Made by a program: the position numbers and the translations under genes. This document shows positions 1 to 64,000 of a DNA stretch of 64,000 bases, piece by piece. Within the stretch, counting starts at the first letter, position 1, and each line of letters starts with the position of its first letter. Under the pieces are notes generated by a model, which did not search any database, was not told where the DNA came from, and was given only the letters and a program-made list of their open reading frames with translations. The stretch comes from Podarcis muralis (taxonomy: Eukaryota), in the NCBI RefSeq assembly GCF_964188315.1, contig NC_135667.1:17236001-17300000 (forward strand). Reading direction: 5' to 3'.

Positions 1-890
1 GAAGCTTGGCCACTTCAACTGGAGACTGCATGTGAACAAAAGGTGTTTTTTTTTAAAAGTCGAGGAACAGAGCCCTTCTCCTTTATGGAGTAGGACTTGA
101 ATAAATGAATATACTTGAGTTGGAGTCTGTTATAGGGAGACATGTTTTATTATATCCTTAAGCAAATTTTCTGCAATGGGTCAACCTTTGGGCAAAATCT
201 CTTTTCATTTTATGGATTCCCCTTTTTCTGCACAATAGGAACTGGTGATACTTATCATCAAAGCAAAGGCCAGTTAATCCAAAATAGGAGTTAAAGGTGA
301 TGGCAAATGAGTTAAGTGCAAACTGCCATTCACACTGCATTCAGAAGTTCTGCTGTTACTTATTTTGCTAATGTGAGCCCATGATGTTTTCAGGAAAGAT
401 AGGGCATTAAAATTGGGTTGTGAGGATTCCAAGTTCCGTTTTGACAGATAGATTTAAAGCTGAGTTATTAATCACACGTGTCAACAATTTTAATTGCAAG
501 ACCTCATAATACAGCTTAAGATTTGGGGCACCAAAAGCTCCCTTAGTTCTCGGTCGATACAGGGTTAGACAGTTCATCCTGCTCCTTTTACCTCCTGAAA
601 TAAAAATACTAATAATCAAATGTTGCCATCCATCCAGCTGAGGACAAGGGATATGTATGGGCAGTTTCAGAAAGAAAAATAGAAATTTAGGAAGCATTCA
701 CATCTTCAGTGCTGCAATTTGGTCTAACCAACTTAAATTTAAATGCTTCCAAGAGCAGAGCTCTTCTGTGGTCTTTTTATGGAGATTCCCTAAATTTCTT
801 TGGCAGAGTACCTTCCTTTGGTATAATGATACCAAGATACCTAATTATTCCATATAACAATTTGGAATGGTATCTTTGAGTCCCCTCTAA
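1..890 (-). mobile_element. Degraded L1/Tx1-type LINE ORF2 fragment (RT thumb and downstream region)
   Basis: Minus-strand translation gives IIRYLGIIIPK, LSWLDQIAALKMNVLPKFLFFFLKLPIHIP and LYRPRTKGAFGAPNLKLYY, matching L1-clade ORF2 motifs (KYLGI; KMNxLPRFLY; GGLGxPNLxLYY). Stops and frameshifts are present. Confidence 0.75.
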
Positions 891-1002
891 GCAGGCAGTT
901 TTGTATTTGTGGGGTGGGATTCTGTGGCAGAAGGCATTCAGGCTAGTCCTTTAAAGCCTTTTAAGCACCCCTTTTTTACATATTTAAAGATTTAGTCAAG
1001 TA

Positions 1003-1636
1003 CAGTGGTACCTTGGTTCTCAAACGCCTTGGTACTCAAACGCTTGGTTCCCAAATGCTGAAAACCCAGAAGTGTTTCGGTTTTCGAAGATGCAGTTGTC
1101 AGCTATTGTTTCCGAGGTGCTTGCACCAATCAGAAGCTGTGCCTTGGTTTTCGAACATTTTGGAAGTCAAACGGACTTCCAGAATGGATCAGGTTTGACG
1201 CTTTTGTTTATGCTATTTATTTTGAGTTTTTGTTTTTGAGGCTTTTTCAGTTAATTTGTCTTTGTGACTGTGTGGAACCCATTTCAACTACTGATTGATT
1301 GTGTGACTGTGGAAATAGATAAAAGATCCAAACAATGACTACAGTATCTTCAGTGCAGGTAAGATAATTTTTTTTAAAAAAAATTATCATCTACAATACT
1401 GTCATTCATTTTATAGTACAGTACATTGAATATTGCTTTCATTTTATGGATCAATGGTCTCATTAGATAGTAAAATTCATGTTAAATTGCTGTTTTGGGA
1501 GTTGTTTTTAAAAGTCTGGAATGGATTGAGCTGTTTTGCATTACTTTCTATGGGAAAGTGTGGTTTGGTTTTGGAACACTTTGGTTTTGGAACGGACTTC
1601 TGGAACGGATTAAGTTTGAGAACCAAGGTACCACTG
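1003..1636. mobile_element. Non-autonomous Tc1/mariner-pogo (Tigger-like) element
   Basis: TIRs CAGTGGTACCTTGGTTCTCAAAC ... GTTTGAGAACCAAGGTACCACTG, flanked by TA on both sides. Confidence 0.85.
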
Positions 1637-3237
1637 TACAACTATGTTGCCATAGAAACAACTAGCAAGTGATACCTCCAGAAAGAGAGGATAACAGGGC
1701 TTCCCCACCATGTCATTCTAGGGATAGGAGAGTAGGAGAGCAATAGGTCATGTTTAAAGTCTTTAAGATAATGCAAGGCTATCTTTAAAAAAACAACAAC
1801 CAAAAAACCATTTTCTTGGCTGTGCACTGGAGCTTGTTTATCTCATTAGGCTCTTGTAAGGAAAGAGAAATTAATATGTAGATGATGAATTATATCCACC
1901 TGGGCAAGTGGAAACACTTCTTGGTCAAGCATGGCAGGGCACCCAATTTTTGTTCGACTTCCTCCACCCCTCTGCGGTCCCTCTTTGCCATATCCCAAAT
2001 TACTCTGGAATATTCTCCAACTCTCAGGATCAGCTCTTCTGGGTCAGCATGGCTCTACAGTGGACAGTGGACACCACACACACAACACAAATACATACCC
2101 GAAATGTTAAGAACCTTTATAACAAAGGTACCATGACATAAGACATTCAACGAACTACAGCTTTCAAAAGAACACACAATATCTAGTTTGTTTTTTTAAA
2201 AAAGGGGTGTTTCATGAAATTGGGATCACCAACACACAGCCCAGCAAGAATATATTGGTGCTAGTTAGTTAATCAAAACACACATCAAGCAGTCTGTGTT
2301 CCAGTTTTAAGAACATAAGATCATAGCTGTCCACGTTTCCCTTTTTTATAGGGAAATTCCCTTATTCCGAATAGGATTCCTTGCAAGATCAGACCAATGG
2401 GTTTCCTATTTCAGCAAGACCTGAGCACAACAGAACTCCCCTCTCCCTGCAGTTTCCAGCAACTGACATTACTGCCTCTGATCAGGGCTAGTAGTTTTCT
2501 TACATTAACATCATCTTTAGCCCTTTTCATTATTGGTGGTGGTTGGGTTCTTTCTGGTTTTTTTTTTTTTTTTAAGCAAACGAGCTTTTTGCAATTTTTG
2601 CTGCCATCATGTGGCAGTTTACACTCATTGCAGAAACCCCATTGTTTTAACTCATGCGAGATTTTGAATTTCCCGCGCCGCCGAGTCGTTGTGGCGGGGA
2701 ATTAAACCACGCCCTTCCACCTCCATCTGCTTCTCTTTGTTCTCGGGTCAGCATGGCGGAAGCCAGTGCAGCATTCAGATCTCGTTTTTTATCGTTTTTA
2801 AGAGTAGGTTTAAGCACAGCTGAAGATGGAAGAGTGCGCTTAGGAAGAACCAGAAAAAAACACTTGAGAGGGGGAGGCTATATTCCCCAAGCGCAGAAGC
2901 ACCAATTATTTTCCTGAAAGAAAATGGGGACCGCTTTCTCCCAGAAGGCGCTCGAGGGTGGAATTGCAAGTTAAATATCATAAATCACTCGCGGGTAGCC
3001 AACAAAGCAAAGGGTTAAAGCTAGTAACTTTTATAGAAGGGGTTTAGCGTTACTCTTAATAAAGGAAGCCAATCCTAGGTCGGCTGCAACACTCGACTCA
3101 CTTTTACGAGAAATCCTTTTCATTTCCTGTGAAATAATAATGAAGGTAACAAAGTACCGTAACTCAGAATTATTTCCGCATGCAATGTATCAGTATCATA
3201 GATTAGGTGGTTCAGCACTTTTTAAGAAAAAGTGGGT

Positions 3238-3253
3238 GGCCCTGAAAAGGGCC
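3238..3253 (-). terminator. Histone 3' stem-loop (SLBP site) followed by a U7-type histone downstream element
   Basis: Minus strand reads AAAGGCCCTTTTCAGGGCCACCCA, the canonical 6-bp stem/4-nt loop, about 50 nt after the H4 stop, followed by purine-rich AAAAAGTGCTG. Confidence 0.93.
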
Positions 3254-3303
3254 TTTGGGTTTTTTGTTTTGTTTTAAGTAGTTTCAAGAACCAAGAAATC
3301 CCC

Positions 3304-3663
<360 letters not shown>

Positions 3664-3668
3664 TCACC

Positions 3669-3702
3669 TTTTATAGTCTGATATCGGACCAGAGTGGAAA
3701 CC
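3669..3702 (-). promoter_or_regulatory. H4 proximal promoter: TATA box and H4 site II (GGTCCG, HiNF-P type) element
   Basis: Minus strand GGTTTCCACTCTGGTCCGATATCAGACTATAAAAGG closely resembles the vertebrate H4 cell-cycle element GGTTTTCAATCTGGTCCGATA followed by TATAAA. Confidence 0.85.
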
Positions 3703-3775
3703 TGCACGAGAAATATATAAGCTCCGCCTCCCACTTGTTCCCCGCGTGTTGGAAACGCCCATGAATTCTCAGTAA

Positions 3776-3834
3776 CCAATCAGCAGAACCATGGAAGCTG
3801 TCCAATCAGACCTCGTGGAGAAGTATCCAATCAG
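3776..3834 (+). promoter_or_regulatory. Three CCAATCAG (NF-Y) boxes
   Basis: CCAATCAG at 3776, 3802 and 3827 (spacing 26 and 25 bp), upstream of the H4 promoter. Confidence 0.7.
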
Positions 3835-5121
3835 AGCTCGAGTCCGGGGAAAGCCTTATTCGAGCTTGGTTATTGCGGGCTTAGATTCCAAAAGCGTCGC
3901 TCAGCTCAATGAATGGGGCGAATGCAGCCTCCATTGTGCTTCTTAACAGCTCAGTTGCACGGCATGTGTTCAGTGGGGTTTACAGTCAGGTAAGGATTGC
4001 AACCTAGAGATAGAGGAGCCTGCCTTCTCGTCTTCGGCCTGGAAACTCCAAGAAACTACGTGGCTTAATTCTCCCACGCGTCTGACATACATACCTGCTA
4101 ACGCGGCAACGAAGCTCCAGTCCCGAACACTCCGGGGGCGCCGGGGGTTTTGCGGGGGAGCGATCCTGAAGCAGAAACTTTCCATTCGAAATGAGTCTCT
4201 TGCAGGAGTTCTAGCTTGGCCCGCGGCTGCAGCGTGCATTGCCCTGGCCTTGGAATTTGTGTCTGGGCCCCTTCATGGGGAATTTTGTGAATGCTAGGAC
4301 ACACAGGGATCCGGCACCTATGGTCTACTGTGTGTTTCTAAAACTAGCGATTCGTTTTGCTTAAGGGGAGGAGTGGATAAAGCGGGGTTTTAAAAATAAC
4401 CTTATCTCACAAAAGAAGCGACTGGGGAAAACACATACGGGAGAGTGTTAGCGGACGGTGGCTGGCTCACAGCAGTGCCTCTCCCATTTTACGTGAAGAT
4501 TAATAGAATGTTAAACTCCCCGCGCTGTGATCATTCGGAGGAGAAGCCGAGAGATCCTGATGGCCAATCACATCAGGACGCGGGATTTTATGTTTTTAAG
4601 GACCCGTTTCTTTGGCATGATTCATTTTGTCTGTGCCCTTCCTTCCAGGCGGACTAGTATAACCGCCCTCCCTCAACAAAGGGGAGCCGTTCTCCAGTCG
4701 CCATTTTAGCCTGCGTTTCATCAGCTGTTCCCAATCCTATTCGCTCACACCAGCCTCCCTTACTCGGTTTGGCGTGTCGTTGCACAATCCTGGTTGCTGA
4801 AGATGGTTTAATATATTACTGGATGCAAATTTGTTGCCCTCTACATACATGCAAGTTATTTTTCTCACCAGTAGGGCTTTCACCGCTTTTTTTGGTCAGC
4901 CTAGTTTGCTATTCCAGATATTTTGGACCACAACTCCCTGGCATTACCTACTACTGGGCATGCTGGCTGCTTGGGACAGAACATTCTAGAGCAGCCTTCC
5001 TCCATCTGGTAGTGGCTAAGACGCTTCGGTACAAGAACTTGTGTTTGGAATAATTTTCAGAGAAGTATCTGTATTAGTCAGCTGCAGCAAAATGAGTTTT
5101 GTGGAACTTTAAAGACTAGTA

Positions 5122-6026
5122 CAGCGGTACCTCGGGTTACATACGCTTCAGGTTACACACTCTGCTAACCCAGAAATAGTGCTTCAGGTTAAGACCTTTG
5201 CTTCAGGATAAGAACAGAAATCGTGCTCTGGCGGAGCGGCGGCAGCAAGAGGCCCCATTAGCTAAAGTGGTGCTTCAGGTTAAGAACAGACCTCCGGAAC
5301 GAATTAAGTACTTAAGCCGAGGTACTGAGGCAAGGAAGAAGAGCTACCCCTATGCTATCCATATAATCAGTTATCAGTAATCAATATATTCATATATGCT
5401 CACACATAATCAGGGCTTACAGTATTTTATAATCCATTTTGAATCAAAGGGAAGCTGTGCCTTAGCTAACTGCAAACTGCTTGAAACAGCAAAGTTAGGA
5501 GCCGACCTTTCCCCTACAAACATCCGTGTACCCTGGACAAGGGGAAGACGTGAATCAGAGATACTGGTACAAAATCCCCTCAGATACAGGCTAAATTAAT
5601 CCACAGAACAGGAAGAGCAAAACCACAAAATCTCCAAACTCCCTGTCCTGTCATAACTAGGGGAGAGGTTAGACAGAGCGTCACTGCAAGCATCGGAAAG
5701 CAGAACTAGAACTCCGTGCTTGACCAGTGCTTGACCAGGAGCTGGTAGCGTGGCAAGAAGCTTGCTAATTGGCTAATTTTCGCTGACAATATCATGAGTC
5801 CCTCATGGTTGTCTCATGATCTATGATTTGCTGTGATCTGCTCAGGTATAAAGACCTCTGGATTTCTGTCAATCGGGGTCCCAGTTCCTTTTGGAAGGGA
5901 TTCCAAACTGGGTCCTTATTGCCTGGCAATAAACTTCACCTTCTTATTCTCCATTGCTGAGTCTGCCTAATCCTTATTTGGCACCAAGCAAGTACCTGCT
6001 TACGTTCACGTGCTTCAGTACCACTG
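5122..6026. mobile_element. Tc1/pogo-type MITE (about 210 bp) split by an LTR insertion in its right TIR
   Basis: Starts TA|CAGCGGTACCTCGGGTTA. The right TIR ...CCGAGGTAC is interrupted at 5325 and resumes as GTACCACTG|TA at 6018-6028. Same family as 20018-20255 and 40428-40653. Confidence 0.85.
5326..6017 (+). mobile_element. Solo LTR of a class I-like endogenous retrovirus (692 bp)
   Basis: TG...CA termini, 4-bp TSD GTAC (5322-5325 and 6018-6021), internal TATAAA (5847) and AATAAA (5928); near-identical copy at 11549-12229. Confidence 0.92.
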
Positions 6027-6563
6027 TAAATGTATTGCCATAATAGTTGTGTTAGTCTTTAAGGTGCCACAAGACTTGCATGTGTTTGTTTGTTTGTTTG
6101 TTTGTTTGTGTGTGTGTTTGTTTGTGTGTTGCACAAATAAAAAAGCACTGCCATTGATACTTACTTTTCTTTTTTAATTACATTGCTGTGAATTTCTTCT
6201 TTACTTGTACAGACACAAATGTCTATATCTGTGGCCAAATCATGCCCAGAAAGAAGACCCGTCGTTCCCCACATCTAACCTCCCTTTTCAATTCATAATC
6301 CCCTAGGTTCTTCTTTGAAACATCCAGTACCCCATAATCCTGCTTCCCAAACACTTGCAGCCCTTTCTTCCATGTAGCCTTTCACATCCTGCTCCCTGGC
6401 ATGCTTCAGATGTCTCTTCCAAAATGGCGCATTCTTTTTCCCCACCAGAGAGTTCTGAGCCTTGGTCCTAAATATACTGTATCAGAGAGTCCCTAACTCA
6501 TGTCAGCACCCTCTAAAAAAGGAACATTGTGTGTTACATTCCTATTTCCGGATATCTGTAGCA

Positions 6564-7291
6564 CAGTGGTTTTCAACCAGTGTGCTGTGGCACCCTGGGG
6601 TGCCTTGGATGATGGTCAGGGGTGCCGCGGGCAATGCTGGCCTCTGTCCCTCTTTCCTCCCTTCCTCTGAAGCCCTCTTGCATCTCAGCCTCCCAAAGGC
6701 TTGCACAGCTATTGCAGCAGCCCTGGCTCCAAGCTTCCCAGGCAAATGGTGCCTCTGGGGCTGGCCAGGGGGTGCATCCTATGCCCTTGTGGGGCAGTGT
6801 GAGGAGGCACCTCCCTTTGGGGCAGGGGGGGCAGCTCAGAGACCAGGGGCGGCAATAGCAGCTGCCTGGAGGACTCATAAGGTGAGGGAGAGGAGAGGAA
6901 GTTGAGGGAACACACAACAAGGGAGTATGTTTGAAATGGGGTGAGGGGCTGCCGGCTCTGCAGGCAAAGGCTGACATAACTCGGCTCCTGGGGTGCTGCA
7001 GAAACAATGTACAGTTGTACCTTGGATCTCGAACGCCTTGGTACTTGGACGTTTTGGCTCCTAAACACCGCAAACCAGAAGTGAGTGTTCTGTTTTGCAA
7101 ATGTTCTTTGGAACCCGAACAAGGGGCTTCTGATTGGCTGCAGGAGCTTCCTGCAACCACTCAGAAGCCACACTTTGGTTTCTGAACGTTTTGGAAGTCG
7201 AACGGACTTCCAGAACGGATTCTATCAACTTCCAAGGTATGACTGTAGTTAGTCAAGGGAGATGTGGACTCAAAAAGGTTGAGAACCTCTG
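6564..7291. mobile_element. hAT-Charlie-like non-autonomous element carrying a nested MITE
   Basis: TIRs CAGTGGTTTTCAACC / GGTTGAGAACCTCTG; 8-bp TSD CTGTAGCA vs TTGTAGCA (7/8). Confidence 0.75.
7012..7245. mobile_element. Tc1/pogo-type MITE nested in the hAT element
   Basis: TA|CAGTTGTACCTTGG ... CCAAGGTATGACTG|TA; internal sequence shared with 1003-1636. Confidence 0.75.
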
Positions 7292-7799
7292 TTGTAGCAA
7301 CAGACCCCATAATTCACTCTGTGTTGCTTGCCAGAGAAAGAGTGGGTCTTGTTGTAGAACTGGCAATAAGGGGGGGAATCAAGAGGGAAAGAGGCCCTTT
7401 TGCCATTGACCTGGTAGCAATGAGGTTCCTTTCTCAGCAGCATTCCTCAAAGCAGAATCCAATGTGATAAAGAAGGGCAGCCTTTGCTAACAAAGAGATA
7501 GGATCTGTCTTGGATGCCTGCAAGGCATGTTGTGGCTGGTTCTGCAAGGATTCCTCTTTCAGCTGTGCTTTCAACTGTCACACAACAGGGCAGGACAAAA
7601 TGTCCCGAGCCATACAAAATCGTAATACACAGATGAAAAATTACCAACAAAAAAAACATGAAGCGTATCACAATATAAAATCCCAATATGGTTTGTAGAG
7701 TTACATCCATTAATTCTGCTCCATGCCTAAAGATGATGTGGTTTATCTCATCATGGGGTAGATTGGGAATGTACACTGAAGTGTACCTTACAACCTGAC

Positions 7800-7905
7800 T
7801 TACTGAAGTGGGGGAGATATATTTATATTTCCATACTATGTAGAGATGCAGGAGACTGAACCCGGGACCTTTTGCATGCAAAGCAGGTGCTGAACCACTG
7901 ATCCC
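7800..7905 (-). mobile_element. Degenerate tRNA-derived SINE head (Squam-type)
   Basis: Reverse complement contains CAGTGGTTCAGCACCTGCTTTGCATGCAAAAGGTCCCGGGTTCAGTC (A and B box remnants); related to 20395-20510. Confidence 0.5.
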
Positions 7906-8796
7906 TTTGTTATGGACCAGTTGCTCCTCCCCATGGCTACTTACCGTTACGGAGGTGGTTTGTTTGCTTGCAAAAACAAGAGAGGACAGGGCTATTGCGC
8001 CCTCCCTTCGTCTTTAATGTGCCACAAGAGTCTATGTTGCTTTTGCTACCTTACAGGGTTGTTGTAAGGGTGAGAAGTATCAGGATTTAAGTAAATAAAA
8101 GGGAGCGAAGGAGTTGGGTGCTACGAAGGGATTTGTCGTTAAGTACGGCGAATCGTAAGCTGAAGAGGTGTGAGGCAGAGCACGACACTTGGGGGGCTCT
8201 GATAAAAGAGTAGACTCTAGAAGATTTGGAGAGGTGCTTCAGGATTCCTGGTCGCCCCCCCCCCCCCGCTTTCTTTTAACTCTCCTCCAGCCGCCCAAAG
8301 CGTGGGAAAACTGGAGAGGGCGAGGGAAAGGAGAGTTTAATTCCTGCTTTGCAAAGCTGAGCAATCGGATCAGAAAAACGGCTAGCGATTACTATTGTAT
8401 CCAGATACGAGCGCTTGGGGCGCATCTCCATCCGGAGTGAGTACTGCATGTGATCCCCTCTCCGCCCCTCCCCACTTATCCATCATGCTTTGTTTCCAGC
8501 ACGTTTCCTCCTGTGGAGAGCGCGAGAGATCCCTTCCCCTGATCTGTCTCCTGCAATGGAAAAGCTCCAGCCGCTGCCCCATCTCGCTTGCTGGCCGGGA
8601 TCCCCCTTCCTTGACTGTATCGGGGTCCGCAGTCGCTGCTGCCCTGAGGGGAGGCGCTGGGGCTGCAGGCGGGAGAGGTGGGGGGTGGGGTGGGTTGACG
8701 TCTCCAGGTAGCCCCCGCGGTGAAACACACCCACTTCATTGCCTCTGCCATCTTCCCAGGGGGCAGTGGGAGGGGGGGAAGGTCCTGCAAATAGTA

Positions 8797-9146
8797 AAGG
8801 TAAAGGGACCCCTGACCATTAGGTCCAGGCATGGCCGACTCTGGGGTTGCGGCGCTCATCTCACTTTATCGGCCGAGGGAGCCGGTATACAGCTTCCAGG
8901 TCATGTGGCCAGCATGACCGAGCCACTTCTGGCGAACTAGAGCAGCGCACGGAAACGCCGTTTACCTTCCCGCCGGAGCGGTACCTATTTATCTACTTGC
9001 ACTTTGACTTGCTTTCGAACTGCTAGGTTGGCAGGAGCAGGGACCGAGCAACGGAAGTTCACCCCGTCGCATGGATTCGAACCGCCGACCTTCTGATCGG
9101 CAAGCCCTAGGCTCAGTGGTTTAACCCACAGTGCCACCTGCGTCCC
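8797..9146 (-). mobile_element. Full-length Sauria SINE
   Basis: Reverse complement has the tRNA-like head GGGACGCAGGTGGCACTGTGGGTTAAACC...GGTTCGAATCC and the Bov-B-like tail GGGGTCCCTTTACCTTTA; 14-bp TSD TCCTGCAAATAGTA (8783-8796, 9147-9160). Confidence 0.92.
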
Positions 9147-9690
9147 TCCTGCAAATAGTAGGAATGATCAAATTCAGATACACTTGCACTCCCCGCTTGT
9201 GAGCAAAAGCTTTCGCCACGCCCCCTCCTGAAGATCGAAAATGCCCACCCCTGCGTGTCCCTCCACATGCCTTCAGCGTTTGTTGGCGTCCACACCGGAG
9301 AGCAGAACCGCGATGGTCGCTGACCGTGCACGCTTCCTCCCCCATGTAACAACGTGCGGAGTCTGCCTGCAACTCCGGTGCTGCAATCAAGTTGCAGGCC
9401 AGCAGTGCAAAGCAAAGTTTTGGTTTTTCCTGACTATAAAACTATAGGATAGATCTATAGGGGAGCCACGGTGGGAGTCAGTGCGAGGCAGCTTCACGTG
9501 CTCAGAAGAGCACAGTTCAGCCAGGGGTTTGGAGCAAGGGGGGCTTTCTCTGAGGGAAGTCATAAAATTGTAAGGCTGGAAGGAATCCCAAGGGTTATCT
9601 AGTCCAACTCCTGGCTCCAACTCGGTGTAGGTTTTAGATCTGCTTTGCAGACCAATTCAATCCAAAAATTTGAACATGCCTAAAATTCAA

Positions 9691-9867
9691 ACCCTCCTGC
9701 CAACCTAGCAGTTCGAAAGCACGTCAGAGTGCAAGTAGATAAATAGGTGCTGCTCCGGTGGGAAGGTAAACGGCGTTTCTGTGCGCTGCTCTGGTTCACC
9801 AGAAGCAGCTTAGTCATGCTGGCCACATGACCCAGAAGCTGTATCCCTTGGCCAGTAAAGCAAGATG

Positions 9868-9915
<48 letters not shown>

Positions 9916-10029
9916 TTTTATTTATACCCCGCCCTCCCCAGCCAAGGCCGGGCTCAGAGCGGCTAAGAGCTGCAACCCCAGAGTCGGTCACGACCGGACC
10001 TAATGGTCAGGGGTCCCTTTACCTTTTAA
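9691..10029 (+). mobile_element. 5'-truncated Sauria SINE containing an antisense L2/Squam-type 3' tail with (TAA)n
   Basis: Sauria SINE body and tail interrupted at about 9868-9964 by (TAA)15 plus TTTATTTATACCCCGCCCTCCCCAGCC...; flanked by a 28-bp direct repeat (9654-9681, 10030-10057). Confidence 0.8.
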
Positions 10030-11548
10030 AATTCAATCCAAAAGTTTGAACATGCCTCAAAACGGCCAGATCCTTGCCACCTGTCCCCGGTGTTCAATCC
10101 AGGTTCTGGATGAAAGACCCTTGGACAGTGTGCTTTTGATGGGGTCCCATCCTCTTTCCAAGGCATTGTTGCCCACTCACTTGCCTCTGGGCCCAATCCA
10201 CCCAACTCTTTGATGGGGGTGGCAGGAGCGGGGAGAGAAGGTCAATGTTCCTAGAGAAAGCTGCTCCGTCTCCTTGCTCTTGTCATTGCTTGTGTGCTTG
10301 GACAGGTGAACAGGTCAGGTGGCAATTGCAAGCAGGAAGAGCAAAAGGGCCAGGAGGGACAAGGGTGACGCTGGGCCTCCTGGGGCAGGTGGCCCTTGGC
10401 AGGTGCCTGACTCTGCCTGCCCCTGACACCCATGAAGCTTATACCTTAGGATCACCTTGCTCTCCATAACACACAGGCATGGAAAGATAGACAGACAGAC
10501 ACGCACACCAAACAAATGCCCAGCTAGAAGGCTTACATTCCACAGAAGATAAGGAACTGGAATTTGGTCAGGAGCAGGCTTTTATTAGGTTATTTTCAAG
10601 GACCTACCAAGGGCTTAGAGAGAGAGAGAGAGAGAGAGAGAATAAGACTCAACTACTTGCCAGTAAATAATTCCACAGGGGAGAGGGCAGATACTGGAAT
10701 CTGACTTAACGGGGCACATAGGAACCAATCTGTCCTGCCAGGAGGGCACTAGGATGGGCACAAGCAGGCAAAGAAGAATGGAGCGAGGGCAACAGGACTT
10801 TGGCTTAAAAAATAAAATAGGAAAACTGACAACCCAAGCTCTCATCATACTTTTTCGGCTTATGAAAGAGGGTTTTTCCTCTCCAGTGTGTTCTCCAGCA
10901 AAGTCTATGCCTATGGGCAAAGTCTATGCAGGTTCTGGGCTCCCAGGAACTATCAAGTGCATCATTCTTGGAGACCACATTTAAACACAAAGACACACAA
11001 GCCTAGGCAACTCCTGAGCCTCCTCCGTCCAGTCCCCGGACAAGCCAAACCTAAGGATACATTTCTCCAGCTCCCCAATATATTTTTTATGAAATCCAAA
11101 TCATGTTTGCTGAAATATTTCGTGAAATGTTGCCTTCTCCTGAAGATCAAACTCTTTCTGAGGGCTGAACCTTTCCATGAAAGCAGATGCATCCCTTTTA
11201 AGCCTTCAGAAAAGAACATTTGATAGAAATCAACCACACTTACAGCTGGCAAATCAAAACCAGGGGAAATGGTATAGCATCATGAGGGCAGAAGAAAGGG
11301 GAGGTCAAACAATGAGCAGGTCTAGGAAGAAACCTGCTGGCTCCACTATAAGAATGAATGCTTGGTTTGATGCCCCCAGTGCCAGAGGAGCCAGAGGAAG
11401 ACGATGGTTATGAGCGAATGCATAGGGAACCGGTTCCAGTGCAGGAAGAGGCCCCCTTGCAGGAAACAGTGGTTTATTCTGATGTCCAGAGTGGTGTTCA
11501 AGCTCAGGAGTCAGATGAATCTTCTTTCTGAGCTTGAAAAGGGGGGAA

Positions 11549-12229
11549 TGAGGCAAGGAAGAAGGGCTACCCCTATGCTATCCATATAATCAGTTATCAG
11601 TAATCAATATATTCATATATGCTCACACATAATCAGGGCTTACAGTATTTTATAATCCATTTTGAATCAAAGGGAAACTGTGCCTTAGCTAACTGCAAAC
11701 TGCTTGAAACAGCAAAGTTAGGAGCCGACCTTTCCCCTACAAACATCCGTGTACCCTGGACAAGGGGAAGACGTGAATCAGAGATTCTGGTACAAAATCC
11801 CCTCAGATACAGGCTAAATTAATCCACAGAACAGGAAGAGCAAAACCACAAAATCTCCAAACTCCCTGTCCTGTCATAACTAGGGGAGAGGTTAGACAGA
11901 GCGTCACTGCAAGCATCGGAAAGCAGAACTAGAACTCCGTGCTTGACCAGGAGCTGGTAGCGTGGCAAGAAGCTTGCTAATTGGCTAATTTTCGCTGACA
12001 ATATCGTGAGTCCCTCAGGGTTGTCTCATGATCTATGATTTGCTGTGATCTGCTCAGGTATAAAGACCTCTGGATTTCTGTCAATCGGGGTCCCAGTTCC
12101 TTTTGGAAGGGATTCCAAACTGCGTCCTTATTGCCTGGCAATAAACTTCACCTTCTTATTCTCCATTGCTGAGTCTGCCTGATCCTTATTTAACACCAAG
12201 CAAGTACCTGCTTACGTTCACGTGCTTCA
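11549..12229 (+). mobile_element. Second copy of the ERV LTR, with upstream polypurine tract (3' LTR-like)
   Basis: Nearly identical to 5326-6017; immediately preceded by AAAAGGGGGGAA (MLV-like PPT); flanks GGAA / AGCC do not form a TSD. Confidence 0.9.
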
Positions 12230-13652
12230 AGCCTACAGATAAAATCATGCAGGCACGCAAGCCTTCAGTTCATCTCACAGGTGGCTACTACTCTACAACC
12301 TGCAGGCAGAACCTTGCCTTCAAGGCAATTTTGCTCTAGCCAGTGCTGAGCCAAACATGATAATATGGACATCTTAAAAAAAATTAAATTTATAGTCCTC
12401 ATGATTGCAAAAAAAAAAATTCTGGAAATAAAAGTAGCAATTTTTGGACCAAAGCTAAGAAAACAAAAGGGCAAGTAGAAGAACCTCGGTTTTGTTGTGA
12501 ATCTTTGCAATTTTTAAGCAGGGCATTTAAGGACATGATTCCTGTTTGTTTGGGTTGGGTTGTTTTTAGCAAATGCAGACAGAAATATCAGGGATACTAA
12601 TGATAATAATAATCTTTCCTAAATAAACTAAAACCTTTCTGGGCATCCCTATAAAATACAACAGGTTCAGTTCTGCTTCAAGCGTAAATTGATTTTTAAT
12701 GGTTTGATTATACTTTCCCCACACTTCCCTCCAAGGAAGACTTAGAAACCATAGTTTTATCAGGTTGCTGAGAACTCTCTGGTCTTAATCCACCATCACC
12801 TCTAGGCCATATAGAAATACAATGCCTAAAATTCTTTGGTGAGCGGCAGTTCTGGAACTCGAGCCCATTGGCTTTGGCAAGGACAACATGCCTTTCAAGT
12901 TGGAAGGGAAAAGGCAGAAACGTCCCCTAACTGTGGCCACTCTTGTCGAGGGGCAGAGAGATCAGAGGGAAAGGGAACCAGCCAAGTCACACAACAGGAT
13001 GGTGCAAGGTTCCTGCACACTAGTATTTCTATTGCCCAACAATGCTGTCTGCTTTTCCAAAAGGGAAGACGTCCTGCACTGCAGCAAGTCAATAACTCTG
13101 CATCCTGGTAGAATGTCTGAGCGCACCTCTCCCATGACAACTAGGCAGTCCCTCCTTTACATTCCTGGGAACCACAGAGCACTACAGCTATTGAGGCAAC
13201 ATCATCTCAGCTTGGTCAAGCTCACTTGGACATAAGTATCTCCGTGGGGGGGGGGGGAGCCTTGGCCCAAGAGTTGCATTTCCTGTCACGTCTTCCTTAT
13301 GCCCGGGAATATTAGGGGTCTGAATCCCAAAATGTTCAGTTACCTGTCTAGGCACAACCAGCCAGGTATCCTACCCCCAACCCACCGAAGACGTTATAAC
13401 GGTCAAGCAAGTGCAATGTACTCTACCAACAGTAGTGGAACATTAGTAAAATAATAATAATAACAACAATAATACTTTTCTATCAGCTCACAATTGTAAA
13501 TTCCTGCCCTACAAGGAGGGCGGGGAAATCAAAGTTCTAGCCGCATCGGGCAGAGTGACACCTCCGAAACCAGATCGCCTCTGGCAGGGTGGAGGTAGAG
13601 GAAAGCAGCGTTGGGAGGGGAGGGTGTTTATTCTGAGAAGGGGGCTCCTCGC

Positions 13653-15095
13653 CTAGTCAATTCCGCGGTGCAGCTTGAGATGGCGGGAGAGGTTGCTCAA
13701 GGTGATGAACCCTTTGTGGCAGACGGTGCACTTGAAAGGGCGCTCGCCACTGTGCAGCAGCCGGTGCCGTTTCAGGTAGCACTCGTGCCGGAAGAACTTG
13801 CCGCACTCGGTGCACTGGTAGGGCTTCTCGCCGGTGTGCACCAAGACGTGGCGGTCCAGGTCCCGCGGGCTGCGGAAGTACTTTTCGCACTCGCTGCATT
13901 TGTAGAGTTTCTTGCTGGGCCGGGCGGGGAACGAGCGGAGGTCCAGCTGCGGCAACAGGTGGCGTTCCAGCTCACTGCCGGGGCCTGACATCGGGGAAGC
14001 AGCCACGGCGTGGCTCAACTGGTGCTCCTCCAGTGTCTGCAAGTTCACAAAGGGCTGGCCGCATATCCCACAGCTGAAGGAGGGCTCGCCGCCGTGAGCA
14101 GTCAAGTGAGCCGCCAGGGTGTTGCCGTTGGCGAAAAAGGTCCCGCATTCACACTGGTACAGCGTTTCGGGGGGCCGCATGTCCGGAGGGTGGCAGGTGG
14201 GGCAGCCCCTGCTGTGCTGCTGGGCCTCTGGCCCCCCATCTCTCGACTCTTCTTCCAGGCCCCGCAATTCCAGCATCCCATCGCTTGGCGGAACCTTCCC
14301 AGAGCACACTGGGCAGGGCGGGGGCCTGTCCTTGGCATGCGTGAGCTTGTGGCGCTCCAACAGCGCCGCAGCGTTAAAGTCCCGCTCACAGTCGGGGCAC
14401 TTGAAGGGCTTGATGTCAGTGTGGGCGAGCCAATGGCGCCGCAGTTCGGATGCCAACTGGAAATGGCGCCCGCAGGCCCCGCAGCCAAAGGGCGCGGCCC
14501 GGCCTCGCCCGGCGCTGCAGAGGTGCCCCAGGGGACTCTGCTCTTTCCCGCAGGCCAGGCAGCGGGGAGCGGGCGTCTGAGGGGCTGCGGCAGCGGGGGA
14601 AGCACGGTGCTGCCGCTTGAGGTGGCGCCCCAAGCTGCTGCGGGAGGAGAAGCGGAGCTCGCAGACGTGGCAGCAGTAGGGCTTCTCCCCCGTGTGCACC
14701 ACCTGGTGGTGGAGGAGCCCCGTGGAGTCTCGGAAGCCTTTGGGGCACATGGTGCAGCGGTAGGGGCGCTCCCCGGTGTGGCTCCGGATGTGGTTCACCA
14801 GGTTGAAGGAATGCTTGAAGCTCTTGACGCAGTGAGGGCACTGGAAAGGCTTGAGCTCGGTGTGCCGGGCAAAATGGCGGCGCAGGTCCGAGCGGTAACG
14901 GAAGCTCTTGTCGCACTCGGAGCAGTGGAAAGGGGCCCGGGCACCCGGCCCATGGTCTGTTAGGAGCGACGGGTCGTCCTCCGCGTCCGAGTAGAGAACG
15001 GCACACTCTTCCACGGTTCCGGTGGCAGTCCGGACCCCACCTGGGGCCTGAAGGGAGTGCTGGCCCTCTGGCCACTCTTCATCGCAGTTCTCCAT
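13653..15095 (-). CDS. FIZ1: FLT3-interacting zinc finger 1 orthologue, 480 aa, 11 C2H2 fingers, single coding exon
   Basis: FHCSECDKSFRYRSDLRRHFARH...KHSFNL...KGFRDSTGLLHHQVVHTGEKPYCC..CELRFSSRSSLGRHLKRQH matches human FIZ1 as recalled. Acceptor CTTTCTCTGTCCCATAG before 15111 with an in-frame TAG just 5' of the ATG. Synteny with ZNF524. Confidence 0.92.
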   Translation of the reverse strand: MENCDEEWPEGQHSLQAPGGVRTATGTVEECAVLYSDAEDDPSLLTDHGPGARAPFHCSECDKSFRYRSDLRRHFARHTELKPFQCPHCVKSFKHSFNLVNHIRSHTGERPYRCTMCPKGFRDSTGLLHHQVVHTGEKPYCCHVCELRFSSRSSLGRHLKRQHRASPAAAAPQTPAPRCLACGKEQSPLGHLCSAGRGRAAPFGCGACGRHFQLASELRRHWLAHTDIKPFKCPDCERDFNAAALLERHKLTHAKDRPPPCPVCSGKVPPSDGMLELRGLEEESRDGGPEAQQHSRGCPTCHPPDMRPPETLYQCECGTFFANGNTLAAHLTAHGGEPSFSCGICGQPFVNLQTLEEHQLSHAVAASPMSGPGSELERHLLPQLDLRSFPARPSKKLYKCSECEKYFRSPRDLDRHVLVHTGEKPYQCTECGKFFRHECYLKRHRLLHSGERPFKCTVCHKGFITLSNLSRHLKLHRGID

Positions 15096-15223
15096 CTACC
15101 CAACAGTGCTTCTATGGGACAGAGAAAGGACAGTGAAAGAATCAGTGTAGGACTCCATGGCCGCCGAGCCATCCCAGTATAAAAGCATTCCCTCCCCCTG
15201 ATTAAACCACACTATCCAGAACA

Positions 15224-15420
15224 GGGAGCCAGTGTGGAGTAGTGGTTAGAGTGTTGGACTAGGAACTGTGAGAGACCAGGGTTCAAATCCCCACTCAGCT
15301 ATAAAACTCACTAGGTTACCTTGGTCCAGTTGCGGTTTCTCAGCTGAACCTAGATAAAATGGGGAGGAAGTGAACCATGCATGCAGCCTTGAGTAATTTC
15401 GTTGTCCCCGAGAGGGGGCA
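15224..15420 (+). mobile_element. tRNA-derived SINE (Squam1-like), followed by (TTA)n and (TCAA)n
   Basis: GGGAGCCAGTGTGGAGTAGTGGTTAGAGTGTTGGACTAGG...GGGTTCAAATCCCCACTCAGC A/B boxes. Confidence 0.7.
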
Positions 15421-15433
15421 ATGACAATAAAGA

Positions 15434-15481
<48 letters not shown>

Positions 15482-15787
15482 GCACATTGGAGGAGTGGTG
15501 GCATATACATATCAATCAATCAATCAATCAATCAATCAAGCCTAGCACAGAAGGTGCCTGCGGAGCACACACCTCTCCAAGATGCCAAGACAGGAATCTT
15601 AGGAATCTGCATGTATGTGAAAATGGCTCTTCGTGTAGTCAGTGGATAATACACAATGCGCCATGGCTTGGTTCAAATAAGGTTCAGCTTACAGCTTTTG
15701 CTTCCAGAAACAGGAAGTGAGTCAAAGGATTTGGGTAATTCTCAAAACTTTTCAATTGCACAAGATGACAGAGGGTGGCAGACAGTA

Positions 15788-16013
15788 CAGTCAACCTTGG
15801 TTGTTGAACGTCTCGGCTGCCGAATGCTTCAGAAGCCAAACGCCGACAACCCAGAAGTAGCTGCTTCCGTTTTTGAGCGTGTCTCCAAAGTCGAACAGCT
15901 TCCGAGGCGCGTTTGTCAATTTCCCCCATTGAACTTACAGCCCTTTGATCCTCGGTTTTGGAAGTCAAACGGACTTCCAGAACGGATTACGTTCGAAAAC
16001 CGAGGTCCCACTG
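15788..16013. mobile_element. Tc1/pogo-type MITE
   Basis: TA|CAGTCAACCTTGGTT ... AACCGAGGTCCCACTG|TA; shares AAGTCAAACGGACTTCCAGAACGGATT with the other copies. Confidence 0.7.
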
Positions 16014-18179
16014 TACTAGGTTTGGATGTGGGAAATGTTCTGGATCTGGATCTGTGCCCAGCTAGTGGTGACAATGGCTAGGCTGACCTTGGGGGGGGGG
16101 GATCACGGTCTGGACTCTCAACCTAATTGGTCTCACTGAGCTGATATGTGCATAAATGAGATGAGGATAAAGGGCACAACTGTAAAGATCACTCTGCAGA
16201 TGGAAGTCCCATTAAGTCCAATAAATCTCACTCCCAGGAAAGCATGTATAGGATTGCAGCTAAAGATACTGGACAGGGATAATAAGAAGCCCACTCACTA
16301 TTTTCTGCAGCAGAGAAATGTAGCACACTCAGAAACATGCATCCCTTGAATTTATTTGAATGAAATGGGGGGGGGGGTCCTAGCTTATTTTGGGGTAGTC
16401 AGTGAGACCTAGGATTGTGTTTAAAAGGTTAGAGACTAGAAGTGAAGCCATCCCTTTCCAAAGTACCCGGAAGTCCCCCAAATCTGTGTGAAGCCATTCT
16501 GTCCTAAACTCCTAGCTCCCCCCCCAACCCCAACCCCAAAGTCCTGACTTTCAGCCACACTTGGCACAAAAGATGTTGATATGCATGCCCAGCAACCCAA
16601 CAGCCAACTCGGCGTCTCTTCCACACTACAGTTCTATGATTCTATAAACAGAAATTTGTCCCAAAATTGTAGGTGGATTTAAATTTGCACTTAAAGTAAT
16701 ATTTAGGTGAAAGCTTAATTGTTACTGCGATGCTGCCAGTTGTGAAGTAATCTTGCTTGAGGTAGCAGAAAAGACAGAAGGAAGTTAAGCCATGTATTCC
16801 CTCTTGGAAGCAAGTGTCCCCTGCCAGAAAACCCAAAAGTCCAAGCATCACGGATTCCACTTTCCTTCCTTGGCTGCATAACAAGACCACATGCTTATGC
16901 ATTCTGTTAATTAATTCAGAATAACTACTACTGCTCAGGTTCCAGAAATCCAAGTTGTTAATGAGTGTACTCCCACATCAGTTGTACATTGTGGAACACA
17001 TTAACCCATTTATCCTGACTGACTATAAGTAGAGGAAAAAAGATGCTAAGGATAACTTGTTTTATTTCCTTCTTATAATTATTTCTATAAATACATAATC
17101 CATATAAAAGACACTTGATAGGTAGAAAAACATAAACCATGACGGCCATGTATCACACTAATAATACACAGTTGTACATGGGAAAAGTCTACACCTAAAC
17201 ATCCAGCTTTATCTTTTAAATATGTACTGCAATCAACACTATTGCTTGTTCATATCTTAAAACAAGCCCCCATAGTACTTATTACTATTACTTTATCGTA
17301 ACATTCTATATAGCACATACTGCTTCCTAATGTTCAGAACTTCCTACTGATGTATCAGGTTACTGAATCCTATTTAATTAAATCCTTCCTTTTACCGGTA
17401 ATTTAAAATCCCTGGCAATTTTATATTGTTGACTTGTTCTCTAATTGTGTTCAGTTTATGAGGTTTAATCATCCACCCTCCCTCCCCAGCTCGGGCACAT
17501 AACATTCCAGTAGTTGACAGAAATGTAAAGAATTTGGGTCCGGATATGATGTTACAATGCTCTCCTTTGCATAGTTTAATGAACAATAAAAAAAGCTGAT
17601 CCCTGGGGATTTGTACTTGAAATAAGGTGTTACGGAGAACTAACCTGCCTTAAGTGATCTTGAATAGGCACCCTTACAGAACCCATGAGTTCTGGCTCCC
17701 AGCACTTCCCAGCAATGACCCACCACCCTAACTCTGTCTGCCCCCTCCCTAAAGAACCCAGGCGCCCCGCCCCCCCCCCGCCTCTCCTTCTTGGCCTCTT
17801 TATCCCACCTGCATAACCCAGTTGGCTCAGGCACAGAGGCGGCCAGTGCCAAGGTGTCAATCACGGGGTGGGTGAAGGGTGGGTCTGTTTCTCCCCTGTG
17901 TTTCCAACCCCCCCCCCCCCAAAGTCTAAGGGGAATCCTCCCCCTCCCCTTCTGCTCCCCACCCACCTCCCCGGTACTCACAACTTCTTATAGGTGCCGA
18001 CATTTTACGGGGCGGTGGGGGGCCACTTCTTCGGAGGAAGGGGACAGAGCCTCTCCCCCGCCCCCAACCTCCCATAGCAGCAAGCAGCCAGGCTGGTGGT
18101 GGGGTGTTGACCTCTTGCGATAGCCTGTCCTCTCCACCCTCAAATCCAACCCCTATGGAAGTTCACAGGACACCCCACC

Positions 18180-18720
18180 CCCCACTCCGCCCCCATCTTT
18201 TCTGTGGGCAAGGAGGGAGGAGTAACAACGGTCGCATCTTCGCCATCTTTACTGTGGGCACGCAATGAGGGACTGGAGGCTCGGTGAAGCGACATTTTTT
18301 ATGTGGGCAGCCGGCTCAAAGGTGTGATATTTTCTGATATTCACAGCACCGTTCTGCACAATCTCAGGGCCATACTAACAAGAGTCTTGGTATTTTTAGT
18401 GTAGGAAACAGGTTTATTATTATTGGTTAGAAGAGAGGGGGAGCGTGAAAACTATGGAAAGCACCCATCTTTCTTACTGGCAAAGGGAAGTGCAGCGAGG
18501 CCGCCATGTTTGCGCCGGGCAGTAAGCGAAGAGCTGAACGAAGGGACATGTCTTTGTTGTTACTACGGCAACTTCCCCGCACCATCTAATGCAGCCGCCA
18601 TATTTGATGTGGGCAAAGAAGATTAAAGGTCATTTTTGACACTCAGGGAGGCGCCAAATTTTCGTTTTGAAATGCATAAACTAAAACAAAACCAAAGCAG
18701 GTTTATCGTTCGCGTAGCCA
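18180..18720 (-). promoter_or_regulatory. CpG-rich promoter and probable non-coding first exon of FIZ1
   Basis: CpG enrichment, several YY1-type GCCATNTT motifs, and a minus-strand donor CCA|GTAAGA at 18478/18477; nearest such region upstream of the FIZ1 acceptor. Assignment is inference. Confidence 0.55.
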
Positions 18721-19131
18721 GAGAAGCACCATTATTTATTGTGAGGGGAAAAGTAAGAGCAGGAATCCATCAGTGATGAGGTAAGGAAGGAGGGGGGCTG
18801 AGGGGATCCCATATTTTAGTCTTTTCTTGAAAAACTCAAATGGTAAGTAATTGCAGTGTTTCTGCATCACTCACAGATTTATGAGGCTTCAACAGCGGAA
18901 AGAGCCGTAATTTGTCACCCCCTATGCTGACAGAAACTCCACAGGTGAGGCTCCTTATGCCATTATAATTCTGTGAGGCAATTTCTGCCTGTCATAGTGG
19001 GGCAGGGAAATTAAGTTAATTCACCTTAGCTAGGTGAATATGGGAGTAGGAAATTATTGCAATAAGGGTCAGGCTTTCACAGTCAGCATCCATTTATACA
19101 TAATTTTCACTTTACTAATAAGGTTCTCAAA

Positions 19132-19398
19132 TGGAGAGCCAGTGTGGTTAGTGTCAGCAGCTAGGCCCTGGGAGACTAGGGTTCAAATCCTCATTCAGCC
19201 ATGAAGCTGCCCTTAGGCCAGTCACTACCTCTCAGCTCAGTCTACCAAGCAAGGTTGTTGTGGGGATTAATTAAGGTGGAAGGGAGAACAGAGATTGCAT
19301 GGCTACTGCCAGAAACATCAATCCTGGGTCTCCACCTTGAGCTCCTTGGGGGAAAAGGTGGAATATAAATACAATCAATCAATCAATCAATCAATCAA
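19132..19398 (+). mobile_element. tRNA-derived SINE (Squam1-like) with L2-type tail and (TCAA)n
   Basis: GGAGAGCCAGTGTGGTTAG...GGGTTCAAATCC head; tail CCTTGAGCTCCTTGG...ATATAAAT(ACAATCAATC)n. Confidence 0.7.
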
Positions 19399-19726
19399 TG
19401 CTCTGCTGAAGCAGCTTGTATGCCAGAACAATGCAAATATGTTTAAAACGGGGAAAGTTCTGTTCTAATCTATTCATATTTTAATTAAATTAAATTTACA
19501 GCACAATTTATCCCGACAACTTAGAATGGCTGACAATGAAAAAGCCTCATTAAAAAAAAAAATCAATCACTGCCCAGTCAGTGTTGATTTTTAAATGGTA
19601 TAATGTAATTTTTACATGTTTTCATTTTGTTATTAATATATACTTTTGTATTAATCTGTTTTGTATATCACTTTTGCATATAAAGCAATTAAGAAAATTT
19701 CTAAACACTGTTAAGTAAAATTTAGA

Positions 19727-19964
19727 CAGTGGTGCCTTGGTTCTTGAACTTAATCTATTCTGGGAGTCTGTCTGATTCCCAAAACCATTCAAAAACCAAG
19801 GCACAGCTTCTGATTGGCTGCAGGAATTTCCTGCACTCAAGCAGAAGCTGCTCGGATGTTCAGCTTCTGAAAAACGTTTGCAAACCGGAACACTTACTTC
19901 CGGGTCTGCGGCATTCTGGGCATTTGTTCAGCAATTAAGTCGTTTCGGAACCAAGGTACCACTG
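19727..19964. mobile_element. Tc1/pogo-type MITE
   Basis: CAGTGGTGCCTTGGTTC ... GAACCAAGGTACCACTG|TA. Confidence 0.75.
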
Positions 19965-20017
19965 TACTCCCTTGCTTGCTTTATTGTGTCTCCACTCCAA
20001 CCCCCTCGCAGCTTCTA

Positions 20018-20255
20018 CAGTGGTACGTCAGGTTAAGTACTTAGTTCCGGAGGTCTGTTCTTAACCTGAAACTGTTCTTAACCTGAAGCACCACTTTAGC
20101 TAATGGGGCCTCCTGCTGCTGCTGCGCCGCCATAGTACAATTTCTGTTCTCATCCTGAAGCAAAGTTCTTAACCCAAGGTACTATTTCTGGGTTTGCGGA
20201 GTCTGTAACCTGAAGCGTATGTAGCCTGAAGCGTATGTAACCCGAGGTACCACTG
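20018..20255. mobile_element. Tc1/pogo-type MITE (family of 5122 and 40428)
   Basis: TA|CAGTGGTAC...GGTTAAGTACTTA ... TAACCCGAGGTACCACTG|TA. Confidence 0.85.
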
Positions 20256-20394
20256 TATTTATGTTGCTTTTTAAAACACACAAACAAACATGCTTTGTCA
20301 GGTGAGTCTTGAAGGCAGTGCAGTTCCATGGATTGTGTTATGAGCGCACTCTCAGTTGATCTTAAGGTATCTTGGTGGGACAGGGTGCAAGAGG

Positions 20395-20510
20395 GGAAGG
20401 GCTATAGTAGCTCAGTGGTAATGCATCCCCTTTGCATGCAGAAGGTCCCATTTCAGTCCTCATGCAGGGATGAAAATGTCCCATGTGAAACCTTGCATAG
20501 CTGGTCAAGC
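20395..20510 (+). mobile_element. Degenerate tRNA-derived SINE (Squam-type)
   Basis: TAGCTCAGTGGTAATGCATCCCCTTTGCATGCAGAAGGTCCC A-box head with a decayed B box. Confidence 0.55.
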
Positions 20511-21429
20511 CAACATGTCATTTGTAGCCACATCACAAAAAAATGAATGATGGCTGTTAGATCTGTACATGATCTTTGTGAGATAACCAGCCTCATACAA
20601 CAAAGTCCAATTAATACACAAAAGGATTGAAATCATAAAGCAAGCTGTCCTTAACCTTGGGAGGGACTGGGTAATCAATCATATGGTTCAACCTCCAGTC
20701 TACCTGATGAACTCAGCATGTGAGGTCTGAGTTGGTTGCTGTAGCTCAGACCCTATGGCTCTTACAAGCTACTCTTGAGTTCCTATACCAATAATTTAGG
20801 ATTTTCACCATTGTAAGTCAAGTTAAGTTTTACTGACTGTGCAACTTTTTCTGAATGCTCTATGGAAAAGTACATTAATCTGACCTTTGGAGAGTTTGTA
20901 AGTAAACCATTTTTTTAAACTTATCAAACATGTGGTCTTTTTCTACGCTAGGAAAACAGTGCAACTTTGGAAAAAAACATCTTGAGGAGACATTTTGGAA
21001 CTCACTTTAAATTAAGGGCATATTTTAAAGGTTTAACAACCTCTATTTCCACATTTTACTTTGCTGCATGTTTTGTGATTTCAAACCTCTTGATCATGGC
21101 ATCCAGGAATGTTCCTTTTTATATACCTATATTTCCTTACCACCAACACTCATTTCATCAGGAGAAACAATAGTTTTGTGACTGAATCCAGGAGTAATCA
21201 GAGACTGAATGTCCTTTGAAGCTGAACTCTCATCATTTTGTTCTCTAACTACATTCTCAAAACCTGAGGCAATTGGCACTTTTGCGACACAAAACATGTA
21301 TTTACTCCAGGTTAATTGAGCAAGGATAGCTAATGCCCTTTGATTCTATACTGCTGCTCAGTAGCATTAAAAAAACCTGTTTCTCCCAGGTGACATCCTC
21401 CCCTTTAAGCATTCCTTAATGTGCTCCTA

Positions 21430-21810
21430 GGAACACGGGTGGCACTGTGGGTTAAACCACAGAGCCTAGGACTTGCTGATCAGAAGGTTGGCGGTTCGAA
21501 TCCCCGCGACAGGGTGAGCTCCCATTGCTCGGTCCCTGCTCCTGCCAACCTAGCGGATTGAAAGCACGTCAAAGTGCAAGTAGGGTGAGCTCCCGTTGCT
21601 CGGTCCCTGCTCCTGCCAACCTAGCAGTTTGAAAGCATGTCAAAGTGCAAATAGATAAATAGGTACCGCACCGGCGGGAAGGTAAACGGCGTTTCCGTGC
21701 ACTGCTCTGGTTCGCCAGACACCGGCTCCCTCGGCCAATAAAGCGAGATGAGCACCGCAACCCCAGTCTGTCACGAATGGACCTAATGGTCAGGGGTCCC
21801 TTTACCTTTA
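21430..21810 (+). mobile_element. Sauria SINE with an internal 71-bp tandem duplication
   Basis: Head GGAACACGGGTGGCACTGTGGGTTAAACC, tail GGGGTCCCTTTACCTTTA; duplicated unit 21511-21581 / 21582-21652; TSD TAATGT(G/A)CTCCTA. Confidence 0.9.
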
Positions 21811-21885
21811 ATGTACTCCTACTCAGCATTTTATTGTGTGATCTGCCTAAAAACTTTTTTTATTTTTTAACTGCTGTTGGTTGTA

Positions 21886-22090
21886 CAGAGGAACCTTGGG
21901 TTACGGCAGGGATCTGTTCTGGAGGCCCCGCCACAACCTGAAAATGATGCACGTCGAAGCGCCGCATCTGCACATGCACGGTGCGATTTAGAGCTTCTGC
22001 GCGAGCCGCAAACCCGGAAGTAACCTGTTCTGGTACTTCCAGGCTTGCCGCGGACGTTCGCCAAAGCGGACACAGAACGAGGTTTGACTG
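21886..22090. mobile_element. Tc1/pogo-type MITE
   Basis: TA|CAGAGGAACCTTGGG ... CGAGGTTTGACTG|TA, degenerate TIRs. Confidence 0.6.
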
Positions 22091-22339
22091 TATTGTTATT
22101 TTTACTTTTGAAAGGTTGAATTTTCATTGTATTTTGTACTATGTTGGTTTTGAGTAGTGTAGCCTTGTGGACTTAGGGTTTTGTTTTTACAAAGTGGGGT
22201 AGGAATTCATTAATAAAAGTAAATAGTGGTTGTGTTAAGTGATGATTCCATATTGATATTTAAATTGAGCCCTGAAAAGGTACTGCATTTTACAAATGCA
22301 GTTTCTGACCCCTGCAGAATCTTGGCTCCTGCAGCTAAT

Positions 22340-22475
22340 TGTAAGCCGCGGAAGTCGCATCAGACGTTCGGGTTCCAAATAATGTTTGCAAACCGGAACA
22401 CTCATTACTGGGTTTGTGGCGTTCAGGAGCTGAAACGTTCGACTTGCAAGGTGTTTGGGATCCAAGGCATGACTG
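22340..22475. mobile_element. Partial Tc1/pogo-type MITE
   Basis: Ends CCAAGGCATGACTG|TA and shares GTTTGCAAACCGGAACACT with 19727-19964. Confidence 0.55.
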
Positions 22476-22618
22476 TACTGAGCTGCACTGACCAACGGTC
22501 TGACTCTGTATACAGCAGCTTCCTACTGGGGGGGTGTGTGTCATTGGTTCCCCATCTCTGCCACAGCTTGTACAACGTAAGCATATAACTTAGCTTCATT
22601 ATTTCTCAACAAAGCAAC

Positions 22619-22624
22619 TTTATT
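22619..22624 (-). terminator. Candidate polyadenylation signal of the sacsin-like gene
   Basis: AATAAA on the minus strand about 240 nt after the stop codon. Confidence 0.4.
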
Positions 22625-22860
22625 TTTTCTGTATATCAGAAGACAGGTCACAAAGTGTCACTGTTCAAGAATGGTTATCTAGTCCTGTTTTCTCACATGA
22701 TACAGTGTGAGTGAGTTAGGAATTGTTTGAAGAAACATCAATTTTCTAAACAGGCCCCACTCCCATTTTATAATATTTGATCCCAAATGTTTCAGCTACA
22801 AGAATGCCCATGTTTATATATTGTCAGTCAAGACTTTAAACAAAAAAATCCTCACAACTC

Positions 22861-25800
22861 TCATTCTAGGCCAATCCACTTCTTCACCACGCTTAGGATA
22901 TCTCCAGCTAAAAGCAGCACCTCCTTCTCCTTGTATCTAAGGAAAGCTTCATTGGGAATGGTGGGTGAATTGTGGTAGCTGGGATACTGCGTTCTCTTGT
23001 CATCCACGCCATGCTGCCGGAGTTCCTCAATCTGATCAGGCAGCTTTTCCAACTCCTGTCCATAAGAAGCTACCTTACTAGCCAGCATTGGAAGAGTCAG
23101 ATTCCTGTCAAAGCGACCTCCCTGGTAGTATTCAACTGCTGTCAGGGCTTTCTCCACTGCCCGGTAAGTCTTGTAAAGCAGCCATTCAGTGCTACCCTGA
23201 CCAGCACTACTGGCTGCCGCCTTCAGATCACACTTGGCTTGCCTTAGCCAGCGCCTGGCCTCCTCCAAGCAGTGAAGTTTTGATTGATCCTTTGAATACT
23301 TTGGCCCTCTCTGATGGAAGGACCAGAAGTTGTAGTTGCAGTGGCCTCCTCCTCCTCCTCCACCCCATCCTCCTCCACCCCCACCCCATCTTTGCCTGGT
23401 GAATTCTGTACGCCTCTCTTGATGCTGATGAGCTTGCTGGTCCCATTCACCCCAAAATTCAGAGCTCCTCTTGTAGGAACCTCTACTTTTGGGTCCCCCT
23501 CTGGAGCCACTGGGCGTTCTATTGTTCTCCATCTCCTTGATCTTGTCTTTAAGGTATTTGAAAATTTCATTGGCAGAATCCTCTTGACCTATGTTTTTAT
23601 CTGGGTGGTAGCACAGATAGAGTCTTCTTAAAGCCTTCCTCCTCTCATCCTCTGACAAGCTCCAAATTTCAGCCAAGCAGGCATCCACTTCTTTCTTTAT
23701 CTCACTCAGTGGCCTCTCGTACCAACTGCCACTTGTAAGTGGTCTTGCAGTGCTGCTAGCACCAGGGGAGCCTTCTGCCAAGACCACAGCTTTACTCAGA
23801 TCAGATGCAGAGTTATTCCTCCGGAAATGGTAAAGGTCATAGGCGCTGACTTCTGCATGCCGCCCTCCTCCCAAGTCAACAAGGTATGTGTCTACTTGGC
23901 CAGTACCGCTCTGCCGTGGCCCAAGGGCTTCAAGGACCACAGCGTAGAGGTAATGCTCTCTGGGCTTGGAAGAATCCAGGTAACCCACGTAATCTTCTGG
24001 CAGAAAGGTATGGAGGATGCTCATGTCCAGGCTGTCATACCATTCCTCAGGGATGTCCTCTCCAGGAGAAGGCAGGATATAGGCATTTAGGTTTGCTGGC
24101 AGCTGCAAGGGCACTTTGTTTTTCTCTAGCACCTCAGCAATTTCCTTGGGCCTTTGGCGAACCAAAATCTGCTCAAGGACCATCAGGGCCTGCGAGCTAA
24201 ATCTTTGTCCTAAAAGCCTATTCAGCTCTGTGGCTAAATTGACAGAGAACTCCACACCCCACTGTGCATCTTTGCTCTCCTGGTGTGCAAGGTAAATCTG
24301 CAGTTTGCCATCTGGCATTGTTGCAACATACACTGTCCTGGCACACTGGGTTCCTTCCACACTCTGCGAATTGTGCACCATGGTTGTGCACACTTTTTCA
24401 CAACAAACCACTTCTAGCCGCTCCGGTGAGAAGCGTCCTTCAAACATGCATTCCACTTCCTCTACTTTTGTCCCACCCTGCCATTTAAGCAGTGCAACCA
24501 GAGCATGCTGGAACTCGCAAGACATGAGTAGTTCTTCTAGCCAGTTTTGGAACTCACAGTGTTCCCCATAGGTACAGAGTTTCAGAGAGGACTCTTCCAG
24601 CTGCTCTTCAGTGATATCTGACAAGTTCTTGGGGCGCAAGGCTTCAGGCAGCCGATGCAGAAGCCTCTGCTGCTTATACTTGTCGTAAGGTAGCTCACAT
24701 ATTGAGAGATCTATCAGAAAGCGAAATTTGCACTGCAAGTCCTGGGGTTCCTGGCTATACTTGTATAAACTAAAGATGAGGCTGTTTGATGGATATAGCT
24801 TCCCATCAGCACAAGGCAGATGCAGTTCTTTCAGCTCTGAGAAATCCATTTGATCCTTTGCTTCATCTAATAGCTGGAAGAGGAACTGAGTGGCCCTGAG
24901 CACTGTTTTGGTGAGGTTGGCATGCAGTGTAGCCTGCCTTACAGTCTCTGCATGAATTCTGGCCAGAACACTGGCATAGTGATGGATGCTTGCCTCATCT
25001 TCCACTCCCAGTTTCTCCAGGACATCCATATAGACCGCTAGCTTTGGTGGTAGCTTGTAAAGATACGGCCGGAAGTCCTGTGGGTATTTTAATGAGACCA
25101 CCACATTTTGGGCCTCTGCTACCTCACCGCCATCCACTAGTACCACAGGGAATCCCTTTAAGCAGCCAGTCTCTAACGTTTGCTGTCGCGACAAATAGCC
25201 ATAAGCTGACTTTAGGATATCCTCTCGAGTTTTCCTAGCTTTCGGAGTGTCACATGGTGCCTGGCATACGTTTCTTAGATTCTCCAAGACTAAATGGGCT
25301 GGCAAGGTGTGCAGCACTCCCAGTTGTTTTAGGATGGTTTCTTTATTTTCCCCAACATATAGAACAGAAGGCAGAATGACCGCTGAAGTCCACACCAGGT
25401 CTGCTTTCGCAGTTAACAAGGAACCTTGGGGTGCCACAGGAGTATTACACGGCACATATGGCGAGTGAAGGCAACACAGATCTTCAGAGATCTTCTTTGG
25501 CAATAGGAAACGGATCTTGGACACTGTTTCCAGGAAGGCCTCTGAGAAGGTTTCACTGGAAAGCAAGTAGCTCCAGAGTGCTCTCCTCCTTTCATCAAGA
25601 TCATGGGCACCATCCTTCAGTTTTCCAGCCCTCAATGCTTCTTTTGCAATTTGGTTAGCCAACACTAGAAAGTCTTCCTCAGAGATCTCTTGCCGCAAGC
25701 CCACATCAAGTAAGAACTCTTTCAACTCCCATATATTCTCTGGCCACACTGAGTCATAGAATTTGCGTGGCACGAACAGAGAATCCATTCTCAACTCCTT

Positions 25801-28800
25801 GAAACACATTTTCTCCTCATAAAAGTAGGACACAGGACGCATCACACCTTGCTTGTCCCGGATGAAGGCAAAAGACTGGAAAGTTGCCACCACTGTCTTT
25901 TTCTCGGCCTCATATTCCTCAGGATAATGCCTCTTGATAAGGAGGAGTAATCTCACAGCCTCCAGTACACGAGCTTCGAGGAGATGGGGCAGCCAAGGCA
26001 AAAGCTGCTTTACAAACTGCTGCAAATCATTCATTACACCAATACTCAAGCTCTTACTGAGATCTCGGTTCAGCCAGCTATCACTCAGCAGGACAGTCTT
26101 CTCATCTACCTCATAAAGCTCCTGGAATTTCTTGGTTTCCTTTGGAATCTTGGACTCCAAGATGTAGATATTCCCGTACGAAGACAACGAAACGTGCTTC
26201 CCTTGGTGTGTTTTAAACACGGGCAAGGATTTCAACTTGCTTAGCAATCCATGGTCATTCTTCAGCGTCTCCGGTTGGCTGCTTAGGAACTGCAACAGCG
26301 CTTCAAAGTCCCACCCTTTGAGCGCATCCCAACACAGGTCATGATGAGCTGCCAGTTGTTCGAGCACTACTGTAGGATTCTCAATCTGCAACACACATGG
26401 CAGAATGCAATGTGCAGCGAGCTTTGGAGGCAAAAGAGAGGAGTCCAACTTGGAAAAGCCCAGTTTGCAGAGAATTTCAGTAACAGTACCTGCTTGACCA
26501 GGCATTATCGTGTTGAGGGACTCAAGGGGAACCAAGAACTTAGTGCAGCCACAACACACAGGGAGCATGGCACAACCTTTGAAGAGGGAAACTAGCTCCG
26601 CAAACATATTTTTCATCGTGTCTGAATTCCCAGTCATGCAAATCTGGTTCTCAAAGAAAGCCCACAATTCACGGAGCCATTCCCGGCCTTTATCAGTACT
26701 GACCCTGTTGTCCAAAGACAGCATCTCCTTAACGAAGGCCACAGAATCAGAGAGTGTAAAATCCTTTAGAAACCCCATCTGTACTAACAGCTGCCTGGCC
26801 TTTCTATCAATTTGGCAGGCAAAGAAACAGTCTTGACGGTGTGGGAAAAGATTGTGCACACTGCTATGGTATGGAGGACACTGCTGAGTGAAGCACCTCA
26901 GCATGTTATCTTGGGTCACCAGCAAAGGGAGACCTTCCAGGCAGCTTTTGTCATCAGGAAGAAGCTCACTGAGGCAGAACTCGAGGAGAGCAGAACAGTA
27001 ACGGCTATTCTTCACAGGTGTCAGATGAAGTGGGCAGGGCAGGAGAAAGTTGGGCAGGTTCTTGAGGAAGCAGCAGAGGGAAGGAGAATCGAGGGTTAGG
27101 ATATCAACTCCTGCCTTGACAAAATGGTCGCATACCAATTGCAAATGTTGGAAGGCAGGGACAAAATTCATGCCCAGACTCTGAAGAGTAAGCTCAAGAA
27201 CCTCACTTATCTCAGACGGCAGGAAATAGGGATCATTGGTTGGGTGGCCCAGTCTGGGTGCACTCCAGTGCACACTCACTTCTTCCATCTTAACTCTATA
27301 CTTGAAATTAATCTCCTTCTGGTACACAGGGACCAAGGGAAGCTGCTCCATGTATGCCAGTTCATACAAACGGGTCACCAGCTGTTGCCATGCTGGGGGG
27401 ACATCCCTTGTCACAAATGGGAAATACTGCAAATAGTTTGATTCCAGCCACTTCTCACATTCAGTCAGGGAGTAGAACTGCAGTGTTGTATCATTCAGCG
27501 CCCGGCGCAGCTCATAAAGCAAATGGCAGTACAATGGGGCAATGAGACACTGCAGCAGCAAGTTATTCCAGGACGTATTGGCACCACCTTCACCATCATC
27601 CTTCCGCAAGCCACGGCGAGCAGAGTCCACAGCAAAGTTCCCATTGATGTGGATGGGAAGGCCTGTTTCTTCCAGAAGCGGCAGTGTGCAGAAGGCCCTA
27701 CCAGGTAGCCGTCCGTCAAAACAAGCTGCCACACCCCCACACGCCAAGTCCATATTTTGCACGGTATTGTCACTCTCAAGCCCAATCTGCCTACCTACCA
27801 GCCAGTTGCTGGAAACATTGGAGATACTACTCTTCACCTTCATTCTGTAGAAGACTCTCATTGGCTCGCCATCATCCATTCCACCTGCTGCAGCAGCCTG
27901 TTGGAGACGCTTCTGGTATTCCAGTCTTTCAGGCTCACCACCTTCAGCCTCTACCCGCAGCACCTCCTTCAGTGTCCCTCCCCTCTCACTTATTATAGAG
28001 AAGACCACGCAGCGAACGTGGTTGAGGAACATCACAAGGCTGTCGGCTTCTTCAATGAGAGCCACCACAATTTTCTTCATGTCTTGCTCGGACACAGAGC
28101 TCTGGCAGATACGGGATGAGGCTGCACCATCAGGAGTACGTAAGGGTAACCGGAAAACTGTGCCTTGTTCCAAGTTAAACACATCAGGTAAAAAGGTATT
28201 ATAAACATCACGGATGGTGTCTTTGACTTCTTTAGCAAGGTTGTACATTCTACCAGGTGAGATCTCATCAGAATCAGGGAGGTAGTGCAACATGGGGTCA
28301 AAGACGCACAGAGCACTGTCCCCCGTCACAAAGGCAGGGCAGTCAGTCAAGTGATAAACTGTATTGAAACCTAGTCCATATTTGCCGGTAGCATCTCTCC
28401 TCCCACCTTTGGCACCAGAGCCCAAGCGCTGGATCCCTTCTATGTCACACCTCTGGAAGGTGCGGTCATTGTAGATGCAAAGTGCCGGGCCTTGAAGTTC
28501 ATTCCACTCCTTGCTGAAGACGCGATCAGTCGGGTGCTGTCGCCGATCCCAGACAAAGTGGACAAGATTTGCACCAGCATCGTCTGCATTCTGCAGCAGC
28601 TCCTTTAGCACATCCTGTGAAGAGGAGTACTCACGGAGGATGTTGGCCAGCCGGGTACAGATTTCTTCCTTGGCTCCAAAATCTGTGGCCCAGGAAGAGA
28701 GACCCTGAATCCGCTGGCGTGACAAGACACGACCTTTTGTGGTCTGAATGCCACAGCGCATAGCAATTTCCCGTGGGATCATGGCATGACAGAGCAGGGT

Positions 28801-31800
28801 CCCTTTCTCATGCGGAAGCCATGGTGTGTCATCAAAGAGGAGCTTCGGCAATGGTCGAAGGACTTTGTGTTTGTCTGGGAAAAATACACTCTGGGCTTCA
28901 TAAGGACTCAACTGTTGACCCTCTGGCAGGGCCTCGGCCAGCCCTACAGTGATCAACCTGACAACTAGGTCCAGATGCCCTTTGGAAAGAGACTGTCCAG
29001 CTCCCTCCTTGGCCAAAGTCTGCAACACAGTGGCATAGTCCTTCACTTTGAAAGTCGCAGGCAACCCAACACACTCCCACAGCATCTTTTGCTTCTGGTA
29101 CTCCTGAGGCAGCTGGAAGAGATATGGAGCAGCATCAAAGAACAGGCAATGGGCCACACTGCACACTGACACAAAGCCAGTGTCCATGAAAACAAAGGGG
29201 AATGTCCTTGCCCTTTGGGACACCTCCACCTTGGACAGAGGGTTCATCTGCACTATTTCATTCAGGAACGCATAGCAGGTTTGTGCTATGTTTCCCAGCT
29301 CCATTCTGGACAGGGCATTGGAACTACATGATGCTTCCTCCAGTTGCATCAGCACTGTAGATATTGGTGGCTGATGATTCAGTCCTAGGAATTCCTTTAG
29401 CTCCATGGAGAGCTTCAAGCCTTTACCAAGGGCTGTCTTGTCCAGGACAGGCTCAGTCAAGCCTACCAGGGGGTGCAGCTTATGGCAGTAAACCTCTTTG
29501 GGGCAGCAGAGTTTGCGTTGGTTAGCAGGTAGTACTGCTGGCAAGAAGGGAATGTCTCTGAAAGTAACCTGGGTAGTGTTGCTGTAGCTTTCCTGCAGGT
29601 GGTCCTCAAGGAGCTCTAGGATGCAGCGGGCACGCTGGCAGGCCTTGACTGGGTCATGACTCCACAAGGCTGCCACAGTTCTGGCTCGGGCTATCAGTTC
29701 CTCCATTTCTACACAATCTTTGGCCATGCCAAGATGCTCCAAGCGCAACAGCCTCTCTGGTTCCAGAAACCCTGTGCCCGTGGGGAAACGGCCATCTTCA
29801 GGAGCGTAGAGAGGTGCAGCGCAGCCCCTTGGGTGTACAAGTTCTTTAATGTTTCTCAGCAAACTATTGGGGACAGTTGGAATGCAAGGCCAGGATGTCA
29901 AGATCTTATTCACGCCAGCATCATTCATATCCAGAGCACGAAGAATGAGGACATCACGATCAGGCACTGCCAGCTGAGCAAGATTGGGCAAAACAAGCTC
30001 ACAGAGGAATCGTGCCCAATTGTAGGTGTTTGGCAACAGGACGTCCTCCTGGATGCAATCTCTTAAGTTCATCTTCACCCAATCTGGAACTGACACCGCC
30101 ATCTTTGGCTCTGGCAAAAGTAAAGAGAAGACCCTGAAAGCTATAGGTTCCAGATGCTCCTGACAGGTACTGTCAGAATTGAGGAAACAGGCATCCCGGG
30201 CTGGGCACCATCGCTGTCCATCAGAAAAGAGAACTGGCTGTTCCCCATCAACACCATTGACTAAGGCTTGGTAGAAGGCCTTGACTGTTTCACTGAATGG
30301 GTGCTTGGCACTGCGCACGTCAGGCCAGAAAGCATGGTACTCATAGTCCTCCAGCAATCCTTCCTCGTACATGTCCCGGAGCAGGGACAGTGCTCCAAGC
30401 CAGGCACCCAGCACGGAATCCCGTAAGAGCGCCTTGTTCCATTTCCCCTTCTCAGTAGCTTCCCAGAGTCCTTTGCGATTACTCTGCACAGCAAAGACTG
30501 CCGTGAGATGCAACGGGAGTCCAGTTTCAATAGGAAGAGGTAGAAAGCAGAAGGCACGGCCCTTAAAACCATCTACATCTGGAACCCATTTTCCAGCAGC
30601 AGTGGCAGGGCGGAGGGGCAAAGCAACGCTAGCAACAGGAGGCGAGAAATGGACATCCTTTTCTTTTCCCTGTTTGAAGACCTGAAGGGCTTCTCCTTGA
30701 GCAGAGCAGGAGTGTAGCAGGTAATGGCTGGTGACCACACTCGACTTCCATGTTGCTGTCAACTGCACAATAGTGGACGTACCCATCCTGACAAGTGCTT
30801 TCCTGCTCACTGTGGCTAATGGCTGGTTGGTTTCTGGGGAACTGGAACCATGAGGAAGGTGGGTCAGTGACACCTCCTGCACTTTTCTCAGGAAGATCAG
30901 CAGATACTTGTACATCTCCCGGAAACCAATTTGCAAGGATTTGATTCGACTGGGTCCAAACGGATCACAGCAGATCTGAGAGTCCTCTGCCTCCTCCTCA
31001 GTGCGGAAGGGCAGGCGGAGGAGCGTGCCTTGGTAATCATCTCCAGGTTGACAGCCAAAGATTCCTCTGAACGGTCGAAATTGTTCAGGAAATCCAGCGG
31101 CGACTTTTCGGTTCAATGTGAGACGCATGCCTGGTTGGCCTGAATTACGGATATGCTTCCGAAGGTGGGTGATGTTTGGGTCAAAGATGAGCATGGTGTG
31201 GCCACTGAGAAGAGAGGGCACATCAGTGATGTGGTAGACAGTGCAGAAGCCCAGCCCAAAGCGACCAATCTTGTCATCCTGCCGTTCCTTGGTAGCTGCA
31301 CCTAGACGGATGATGTTGGAGAAATCTGTCTCGGTGAAGAATGCATCATTCTGGGCCCAAAGTGCGGGGCCCTGGCAGGCAGCCATGCCCGGGTCCAGGA
31401 GTCCTTCAGTGGTACCGTTATGCTCACGGAGATCGACTAGGAAGCGGCAAGTTTGGGCGCCAGCATCCTCAGCATTTTGCAGCAGTTCCAGGAACACATC
31501 TGCATCCTGGCTGTATTCACGAAGGATGTTACGGATCCGGAGGGTGATTGGCTCCGAAGGACCCCACGCCTGAGCCTCCAACACTTCCAAGCCTGAAAAC
31601 CGTGTGCTTAGCATTTCCACACCATGGAAGGTAGCAGTGGCAGAGGAAACAGATTCATGCACCAAAGTAGGTGGGTCGCCATCCAGCTCAGCAAGGTGTG
31701 CCCGATCCATGTCACAGTACAGCACAAAACTGGCCGGGCGTAGAACAAAACCGGACAGTCCTTGAATCCGCACAGGCACTGGCATTTCCCTTTCTCCATG

Positions 31801-33662
31801 GTAGCCACGAGCGCACAGCCAGTCCAGGACAGCTATCACGAGGAGCAGTTCAGCATGCATGCCGCCTTGTGGTCGGGCATTGATTTGATCTGCCAACTTC
31901 TGCATTGCTTGGCACACTTCCTCCTCTTTTGGTAACTTATGGACCCCCCATGCTGCAAACAGCTGGCTGTAACCTTGGAAGTCCAGAGGCACTCGTGAAA
32001 TCAGGGCTGTAAGGTCTAAGCCATCAGGGTAGGCCAGCACCACATCTGCAGCCAATGAGAAGCCAGTCCCATTCCACACCATAGGTCCCACAGGTGGCTT
32101 CTGGAAGTCCCTCAGGTGCTGTTGCATGTGCCGATAGATGCTGTGCAGCTTTGTAGTTAACACAAAGGCCTCCTCAGGGTGACATCCCTGTGCCAAGGCA
32201 GCTAGATTCTCCATCACTTTCTCTGGTGGAGGAGCGTTCTCCAGACCCAGTTCTTTTGCAGCTTCTGGCTGAAAAGCATTAGTCAGTCCCATGACCAGCC
32301 CGACAAGAGCAGCGTACCTCTCTGAGCGAAGCAGTTCAGGTGCCAAGAAATCTCCAGCTGCCGCCAATGTGGAAGCGTTGGTGGCAGGCACCCAAGGCAG
32401 GGACCGCAGCAGCTTCAGCTCCTGCGAGGAGAAGCGTGAGAGTAGAGGAGTCTCATTGCAGACCCGGATGAGTGCCCGTGATTTGGCACTGGCATCTGCA
32501 GCCTCTTGCAGTTGACCAACTTCCTCCGCAGCCATCAATGCATCTGCTGGACAGACAGCACTGAGATCAGATTTCAGGCCCAGAACACGAAGGGTTCGCA
32601 GTGCTGCTGGCTCCCGGAAGGGCCCTGTGGGGAAGCGGCAAGGTCCCAATAAGTCCTGCAAAGTGCGATTCTCTGGATCATAGAGATCACTGGGCCTGGC
32701 CAACCTTCCTGATCCGCAATCCAGGAATGGCAGCTCACGACACAAAGTTTGCAGCTCTCGGGTCTGGCTGAAGAGGGAGTCCCCATTGTGCAGCACCCAC
32801 AGCATGAGCCGCTTGGCTTCCTGTGCCCAACTGGCATATGCCCCCTGCATCATCGCCTTGATGCACAGCAGGCACAGATCTGGCGTCCCCAGGAGCTTCT
32901 GCCCGATTAGCAAGAGCAGGTGGCGTTCAGCTTCATTATGACACAACAGTACAGGCTCTGGAGTTAGCAGATCCGAGGGCACTGGTGGAACCAAGTTCTT
33001 CTCTAAAGCCAGGTGGTGCTGGGCTGGCACCAAGCCAGACCTGGTGGGTGGAAGGAGGGAGGGCATCTTGAAGAAGAGCGGCAACTCAGTTAGGACTTCG
33101 GCTTCTTTGGGGGAAAGCGACACAGCCGTGGAGAAAAAAGCACTCAGGCTCTTGATCTGGCAGGTGGGCAGAGATGCAACGCGACCAGCCACGGATGCCA
33201 CCCCTAAATGGGCAAAGACCTGCAAGACACTCCCAGCCGTGGGTTCTAGGACGTACTCTCTCAGCTGGCGGTGGCACCATTCTGGCTGCCAGCTCCGGAC
33301 CACAGTGCATCCCAGTCTCTCCAGAATGCCAGCCACTTCGTCCGGCAGACAACGCCCCTCGTGGCTCTGGAACAGCAGAGTAGGCTGAGGCAGCAGCCGT
33401 GCCAATTGGATTCCACTGTGGGAGTTCTGTAGAGGAGTCAGCGGTATCAGGGGGCATCCCTTGAAGGGTGCCAGGGAGGGAGCATGGCGACTCAGGAAAC
33501 TCCAGAAAGCAGAAAGCCACTCAAGCGGGGGCTGTTTTGGGTACTCCTTTGGGCACCAAGATACAGGAGCAGGGTTGCTGCTGACCCAGTCCTTAGGGAG
33601 AGATTCACGAAGGTTCTGCTCAATGACATTTTGATCCATGGAGACAAAGTTCCTGAATAACC
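22861..33662 (-). CDS. Sacsin-like protein, giant last coding exon (10,802 nt): end of SRR1, SRR2, SRR3, SH3-like region, J-domain, HEPN
   Basis: Open frame with ELLQNAEDAGA...KIGRFGLGF (SRR2), [11 protein letters not shown]...TGKYGLGFNTVY (SRR3), LRRLYLCYHPDKN (J-domain HPD, 23599-23607) and EARRWLRQAK...(HEPN). Acceptor (TC)n-ATATTCAG|GG at 33663/33662, phase 1. Confidence 0.96.
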
Positions 33663-33666
33663 CTGA

Positions 33667-33710
<44 letters not shown>

Positions 33711-34668
33711 CAACCACCATTTGTGTGCACTTGCATTTCCTGTTGGGAGCAAAGTGGCAATGTATACACTACTTCTATGCCCAGCACTGAAAAGTACTTT
33801 GGATGCAACTGAACTCCAATATGTATAGGTCTGTGAATGATTTGGTATCACAATGATGCTAGAGCACTGCTGAAGCAAAGTGAGCCTGAAACTGATCAGC
33901 GTACCAAAAACCAGTGTGGTGTAGTGATTACAGCAGGCAGATGCAAACTGTGGCCCATCAGATATTGCTGAACTACAACTCCCATCATCCCAGGCCATTG
34001 GCCATGATTAAGGGAGCTGGTGAAAGTTGTAGTTCATCAACATCGAGAGGGCCAAATGTTGCCTGCCCCTGGATTAGAAAATAAGACTAAGGCAAAGGGG
34101 GGACAACCTTCAGCCCTTGCCCTAATTTCATGCAGGTGGTGGAGGACGACCCAACAGAGAATGATGGAAGGGTGGCGGAATCCACTGCAAGCAATCAGAT
34201 CAGACCTTTGACAAGAGTGATCCATCTCTACTGGTGGCTGGGGGGAAATGTTCCCCAACCCTGTGCTTAAGGGTTAAAATGCCCAAACTAGCTGTGAAGT
34301 TAATTTGTTTACTTGGAGACAGCCACTCTACTGCTATTTGGTGTCACGCTCACTATCTTTCCACCTAATCTATTTTACAGTGTTGCTGGGAGGAGAAAAT
34401 GGCGCCTGTGTGTAAAAAGCATGTGTTTGTACATGGTAGAACATTTACACTGGTGGCAGCCAGCCTGGTGCCCTGTGGATGCTGTGGATTACCATCCCCA
34501 TAATCTCTGACCGTTGGCCATGCTGGCTGAGGCTGAAGGAAGTTGAAGTCTAGCATGGCTAGTGAAAATAGGAGTTGTAGTCTAACAGCATCTTAAGAAC
34601 ACCAGGGTGGGGAACCCGTAAAACACCAGAAGCTGATCATGGTGCGCTCAGGAAACTGAAAGTCTCAC

Positions 34669-34757
34669 CCTTTTCTGCAATTGTTTGCAGATGCTTCAGC
34701 AGCTCAGGGTTTAGATCCTTGGGCAAGAACCGGTGAGCCAGGCCAGGCAACAGGATC
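34669..34757 (-). CDS. Sacsin-like coding exon (89 nt)
   Basis: TTTTGCAG|G...AAGG|GTGAGA; encodes (R)ILLPGLAHRFLPKDLNPELLKHLQTIAEK(G), homologous to the short human SACS exon before the giant exon. Phase 2 to phase 1 bridges the flanking exons exactly. Confidence 0.9.
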
Positions 34758-35238
34758 CTGCAAAATCGGCAGAAAGAAACCAAAGTCAGTTAGGAAAGAC
34801 AAAGAAATGGGATGCACTATGGGACAAACACCCAGTTAATGCCACTGGTTTATTTATGGGGCTAACCATTTTAGGGAATCTAAAGAAATGCAGCATGGGC
34901 CTCTTTATCCTGTAGGGCAGTATTTCTCAGAGTGAAAACTGGGTCTCAAAGAAGTGCAGGCTGGCGCTAGGGGAGACACTGAGCCAAACTATGCACATGA
35001 AAAAAGTGCATAAGGGCCTCTGTCTCTTGGTTTGGTGCAGTGTCTGAAATGAGCCATAGTGAAGACATTTGTGAACTGCCTTGCAAGGTGTGTATGTGTG
35101 CGTGTGCACATGCGTGCATTAACCATTATGTAAGTCCATTAATTGGAACATCTAATAGGGAGAGGACATTTAACTGTGGTAGGGCGAAAAGGACAATGCC
35201 GGGTTACCCTGGGGATCATATGTGGTAAGACTGCTCAC

Positions 35239-36673
35239 CTGGGGAAGTTGTGGTTATCGAGGAAGACCGTCTCTCCAGAATCTCCAAAGCAGGTAAAGTT
35301 TCCATTGGCTGTCGGCAGCAGTGGCAGATTCTTCAGCTCCTGGTAACACCCATCTCCAACCAAGTACTCCAACAGCAACTGTTTCTCTGTCAAGGATATC
35401 CCATGCCACACACTGGTAGTCTGTTGCAGGGTCTCCCTGACAAACTTCGGTGTGGCCTCTTGCACCGCTGCCCTGCCTTTGGCACCCCACACCAAAGCTC
35501 GGCGCACATGGAGCGGAGCAGCAGCAAGTGGTGATTCTGCCAAAATGAGGGCCTTCTCCAGGGCCTTCTCTACTGGTTTACCACTCACTATCTCTGGCAA
35601 GATCACGGCTTTGCAGGGGTGGAGCAAACGAGGTTCCCCATCCCCGACTCGTACCAAGAGTTTCATGTCCATCAGTGTCTGGCATATCTGAACCACTAAA
35701 GGCTTGTATCGTAGTTGTTGGCTTTGGTCTGGGTCTGGCCATGCCCCATATGGGTTGTCCGGACAGGTAGATGCCAGCAGTACCATTTGGCAATAAGCAA
35801 CAGGCAACATCTCCTCCATAAGCAAGTGGTTCCATTGACCGTCGGCTCCCCTCGCCTGGGACCCCTCTTCAGACCACTGCACGTGTCTTCGGTCATCTGT
35901 CAGCTGGAAGGGGGCACTGATGTGCAGTGGCAATCCAGTGGTGTTTTCCTCTGTGGCCGGGAGCGGCAAGACGCAGCTGAGGCGTCCCATGCACTTATCT
36001 TGCAAACAGTAAGCCAAGGACAACACAGGCTTAGAGCTGACCTTCACTGCGAGATCCCACAGTTCTGGGAAGGCATCCTTTTTCGCTTCAGCAGACAACA
36101 CAAGCCAGTTGCACTTGCTGGCCTGTCCAGTCCCAGTGCCACATAGAGTAAGTGTTTTGATGTGGACACCCATGTCCAGTTTAGTGCCCATAGCATCATC
36201 AACAAGGTTTGCCTTTCCACTACTGCATTCTGCAACTTCCAGCACACCTTGGCTCATGCCCAACCCATTAAATGGGCGAGTGGTGGCCTCAGCCTTCAGC
36301 ATCTCACGGATGGCACCATCGGACTCAATGAGACCCAACGTCAGTTTCTTGATGTTCCTGAGGAACAGCAAACTAATGGGGGCATCATTCACGAACGAGA
36401 GCAGCAGTTTCTGCACCCGTTCTGGACTGTAGAGATTTTCTGAGATCTTCGATGGACTCTGTCGTAGCGGGAAGCGAAACAGGGTGCCTGGAAAGCGGCC
36501 CTCCGCAGTTGGGCAAGGCTGGCCCAGAGACTTCAGTGCTGCCCAGAATGGTTGGAACTGGTCGGATGCCTCTTCCCATTCACTCACCTCCCAGAGCTGA
36601 CCCCCGTCATGTAATGCCATCTGCTGTGGGTCCAGCACCCCCAAACATACATCAGAAAGTATAGATGGGAAAT
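35239..36673 (-). CDS. Sacsin-like coding exon (1,435 nt), SRR1 body
   Basis: TATTTAG|AT...CCCAG|GTGAGC; (D)FPSILSDVCLGVLDPQQ...FPGTLFRFPLR...LPLHISAPFQLTDDRR...DNHNFP(R). Confidence 0.93.
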
Positions 36674-37087
36674 CTAAATAGAGTGAAGGGAAGGAATTCA
36701 GCCATTAAAATGTGGTTGCCCCAGACTTGGTTCCTTTCCCCCCTTCATGCTATTTCAATTAATCTTTATCTCTCTCAATTTCCCCCATCTCAATGATGGC
36801 ATTAGGCATATTTCGCTGGGGAGAGCATTCTACAAATGGGGAGCCACTGTTGAGAAAGCCCATTCTCCCATTCCCTCCCCCTCAGAAGAAGTACACAGAC
36901 AAAGGTCTCTGAGGATGATTGCAGGGCCCAGGTATGCCGATGTGAGGAGAGAGAGGTGGTCCCTGAGGTCTTGGGGTCCTGAGCTGTCTTCTAGTCCTTT
37001 TCCCTATAATTCTTATGCCTTCCTCCCAAAGACATCTCGTTTTGAAGACTGACAATCTCCCAAATTGAGCCAGGCAGAACTTCTCAC

Positions 37088-37234
37088 CTGTGATATGGTA
37101 AACTGAATTGAAGCCCAAGCCAAAGCGTCCAACTGTAGAAGGGTCATCCTCCTTGTGACTGATGCCTGGACTCTGGATCCCTTCCCAGTCAGCCTCAGAG
37201 AATAGACCGTTGTTATAGGCAAGAAGTGCAGGGC
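37088..37234 (-). CDS. Sacsin-like coding exon (147 nt), SRR1 ATP-lid region
   Basis: TTTTTCAG|GC...CACAG|GTGAGA; [49 protein letters not shown](D). Confidence 0.93.
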
Positions 37235-38183
37235 CTGAAAAAGAGAAATGTGGTCATGCAATTTTTACTCAAGTGCCTTGATGATGGTTCGATTCACGGT
37301 GTCACTCCCAAGCCAAATATGACATGGCACAATGTCTGAATTGCAAACTAGGGTTTGTGATCGGCCAGCAAACCAAAACAGAAATCATGATTGAACATTT
37401 TGTGGCACGAGATCCTGTCTAATTTAGCAAACCGTGGTAACAGCCACCTCCAGAGGGCTGTGGCACCAGAGAGATGGGAGCAGGCTAATAAACCTGATTG
37501 CTATCAGAAGCAGATCAGGTCCTATAAACAAGGGCTGGAGAGCCCTGCCACCATCCCTGACCATTGGCTATAATCACTGGGACTGATGGGAGTTGGAGTT
37601 CAACTATATCTGAAGAGCCACAGCCGCCACCCCCCATCTCTTTTCTAGATTAAGTTTTCTGCAAACCATGATGTGATACTGGAATAGAGCCAATATATTG
37701 AACATACTGGAGGTGCACTCTCAGGTACTCACATCATTTGTTTAAAGCACATTTATACGACTTTAACAGTCACTGTGAGAGCATATAAGGCCAAATGTCC
37801 CAAAATGGATATTGTAGCACAGAAATGAGAATGTGGGGAACTACTGTACAGTGGGCCAGCCATATTTCCCTCCCACAAGGCACCTGGAAGGACACTACAT
37901 CATGGCAGCTTTCCTTGTTTGCATTGTGGGACGAAATGGCCCCAAAGTAGAGGAAGTTCCCTGCTGCATTCCCAGGCACAAAGAATCATTCTGGTGTCAA
38001 TATAAGGAGAACTTAGAGGAGCCTTGGTTACTGACTGCTAAAAAGGAAGCCTTTGGCCCTTGAAAGCATCCCTGAAAAATTATTATGAATTTCATCCAGC
38101 CAACCTCCTCCCTATAGGATACATTGTGATTTCTTTGCTGGGGCCCCCAGAGCACCCGCCATTGGGAGCTGTCTAATCCATAC

Positions 38184-38295
38184 CTTGGGTGCTTGCCAGC
38201 CCCTCTGAGAAAAGGCTCTGGGTTCCAAAACTCCGTGCATCATAGAGCAAGATCACCTCTTCAGCCCCCGCATCATCTGCATTTTGGATCAGCTC
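38184..38295 (-). CDS. Sacsin-like coding exon (112 nt), SRR1 GHKL N-box
   Basis: CTTCCTCAAG|GAG...CCAAG|GTATGG; [37 protein letters not shown](G). Confidence 0.93.
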
Positions 38296-38840
38296 CTTGA
38301 GGAAGAAGAGAATGAGAGTAGGAATAAATGCCAGGGGTCAACACAGACACAACTGTGGAAATTGCTACATGGATGCCAGCCCCACATTCCATAAACTGCT
38401 AGACATATACAGGGGTCGTCAATATCACCCCTTTCAAACTTTACCTATTTAGAAAAGGGAGGGCAAGCCATCTCCTTGCTGCTGTGTCTGTCCCGCATCT
38501 GTAAAGGCTGGGAGACCTGGCAGGCTTCTTTGCTGCAAATCTGCACCTTCTTTAATATTGCACTAGAACTGGCCATTCTGATGTTTTTGACATCCTTCTT
38601 TGGTACCCCTGCACCCAGCCACTCCCACAAGCCGTCCTTTGGGCCTGCGCTCCAGAACAGCTTCCTGCTCTAAACTTGCAGTCTTACTTCTCTTCCCCCA
38701 AAATCCGGGTGTTTGGCTGCCTCCTCTCTGTGAACACGCAAGTTGTTCAAGCCCTACTTAAAATGCAGTCCATGTGAAATGGCTTCGCTCTCAAAAACGG
38801 CAAATGCAAAAAGCCCAGGCCCAATGCTTAAAAAACTTAC

Positions 38841-38928
38841 TTTTAAGATCTGACCCCCATCTGGGTACTTGCGGAGGATACCCTGCAAGTATTTGAGGAC
38901 AGGAGGTGATTTTTGTCGAAAGCCCTTC
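38841..38928 (-). CDS. Sacsin-like coding exon (88 nt)
   Basis: CTTTCTTTCAG|G...TTAAAA|GTAAGT; (R)KGFRQKSPPVLKYLQGILRKYPDGGQILK, like human [27 protein letters not shown]. Confidence 0.9.
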
Positions 38929-39100
38929 CTGAAAGAAAGGCAGGCGGTTACAGTAGTTAGAGTATATGAATATATAGAGTATATGAACAGAGAGACTTCA
39001 ATCTAAGCAGGACCAGGCTGTGGGGTGGGGTGGTGCTCCTGGGCAACCTTGACCTCACTGCCGACCTGCCCAACCCTTGCACTGCCCAAGTAAACTGTAG

Positions 39101-39672
39101 CAATGGTGTAGCAAGAGGGGTTGCCCACACCAGCCACTCCTAGATTTCAGTCTGGAGTAGGGAATTTTTTTTGGCCTGAGAGTCCAGGGGCGGAGGAAGG
39201 GGGGCTGGTGGGGGCGGTCCGCCCCAGGTGTCATCACTGAGGGGGTTGATGTTCGGCACACTGCCCGCCCGCAACTCCCAAGCACATCCCAAGCTGTCGG
39301 GGGAAGGGGCAGAGCTGCGCCGCCTTGCCAGCGGCCTTCCCCCCTTCCCCCTTCGTTTTGACAGCTCGAAGGAGGCTTGGGAGTTGCGGATGATCAGCTC
39401 GCCATTGCCCCCCCCCCCCGCCTCCTTTGGGGGGGAGCCTCTCCTGAGCTGTCAAAAGGAAGAGGGAAGGGAGGAAGGCTGCTGGCAAAGCGGCGTGGCT
39501 CCCTCCCTGCCCAGGAAGCAACCTGCCATGGGTGGCTTGCTTTGCCCCCCTAGGTGTCTCGCCCCCTGGGACGCTTGGCGCAGGCGGCGCCCCCCCCGGG
39601 ACACTCGCCCTGCCCCCTGGGTGCACAACATGTGCGCAGCTTCTGGTGCCGCAGCAGCTAGCTCCACCTCTG
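39101..39672. mobile_element. Old GC-rich hAT-like non-autonomous element with an internal inverted repeat
   Basis: Imperfect TIRs CAATGGTGTAGCAAG / GCTAGCTCCACCTCTG; internal TTTTGACAGCTC ... GAGCTGTCAAAA. No clear TSD. Confidence 0.4.
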
Positions 39673-40427
39673 TGAGCCGCATTCCCAGTCGTGTGTGTAG
39701 CCACCAAATGCACAATAATACAAGCATACACAGGTGCACATGCATATACAGAGAGACAGAGAGATGTATTAACATGCACAGCAACTGGGGTTGAAAAAAG
39801 CCTTCTAACTTTTAGCAAGCCTAATTGCCAGGAGAGAGAAAGAGATGAGATTCCTGGAAATCTCAGCTGAGAAGAGAGATGGGTTAACCCTTCCCTCTCC
39901 AACTGCACTCTTCCCGAAGATCATCCTTCTCATACAAACATTATGGCAAAAGAAGACTTCTTTGAAAAGACATTGTGGAGGGTTTACAAGTGAGGAGAGA
40001 AAAAATCACGCTTCTGGACCCAGCTGCAAACCCACCACCCTAAAAACAACACAACCCAATTGAGCTTGGGGAAAAGCTTACTGTTGGCTACAATAGAAGG
40101 CCTTTGCAACCCTAAGTTTAGCAGGGATGAGAAAGACTATACACAGAATAAGGAGGCAACTGGCCCATGGTCCAAAGGTTCCTAACTCCTAGTTTAAATC
40201 CTCACTCTGCTGTTGGGTCTGTGTGCAGGTTTCCCTCCTGAGTGACACTGCATTGTTGTGGCATCTGCCGGGACAATTTAGTATTCAAAGGACCCTGGGC
40301 TGCCACTACTGACCCAGCTTGGTTATTGGATCCTACTGGCCAGCAAAAACTGTAAGTGAACTTCTTGTTCCAGGTAAGCTTGTTCAAGGCTTGTCTCCCT
40401 GACACCTCGAGTATTATTATTATTATT

Positions 40428-40653
40428 CAGTGGTACCTCGGGTTAAGTACTTAATTCGTTCTGGAGGTCCTTTCTTAACCTGAAACTGTTCTTAACCTGA
40501 AGCACCACTTTAGCTAATGGGGCCTCCTGCTGCTGCTGCGCTGCCGGAGCACGATTTCTGTTCTCAACCTGAAGCAAAGTTCTTAACCCAAGGTACTATT
40601 TCTGGGTTAGCGGAGTCTGTAACCTGAAGCATATGTAACCCAAGGTACCACTG
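40428..40653. mobile_element. Tc1/pogo-type MITE (family of 5122 and 20018)
   Basis: CAGTGGTACCTCGGGTTAAGTAC ... TAACCCAAGGTACCACTG|TA. Confidence 0.85.
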
Positions 40654-40911
40654 TACCCTATACCCAGAGGTCTGTAGCCTTTTGTTCCTAACTTGCTTCT
40701 TCATCCTGCCTCCTCATTTAACTTTTGGTTCTCACTACAAGCTCTCACCCCAGTCTGCTGCCCACAGCCTAACCCTCAGGGCCACAGGGCTCACTGGGTG
40801 ACCTTGGGCCAGTTCTTCACACACTTGGTCTAGCTCTGAGCTCCTTGGAGGAAGAGTCAGCAATGTTTTAAGCAAGTGGTGTTATCAGATCCCAGATAGT
40901 TTTGGTTCTGA

Positions 40912-41115
40912 GTAAACATCAGGAAGAACTTTCCGGTGGTAAGAGCTGTTTGACATTGGAACAGTCTCTCTTGGGAGGTTGTGGAGTCTCCTTCCTTGGA
41001 GGTTTTTAATCAGAGTTGGACGGCCACCTGTCATGGATGCCTTAGCTGAGATCCCTGCATGGCAGGGGGTTGGACTAGATGACCCTTTAGGTCCCTTTCA
41101 ACTCTACAGTTCTAG
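40912..41115 (+). mobile_element. CR1 LINE 3' fragment
   Basis: AACATCAGGAAGAACTT...GTGGAGTCTCCTTCCTTGGAGGTTTTT...GGTTGGACTAGATGACCC...TTCAACTCTACAGTTCTA, a typical CR1 3' end. Confidence 0.8.
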
Positions 41116-41197
41116 GATCAGCACATCCAGCACAGTCTCACTGGCATTTTTTTGTCCATGAGAAATCCCATGGATACACACACACACCATTTCTTAC

Positions 41198-41220
41198 CTC
41201 TTCTTCGGCCCCTGAGACAT
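41198..41220 (-). CDS. Sacsin-like first coding micro-exon (exon 41198-41228), MSQGPKK(R)
   Basis: CACTTTTGCAG|GTATCAACATGTCTCAGGGGCCGAAGAAGAG|GTAAGA; phase 2 matches the next exon. Joined CDS is 12,696 nt (4231 aa plus stop). Confidence 0.8.
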
Positions 41221-42139
41221 GTTGATACCTGCAAAAGTGAGGAGAAAAATGCAGAATGAGGAAAAAAATGGAGTGTATAATCTCACCAATACAATTTGCA
41301 CATTGGCCCCCACTGGACAAAAAAAGAGCTCATAAACTATTGTTCCTTCCGTAAATGGACAGTTTTTAACAAAACAGACAAGAGGAATCACTTACCATGA
41401 TGTTACAAACACCCCCCCCCCCAGTCATCTCTCATCAAAGGGATTTTGGAACAATAGAAAACCCTGCCAGGCTGCAGTTTGTTATGTGTGCTGGAAACTG
41501 TAGTTTATGTGAGGAAGAAACTACAGTTCCCAGGATTCTTTGGGGAAAACCAGGTGCTTTAAATGTATGGTAAGGATGTGATTTCAGTTACCAAAGGCAA
41601 AAGCAAACAGTCCAAGCCTGCCACAAGCAGTGTGGCATCTTTCTCTGTCCTCCGCTTCCGATCCAAAACACGTTTACTAAATTATTATTACTGTAACATA
41701 AAATTTGTATGCCGCTCTGTACCTGCAGGTCTCAGGGCAGTTCACAGGATAAAATCACAATATAAAAACACAAAGTACATAATCAAAATCAAAACAAAAC
41801 CCAATAACCCCCCACAACACATTTTAAAATTATGTAAGTCCTTTTAAGCCATTGAGGCCAACTCATTTAAGTGAGCTTACGTAAGCTTACTTGTGATTGA
41901 CTTGTGATCTGGAATGTGCTTTTGTAGCCAGTAGACTGTGCAACAATTCCATGAGGTGGACAGGAAAGGTGGCCGATATTTATTTAAACCACTATTTTGC
42001 CAGATATACATTTAAACCACTATTATACTATTTTAACAGTCATGGCTTCCCCCCAAAATTCCTGGAAACTGTAGTTGGTTAAGGGTCAGTTCATCTTTTA
42101 TTCATTTTCTTATGCAGGCATACAACCTTTTTACTATTT

Positions 42140-42710
42140 ATTATAGTTATTGTTTATTAAATTAAAACCTTTGACACCAAAAACATTCCAAAGATTACAA
42201 AATAAAATAAACCTACAAAAAATAAACTAGACAGTGTATACAAAGAATCAAGCCTGCACTGTTCTTTTCCTGAGAGTATGTTGCCTTTGAACAAATAAAA
42301 GTTACATAATCCTGATATTTCTAAAGACCAGTGGCATAGGTTTCATACCACCTTTCTTGTGTACGTAATAAAAGGCCACCAAAAATCTCTCTTTTTTTTT
42401 TACCCTCGGCCAAACGTATCCTTAGCAATACGTCAATTAACATGATTTCCCATGTGGTGTTGTACTATTTTGCTGTGTTTAACTCTTGTAAGTCCCTCCC
42501 CCTCCAAATCTCGCCACTGAGATTCTTGGAGCTCCACCAAGAACTTGTTTATGTAAGCTTTTCTGATTTCCCCCTGTAATCAGAATCCCTTCCCTGCCCC
42601 CCCCACCCCGGTGACAATTACTGTTGAGGTTTCATTAAAAATCTTTCCCCAAAATTTGGCAACATACAATCCCACCACATATAAGATCCAACTCCCCAAC
42701 AGCCCCTCCA
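42140..42710 (-). mobile_element. Degraded L1-type LINE 3' fragment (Cys-knuckle region)
   Basis: Minus translation near 42640-42710 gives CWRGCWGVGSYMWWDC..NF, resembling the CWRC...HxWWxC..FW motif of L1 ORF2; T-rich tail downstream. Confidence 0.5.
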
Positions 42711-44368
42711 GCAGAACTTTTTAATTTTTTTTTTAATTGTTACAACCTAAAAGGTGTTAAAAATCACTTCTGCGTATTTTGAAGTGATGTTTCCCTAAAT
42801 TATACTGAAGTATTATTGTATGGGAACTTTCCTCCCAAGACTTTCCACTATTCACCTCCTAATATTCCTGTCTTTTCTCGTGTTTCTCAGTCCAGCTGCA
42901 TTTTGCATAACCTAGCAGAGTGGACCCTACTAATAATTTATCAAATATCCCTGCATCATTTCAAACTACAGACCCAACTGCAAACTTGTTCAGCTCTCCT
43001 AATTTTAAAGGGAGCACTTTGGAAGAATGGATCACAAACACGTTAAGGGGAAGAGACACATCCCCTGGTCATCACAGGCCACTGAGGTTATTTGGTTCAC
43101 TCCTTTTCAGCCATCAAGACAGCCAAGCACATAACAAACAACACATTTGCAGAGCCAGAACACAATGGAAGCACATGATCTGTTACAACTATTGCAGAAT
43201 CATCATTTCCGGAGAAATTTTTGTGTTTCCTAACAAGAGTTGATAAGAGAGGATGTGCTCTGACTGAAACCTTTTTTTCAGCCCAAAGTCCACATTGTGG
43301 GCATGGCAAGAAGCAAAAAGTGGACAGAGAAATGGGTGTGCCTCTTACCCTCATCAAGAAGAAAACATCCCAGTAAACTCAACACTAGAGGTTTCTAGAT
43401 GGGCACAAACTTATACATCTATGCAAACAAAAGGCATTATCAAAAATGTTCAAGGACACCTTCCAAGCCAGCCAAAAACAATGGAAGAGGATGCAGAGCC
43501 CAGATGGTGTCTGGGGGTGAGTGTCAAGAAAGCAAAAGGGAAGGGGTTTACATCTGTAGATTCCCAACTGCAGTTTTATAGGAATTGCTTGGGTACCAGA
43601 ACAGTGGGGCTGCTCACTTGCCACCTCACATTCTTCAGCCTTTCTTTTAATTGCTATATGCAGGGAAACGAAATTCATTCAAGTGACAAGGCCTTCCCTG
43701 ATTATCACTGCATCCAGACAGTAGGGAAAGTTTCGCCTTTTGAATGCCTGCCAGCCGGGCCAACTAGAGGCAGGAGGTTCCCCAGAATGAAAAACGGTGA
43801 TAATTTCACGCTGTACATTTTAGATTATAGCCATATTTGTACTGTACTTCTACTGCACATAAGCCAAGTCTACACTAGGAGAACGAGGTCTAAGAGCCCA
43901 GCACTGCACCATTTTAGTCGACAAGGCAGGGAACACGTTTTAACTTTCCCTCCAAGTTTTATAAAAAGAAAAGGCAGGTTCCCTGCAAGTAGAAATTAGC
44001 GCGATAGGAACAAGGCTGAGCTATATATTTTTCTCCCCCCCCCCCCCCGAAGTATTAGCTTTTTGCTTCTGCGGGGAATTTGCTAGGTGAGGAAAACCTC
44101 AAAAGCGATGGCTCACAGACGCCAATCTCTCAGCCTGGCCTGTTGGGAGGATAAAATGCGAAAGAGGCACCTTGCGCTCTTTGAAAGAAAGGTGGGCTTA
44201 GAAGTGTCTGTATTAACTAAGCAAATGTGTTTAGGATCAGAGCATTTCGCTGTGTTTCCAGAGACGCTCGTACTTCTTCTAAGCCTGTTTAAACCCCGTT
44301 ACTCCTCCCAAAGAACCCAGGAGTCCTGCTGAATCGGTCCCCATCACCTGCTGTCTGTTATTACTCAC

Positions 44369-44640
44369 CGCGTCTCTCGGAAGATGCAGGTGCGAAGATC
44401 CCCGCGCAGCTTCCCGGCCGACGATGACTAAAGAGCAAAAAAGGTCCGCCGCCCTACCTCGCCTCAAGGCGGATGCCCGGGGAAGCAGCGGCGGCTGCGC
44501 TTTAAAGATGCCAGTCGCTTTCGATTCCGGCGAAATGGAAACCGAAAGCAATTTCGCTCCGTTTGGGAAAGAGGCGGGGAATGTCTCGGAGCTGAGGAGT
44601 GGGACGGGCACTTTTAGAGGGGGATGTGGGGCAAAGACGG
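44369..44640 (-). promoter_or_regulatory. CpG-island promoter and non-coding exon 1 of the sacsin-like gene
   Basis: Strong donor GCG|GTGAGT at 44369/44368, no ATG in the presumed exon, TTTAAA at 44501-44506, GC box GAGGCGGGG at 44571-44579. TSS position inferred. Confidence 0.7.
44532..44548. promoter_or_regulatory. ISRE / IRF-binding element, three GAAA half-sites
   Basis: GAAA-TG-GAAA-CC-GAAA-G, fitting (GAAANN)n; similar to the ISG15-type GGAAACCGAAA core. Confidence 0.75.
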
Positions 44641-44742
44641 TGGGCCTTCAGCCCCAAAGGCTGAAAGGTGAAAGAGTCTGTATCTGATACACTACAGACG
44701 GGAGTGTCCAAGATCGAGCCCACCCAGAGACAGCTGTAGTTG

Positions 44743-44835
44743 GCAGGATTCCTGTCTTGCAAGGGGGTTGGGCTAGATGACCCTTTGGGGTCCCTTCCGA
44801 CTTTTCGATTCTAGGATCCTTGTGATCTACGATCC
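44743..44835 (+). mobile_element. CR1 3' UTR fragment
   Basis: GGATTCCTGTCTTGCAAGGGGGTTGGGCTAGATGACCCTTTGGGGTCCCTTCC...TTCTAGGAT. Confidence 0.65.
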
Positions 44836-45503
44836 CTAAGTTACGGCTGGCTCCAGAGAGACAGATATGGAAATGCCTCCCCCGCTGCCTCAGCGAAAGT
44901 GCGTAGTAACTATAGCGGCAGCTCTCACAAGGAAGTCCCCCTGAATTCAACAGAGCTTACTGCCAGACAAACTGGTGTTAGGATTGTAGCCCGAGTCTTT
45001 GGGTTACTTTGGCACATACGGTGCATTGAAATCATATGCCTTCTTCTACAAAGAATCCTGGGAACCATAGTTTGTAAGAGGTGCTGGAAATTGTAGCTCT
45101 GGAGGAGGAAAAATACAGTTCCCAGGATTAGGGGACGCAATAACTATTAAAAGTGGTGTAAAGCTGTCTGCAGTAGGGTGGACTTTGAGGTCCCTATCAA
45201 CTCTTAATACTGATTCTCACGTACCCCTGTTCTCTTCCAAAGAAGCACAACCAAGCCATTGGGTTTGATACTCGCTATCATAGCAGATAATATGAGGCGT
45301 ACTGATGCCTTTTCTGTTTGGATCTGTATTTCACTTGTTTATTTCTGTTGTGCCATTTGAGTTGGTCGATAGATGTTTGGATGCATGTCTGAAAATCAAT
45401 GGAGATGATTGCGTGTACATCTGAAAATCAATAAAGATGATTTGAAAATAGTACAAGCAAGCAGTCCACATTCCCTCTCCAAGAATCCTGGGAATTGTTG
45501 CCC

Positions 45504-46455
45504 TTTTGTTGTTGTTTAGTCTTTTAGTCGTGTCCGACACTTCGTGACCCCCTAGACCAGAGCACCCCAGGCACTCCTGTCTTCCACTGCCTCCCGCAGT
45601 TTGGTCAAACTCATGCTGGTCGCTTTGAGAACACTGTCCCACCATGTCGTCCTCCGTCGTCCCCTTCTCCTTGTGCCCTCAATCTTTCCCAACGTCAGGG
45701 TCTTTTCCAGGGAGTCTTCTCTTCTCATGAGGTGGCCAAAGTATTGGAGCCTCAGCTTCAGGATCTGTCCTTCCAGTGAGCACTCAGGGCTGATTTCCTT
45801 CAGAATGGATAGGTTTGATCTTCTTGCAGTCCATGGGACTCTCAAGAGTCTCCTCCAGCACCATAATTCAAAAGCATCAATTATTTGGCGATCAGCCTTC
45901 TTTATGGTCCAGCTCTCACTTCCATACATCACTAGTGGAAAAACCATAGCTTTTACTATACGGACCTTTGTTGGCAAGGTGATGTCTTTGCTTTTTAAGA
46001 TGCTGTCTAGGTTTGTCATTGCTTTTCTCCCAATAAGCAGGCGTCTTTTAATTTCATGGCTGCTGTCACCATCTGCCGTGATCATGGAGCCCAAGAAAGT
46101 AAAATCTCTCACTGCCTCCATTTCTTTCCCTTCTATTTGCCAGGAGGTGATGGGACCAGTGGCCATGATCTTTGTTTTTTTGATGTTGAGCTTCAGACCA
46201 TATTTTGCGCTCTCTTCTTTCACCCTCAATAAAAGGTTCTTTAATTCCTCCTCACTTCCTGCCAAGGTTGTGTCATCCGCACATCTGAAGTTGTTCGTAT
46301 TTCTTCCGGCAATCTTAATTCCGGCTTGGGGTTCATCCAGCCCAGCCTTTCGCATGATGAATTCTGCATATAAGTTAAATAAGCAGGGAGACAATATACA
46401 GCTTTGTTGTACTCCTTTCCCAATTTTGAACCAATCAGTTATTCCATATCCAGTT
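45504..46455 (-). mobile_element. 5'-truncated Bov-B (RTE) LINE with RT C-terminal reading frame (45552-46394)
   Basis: SPCLFNLYAEFIMRKAGL...NNFRCADDTTL...FTFLGSMITADGDSSHEIKRRLL...WRRLLRVPWTARRSN, and a 3' tail GGGGTCACGAAGTGTCGGACACGACT(AA..CAA)n typical of Bov-B. Confidence 0.92.
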
Positions 46456-46489
46456 ACACCTTATGAACTACAATTCCCAGCAGTCTTAA

Positions 46490-46790
46490 CAAACCCCAAG
46501 GGTCATTGAGTCCAACCCCTGGCAATTCAGGAATCTCAGCTAAAGCATCCATGACAGAGGGCCACCCAACTTCTGCTTAAAAATCTCCAAGGAAGGAGAG
46601 TCCACAACCTCTCGAGGGAGACTGTTCCACTGTTGAACAGCTCTTACTGTCAGAAGGTTCTTCCTGGTGTTTAGCTGAAATCTCCTTTCTTGTAACTTGA
46701 AGCCATTGGTTCGAGTTCTGCCCTCCAGAGCAGGAGAAAACAAGCTTGCTCCACGTGACAGCCCTTAAGGTACCGGTAGTTCAAGATGGC
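46490..46790 (-). mobile_element. CR1 LINE 3' fragment
   Basis: RTRTNGFKLQERRFQLNTRKNLLTVRAVQQWNSLPREVVDSPSLEIFKQKL is the CR1 ORF2 C-terminus, followed by the GGGGTTGGACTCAATGACCC 3' UTR. Confidence 0.88.
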
Positions 46791-47209
46791 TATCATATGA
46801 GAAGCAACTTTGATATTTCCTTTAGTCTCTGCCTTCTAATCTGTTGGTTCTGTTATGGCTATGAAGTATGGACAGGTGCAGATTGCTGTGCCTGCAACTT
46901 GGTGTTTTGTTTTGTTTTTAACGACGCCTCCCCACCAAGAAGTGTGCAAAAGCGCACAGTTTGGCAATTGTGAATTCGCAGTTCCCTGGTTTTGAGCAAA
47001 TCAGGAGAGATAAAAAGTGAGGGATATTCCTCCCTTCCCGAGCACATCAGAAATATTTAGAAGCACAGCCAAAACAGAAATGAAAGCTTTGAGGAGCGTG
47101 CAGGCATGGAAAAGAGAAAAGCAGAAAATGACAATTGGTTCACATACCCCGAGTGGAGTGTTTAGGAGACTGATGTTCCCCCAAAATATCAGATTATCAT
47201 CATATCAGG

Positions 47210-47345
47210 CATGGGCATAGGCGGGGGGGGGGAGCTGTCCCCCCCAATGAATAAAAATAAATAAAAATACATAGGTAACTGAGATTCTGTCCCCACAACA
47301 AGCGACCTGCTCCCCCCCCCAACAAAAGGCCTCGCTACACCCATG
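47210..47345. mobile_element. Short hAT MITE (136 bp)
   Basis: TIRs CATGGGCATAG / CTACACCCATG; perfect 8-bp TSD ATATCAGG (47202-47209, 47346-47353). Confidence 0.85.
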
Positions 47346-48171
47346 ATATCAGGTAATCCCAAATTTAGGGCGGGGAGCATCAGGATTGGTGTTTTTTGAG
47401 GACTATGGATGTGGGCTATGCAAATTAAATGGGACAAGCCCAAGACCCTCACAGAACTTAGTTTCTCATCTTTCTAGTGTTAAAGGAAACTGCTGCAAAG
47501 GTTATGTCCACATGCATATATTTTTTCTGCAGAAGTGAAAGTTTCATTTCTCAGCTTGCAAGTCGGAGAACAGAAACCAATAGTGCTGCAGTCTTGCTTC
47601 ATCGGTGGAAATAGCTAGACATGAGACTGGAGGCGAACCAGCTGGGCTACTGGCCCCAGCCAGGATGTGTAAGATCCTTTGCCCTTCTTCTTAAACAGAG
47701 GGTCTTTCTTTCATCTCTAGCTGGAGAAGCCAGGGATTGAACTTGGGACCTTCTACAAGTACTTGTAAAGCAGTTGCCTTACCACTGAGCTATGTCTTTA
47801 TGTTCCCACCTGAGTGTTGTAAATAATGGGTTGACTCTGGCGCAGGCATTGTAATACTGGTTGGCATCTGACTGTCTCTACAAACAATGGAGTGTGCCTC
47901 TGAGGGTGAAGTCAATCTGCGGTGTTAGCAGAAGTGCTGGGTTTCCTGCATCGGCAAGGGGGTTGACTAGAGACCTTTGAGGCCCTTTCCAATTTTATCA
48001 TCTGTGTGCCAACACATAATAGAGAAGAAAATGACCTGTCCCTGACCCCAAGAAGTTTGCATCCTATGAAGCAACATGGGGGGAAAGAAGGGAAGGACAC
48101 TGAGACTAAGGATGTGGAGGAAGCTGTCATGAAGTTGCTGCAACCTGGCCTGGATTTTAAGCAAGTACATG

Positions 48172-48560
48172 CCCTCCAACATTTCTCTGATGAAAATAGG
48201 GACGCCCCATTCCATAATGATAATTTGACTATTTATACCCCACACATCTTATTCGGTTGCCCCAGCACTCTGGGCAGCTTCCAACATATACTGTATAAAA
48301 ACATAACAAAACATTAAACATTACAAAACTTCCCTATACTGGATCGCCTTCAGATGGCTTGGGAGTCAGATAACTCCACATCATCCAACATTTCTCCAGT
48401 GAAAATAGGGACATCCTACCATACCCTCCAACATTTCTCCAATAAAAATAGGGACATCCTGAGGAAAAGCAGGACATTTCAGAATCAAATTAGAAACTGG
48501 GACGGCTTCTCAAAATTAGGGATGCCCCTGGAAAATAGGGGCACTTGGAGCGCCTGCAGG
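48172..48560. repeat. Three copies of a roughly 33-bp unit (T/C)CCAACATTTCTC..N.AAAATAGGGAC, probably DNA-transposon derived
   Basis: Copies near 48175, 48385 and 48426, followed by AAAATTAGGGA and AAAATAGGGG variants. Confidence 0.55.
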
Positions 48561-50407
48561 TAGGCAGGCAGGTGGGGGCTGCTTGAGGAAAGAATCAGGT
48601 TGATGGAGCTGTGCCCCATTTGCACTAATGAGCTAGGTTGCACTAGGCATCTTGGGGGAAAGGCCTGGAAACACTGCTTGTCCAATATGGTATTTTTATT
48701 GGAAGAAAATGTCTGGAATGGGATGTGTGTGTGTGCGTGCACAACACCCACCCACAGCATGAGTCCATGACTCTGCTGTACTGCTACCACAACAGAAGAG
48801 AGAGGAGGAGAAGGAGGCAAGTGGCAGGTGTTTGCAGGTGACTTTAACATTCCCATCCCTATTTTTCCTCTTTCCCTTTTGTAACAGGCAGCAAAAAGGG
48901 CAACAGAGTGTTGAGGGTCACAGCACAAGCCTCAAGGGGAGAGAAAGTGCTGAAGGGGTAAGCAGCTGCACTACTCCAGACATTTTTCGATTGGGCTGAT
49001 TATCTAGATCATAATATTTTCTTTTTTTAAGAGGGCACATAGGGGGACTTGGGGACCACAAAAACATTTTCACATACTGGTAACAATTGTATCAAGGGGA
49101 ATGCAGGAGTAGTCAGTTTTAAAATAGACATCTAAAAATAAATTAAAAGCATTTTTTAAAAATGGACAAATTAGGGGGTCTCAGAAAATGTTTGGCATCT
49201 CAGTGAAGCAGTAAGGTGGAAGAAACATTATTAAGTTTTTAAAATTAATAGACAAACGGGGGTGCTTGGTGCACCAGAAAAAATGTTTGGTGTCACAGTA
49301 TCAAAGCAAGGAAGCAGGCAGCAATATATATTTTTGAAAATGTGGGGAGGGAACTAAAATAAAATATTTAGGTAGGTTGTGGGTTTGCTGCCCTGATCTA
49401 GATCCATTTTAATCTGGGTTCGAGACTAGGTTCCATGCTAAAAAACACCTTGATCACCCTGCTGAATGACCAGCACTGGGAGAAGACATGCAGACAAGTG
49501 TGATCCAGTCAGTTTTCTTAAGCCTCTCTGCAGATTTCAGGATCACAACCACAGTAGCTTTCTCTAGCCTGGCTGTTCAGGATGGGAGCTGAAGCAACTT
49601 CGCTACAGTCCTTCTCATCCTACCTGCTGAAAGACTGTTTCCCAGAAGCTGGTGCTGGAGGAACCTTCTGCTGAGGCCCACAATGCATGTTTTGTGAGGT
49701 TCTGTAAGGCTGTGTCTTCTTCCTCACTTTGTTTCAGCATTGCATGAGTCCACTGAGTGAAGTCATAGAATTGTAGAATTGTATAATTCCCTTTAATCCC
49801 ACTGCTTATAACTCTTTCTCTCCCCACTCCCACTTGTGTGTGTGTGTGTGTATGTGAAGTTTAAATGAGGTTTACATGTCATACATCTGGTGAAGTGGGT
49901 CCTAGTCCATGAAAGCTTATGCCACAATAAATGTGTTGGTCTTCCAGGTACCACAAGACTCTGCTGTTTTGCAGCAACATATTCTGCTGCCCCACTGGGA
50001 AGTGTTGATATTTCAGTACTGAATAATTTGAATAGCTATTTTAATTCCTCGCACCAAATGTTTTCTGTAGCAAACAGCAGGCTAAGGTGCCACTTTTTTC
50101 TTTCTTTTTTAACAGAAGCATGTCTTTGTTCCTGTAACAACTGCCCAACAGACAGAATGAAGAAGAAGCCCTGCTGGATCAGACCAAATGGCCATTTAAT
50201 ACAGCCTCATCACAGCGGCCAACCAGATGCCTATAGAACATAAGCACAAAAGCCCTCTCCCCATTTCTGCTCCCTGGCAACTGATATTTCGAGAGACCAT
50301 AAAGAAGAGCCCTGCTTATGGATTGAGCCAAAGGGTCTTTGGGTTGCCATACTTTGAAGAGAAAAAAAGAGGACATATTTGCCAACATCTACTTTTAACT
50401 ATTTGAA

Positions 50408-50770
50408 GGACGCGGGTGGTGCTGTGGGTTAAACCACAGAGCCTAGGACTTGCCGATCAGAAGGTCAGCGGTTCGAATCCCTGTGACGGGGTGAGCTCCT
50501 GTTGCTTGGTCCTTGCTTGGTCCTTGCTCCTGCCCACCTAGCAGTTCAAAAGCACGTCAAAGTACAAGTAGATAAATAGGTACTGCTCCAGTGGGAAGGT
50601 AAACGGTATTTCCATGCACTGCTCTGGTTCAACAGAAGCAGCTTAGTCATGCTGGCCACATGACCCGGAAGCTGTATGCTGGCTCCCTCGGCCAATAAAG
50701 CGAGATGAGTGCCGCAACCCTCAGTCACGACTGGACCTAATGGTCAGGGGTCCCTTTACCCTTTACCTTT
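50408..50770 (+). mobile_element. Full-length Sauria SINE
   Basis: GGACGCGGGTGGTGCTGTGGGTTAAACC...GGTTCGAATCC...GGGGTCCCTTTACCCTTTACCTTT; TSD ACTTTTAACTAT (50391-50402, 50771-50782). Confidence 0.92.
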
Positions 50771-51411
50771 ACTTTTAACTATGGATCTCTATGGCGACTC
50801 TCATAATGAAAAAGAGGACCTGTCCTGGAAAAAAAGGGTATATGGCAACCCAGCATCCTGTACTCGCAGTGGCCAACCAGATGCCTGTGGGAAGCAGGGA
50901 AGCAGAGCCGGATTGTAGAACATTAGCCACTAATAGCATGCTCCTCCATGGATTTGTCCGACTCACTTTTAAATGTTGGCTTTTTGCAGTTTAGTAGCAC
51001 TGCAGAGAGCTTGCTGGGGAGACCATGCATTAAAAAGGGACTCAAAAATAACTTAAACAAGGTTTTAATAACAAAAACAAAAACTCCTTATACACTAAAT
51101 ACATCAACAACAAACCAGACCCAACCCCCAGGGTAATGGGAGAGCTAGGTGCTGCTCCTTATATACTACACCCAATTGCCGACACAGCTTGATTAACACA
51201 ACTCAGCAGCACCTGCTATGTTTCACAGCTGTAAGGCTGGGTCTCGTTATTTGCCCTGGCCCTGGCCCTTAAAGACATACACAACTTGTGACGCAATAAT
51301 GAACCTTCACATTTTAAAGTGACCATTCAACATTAAAGCCATCCAGTTTGGTGTTCTCCTGTGGGAGTGAATGCCAAAGTTTAACTATGGTATGCTTTGT
51401 TCAAGAAGTAT

Positions 51412-51540
51412 CATAGAATCCTAGAGTTGCAAGGGACCGCAAGGGTCATCTCATGTGATGCAGGAGTCTCTTCCCCAATGTGGGGCTGGAACCCACAACC
51501 CTGAGATTAAGAGCCTCAGACTCTGCTGACTGAGCTGGCC
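51412..51540 (-). mobile_element. tRNA(Lys-like)-head / CR1-tail SINE, degenerate
   Basis: Reverse complement: GCTCAGTCAGCAGAG...CTCTTAATCTCAGGGTTGTGGGTTCCAGCCCCACATTGGG followed by a CR1-like tail TTCTATGA; same family as 59700-59840. Confidence 0.65.
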
Positions 51541-51778
51541 TTTGGTTCGCCCCGAATCTTCCAACATCCAGCTTCACATGGACCTACTGTTATGAGATCG
51601 GGAGACAAATTTATCCTGTCCAGGTTCGCAAGATGCATATATTTATATATTTCTACCATGCTCCCCGCACCAAATGCCCTTTCCTCCTAAACTAAGAAGC
51701 TCAATTTTTTGTGTGGGGGTTACTTTTCAAGCTCTATAGTATCTTGTCTGAGTTGTGGAGACCAGAACTCTACACAAT

Positions 51779-51934
51779 GTCAAAACAAAAAAAATTCCTT
51801 CCAGTAGCACCTTAAAGACCAACTAAGTTAGTTCTTGGTATGAGCTTTCGTGTGCATGCACACGAAAGCTCATACCAAGAACTAACTTAGTTGGTCTTTA
51901 AGGTGCTACTGGAAGGAATTTTTTTTGTTTTGAC
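51779..51934. repeat. Perfect spacerless 156-bp palindrome at the end of a Penelope-like element
   Basis: Arms are exact reverse complements around GTGTGCA|TGCACAC; the sequence continues to about 51970 as ...TATGGCAGACCAACACGGCTACC, resembling squamate Penelope termini as recalled. Confidence 0.85.
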
Positions 51935-52329
51935 TATGGCAGACCAACACGGCTACCCATCTGTAACTGGATCTACACAATGTGTACATCATCAGCGCAG
52001 GCGGCCAGGCGACGAGGAGAAACAGAAAGTCTTGGATTTCCACGACAAAGAGTCCTTTGGCACCAGAAAGACCAGCTGATTTAGTGTGGCGCTATCTGTC
52101 ATGGAAGAAGACCACAGCTCCTCCGATGCGTGAATCCTCCTCCCAAAGAGGCGTCGAACTGGACTTGGCACACACGCATCCCCTGTCCCTTTAAAAGAGT
52201 TGCACAGAAGGGAGCATTCTGTCAGACGCTGTTTCTCCCAGCACTGCAGCGCTGTGGTGGGAAAAGCCACGTCGAGGGGGGGGGGAATCTCCGTTCTCTG
52301 CAACTCTTAAAGGAACAGGATGATGACGA

Positions 52330-52930
52330 CGACGACTCAAGACCCCCCCTGCACTGAGCAGGCAACCCTGGTTTGGGCTCTCCCGAGTCTTTCTAACCTT
52401 TCCCGGGAGGTTCTAGGCACTGGCGGGTCGGCGCTGGGACCCAGGAGGCGCTTCCGACTGGCGCGCTCGCCTTCTCCGCCGGGTCCATCTGCTGGGTCCG
52501 TGCGCCTCCCGGATGCCCGGCTCCGACCAGCCCGGCTCTTTTGTTCTGCAGCGGCCGGGCGGCGAGAGGTTTCCCACCGGACGCTCATCTCCCCACCCAC
52601 CGCCGGCCCATTGAAACCTTCAGTTGCCGCAGATCACAATGCAAAACAGGTAATAGCCGCTGCCTATGCCTCCTGGTTTGGGTGGGTAGCTCTCTCCCTC
52701 GCCCCCCGCTCCCCCTTCCTGCCCAGCCTAGATCACAAATGGGGCGGGCGGGGAAAGCTTTGCAGCTCCGGGCGCTTCTCTGCAGGCTGGGGGCGCAAGG
52801 AGGAAGGGAGGGAGCAGGACCCTCGATCTGCGAGGTGGGCGAGAGATGGTTTGCATTGCAACGGGTCTGCTCCCTTTAAGCGAGACTTGTTTGCGTTTAA
52901 GGGATCGGGGTCGAGCCGGGGATGGTTGTG
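52330..52930 (+). promoter_or_regulatory. CpG island, probable promoter and non-coding exon 1 of ZNF524
   Basis: High CpG density; candidate donor CAG|GTAATA at 52649/52650; nearest island upstream of the ZNF524 acceptor at 55358/55359. Confidence 0.6.
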
Positions 52931-53030
52931 ATGAAGATGATTTTAACGCAAATTGTTCTTCTAATGCATTCCTCCCCCTCTTACCGTTCCCTATCCAAGG
53001 GGAATCCAGCTCCCCTAGAAGCCCCTTCTG

Positions 53031-53061
<31 letters not shown>

Positions 53062-55400
53062 TTTTAAATAATTCCAAATGCCTTCGAGCTGGCTCGTGAT
53101 GGGAGTGAGGGAAGGGCACTCAGCACATGCCCAGAGGTGCCCTCTTCCCTACAGTCGAGCAAAATCAGCCCAAAAACAAAACACAAAAGAGGGGGGGGGC
53201 ACTCAGGATCGTTCTAGAATCTGTCGCTAGATTCTGGAAGATTCATTGGCCCAAGGCTGCCAAAGTCTCAGTTCAGATTAAGCAACGAAGCTGGTTCTTA
53301 TGTTATGGCTGTGACAGGGACTCGGTCACAGGAATTTAGCTGAAAGGTTGTGCATGACTCCCTTTTATCCAGTGTTAACAATCTGTAGGATTGGTGGATT
53401 GTGGAAATGAAATGAATTGGATGTTGCTGATGGGGGAATCTCTTTTCCTAATTCAAATTGACAGCAACATGGTGAATTTATACTCTCCCTATTCATCTTT
53501 TCTTTTCCCCCTTAACATTTCCAGTAGTGGATGCTGTTGGACTTTAGCATTTGTTTGTTTGTTTAGAAAAGTGCAAAAGAGCTGGATTTGGCAACTTGAT
53601 GCATAGCATGATAGCTTTAAAATGAATCAACCAGGGTTGTTTTTTAAAAAGTTAAATTTTGAAAGTAGGGTTAGAAAATGGTCAGAATTCCAACGCAATC
53701 CACTGAAACATTGCCAAGCTTCAGATCTGTGCAAAATGTAATTGCCGTTCTAGTCGGTTCTATTTTGTATTTCAACATATTTCTGTAGAACTGGACGAGC
53801 AGCATCTGGAGAAAGTATTTGCAGAGAGGCTGGGAGACTGCTCTTTATCAGCAGATACCAGTTAAAAATGTATTAATATTCTGCTTAGGCTGTTTTCTAG
53901 GGCTGTTTGGAAATGGGTTCCAGAGCAGAACAGACTCAACTCTGAGTCCTGCATTATAGCCGTGCCAAGAGATACCTGCTAGGTTTGTCTCCTGGTAATA
54001 CAGATCTACATCTAAGTAATGGCAAGAGGTAATTCCCAGCAGATAAGCAAGTGAGTTTCTGCAGCTGACATCTGCTGTATCTTGGGGATAGATGGCAACC
54101 CCCAAGGAGCCCTGGGAATTACATAGTTTGTGCAAACTATGTTTAGGGTACATATTCAAATGTCCTAAGCGTTCCTCCTTAACGTCTGTAAACAAGTCTG
54201 CTCTACTTGCAAAAGTGTGATGCACATTGCAATAAGGGATATAAGGCAAGGGTCACACATAGAATTGCAATCTCCTTCTTTCTATCCTTGCCTCAGAGTC
54301 AAAGCCCCCACCTCCTATGCATGATCAAACTTGGTTTCTTCTCAGTTATCTGGAATAGCTACCCAATCTGCATCCTTGGAATGGCTAATTCAGTTTAGAA
54401 TCCCCACTTCACTCATGAGTGCATATTGAAAGCTGGAGGAAAACTGCACGCTTGATCTGTCCTGGGTTCTGGGTATGGCAGGATGGTTAAAATTAGATTA
54501 TTGGTGTTAACAGATCTTAAGTATGAGTAGCACAGACCCTCTTGCTGATGCAGTGCATGTTCATATATGAAGTTAGGGTGCACTCGCATGCAGATGTCAT
54601 GAATGTACAGTGAATAACTGTACACACAGTTATTCACAGACGTAAAATGCATGTCTTTGTGTATATGTTTTTGCTCACAGATACCTTGTAGACATATGCA
54701 CGTTTGCATTCCCATCCACAAGGGAAGATATTATCTGCAAGACTCTCTTAAGACCAATTTAGACTGTGCACATGTGCTGACACTGTGCACCATTATATCC
54801 ATGCTCTAGTGCATAGTCACACCCACAATTCAGTATATATTTTAAAAGAACTGCACACACGGTTAGAGATTCAGGTAAGTGTGCACAGAGTGCACATATA
54901 CACTTAGGGTTTCTTTTAAATGTTTTAGACTTCAGCCCACTTTGGAGGAGGCATTAACTGGTGAGGAGGCTGGGGAATTGGAATCTCATTCATAGTTTAT
55001 GTAACTTGAGGGTTAACCCTGCTGAGTTCAAAAGGAATCGCTTCCGTAAATGTTGCACTCTTGATCTCTAAGGTGCCCCAGTGCTTTTTACCACTGTAAT
55101 TTAAGGCGCCTAGGGTACTAGCCAACGAAGCCATACTCCGAGTAGACCCACAGAAATCAGTGGGCCTGCGCTGAGTGTGGCTCAGTTGGCTATCGCCCCA
55201 TGTCTTTTGGAATGAATACTTGGATGTCTTCTCGGCGTCTGAAATGCAAAGATGGCAGTGGCGCTTATACTTTTGCAGAAGACCAAATGCATTGCTGGGG
55301 TGGCGGGGTCTTCCTGGTGGGCTTCTCTGTGGTTCTCACTGTTCTCCCGTCTCCGCAGCGATGTCCCTGTAGCTGAACGCGCTCTTGTTCCTGGTGCCCA

Positions 55401-56525
55401 ATGGAGCCATCTCACAGGTGGCATGTCGACAGGGGTGATGGGCATCCAGCGGAGCTGCAGGCAAAGGCTCGGGTGCTGGTGCCAGGCGGGAGTAGTTGGC
55501 CAAGAGCGGAAAACCATGGCAGCGTCGGGCTTGAAAACGAGGTGATAGAAACCTGCCCCCCAGTTCCTTGGGCTCACTATATGCAGACCCCACTCAGCAA
55601 TGACAGCCCCCAGAACCACACGGCCTTAGAGGACAGGCCTTCTCATCCCGAGATCTACAGCATTGCCCTGTGGGGGCCCAAACTGCATTCGGCGCTGACC
55701 AGGCACAGAGGGGGGCGGTCCAATGCACAGGCCTCCCCTCCGGCCTCCAAGCATCTTGATCCGCCAGGAGAGGGAGACGCCGCAGACGAAGGGTCCATGG
55801 TGTTGATTGATGCTGAAGGGGTGCCCCACACTGTGTCGCGCCAAGAGGTCGAGCAGGCTGGGCAGATGCAATCCTCTGAGCCCGAGCTGTTGGCATCAGC
55901 CCCGCCGCCCCGGCAGCTGTACTTCTGCCCCATTTGCCTACGGACGTTCCTGTACCAGTCGGACCTGGAGCGCCACAGCATCACCCATTCGGAGAGCAAG
56001 CCGTACGTGTGTCGCGAGTGCGGCAAGGCTTTCAAGCGCTCCTCGCACCTTCAGAGGCACAAGCACATCCACACCGGCGAACGGCCCTTCAGTTGCCCGG
56101 TCTGCCGCAAGGGCTTCCGGGAATCTGGGGAGCTCCTGCGCCACCAGCGAGTCCACACCGGGGAGAAGCCGTACCAGTGCCAGATCTGTCGGTTGCGCTT
56201 CACGGAGCGCAACACCCTCCGCCGACACGCCAAGCGCAAGCACGCCCGTGAGACCTACTACCAGCGCTCCATCGAGGAGGGAGGCGGCAGCTGGACAACG
56301 GCAGGAGACTGGGAATCGGAAGTGGTGGCGGGAAGCGGTGACTGGGGGCCAGAGGAACTTGGGAGTGGCTGGACCAATGAATCGGTGGAGGACTGGGTCG
56401 GGGATGGGAGCCACTGGGGAGAAGCTGCAGAAGGCGGGGCAGGAAGCACTCCAGTAGCTATGTCACAGATACCAGAGACAGAACACAGCAAGGACAAAGA
56501 CAAGCCTGGAATCCAGCCCTCATAA
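55401..56525 (+). CDS. ZNF524: Zinc finger protein 524 orthologue, 374 aa, four C2H2 fingers
   Basis: YFCPICLRTFLYQSDLERHSITH...KRSSHLQRH...FRESGELLRH...YQCQICRLRFTERNTLRRHAKRKH matches human ZNF524 as recalled; acceptor TTCTCCCGTCTCCGCAG| at 55358; synteny with FIZ1. Confidence 0.9.
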   Translation: MEPSHRWHVDRGDGHPAELQAKARVLVPGGSSWPRAENHGSVGLENEVIETCPPVPWAHYMQTPLSNDSPQNHTALEDRPSHPEIYSIALWGPKLHSALTRHRGGRSNAQASPPASKHLDPPGEGDAADEGSMVLIDAEGVPHTVSRQEVEQAGQMQSSEPELLASAPPPRQLYFCPICLRTFLYQSDLERHSITHSESKPYVCRECGKAFKRSSHLQRHKHIHTGERPFSCPVCRKGFRESGELLRHQRVHTGEKPYQCQICRLRFTERNTLRRHAKRKHARETYYQRSIEEGGGSWTTAGDWESEVVAGSGDWGPEELGSGWTNESVEDWVGDGSHWGEAAEGGAGSTPVAMSQIPETEHSKDKDKPGIQPS

Positions 56526-57250
56526 ATATGCAAAAACTAGGTTGGGCGGGGGGCACCAGGGACTGGGACATGAACTCTGCCCTGCAACTGTCTAAAAGGA
56601 CTTAAACATCTGTAACTGCATTGAGACTTTTCCTGCCCCCTCAAGTGAGGGCATGAGACTGAGGATAGGACCGTTTCCTAGAGCTGCTCTAGAATATTAT
56701 GGCCTTTGAAGTATCAATCGGTGGGCATCACCAAAGACTGGAGAATGCTACTGGTGGACAGGGAAACATAACTGTCCCCTCCTTCCAACAATTATATCAT
56801 GACATCCAGAGCTGTTGAGGGATTGGAGAAACAGTGTTATGTGTTAAACTCTGTAGCAGAGTATAGCAAATGAAACTGGGGAATTTGCTGTTTCTTGTGG
56901 TTTCCCAGAGGAATGGGCACTGGGTGATGTGTGCTCCTCTCCCGGTTTGTACCAAACAAAATGTCGATACACGTTGGTCCTCTGTAAGATTATTTGCCCC
57001 ATTCTGAGTTGCTTTCTTGGCTCCTCCATGCAGTGGGGCATTTTCAAGTTTGCAAACTTTTCAATGAATTAACATATGCAAAAGAGCAGTTGTCTCCTTT
57101 TTCCTCCTTCCCCTTTCTTCCCCTGCCCCCACCTTTCCAAAAAGTGTGGCCTAAGGTTTGGAGATCTCTCCCTCAGCCCATAATGTGCGTGCTTGAGTCT
57201 AGAGTTTGAGGGAATTGAAATATTTGGGTACATGTGGAGTTCTATGTCTT

Positions 57251-57258
<8 letters not shown>

Positions 57259-57300
<42 letters not shown>
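57259..57300. repeat. (GT)n microsatellite
   Basis: Pure TG run of about 21 units. Confidence 0.95.
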
Positions 57301-57301
<1 letters not shown>

Positions 57302-57552
57302 ACTTCTCAATAGGTGTGAGGCAAAATCCTAATGTGTAGGCAGAGATCCAATTTGAATACGTGTCTGGAAGTGAAGGACTGAAAGGAAGGACAAGGGGAA
57401 GGACAACAAGCCCCAATCCCTCCCTTCTGCACACTGCAGCTTTCTCTCCTGTTTCCCTCTCAACATCCAGAGATGATGTGCGCTTAATACCTCAGTCCTA
57501 AACACATACACTTACAAGTAAATTGCATTCAAATCAGCCAGAATTACTTTTA

Positions 57553-57558
57553 AATAAA
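57553..57558 (+). terminator. Candidate ZNF524 polyadenylation signal
   Basis: AATAAA about 1 kb after the stop, followed by TG/T-rich sequence. Confidence 0.35.
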
Positions 57559-59644
57559 TGTGTTTAGGGCTGAGGTGTTAGGCCATCATCTGGTCCAGAG
57601 TGCCACATGAAGCAAGATCTTGACAAAGAATGAGCAGGGCAGATGTGCCGGTGCTACCACTGCACCACAAAGGTTAACTCGTGCTTTCTCTGGATAAAGT
57701 CTTGAAACATCAATGTTTTGTGAAAAGTGCTGAAAATTCTGTGAGGAATCTCAAGCCCCTTCACAGAACTTACACTTCCCACTACTGTACTTTTAGACTG
57801 TTCAACCCATATACTTTTGGGCTTCTCATCTACAATTCCCCCCCCCCCCCAGCAAATTAAAAGAAGTGGGAGGCAGCAAGTTTACACAAACTCACAGTGT
57901 TCTCTTGGGGAAAGAACATGGCTGCTTTCAGTGGAGGCCCCCATTAGGGCGAATAGGGCAATGCCCCACCAACCTTAGTCTGCTTCCAACCAGCTGCCAG
58001 CTGCCTGCCTTCTTACATACAAGCAGCCTGGGGTGGCTGTGCCTGTAGCAGCTTCCTCCTCCTTAGTCTCCGTGTTGCCCCTTGTAGAACTCACCAGAGG
58101 AAAGGAATAGGGACTAAACTAGAATTATTTGGCTCTGTATCTCATTGGCTCTGGCTCCATCTACTTTTGGGCTCTCTGCTTTCTGCTGTACCAGTTCCAG
58201 TGTGTGACAGTCACCACTGGCTGTTTTAAATGGTCCCAAACAGAGCTAGCCCTACCATTAGGCAGAGTGGAGCAGCAGATTATGGGGAGATGGAGTGGCA
58301 TCGAAGTGTTGGAGGTCACATCTGTGTGTGGCATACAACCTGCTCTGCACCTTCTAAACTAGTCTGCTGACCTCAAGCATGGTGGAGGCTGATGTCCCAT
58401 TAGTTGCCAGTCCTCTTAGTTTCTGCGCATGAAATGAGAGGAGGCGCCATCTTGTCCTTCACCTCTGTTAGCAAATTGCCTTGTGTTGGACAGTGTCCCA
58501 ATCAGGATATATTTGGAGGGAAGCAAAGGGGGAATTTGAGCTTTGGCAATGTCTGTCTTACATTTTGAAGGCAACTTCCCTAACCAAACACAAGGCATCT
58601 CTTACAGGGCAGAACACATGGGAGGAAGTGTGTGAGAGAGCATGCTGCAGATGGAGAGAAATCAGCATGGTGATTCTCCATTATTTCTGTTTAAAAAGTG
58701 TAGGCTTTTGTTACAGAAAATGGTTAGAATCCCAAAAGGGGCAATGTCTGCAGAACTGAGACCACACTGTAATATTACCGTGACCCCGAGTTTTATAATT
58801 ATTTTACATATATTTGGCATGTGATGTACATGAGGGTTAGATGTTTTCTCCTGTCTTTATGCTGTTGCACTTGATCTGAACTGAGATTTGCCCAGGTGCG
58901 TGATTGCACAAGCATTCAATGACCTGCTTACAAGGTCACATCCTTGTACTCTGTGTTACGTCAGTATGAAAATAGCTAACATTCCCTTTCTTCCTTCCTC
59001 ACAATCATAACTGCAGATAGAAGCTCCCATTTCATTTATGGCTGCTTCCTTGCAATTCCTTTCCTAAACCAAGTTCTTATTACACAAGTAACAAGCAGTG
59101 TAGAAGCAGGTTGAGAAATTGTTGGCTGCTCAGTCACAACTTATGAATGCACAGTGGCTCCCCATATGGATCTGCCACTATCAAGTGGTTTTCTTCATGG
59201 CACTGCAAAACACTCCTACCAGTGGTTTACAACAGCTCAGAGAGAAAACAAGAGTGGAGGTCCAGTCTGCAAGGTGAGCCACTGCTCACTGTTAATGACA
59301 TAGAGCAATTCCCTTACTGATTCAGTTCCAAGTGGTGTGTATAACAAGGTGTCTGTCCAAGCTGATGCTAAATGAGAACTTTATGAACATCCTTGTGGCA
59401 GTTGGAGAAAGCAGGGTTGGTTGTAGTCACTCCATGCTACTGAAAATGATGTGGACCCCCACCTTTCTAAACTGCAGATGATAAGAGGTGACATGGGTTG
59501 AACAGTCTGCATAAGGAGATATGAGAGCACTCAAAAATTCATTTTTGTAGATACCACTGCTTGCACCTCCAGAATTTCTCTTGAAGCCTAATTTCCTGTA
59601 TCAAAAGCCTAACAGGGAGCAGAGAAGGCTTCATTACAAGTGTG

Positions 59645-59646
<2 letters not shown>

Positions 59647-59680
<34 letters not shown>
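59647..59680. repeat. (GT)n microsatellite
   Basis: Pure GT run of 17 units. Confidence 0.95.
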
Positions 59681-59681
<1 letters not shown>

Positions 59682-59699
59682 AGAGAGAGGGAGGACAGA

Positions 59700-59840
59700 A
59701 GCTGGGATAACTCAGTCAGTAGATAATCTCAGGGTCATGGGTTTGAGCTCCGTGTTGGGCAAAAGATTCTTGCATTGCAGGGGATTGGACTAGATGGTCT
59801 TTGTGTTCCCTTCCAACTCTACAATTCTATAATTCTATGA
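59700..59840 (+). mobile_element. tRNA(Lys-like)-head / CR1-tail SINE
   Basis: GGGATAACTCAGTCAGTAGA..AATCTCAGGGTCATGGGTTTGAGCTCCGTGTTGGGC, then a CR1-type tail GGATTGGACTAGATG...(TTCTATAA)(TTCTATGA). Confidence 0.75.
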
Positions 59841-59918
59841 AATGAGTGGACAAGAGGGTGCATGTATGTGTGTGAGTGCCTGTTTTCAGCAGAATGGCAA
59901 ATTAAAACTAGCAATCTG

Positions 59919-59925
59919 GCGCGCG

Positions 59926-59967
<42 letters not shown>
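59919..59967. repeat. (GC)n-(CA)n alternating purine-pyrimidine tract
   Basis: GCGCGCGTGCGCGC followed by (CA)18. Confidence 0.9.
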
Positions 59968-59971
<4 letters not shown>

Positions 59972-62959
59972 CTCCCATCCCTACTCTATTAGTCACGCCT
60001 TTTTAAGCTTTAAAAAGGGAAGCCAATATTTAAAATCTTGCTCATGCTAGCTGTACTGTTATCAAGGTCATTTCTATTCTCCATAGACAACACTACAAGA
60101 GGCAGGGGAAGAATGTGTAAACACCCGCTCTGAAAATAATCATCATCTCGTCCTCCCTTCCACTGATGTAGCTGGCACTGGCAGGCCACTCAAAATTGCA
60201 GCTGGTGGATAAGCAAGCAAACTTTGTTTTCCATTTTGCCCTCTGAAACATGTGAGAGAACCTACCCACTTAAAGCCCTTTCCCCCAGCTAATTTCCTCC
60301 CCCTAGTGCCACCAGAGATGAAGACAGTGTGTTCCAGGTCTGAAACCTGACTAGCATTGTAAAATATGGCGCCCTGTTTCGTGGAGGCCTTGCTGCCCAT
60401 CCAACAAGATTGCCTCTCTTCCCATCAAAGGCTCTCCCTCTCTCTCCCTCCGCAAACTGCATGTGAGCTGGAGAACTGGAGCCAAGCTTTTGCCTTGAAC
60501 TACCTCCAGGGCTGTCTTGTATGCCCAGGCCTCCAAGTTATCTTTGTTGCCATGGAGACCACCTTGAGCGCACAGTTGGGTTGTTACAAGCAGAATCTTT
60601 GTTAAGAAGGGCCTCAAGGCCTTGGCTGTCGTGAAGGCTGCAGAAGGATTAAATGGAAACACACTATCGCATCACTGTTTTCCTTTTTAGCCACGGGGAT
60701 ATGAAGCTCTTAAAAAAGAGAAACAAAATTATGGAAGCTGGGGTTTGGGATTCTCTCAGTGTAATACGCCATGCCAGTATTGTTTATGCCAGCTGGGTTT
60801 TTCCTCCCCTATGGGAGATAGCCCAAGACATCTGTTAAACCACTGGTCCAGTCCACGCCACATGGTGGCTGCTGGTTTGGATTATTTGGGGGTTTTTGTT
60901 TTGGGAAGCTAATGCCACCTTTAAAGATAGACAAATGGCCCTGTGGTGTTCCCTGTGAGGATGGAACTGACACCACGAGGACCTTTATCCACACAATATT
61001 GTCACTCAAAATGGCAGGCTGGCGGGGCTGCTTGGGAGGAGATTTGCTCACAAACACCCAGACCGACTATCTGTTATTTAATGGCACTGTGTTTGAGGTG
61101 AAGTGATATGGAAGTTCTGCCTGTGGTTGTTTGGCTCACTAATTCACACATGCAGAGTTGATGCTCCAGTCCTGAGATGATAAATAGGCATGTGTCAACC
61201 ACGCCTTAAAGAGACAAGAGTCTTAAGAGCTGGAGGTGAGGTTATCTGTACCTTTAGTACTCTCTCCCCCCCACCACCACATGCACAACAAAATCCAAAG
61301 AGAACCATTCAAATTAGAGCTATTTAAAACCTAAAGGTTCTGGTCTGTCCCTTTATTATACATTTATTGTATTTATAACTGTATTTTTATTTAAGAAATT
61401 ATGTAATCTGCCTTGAGGACCCAGTTTGGGGACTGAACGGTGGGATAAAAAAAACCCTTAAATAAACAGACTAAATAAAATTCCCCTCAGGTTTCCTGTG
61501 TTTCTGGATATGGAAGACTGAGTGTTGGTAATACACATATTTAATCTAAAAATAGCGGGGTCAGGGCTCCTTGCTAGATGCCATGCCTGCAGATGGTTTA
61601 CAAGCAGTTGGAATTTCACTGGGCCAAAATTACGTAATAGGCTATATAACTAGAATTTTTCTTTGGTGTTTTATCTCCCTGCTACTTTTTAGATAGTTAT
61701 CTTTCAGAGAAGGGATGCTTCCCCTCACAAGCATCAATGCATTTTTTTAAAAGTACCTCCTTACAATTTCCACATGCTCAAAGTGCTATCAGTAGTGCCA
61801 ATATTTTTAAGCAGAAAATTGGGCATCTCTCCTAACCTGAGATAATGGTCACAATTCAGGGAACAGTTCTGAGGATACAGTGACCGTGATTACCCAGGTT
61901 GAGGCTAACTGATAAGGTGGGCTCTATCTGTATCATACATAAATGTGAAGTGTAAGTTTCTGGAACTTACCAAACCTTTGTGGAGTCTCCAATGGAAATC
62001 TATTTAACAACTTTAAGGGCCAAAACTTCAAAACGTTTAGCATTGTGAGCCCTTCTTCCATTCTAGCACACAGTGGCACCTCTTAAAGTGAGGAGAGTAA
62101 AGTAGACTGAAATTTGCTGTTCTGTGTAATTAAGTCTGCTTTTCTGAGGATGGGGAAATAGTCTGCTCCTCCTTGGTCCTCCTCTGTGCACATTTGCAGC
62201 CCACACTTGGCAGTCAGTACTCATCAAACTGAAGTGGAGTTGATGTTTCAGAATGAAAAATCTGTTGGTTGAAGAATTTGACTCTCCAATTCACTTGCTT
62301 GAATGCTGATTGGTCATTGAGGGCATTAGATTTTATTTTTTTTAAAGAAGTAACTGAAGATTACATTCCTGATATACCTGTATTAAGCAGGATGTATCAC
62401 ACTGGTTCATTGTGTGCCTGTTGAAATGTTATTTCGTGTCAACTGTTGTGGCAAAAGCTCTTAAGGTGCCACAGGTCCTTTTGCTGTTGTTTTCCATGAA
62501 GTGCTCTTAGTAATTTGCAACACCATCCTAACCACGTGTTCTCAGAAGTCAGTCATATTGAATCCAATGGGGCTTACTGCCTGACAAGTTTCTATTTAGA
62601 AAGTACACAGACATTTACTTTAGAGCCAGTCATGCCCCACAATATTCATTTACTTAAAATATTTGTAGCTAAATCAAAAAACCCCAGGATGGTGTCCAGC
62701 AGTGTGAATAAAACCAATTCACGGGCAACATACAATTAAAAAACTCCAAGAAATAAACATAATAATATAACTCAGCAAGACAACAACAAATTAAAACTGC
62801 AACCCCATTATCCATCCTTCCTATCGCTCACCCCAATTCCTGTGCCATTTGCCGGTTGCCTGGCAGGCAGATATATGGCAAATACGCGGCTTCTCAGCGC
62901 TTCGCCTCCATGTCAGGAAAAGCTTTTTCCTGCTGGTGTTTTCTGCCTGTCAAGCAACC

Positions 62960-63800
62960 TGCTAAAGGCGGCGAGGCTATGCCAGAAAACACGCACACCA
63001 ACACCGGGCAAGCTGGCAACCCCAACCGGGCTGCAAGCAGCCGCTGCGGGGTCGCGCCGCGCGCTGAGAAGCGCCTTACGAGGCACTATTTCTGCATGGC
63101 ATTGAATTGCAGCAGCAAAGGGACACGGGGAGCGGGGAGGCGGCAGGATACGACGCTACCCCAGCAGCAAGGAAGGAGGGAGCCGAAGCCAGCTCGCGCG
63201 CAAAGGCCTCTGGGCCACGGAACGGAGGGAGGGGAGGTCAGAATGCGGAGAGGATTGTGGGTACGAGGGGAGGGCAGGAAACGGCCTTCTTCCTTGGGGA
63301 GGGAGGTTTCCGGTTCCGGCCGGGCCTGTGTGAGTTGCAGCCTGGCAGTGCCCCCCTCCACCCCCCACCCCAGTGGGACCAGAAACGCCCCCCGCGTCCG
63401 CTGGGGGCAAGGCGAGGGCCAGGGGGCTTCCCCCCAGCACCAATCCTGCCGCACAAGGAGCAGCCCCTGCCGGGGGCGCGGAGGAGGCTGGGGCAGCGCC
63501 ACACACCGGTGAGTGCGCCGTCCTGGAGCCAGCCCTGCTCGCCACCCCCCCCCCCCCGCTCGGCCGCATAGGTTGGGCCCCAGGGCCTCCCCGCTCCCTC
63601 GCTTGGGTTAACTTCCGTCCTGCCCCATGATTTGCCGCCCCCCGCACCGCCCGCCCGCCCGGCCACTGCGAACTCGGTTCGCCCCCCTCCCGCCCGGTTC
63701 GCCTGCGCGACCCGCTCCCTCCGCCCCCTCCCTCTTCTCCTTCTGCATCCAGTAGCCTCACAGCTGGCCCCCAACCAGAAAGCTGCGTTATGTCACTTTT
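62960..63800 (+). promoter_or_regulatory. CpG island with probable non-coding first exon of the next plus-strand gene (ZNF865 by human synteny; unverified)
   Basis: Very high GC/CpG; strong donor CCG|GTGAGT at 63508/63509. No coding exon of that gene in the window. Confidence 0.55.
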
Positions 63801-64000
63801 CTCCCTTCGCTCCCCTCCCCGCCAACTCATGCACATCCAACCTCACGCTGGAATTGTCATCCCATATATTGACTTTTATCTTTAACCTTATAACCTAGCA
63901 CGGATTACTGTTTCCTTCAAGCTTCTCGTGTATCCGCTGCTTTCCCCGTAGATGTAGTCACATTCCCACCCCATCCTGCATTTTACCTTGGTGGTCAACT

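What the first reader, a model, noticed from the sequence alone, without database searches (positions are those of the whole stretch)
22861..44475. Complete 4231-aa sacsin paralogue lacking the N-terminal ubiquitin-like domain
Seen: seven coding exons (23, 88, 112, 147, 1435, 89 and 10,802 nt) splice in frame with GT-AG sites and no stops. All three SRRs keep the GHKL E-x-x-Q-N-A-x-D box and the G-x-(F/Y)-G-L-G-F lid, the J-domain keeps HPD, and a HEPN domain ends the protein. Known from memory: human SACS has matching exons of 112, 147, about 1489 and 92 nt before its giant exon, begins with a UbL domain and lies beside SGCG. Inference: an ancient intron-retaining duplicate, not a retrocopy and not the SACS orthologue, that has lost the proteasome-linking UbL and is probably functionally uncharacterised.
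Basis: partly seen in the sequence, partly recalled or inferred. Interest (0 to 1): 0.75.

Follow-up and report, generated by a model that had tools for sequence, protein, structure and literature searches.

The report
Annotated lizard sacsin-like gene, ancient paralogue
This is the wall lizard's intact copy of "sacsin-like", a second, fast-evolving giant sacsin gene that most non-mammalian vertebrates carry beside the ataxia gene SACS; it is already in public annotation, so the gene is ordinary, but its history is poorly described.

Summary
Seven GT-AG coding exons (23, 88, 112, 147, 1435, 89, 10,802 nt) on the minus strand give a 4231-aa protein. [quoted passage not shown] The first coding exon lies at 41220-41198, not near 44475.

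All 4231 residues equal RefSeq XP_028607501.2, "sacsin-like [Podarcis muralis]", so the gene is already annotated.

The same species has true SACS (4591 aa, with a UbL) on another chromosome, beside a sarcoglycan gene. The two proteins are about 35% identical.

A 51-protein tree gives two fully supported vertebrate clades. One is SACS with cyclostomes. The other is sacsin-like, from sharks to squamates. Five introns share position and phase, so this is an ancient DNA-level duplicate, not a retrocopy.

The claim that the UbL was lost is not supported. Amphioxus, hemichordate and echinoderm sacsins also lack a UbL, so it was more probably gained on the SACS branch.

Sacsin-like evolves much faster than SACS (70% versus 93% identity, Podarcis to Pogona; dN/dS 0.39). 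It keeps an invariant Q-x4-H in HEPN and has a conserved ISRE-like promoter element.

A virus- or interferon-induced role is inferred, not shown. This scan had already noted that promoter element (s1-179024) and true SACS elsewhere in the genome (s1-152654).

The parts
41198..41220 (-). Coding exon 1 (23 nt, ATG; MSQGPKK plus 2 nt). It is preceded by a polypyrimidine tract and a CAG acceptor 9 nt upstream of the ATG.
38841..38928 (-). Coding exon 2 (88 nt), the start of the SRR1 ATPase domain. It corresponds to the 86-nt exon of true SACS.
38184..38295 (-). Coding exon 3 (112 nt), carrying the GHKL N-box ELIQNADD. True SACS has an exon of the same size and phase.
37088..37234 (-). Coding exon 4 (147 nt), carrying the lid GRFGLGF. 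True SACS has an exon of the same size and phase.
35239..36673 (-). Coding exon 5 (1435 nt): the rest of the SRR1 ATPase domain and the SRR1 body.
34669..34757 (-). Coding exon 6 (89 nt).
22861..33662 (-). Giant coding exon 7 (10,802 nt including the TGA stop at 22861-22863).
30766..31494 (-). SRR2 Hsp90-like/GHKL ATPase domain (Pfam SACS; N-box at residue 1357, lid at 1431).
27937..28668 (-). SRR3 Hsp90-like/GHKL ATPase domain (approximate bounds; N-box at residue 2319, lid at 2391).
23461..23652 (-). J domain with HPD at residue 3984.
22873..23202 (-). C-terminal HEPN domain. The motif is K-R-T-Q-Y-P-S-Y-H: the canonical Arg position holds Gln, and the His is kept.
44458..44560 (-). Putative promoter and non-coding 5' exon (unverified). 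It holds the ISRE-like core GCTTTCGGTTTCCATTTC, and a GT donor follows 44458.
   Evidence: earlier finding s1-179024
13653..15095 (-). Downstream neighbour: a 480-aa C2H2 zinc-finger gene. It lies in the same relative position next to sacsin-like in Lacerta agilis and Anolis sagrei.

Best explanation
The locus is the Podarcis muralis orthologue of vertebrate 'sacsin-like', an intact and expressed-looking gene that is already in RefSeq.

Shown here:
- It descends from a DNA-level duplication of the ancestral sacsin gene in the vertebrate stem.
- Its sister gene is SACS, which carries an N-terminal UbL.
- It is under purifying selection but evolves several times faster than SACS.

Inferred mechanism, about 45% likely:
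- It is a virus- or interferon-induced giant co-chaperone and nucleic-acid-binding protein.
- The three ATPase modules and the J domain engage Hsp70 and client or viral assemblies.
- The HEPN domain, which has an invariant Q-x4-H rather than the catalytic R-x4-6-H, binds RNA or nucleotide rather than acting as a canonical RNase.
For: Identity: all exon translations and split codons equal P0413, XP_028607501.2.

Orthologues are named sacsin-like in squamates (61-92% identity), turtles (52%), birds (43-44%) and amphibians (37-42%). Shark and teleost relatives score 33-37%.

Paralogy:
- Podarcis SACS (P0396, 4591 aa) has a ubiquitin hit of 32.6 bits, above the 25.4 cut-off.
- It lies beside a Sarcoglycan_1 gene on OZ076957.1.
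- It is 30-35% identical to sacsin-like.
- PDB 'Lizard sacsin' 5v47 and the human chain score about equally against SRR1 of the window, at an identity I put at roughly half by eye, while the two are nearly identical to each other.

Tree: the sacsin-like clade has support 100, SACS plus cyclostomes 100, and vertebrates against four invertebrate outgroups 100.

Introns: the last five have phases 0, 1, 1, 2, 1 in both genes.

No UbL in the window: the best profile hit has E=3.6, against 7e-22 and 1e-8 at the SACS locus used as control.

Outgroups lack a UbL.

Selection: dN/dS is 0.39 overall and 0.10-0.17 over the ATPase heads. Motifs are kept throughout the clade.

Immune lead:
- The ISRE-like core is conserved in Lacerta and Anolis.
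- Lumpfish sacs-like is induced by poly(I:C) while sacs is repressed (PMC11357929).
- 'SACS' is a core virus-responsive gene in fish (PMC8875540, PMC3534563).
- SACS-type ATPases occur in the bacterial Tiamat defence system (bioRxiv 10.64898/2026.09.30.755639).
Against: - The runs that hold the giant exon are only guessed to be RNA.
- I did not establish which clade the virus-induced fish 'sacs' transcripts belong to. NCBI names are inconsistent: zebrafish and Chanos 'sacsin' of about 4250 aa fall in the sacsin-like clade.
- The tree used a quick search with LG+G4 and no mixture model, and the tool warns about long branches.
- The canonical HEPN Arg is missing, so an RNase role is doubtful.
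- The Pfam DnaJ score (20.4 bits) is below its cut-off of 27.8.
Confidence: 0.8

Rival explanations
1. The UbL was present in the pre-duplication vertebrate gene and was later lost in the sacsin-like lineage.
For: Both genes descend from one ancestor. The intron just upstream of the 86/88-nt exon differs in phase between the two genes, phase 1 against phase 2. That difference is compatible with a remodelled 5' end.
Against: Amphioxus, hemichordate and sea-urchin sacsins begin directly with SRR1 and give no ubiquitin hit. No sacsin-like N-terminus examined has a UbL: 22 were read from sharks to lizards, and 10 were scanned against Pfam. This reading needs two events (a gain and a loss) instead of one. 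Anantharaman et al. 2013 (PMC3710099) also describe the UbL as a fusion specific to vertebrates.
Confidence: 0.2
2. Sacsin-like is a constitutive proteostasis co-chaperone, a tissue-partitioned version of the SACS function, and has no special link to immunity.
For: It has the same SRR-J-HEPN core as SACS, with the ATPase boxes and HPD kept. It is under purifying selection.
Against: - It evolves three to five times faster than SACS at the protein level.
- No mammal appears among 120 named relatives.
- The promoter element is ISRE-like and conserved.
- A fish paralogue is induced by poly(I:C) (PMC11357929).
- Bird copies appear to lack the J domain, which argues against a strict Hsp70 co-chaperone role.
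Confidence: 0.3
3. The locus is the true SACS orthologue with a mis-modelled or missing N-terminus.
For: The domain order is the same as in SACS apart from the UbL.
Against: - It is 35% identical to SACS of the same species, whereas SACS is 88-94% conserved across the reptiles and birds compared.
- A separate SACS gene lies beside a sarcoglycan gene.
- The tree separates the two clades.
- No UbL-like reading frame exists anywhere in the window.
Confidence: 0.01
4. The locus is a decaying or non-functional duplicate, or a retrocopy.
For: None was found beyond the relaxed dN/dS in parts of SRR3, where one 200-codon window reaches 1.17.
Against: - The 12.7-kb reading frame is open across seven exons.
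- Six introns are present, five at positions and phases shared with SACS.
- dN/dS is 0.39 overall and 0.10-0.17 in the ATPase heads.
- Orthologues of similar length exist from sharks to birds.
Confidence: 0.01

Closest known systems
RefSeq 'sacsin-like' of Podarcis muralis (XP_028607501.2) and its orthologues in lacertids (Zootoca, Lacerta, P. raffonei, P. lilfordi)
   Same: It is identical in all 4231 residues. The lacertid orthologues fall in one 90% cluster.
   Different: Nothing differs.
SACS (sacsin, the ARSACS gene), for example Podarcis muralis XP_028582158.2
   Same: Both have three SRR modules with GHKL boxes, a J domain with HPD, a C-terminal HEPN domain, a giant last exon, and five shared intron positions and phases.
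   Different: - Sacsin-like has no UbL.
- It is 360 aa shorter.
- The two are about 35% identical.
- They lie on different chromosomes with different neighbours.
- Sacsin-like evolves much faster.
- HEPN reads Q-YPxY-H in sacsin-like and R-YPDL-L in SACS, and the helix motif EKAL is kept in sacsin-like but not in SACS.
Invertebrate deuterostome sacsins (amphioxus XP_019622025.1, hemichordate, echinoderm)
   Same: The architecture is the same and lacks a UbL: SRR1 starts within the first 13-67 residues, and J and HEPN lie at the C-terminus. The HEPN helix motif EKAL is shared.
   Different: Amphioxus keeps the canonical R-x4-H. The sacsin-like clade has Gln at the Arg position. Identity is about 33-35%.
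Fish virus-responsive 'sacs' and 'sacs-like' genes (Atlantic cod, lumpfish, sea bass and others)
   Same: Teleost proteins of about 4250-4290 aa named sacsin or sacsin-like fall in the same clade as the lizard gene and lack a UbL.
   Different: I did not map the published transcripts to a clade. Induction has been measured in fish only (PMC11357929, PMC3534563, PMC8875540).

Membership tests
Sacsin family (SRR-J-HEPN giant proteins) | Three sacsin repeating regions, each headed by an Hsp90-like GHKL ATPase domain | tested here: met
   Pfam SACS PF25794 gives three stretches at 762 bits. The N-box and lid motifs occur three times each.
Sacsin family (SRR-J-HEPN giant proteins) | J domain with an HPD tripeptide | tested here: met
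   HPD lies at residue 3984. PDB 1iur (sacsin J domain) matches at E=6e-14. The Pfam DnaJ score of 20.4 bits is below its cut-off.
Sacsin family (SRR-J-HEPN giant proteins) | C-terminal HEPN domain | tested here: met
   PF05168 scores 43.5 bits against a cut-off of 22. PDB 3o10 matches at E=2e-20.
SACS orthologue group (ARSACS gene) | N-terminal ubiquitin-like domain | tested here: not met
   P0413 gives no PF00240 hit, while Podarcis SACS scores 32.6 bits. A UbL profile finds nothing in the window (best E=3.6) but finds the SACS locus at 7e-22.
SACS orthologue group (ARSACS gene) | Falls in the SACS clade and shows high identity to SACS of other vertebrates | tested here: not met
   The tree places it in the other clade with support 100. 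It is 35% identical to SACS of the same species.
SACS orthologue group (ARSACS gene) | Lies next to the sarcoglycan gene SGCG | tested here: not met
   The neighbours in the window are C2H2 zinc-finger genes. The Sarcoglycan_1 gene lies beside true SACS in L001.
Vertebrate sacsin-like clade | Groups with named sacsin-like proteins, and SRR1 starts within about 20 residues of the N-terminus | tested here: met
Vertebrate sacsin-like clade | HEPN signature T-Q-Y-P-x-(Y/H/F)-H | tested here: met
   The signature is invariant in all 24 clade members aligned, and the lizard reads TQYPSYH.
Catalytic HEPN ribonucleases | Conserved R-x4-6-H active-site motif | tested here: not met
   The canonical Arg position is Gln in every sacsin-like protein aligned, and the His is kept. 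The Arg two residues upstream in Podarcis (giving R-x6-H) is lacertid-specific.
Interferon-stimulated genes | ISRE in the promoter | tested here: inconclusive
   An ISRE-like core GCTTTCGGTTTCCATTTC lies upstream of the putative first exon and is conserved in Lacerta agilis and Anolis sagrei. The strict consensus GAAANNGAAACT is absent from the window. The transcription start site is unverified.
Interferon-stimulated genes | Induced by interferon or virus | not testable with these tools
Only fish literature is available (PMC11357929, PMC3534563).
Processed retrocopy | Intronless copy of the parent mRNA | tested here: not met
   There are six introns, and five are at SACS positions and phases.

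The most novel reading that the evidence does not exclude
Sacsin-like, not SACS, would represent the ancestral, immunity-linked form of sacsin. On this reading it is an interferon- or virus-induced giant ATPase-J-HEPN protein kept from sharks to birds and lost in mammals. SACS would be the derived neuronal copy that gained a UbL. The 'SACS' reported as a core antiviral-response gene in fish would then be this paralogue rather than the ataxia gene.
Probability: 0.4. Interest if true: 0.6.

Novelty: already known. Interest (0 to 1): 0.3.

Why it matters
The gene itself is in public annotation, so it is not a discovery. Three points are not described in the papers I could search.

- Vertebrates have two ancient sacsin lineages.
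- The UbL-less lineage has the same domain layout as invertebrate sacsins and keeps HEPN features that SACS has lost.
- No mammalian member was seen.

These points matter to two fields. Fish immunology treats virus-induced 'SACS' as the ataxia gene. ARSACS research lacks a natural comparison for what the UbL and the altered HEPN domain added. A tested antiviral role would also link animal sacsins to the bacterial SACS-ATPase defence system Tiamat.

Tried and rejected
- **Joining exons.** Exons were searched by reference, and the identical database protein P0413 stood in for the full length.
- **Strict ISRE consensus.** A search for GAAANNGAAACT gave no match.
- **Neighbouring ORFs.** A Pfam scan gave only zinc fingers and a reverse-transcriptase fragment, with no SGCG.
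- **Shark 'sacsin' as a source of true SACS.** I rejected this after reading the shark N-termini, which lack a UbL. True SACS was reached through the hagfish representative instead.
- **Human SACS.** The human cluster (P0305) came back and was left out of all alignments and trees.
- **XPC-binding domain.** Pfam detected it in neither paralogue, so it could not be compared.
- **Literature on the paralogy.** Searches for sacsin with paralog, ohnolog or 'lost in mammals' found no paper describing it.
Full report
**What is in the sequence**

The minus strand carries an open frame of 3619 codons at 22861-33720. The frame stays open upstream to an acceptor at 33662 that follows a long CT tract.

I used the Zootoca orthologue as a guide and read the splice sites directly. 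This gave seven coding exons:

| Exon | Coordinates | Length (nt) |
|---|---|---|
| E1 | 41220-41198 | 23 |
| E2 | 38928-38841 | 88 |
| E3 | 38295-38184 | 112 |
| E4 | 37234-37088 | 147 |
| E5 | 36673-35239 | 1435 |
| E6 | 34757-34669 | 89 |
| E7 | 33662-22861 | 10,802 |

All introns are GT-AG and no exon has an in-frame stop. The total is 12,696 nt, or 4231 codons plus TGA.

At 44475 there is no ATG. The first coding exon is the only ATG-plus-20-nt-plus-GT candidate that resembles orthologues. It sits nine bases after a strong polypyrimidine/CAG acceptor, with no upstream in-frame ATG. The stretch around 44458-44520 is probably a non-coding first exon, but I could not verify that.

**Domains and motifs**

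- Pfam finds three SACS (Hsp90-like ATPase) domains and a HEPN domain above threshold. DnaJ is found below threshold.
- Solved sacsin fragments match: the SRR1 head (5v44, 5v47), the J domain (1iur, 6e-14) and HEPN (3o10, 2e-20).
- The GHKL N-box E-x-x-Q-N-A-x-D lies at residues 38, 1357 and 2319.
- The lid G-x-(F/Y)-G-L-G-F lies at residues 110, 1431 and 2391.
- HPD lies at residue 3984.

**Identity**

The word search returned more than 100 proteins named 'sacsin-like'. The best was Zootoca vivipara at 92%.

The cluster of that hit contains XP_028607501.2, 'sacsin-like [Podarcis muralis]', 4231 aa. Every complete codon of every exon (4226 of 4226) and all five split codons equal that protein.

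The identical database protein P0413 served as the full-length reference.

**Not the SACS orthologue**

- The same cluster look-up shows a separate 'sacsin isoform X1 [Podarcis muralis]' of 4591 aa (P0396).
- Its locus (L001; OZ076957.1, a different and larger chromosome) is followed by a Sarcoglycan_1 gene on the other strand.
- The window's neighbours are C2H2 zinc-finger genes.
- The downstream 480-aa zinc-finger gene lies in the same place next to sacsin-like in Lacerta agilis and Anolis sagrei.
- P0396 has a ubiquitin-family hit above threshold at residues 28-80. P0413 has none.
- The two proteins are 30% identical by BLASTP over 2829 residues and 35% in a global alignment.

**Age of the duplication**

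I reached true SACS through the representative search. Its hagfish member pulled out SACS from lamprey to mammals.

I built a tree of 51 proteins: 27 sacsin-like, 18 gnathostome SACS, 2 cyclostome and 4 invertebrate deuterostome. The human cluster was left out. The tree used 4219 columns and an IQ-TREE quick search with LG+G4. It gives:

- a sacsin-like clade (sharks, gar, teleosts, lungfish, amphibians, turtles, birds, squamates) at support 100;
- a SACS clade that includes hagfish and lamprey at support 100;
- both clades together, to the exclusion of amphioxus, hemichordate and echinoderms, at support 100.

Several species appear in both clades: Pristiophorus, Lepisosteus, Chanos, Protopterus, Pleurodeles, Pelodytes, Discoglossus, Pogona, Sphaerodactylus and Podarcis.

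The duplication is therefore at least as old as jawed vertebrates. Because cyclostome genes group with SACS, it is probably older. It is compatible with the early vertebrate genome duplications, but I did not test that.

Caveats: the search was quick, no mixture model was used, and the tool flags long branches.

**DNA-level duplicate**

I mapped P0396 onto L001.

| Gene | Coding exon lengths (nt) |
|---|---|
| SACS | 38, 151, 88, 86, 112, 147, 1483, 92, 11,579 |
| Sacsin-like | 23, 88, 112, 147, 1435, 89, 10,802 |

The last five introns have the same phases (0, 1, 1, 2, 1) in both genes. They flank the same motifs: the 112-nt exon starts at ELIQNA in both.

The three 5' SACS exons (38, 151 and 88 nt) encode the UbL. 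In sacsin-like, a 23-nt start exon stands in their place.

**Was the UbL lost?**

No UbL-like coding sequence exists in the window.

- tblastn with eight SACS N-termini gave nothing better than E of about 0.07, on the wrong strand.
- A profile built from 25 SACS N-termini scored E=3.6 at best in the window. It scored 7e-22, 1e-8 and 4e-4 on the SACS locus used as a positive control.
- Places 42710-42745 were left out of both scans.

Amphioxus, hemichordate and sea-urchin sacsins start directly with SRR1 and give no ubiquitin hit. Lamprey and hagfish SACS give weak ubiquitin hits.

One gain on the SACS stem explains this pattern. This agrees with the description of the UbL as a vertebrate-specific fusion in PMC3710099.

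**How it evolves**

| Podarcis compared with | Sacsin-like identity | SACS identity |
|---|---|---|
| Pogona | 69.8% | 92.9% |
| Turtle | 53.8% | 88.4% |
| Pleurodeles | 44.2% | 80.0% |
| Shark | 40.2% | 71.2% |

For the giant exon, Podarcis against Lacerta agilis gives dN 0.035, dS 0.091 and dN/dS 0.39. The lowest values (0.10-0.17) fall over the SRR2 and SRR3 ATPase heads. The highest fall in the SRR3 body. The gene is functional and constrained, but loosely.

**HEPN**

I aligned 40 C-termini.

- Amphioxus has the canonical R-YPNL-H.
- SACS has R-YPDL-L, so the His is lost.
- Every sacsin-like protein has Q-YPx(Y/H/F)-H, so the Arg is replaced and the His kept.
- The Arg in the lacertid 'KRTQYPSYH' is lineage-specific.
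- Sacsin-like and the outgroups share the helix motif (A/V)EKAL, which SACS has changed.

The domain is therefore conserved but not a canonical HEPN RNase. RNA or nucleotide binding is the safer guess. The isolated HEPN domain of human SACSIN is reported to bind RNA (title of PMC13669270, seen in the listing; the paper itself was not read).

**Function (inferred)**

The evidence for an immune link is indirect:

- The ISRE-like core upstream of the putative first exon was noted by this scan (s1-179024). It is conserved in Lacerta (91% over 211 nt) and stands as an isolated 30-nt island in Anolis sagrei.
- Lumpfish sacs-like is induced by poly(I:C), while its paralogue is repressed (PMC11357929).
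- 'SACS' is induced 10-17-fold in cod spleen and is listed as a core virus-responsive gene in fish (PMC3534563, PMC8875540).
- The gene evolves fast.
- No mammal or crocodilian appears among 120 named relatives or among the representatives I could name.
- SACS-type ATPases occur in the bacterial defence protein Tiamat (bioRxiv 10.64898/2026.09.30.755639).

I put about 45% on an interferon- or virus-induced role and about 30% on a plain constitutive chaperone role. Expression itself rests only on contig sets guessed to be RNA that hold 66-78% of the giant exon's words.

**Verdict**

It is already annotated, and the 'lost UbL' reading should be turned round. Novelty of the object is nil. The evolutionary framing and the possible immune role are modestly interesting.

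Noticed in passing
P0039 and P0070 (bird sacsin-like), compared with window 23461-23652: Bird sacsin-like proteins are about 250 aa shorter and have no HPD. Nothing in them aligns to the lizard J domain, although their HEPN domain aligns at 38% identity. Birds may have lost the J domain.
   Followed up: partly
window 44519-44560; L002 about 6050; L003 about 4176: The ISRE-like core GCTTTCGGTTTCCATTTC upstream of the putative first exon is conserved in Lacerta agilis. In Anolis sagrei it is an isolated conserved island. This is the subject of earlier finding s1-179024.
   Followed up: partly
window 13653-15095 (-) and 55401-56525 (+): C2H2 zinc-finger genes flank the sacsin-like gene. The 480-aa one downstream is syntenic in Lacerta agilis and Anolis sagrei.
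   Followed up: partly
window 45555-46394 (-): A reverse-transcriptase fragment (Pfam RVT_1, E=9e-7), probably a retroelement relic, lies about 1 kb upstream of the putative promoter.
   Followed up: no
window 33663-33710 (-): A long (CT)n microsatellite forms the polypyrimidine tract just upstream of the acceptor of the giant exon.
   Followed up: no
P0413 residues 4058-4071 (window about 23390-23431, minus strand): A glycine run, GGGGGGWGGGGGGG, lies in the linker between the J and HEPN domains. I did not check whether it is specific to lacertids.
   Followed up: no
P0114, P0127, P0123, P0300 (database names): NCBI names are inconsistent. Zebrafish and Chanos 'sacsin' of about 4250-4277 aa fall in the sacsin-like clade. 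A 4595-aa Salvelinus 'sacsin-like' came up among the true SACS hits. Chanos has at least two sacsin-like-type genes, so teleosts expanded this clade.
   Followed up: partly
P0412 and P0408 (Podarcis lilfordi): One P. lilfordi model carries a 48-aa N-terminal extension that reads through the acceptor upstream of the ATG. It has no UbL similarity. A second model (3587 aa) starts inside the giant exon. Both look like annotation artefacts.
   Followed up: partly
P0418: A tilapia sacsin-like fragment is also filed in NCBI nr under Mustela putorius furo. This is probably a mislabelled or contaminated record.
   Followed up: no
L001 23012-24564: In true SACS of Podarcis, the UbL is encoded by three small exons (38, 151 and 88 nt) spread over about 14.5 kb upstream of the shared exon set.
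   Followed up: yes

What the first reader, a model, noticed from the sequence alone, without database searches (positions are those of the whole stretch)
44519..44560. Triple ISRE in the promoter of the sacsin-like gene: a candidate interferon-stimulated giant GHKL-J-HEPN protein
Seen: GAAATGGAAACCGAAAG (44532-44548) has three tandem GAAA half-sites at IRF spacing, an inverted GGAATCGAAAG just 5' of it, and lies about 30 bp upstream of a TTTAAA box and about 165 bp upstream of the exon-1 donor. A second GAAACGAAA is in intron 1 (43665-43673). Known: (GAAANN)n is the ISGF3/IRF element of ISG promoters; from memory, 'sacsin' transcripts are among virus/poly(I:C)-induced genes in teleost studies, whereas mammalian SACS is studied as a neuronal co-chaperone. 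Inference: this paralogue is an interferon-induced effector retained in reptiles.
Basis: partly seen in the sequence, partly recalled or inferred. Interest (0 to 1): 0.82.

Follow-up and report, generated by a model that had tools for sequence, protein, structure and literature searches.

The report
Conserved interferon-response element, sacsin-like promoter
A lizard gene for a giant sacsin-like protein has a textbook interferon-response element just upstream of its predicted start, and the element has been kept for about 200 million years in lizards and snakes and in related form in a turtle and two birds, so the gene is very probably switched on by virus infection, though nobody has measured that.

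Summary
GAAATGGAAACCGAAAG sits at 44532-44548 and is the only GAAANNGAAANNGAAA in the 64-kb window (0.05 expected). A second half-site pair, GGAATCGAAAG, lies at 44518-44528, TTTAAA at 44501-44506 and a GGTGAGT donor at 44368.

The gene below it, on the minus strand, is a sacsin-like paralogue with three SACS ATPase domains, a J domain, a HEPN domain and no ubiquitin-like domain. Its ATG lies in a tiny exon 2 (41228-41198) behind a conserved splice acceptor, so exon 1 must be non-coding.

In six other squamates, gecko to python, the same element lies upstream of the same gene. It is the best-conserved 18-mer of the promoter alignment (92% against a mean of 50%), followed by the TATA-like box and the exon-1 donor. 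A turtle has both elements plus TATAAA. Two birds keep GGAAACGAAACT near the ATG. The intron-1 GAAACGAAA is not conserved.

A tree separates this fast-evolving sacsin-like clade, sharks to lizards, from slowly evolving SACS. Fish papers report virus and poly(I:C) induction of sacsin genes, in lumpfish specific to one paralogue.

No expression or transcription-start data exist here, so interferon induction is a strong inference. The scan had not noted this before. It is a new member of a known kind and moderately interesting.

The parts
44532..44548 (-). Element 1: triple GAAANN repeat (ISRE / IRF-E). It reads CTTTCGGTTTCCATTTC in gene orientation and lies about -72 to -56 from the predicted start.
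   Evidence: Unique in the window, 0.05 expected. Most conserved 18-mer of the 7-squamate alignment, 92% against a mean of 50%. 6 of the 7 perfect triple motifs in 471 kb of window plus loci lie at this homologous place.
44518..44528 (-). Element 2: GGAATCGAAAG (GGAANNGAAA type, IRF or ETS-IRF composite-like), forward in gene orientation, about -52 to -42.
   Evidence: Counterparts: GAATCGAAAC in Rhineura, GAAAACGAAAC in Hemicordylus, GAAGCGAAAC in Eublepharis, GGAATCGAAAC in the turtle, GGAAACGAAACT in both birds. Not kept in Elgaria, Sceloporus or Liasis.
44501..44506 (-). TATA-like box (CTTTAAAG).
   Evidence: Second most conserved block, 76%. It reads TATAAAAG in Sceloporus, TTTAAAAG in Rhineura and Eublepharis, TTTATAAG in Hemicordylus and TATAAAGG in the turtle, all oriented toward the gene.
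44369..44475 (-). Predicted non-coding exon 1. The 5' end is inferred from the TATA-like box; the 3' end is the donor G|GTGAGT with GT at 44368-44367. It contains no ATG.
   Evidence: The donor block is 74% conserved and an exon-internal block at 44414-44397 is 73% conserved. CpG observed/expected is 0.97-1.21 only at 44300-44600. No transcript evidence.
41198..41228 (-). Exon 2: acceptor ttttgcag|GTATCAAC, ATG at 41220-41218 (MSQGPKK), donor AAGAG|gtaaga.
   Evidence: The same tiny ATG exon behind a strong acceptor is seen in the six squamates and the turtle, and an AG-type acceptor in Strix and Mugil, but none is evident in Eudromia. This shows that a non-coding exon lies upstream.
22861..38928 (-). 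Coding exons 3-8 of the sacsin-like gene: 38928-38841, about 38301-38155, about 37244-37089, about 36692-35238, about 34765-34646 and about 33657-22861 (stop included).
   Evidence: tblastn of Zootoca sacsin-like against the window, 82-100% identity per exon. Exon 3 borders were read directly. Pfam finds SACS and HEPN above the cut-off and DnaJ below it. Matches to human sacsin HEPN (3O10, 2.5e-20) and J domain (1IUR, 6.9e-14).
43665..43673 (+). Probably not functional.
   Evidence: Not conserved in Rhineura although the surrounding intron aligns at 79%.

Best explanation
44518-44548 is a pair of interferon-stimulated response / IRF-binding elements in the core promoter of a sacsin-like gene on the minus strand. 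Element 1 is a triple GAAANN repeat and element 2 is a GGAANNGAAA site. They lie about 40-75 bp upstream of a start predicted from a TATA-like box at 44506-44501. The transcript begins with a non-coding exon of about 107 nt ending at 44369. It is spliced over a 3.1-kb intron to a tiny ATG exon (41228-41198) and then to the exons for a protein of about 4230 residues with three SACS ATPase domains, a J domain and a HEPN domain.

Proposed mechanism: after virus sensing or type I/III interferon signalling, ISGF3 (STAT1-STAT2-IRF9) and/or IRF1/3/7 bind the GAAA repeats and raise transcription, as at ISG15, whose ISRE has the same three-repeat register.

Shown here: the motif, its uniqueness, its deep conservation, the conserved promoter and exon architecture, and the paralogue identity. 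Inferred: factor binding, the transcription start and inducibility.
For: The motif is unique in 64 kb, with 0.05 expected.

The same element lies upstream of the orthologous gene in Rhineura, Elgaria, Sceloporus, Hemicordylus, Liasis and Eublepharis, 1.0-5.9 kb before the ATG exon. It is the top conserved block at 92% against a mean of 50%, followed by the TATA-like box and the exon-1 donor. Of 7 perfect triple motifs in 471 kb, 6 lie at this place.

The turtle has GAATGGAAACCGAAAG, GGAATCGAAAC, GC boxes, TATAAA and a donor 0.5 kb before the ATG. Two birds share GGAAACGAAACT 100-200 bp before the ATG in otherwise unalignable sequence.

The ATG exon follows a splice acceptor in nearly all species. 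There is a CpG patch only over 44300-44600, and the promoter block is not a repeat. Conservation with Rhineura ends about 60 bp beyond the element.

The ISG15 ISRE probe GGGAAAGGGAAACCGAAACTGAA (PMC9907019) shares the core GGAAACCGAAA and the same register.

The tree shows a separate sacsin-like clade with a Pogona-turtle path about 8 times longer than for SACS of Pogona and a turtle, different turtle species in the two clades.

Fish literature: sacsin genes are among the core virus-induced genes (PMC8875540; PMC11258392). In lumpfish, sacs-like goes up and sacs goes down after poly(I:C) (PMC11357929).
Against: There are no RNA data: the transcription start, exon 1 and inducibility are all predictions. 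Element 1 lies on the strand opposite to the gene in squamates but on the gene strand in the turtle, so orientation is not fixed. This is tolerated by ISREs but also fits a more general IRF site. Element 2 is lost in three of seven squamates. Liasis lacks a clear TATA box and donor in the alignment. The fish (Mugil) promoter was inconclusive: the only nearby TTTCCATTTC is 55 bp before the ATG, probably inside the intron. No paper was found that reports induction in any sauropsid.
Confidence: 0.72

Rival explanations
1. The elements are real IRF sites but serve constitutive or lineage-restricted expression, for example PU.1/IRF8 or IRF4 on the GGAANNGAAA composite, or IRF1/IRF2 basal activity in immune cells, rather than interferon or virus induction.
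For: Element 2 in the window, the turtle and the birds fits the ETS-IRF composite GGAANNGAAA. GAAA repeats bind all IRFs (established knowledge). No induction data exist.
Against: The invariant part is the triple GAAANN repeat with an ISG15-like register. The GGAA of element 2 is not kept in most squamates. Fish family members are induced by virus and poly(I:C) in many cell types.
Confidence: 0.13
2. The conserved block is a regulatory element for something else: an unannotated divergent transcript on the + strand, a distant enhancer target, or a site for another factor that reads GAAAG-type sequence, such as a PRDM1-like repressor.
For: Element 1 reads GAAA on the + strand, away from the gene, in all squamates. 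No transcript data fix the direction of transcription.
Against: The TATA-like box is oriented toward the sacsin-like gene (TATAAAAG in Sceloporus, TATAAAGG in the turtle), and a conserved donor follows on that strand. A non-coding exon is required by the acceptor before the ATG. No gene is called in the 10 kb upstream in six squamates, and in the turtle the upstream gene is co-oriented. Conservation with Rhineura stops about 60 bp upstream of the element.
Confidence: 0.08
3. Chance occurrence of an A-rich motif with no function.
For: 5 of 100 shuffles of the window gave one match.
Against: The same element is found at the homologous place in all six other squamates and a turtle, as the most conserved block.
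Confidence: 0.02

Closest known systems
ISRE of classical interferon-stimulated genes, such as the human ISG15 ISRE GGGAAAGGGAAACCGAAACTGAA used as an EMSA and reporter probe (PMC9907019, PMC5131898)
   Same: Three GAAA half-sites at 6-bp spacing, an identical core GGAAACCGAAA, and a position within about 80 bp of a TATA-type core promoter.
   Different: In squamates it lies in reverse orientation relative to the gene. The 3' flank is GC rather than CT. A second IRF-type site is adjacent. Binding and induction are untested in any reptile.
Teleost virus- and poly(I:C)-induced 'sacsin / sacsin-like' genes (PMC8875540, PMC11357929, PMC11258392, PMC3534563)
   Same: The fish proteins of about 4270 residues without a ubiquitin-like domain fall in the same clade as the lizard gene. 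Induction in lumpfish is paralogue-specific.
   Different: I could not link the published fish accessions to the clade by sequence. No ISRE has been described for them in the papers searched. The Mugil promoter was inconclusive here.
SACS (sacsin), the neuronal co-chaperone mutated in ARSACS
   Same: Three sacsin repeat regions with GHKL-type ATPase heads, then a J domain and a HEPN domain. HEPN matches 3O10 at 2.5e-20 and the J domain matches 1IUR at 6.9e-14.
   Different: A separate gnathostome clade with full support. No N-terminal ubiquitin-like domain: the protein starts 16 residues before the first SACS domain. About 350 residues shorter. The Pogona-turtle path on the tree is about 8 times longer than for SACS. 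No mammal among the best 120 hits. The HEPN motif is Q-x4-H, against R-x4-L in human SACS.
Tiamat / NO VEIN GHL-ATPase defence proteins (bioRxiv 10.64898/2026.09.30.754977 and 10.64898/2026.09.30.755639)
   Same: SACS-type ATPase plus solenoid supradomain. The first preprint lists a sacsin type without ubiquitin-like and XPCB domains in 'aquatic chordates', which matches this architecture.
   Different: Those proteins carry a PD-(D/E)xK nuclease instead of J plus HEPN. The preprints did not test the animal proteins for antiviral activity and do not report interferon regulation. The clade here also includes land vertebrates.

Membership tests
ISRE / IRF-E of an interferon-stimulated gene promoter | Sequence fits (A/G)NGAAANNGAAAC(T) or tandem GAAANN | tested here: met
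   GCGAAATGGAAACCGAAAGC at 44530-44549. Three perfect GAAANN units, unique in the window.
ISRE / IRF-E of an interferon-stimulated gene promoter | Lies in the proximal promoter, within about 200 bp of the transcription start | tested here: inconclusive
   The start is only predicted, from a conserved TATA-like box 26 bp away, a conserved donor 164 bp away, a CpG patch, and the need for a non-coding exon. No transcript or CAGE data.
ISRE / IRF-E of an interferon-stimulated gene promoter | Kept under purifying selection in orthologous promoters | tested here: met
   6 of 6 other squamates, with one half-site changed in Rhineura. The turtle has both elements. Two birds have element 2.
ISRE / IRF-E of an interferon-stimulated gene promoter | Bound by ISGF3 or IRFs, and the gene is induced by interferon or virus | not testable with these tools
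   Only indirect support: fish sacsin-family genes are induced by virus or poly(I:C).
Sacsin family (SRR x3, J, HEPN) | Three SACS/SRR supradomains with a GHKL N-box | tested here: met
   Pfam SACS matches three stretches in the full-length orthologue and two plus one in the window's exons. [17 protein letters not shown] and LLQNADDA are present.
Sacsin family (SRR x3, J, HEPN) | [quoted passage not shown] | tested here: met
   HEPN scores 43.8 bits against a cut-off of 22. DnaJ is below the Pfam cut-off (20.8 against 27.8), but phmmer to the human sacsin J domain 1IUR gives 6.9e-14 and HPD is present.
SACS orthologue (canonical sacsin) | N-terminal ubiquitin-like domain, and placement in the SACS clade | tested here: not met
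   The SACS domain starts at residue 17 with nothing before it. The tree puts the gene in a separate, fully supported sacsin-like clade. Pogona, Pristiophorus, Pleurodeles, Discoglossus, Protopterus and Lepisosteus each have one gene in each clade.
Catalytic HEPN RNase | Rx4-6H motif | tested here: not met
   Where TT1696 has R-YPDA-H and amphioxus has R-YPYL-H, all vertebrate sacsin-like proteins have Q-YPxY-H. Lacertids have an Arg two residues earlier, but it is not conserved.

The most novel reading that the evidence does not exclude
The sacsin-like paralogue is an interferon-induced antiviral effector present in jawed vertebrates from sharks to birds. It keeps the ancestral defence role of the Tiamat / NO VEIN / sacsin ATPase family and was apparently lost in mammals. 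Canonical SACS would then be the slowly evolving copy exapted for neuronal proteostasis. If so, a whole vertebrate innate-immune effector has been overlooked because mammals lack it.
Probability: 0.3. Interest if true: 0.75.

Novelty: new member of a known kind. Interest (0 to 1): 0.55.

Why it matters
Interferon-stimulated genes of reptiles are almost unstudied, and this gene is absent from the mammalian catalogues. A deeply conserved ISRE-type promoter on a fast-evolving giant ATPase-J-HEPN protein gives a concrete candidate antiviral gene shared by fishes, amphibians, reptiles and birds. Its bacterial and plant relatives (Tiamat, NO VEIN) are reported to act in phage defence and in plant-virus interaction respectively. 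The finding also offers a regulatory explanation for why 'sacsin' keeps turning up in fish virus transcriptomes. It makes one question directly testable: was the sacsin family's original role immune, with the human disease gene SACS as the derived copy?

Tried and rejected
1. Reading the sequences showed that 10001 is the ATG of a tiny coding exon behind a splice acceptor, so the ranges are CDS ranges.

2. The intron-1 GAAACGAAA is not conserved.

3. Mugil: one upstream GCGAAATGGAAAAC turned out to be coding sequence of a tandem duplicate's HEPN domain. The TTTCCATTTC 55 bp before the ATG is probably intronic. Fish promoter evidence is therefore inconclusive.

4. Look-ups for a sea turtle (not on record) and a caecilian (no DNA) failed.

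5. No transcript-derived contig was found in the lacertid protein cluster, so exon 1 could not be confirmed by RNA.

6. The Pfam ubiquitin model did not pick up N-terminal domains in candidate long proteins. SACS orthologues were found instead by searching with hagfish sacsin.

7. Literature searches for sacsin with chicken or interferon-stimulated genes, and for sacs with ISRE and fish, gave nothing relevant. One broad search (sacsin, ranavirus, duck, lizard and others) returned no paper mentioning sacsin.

8. Transposable-element origin was rejected. The promoter block has no other copy in 471 kb of window plus loci apart from the orthologous places and one 27-nt hit at E 0.001.

Full report
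**The observation**

On the + strand, 44532-44548 reads GAAATGGAAACCGAAAG. The pattern GAAANNGAAANNGAAA occurs once in the 64-kb window, against 0.05 expected from dinucleotide-preserving shuffles; 5 of 100 shuffles had a match. The two-unit pattern GAAANNGAAA is not itself enriched: 7 found, 3.9 expected.

Read on the minus strand, the region is GCGAAATTGC-TTTCGGTTTCCATTTC-GCC-GGAATCGAAAG-CGACTGGCATC-TTTAAA-GCGCAGCC. The second site, GGAATCGAAAG, is at 44518-44528, TTTAAA is at 44501-44506, and a strong donor GCG|GTGAGTAAT has its GT at 44368-44367.

**The gene**

The minus strand carries a 3619-codon open frame (22861-33720) with SACS domains, a HEPN domain (43.8 bits against a cut-off of 22) and a weak DnaJ match. 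A further SACS piece lies in 35235-36644. The best database match is 'sacsin-like' of the lacertid Zootoca vivipara, at 92% identity.

tblastn of that protein places the coding exons at 38928-38841, about 38301-38155, about 37244-37089, about 36692-35238, about 34765-34646 and about 33657-22864. The first seven codons are in a separate tiny exon: ttttgcag|GTATCAAC ATG TCT CAG GGG CCG AAG AAG AG|gtaaga, with the ATG at 41220.

The same tiny ATG exon follows a strong acceptor in the six other squamates and the turtle. An AG-type acceptor is also seen in Strix and Mugil, but none is evident in the tinamou Eudromia.

**Orthologous promoters**

I fetched the orthologous loci of Rhineura, Elgaria, Sceloporus, Hemicordylus, Liasis and Eublepharis. 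Each has the element on the strand opposite to the gene, 1.0-5.9 kb upstream of the ATG exon:

| Species | Element |
|---|---|
| Elgaria | GGGAAATGGAAACCGAAAGC |
| Sceloporus | GAGAAATGGAAAGCGAAAGT |
| Hemicordylus | GGGAAATGGAAATCGAAAGG |
| Liasis | GGGAAATGGAAAGCGAAACT |
| Eublepharis | CAGAAATGGAAACCGAAAGC |
| Rhineura | GAAGCGGAAACTGAAAGC |

In a MAFFT alignment of about 450 nt from the seven squamates, mean column identity is 50%. The most conserved blocks are these:

| 18-mer block | Window coordinates | Identity |
|---|---|---|
| Element 1 | 44549-44532 | 92% |
| TATA-like box | 44508-44492 | 76% |
| Exon-1 donor | 44379-44362 | 74% |
| Block inside the putative exon | 44414-44397 | 73% |

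Across all 471 kb held (window plus ten loci, both strands) there are seven perfect triple motifs. Six are at this homologous place and the seventh is a GAAATA microsatellite.

The TATA-like box is oriented toward the gene: TATAAAAG in Sceloporus, and TTTAAAAG in Rhineura and Eublepharis.

CpG observed/expected reaches 0.97-1.21 only over 44300-44600 and is 0-0.8 in the flanks. The block has no other copy in the held sequence, so it is not a repeat family. Conservation with Rhineura ends about 60 bp beyond the element.

**Beyond squamates**

In the turtle Carettochelys, 0.5 kb before the ATG, the order is GAATGGAAACCGAAAGC, GGAATCGAAAC, GGGGCGGGG three times, TATAAAGG, about 50 nt, then CAG|GTGCGA. 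Element 1 is nearly identical to the lizard one but sits on the gene strand. In the window it is bracketed by a 7-nt inverted repeat, GCGAAAT...ATTTCGC, so a small inversion is plausible.

In the owl Strix and the tinamou Eudromia, the 12-mer GGAAACGAAACT lies 100 and 200 bp before the ATG. It equals element 2 with one change, and the surrounding sequence does not otherwise align. Strix also has AGTTTCAATTTT next to TTAAAAG.

The mullet Mugil was inconclusive.

**Which sacsin**

The protein starts [46 protein letters not shown], that is, directly at the first ATPase head with no ubiquitin-like domain. Searching with hagfish sacsin recovered canonical SACS proteins of about 4580 residues, many carrying PF00240. 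They came from sharks, fishes, amphibians, a lizard, a snake, a turtle, birds and mammals.

A FastTree of 42 full-length proteins (4244 columns) gives two fully supported gnathostome clades:

- SACS, with the cyclostome sequences as sister group.
- Sacsin-like, holding sharks, gar, teleosts, lungfish, amphibians, turtle, birds and squamates in roughly species-tree order.

Several species have one gene in each clade. The sacsin-like path between Pogona and the turtle Carettochelys is about 1.16 changes per column, against about 0.15 for SACS of Pogona and the turtle Chrysemys.

No mammal or crocodilian was among the best 120 of 174 hits to the window's protein. This suggests loss in those groups but does not prove it. 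The tree is a quick method, so only the deep split is relied on.

**HEPN domain**

Aligned to human sacsin HEPN (3O10) and the bacterial TT1696, and to orthologues, the catalytic R-x4-H reads as follows:

| Protein | Motif |
|---|---|
| TT1696 | R-YPDA-H |
| Amphioxus | R-YPYL-H |
| Human SACS | R-YPDL-L |
| All vertebrate sacsin-like proteins | Q-YPxY-H |

Each vertebrate paralogue has therefore lost a different catalytic residue. A canonical HEPN RNase activity is doubtful for both.

**Literature**

- A review of nodavirus transcriptomes lists sacsin among the core induced genes in cod, sole, grouper and sea bass (PMC8875540).
- Trout sacsin-like is one of eight genes induced in all responding leukocyte types by IPNV (PMC11258392).
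- In lumpfish, sacs-like is induced and sacs is repressed by poly(I:C) (PMC11357929).
- A 2026 preprint relates sacsin to the antiphage ATPase Tiamat and notes a sacsin type without the ubiquitin-like domain in 'aquatic chordates', without testing function. A companion preprint links NO VEIN to plant-virus interaction.
- The ISG15 ISRE probe is GGGAAAGGGAAACCGAAACTGAA (PMC9907019; PMC5131898). It shares the core GGAAACCGAAA and the three-unit register with the lizard element.
- I found no paper on an ISRE at a sacsin gene or on induction in birds or reptiles.

**Interpretation**

The best reading (about 0.72) is an ISRE/IRF module about 40-75 bp upstream of a TATA-directed start near 44475. 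It would drive interferon- or virus-induced transcription of the sacsin-like gene.

The motif, its conservation, the exon logic and the paralogy are shown. Factor binding, the transcription start and induction are inferred.

Rivals:

- IRF-dependent constitutive or lineage-restricted expression (0.13).
- A conserved element serving another transcript or factor (0.08).
- Chance (0.02).

The earlier scan note near this window, on a histone cluster, has no bearing, and a word search of the scan's notes found nothing on sacsin.

**Verdict**

It is a new member of a known kind: an ISRE-bearing candidate interferon-stimulated gene. The added interest comes from the gene being a fast-evolving giant absent from mammalian catalogues and related to prokaryotic and plant defence ATPases.

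Noticed in passing
L005:7690-7740, L002:1430-1480, L006:3940-3990: Python, alligator lizard and gecko have a second ISRE-like block 1.3-3.1 kb upstream of the proximal one: AGCT..TTTTGGTTTCCATTTC..12-15 nt..GAAACAAAAC, inverted in the gecko. The window has no such copy. It may be a distal enhancer or an old duplication.
   Followed up: partly
window 22900-23000 (minus strand, HEPN C-terminus): All vertebrate sacsin-like proteins have Q-YPxY-H where bacterial and amphioxus HEPN have R-x4-H. Human SACS has R-YPDL-L. The two paralogues have lost different catalytic residues.
   Followed up: partly
tree (proteins P0001-P0399): The sacsin-like clade evolves several times faster than SACS. The Pogona-turtle path is about 1.16 changes per column in the sacsin-like clade (Carettochelys) against 0.15 in SACS (Chrysemys).
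   Followed up: partly
window 44530-44557; L008:9483-9500: Element 1 has opposite orientation in squamates and the turtle, although 20 of 21 bases match. In the window it is bracketed by the inverted repeat GCGAAAT (44557-44551) / ATTTCGC (44536-44530), which suggests a small inversion.
   Followed up: partly
L009:2700-3098: In Mugil, the 3' end (HEPN domain and stop) of another sacsin-like copy lies 6.9 kb upstream of the queried gene in the same orientation, so the gene is tandemly duplicated in this fish.
   Followed up: no
window 44305-44340; L008:9630-9800: Just inside intron 1 there is a conserved block CCGATT..CAGGACTCCTGGGTTCTTTGGGAG, shared with Rhineura, Elgaria and partly Sceloporus. 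The turtle intron has AGGACNCCTGGGTTCT three times. It may be a repeat-derived or regulatory motif.
   Followed up: no
window 44397-44414: There is a conserved block inside the predicted 5' untranslated exon, GGAAGCTGCGCGGGGATC, at 73% column identity across squamates. Its function is unknown.
   Followed up: no
window 13653-15095 (minus strand): A 480-residue C2H2 zinc-finger gene lies downstream of the sacsin-like gene. A 482-483-residue counterpart sits in the same place and orientation in five of the six squamate loci (none was called in Eublepharis), so it could serve as a synteny anchor.
   Followed up: no
window 45552-46509; 55401-56525: A reverse-transcriptase fragment (LINE remnant) lies 1 kb upstream of the promoter. 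A second C2H2 zinc-finger open frame is on the + strand at 55.4-56.5 kb.
   Followed up: no
window 33657-33720: The long open frame runs upstream of the real exon border through a CT/GA microsatellite, which translates as SLSLSLSLS. The mechanical ORF start at 33720 is therefore not the exon start.
   Followed up: partly
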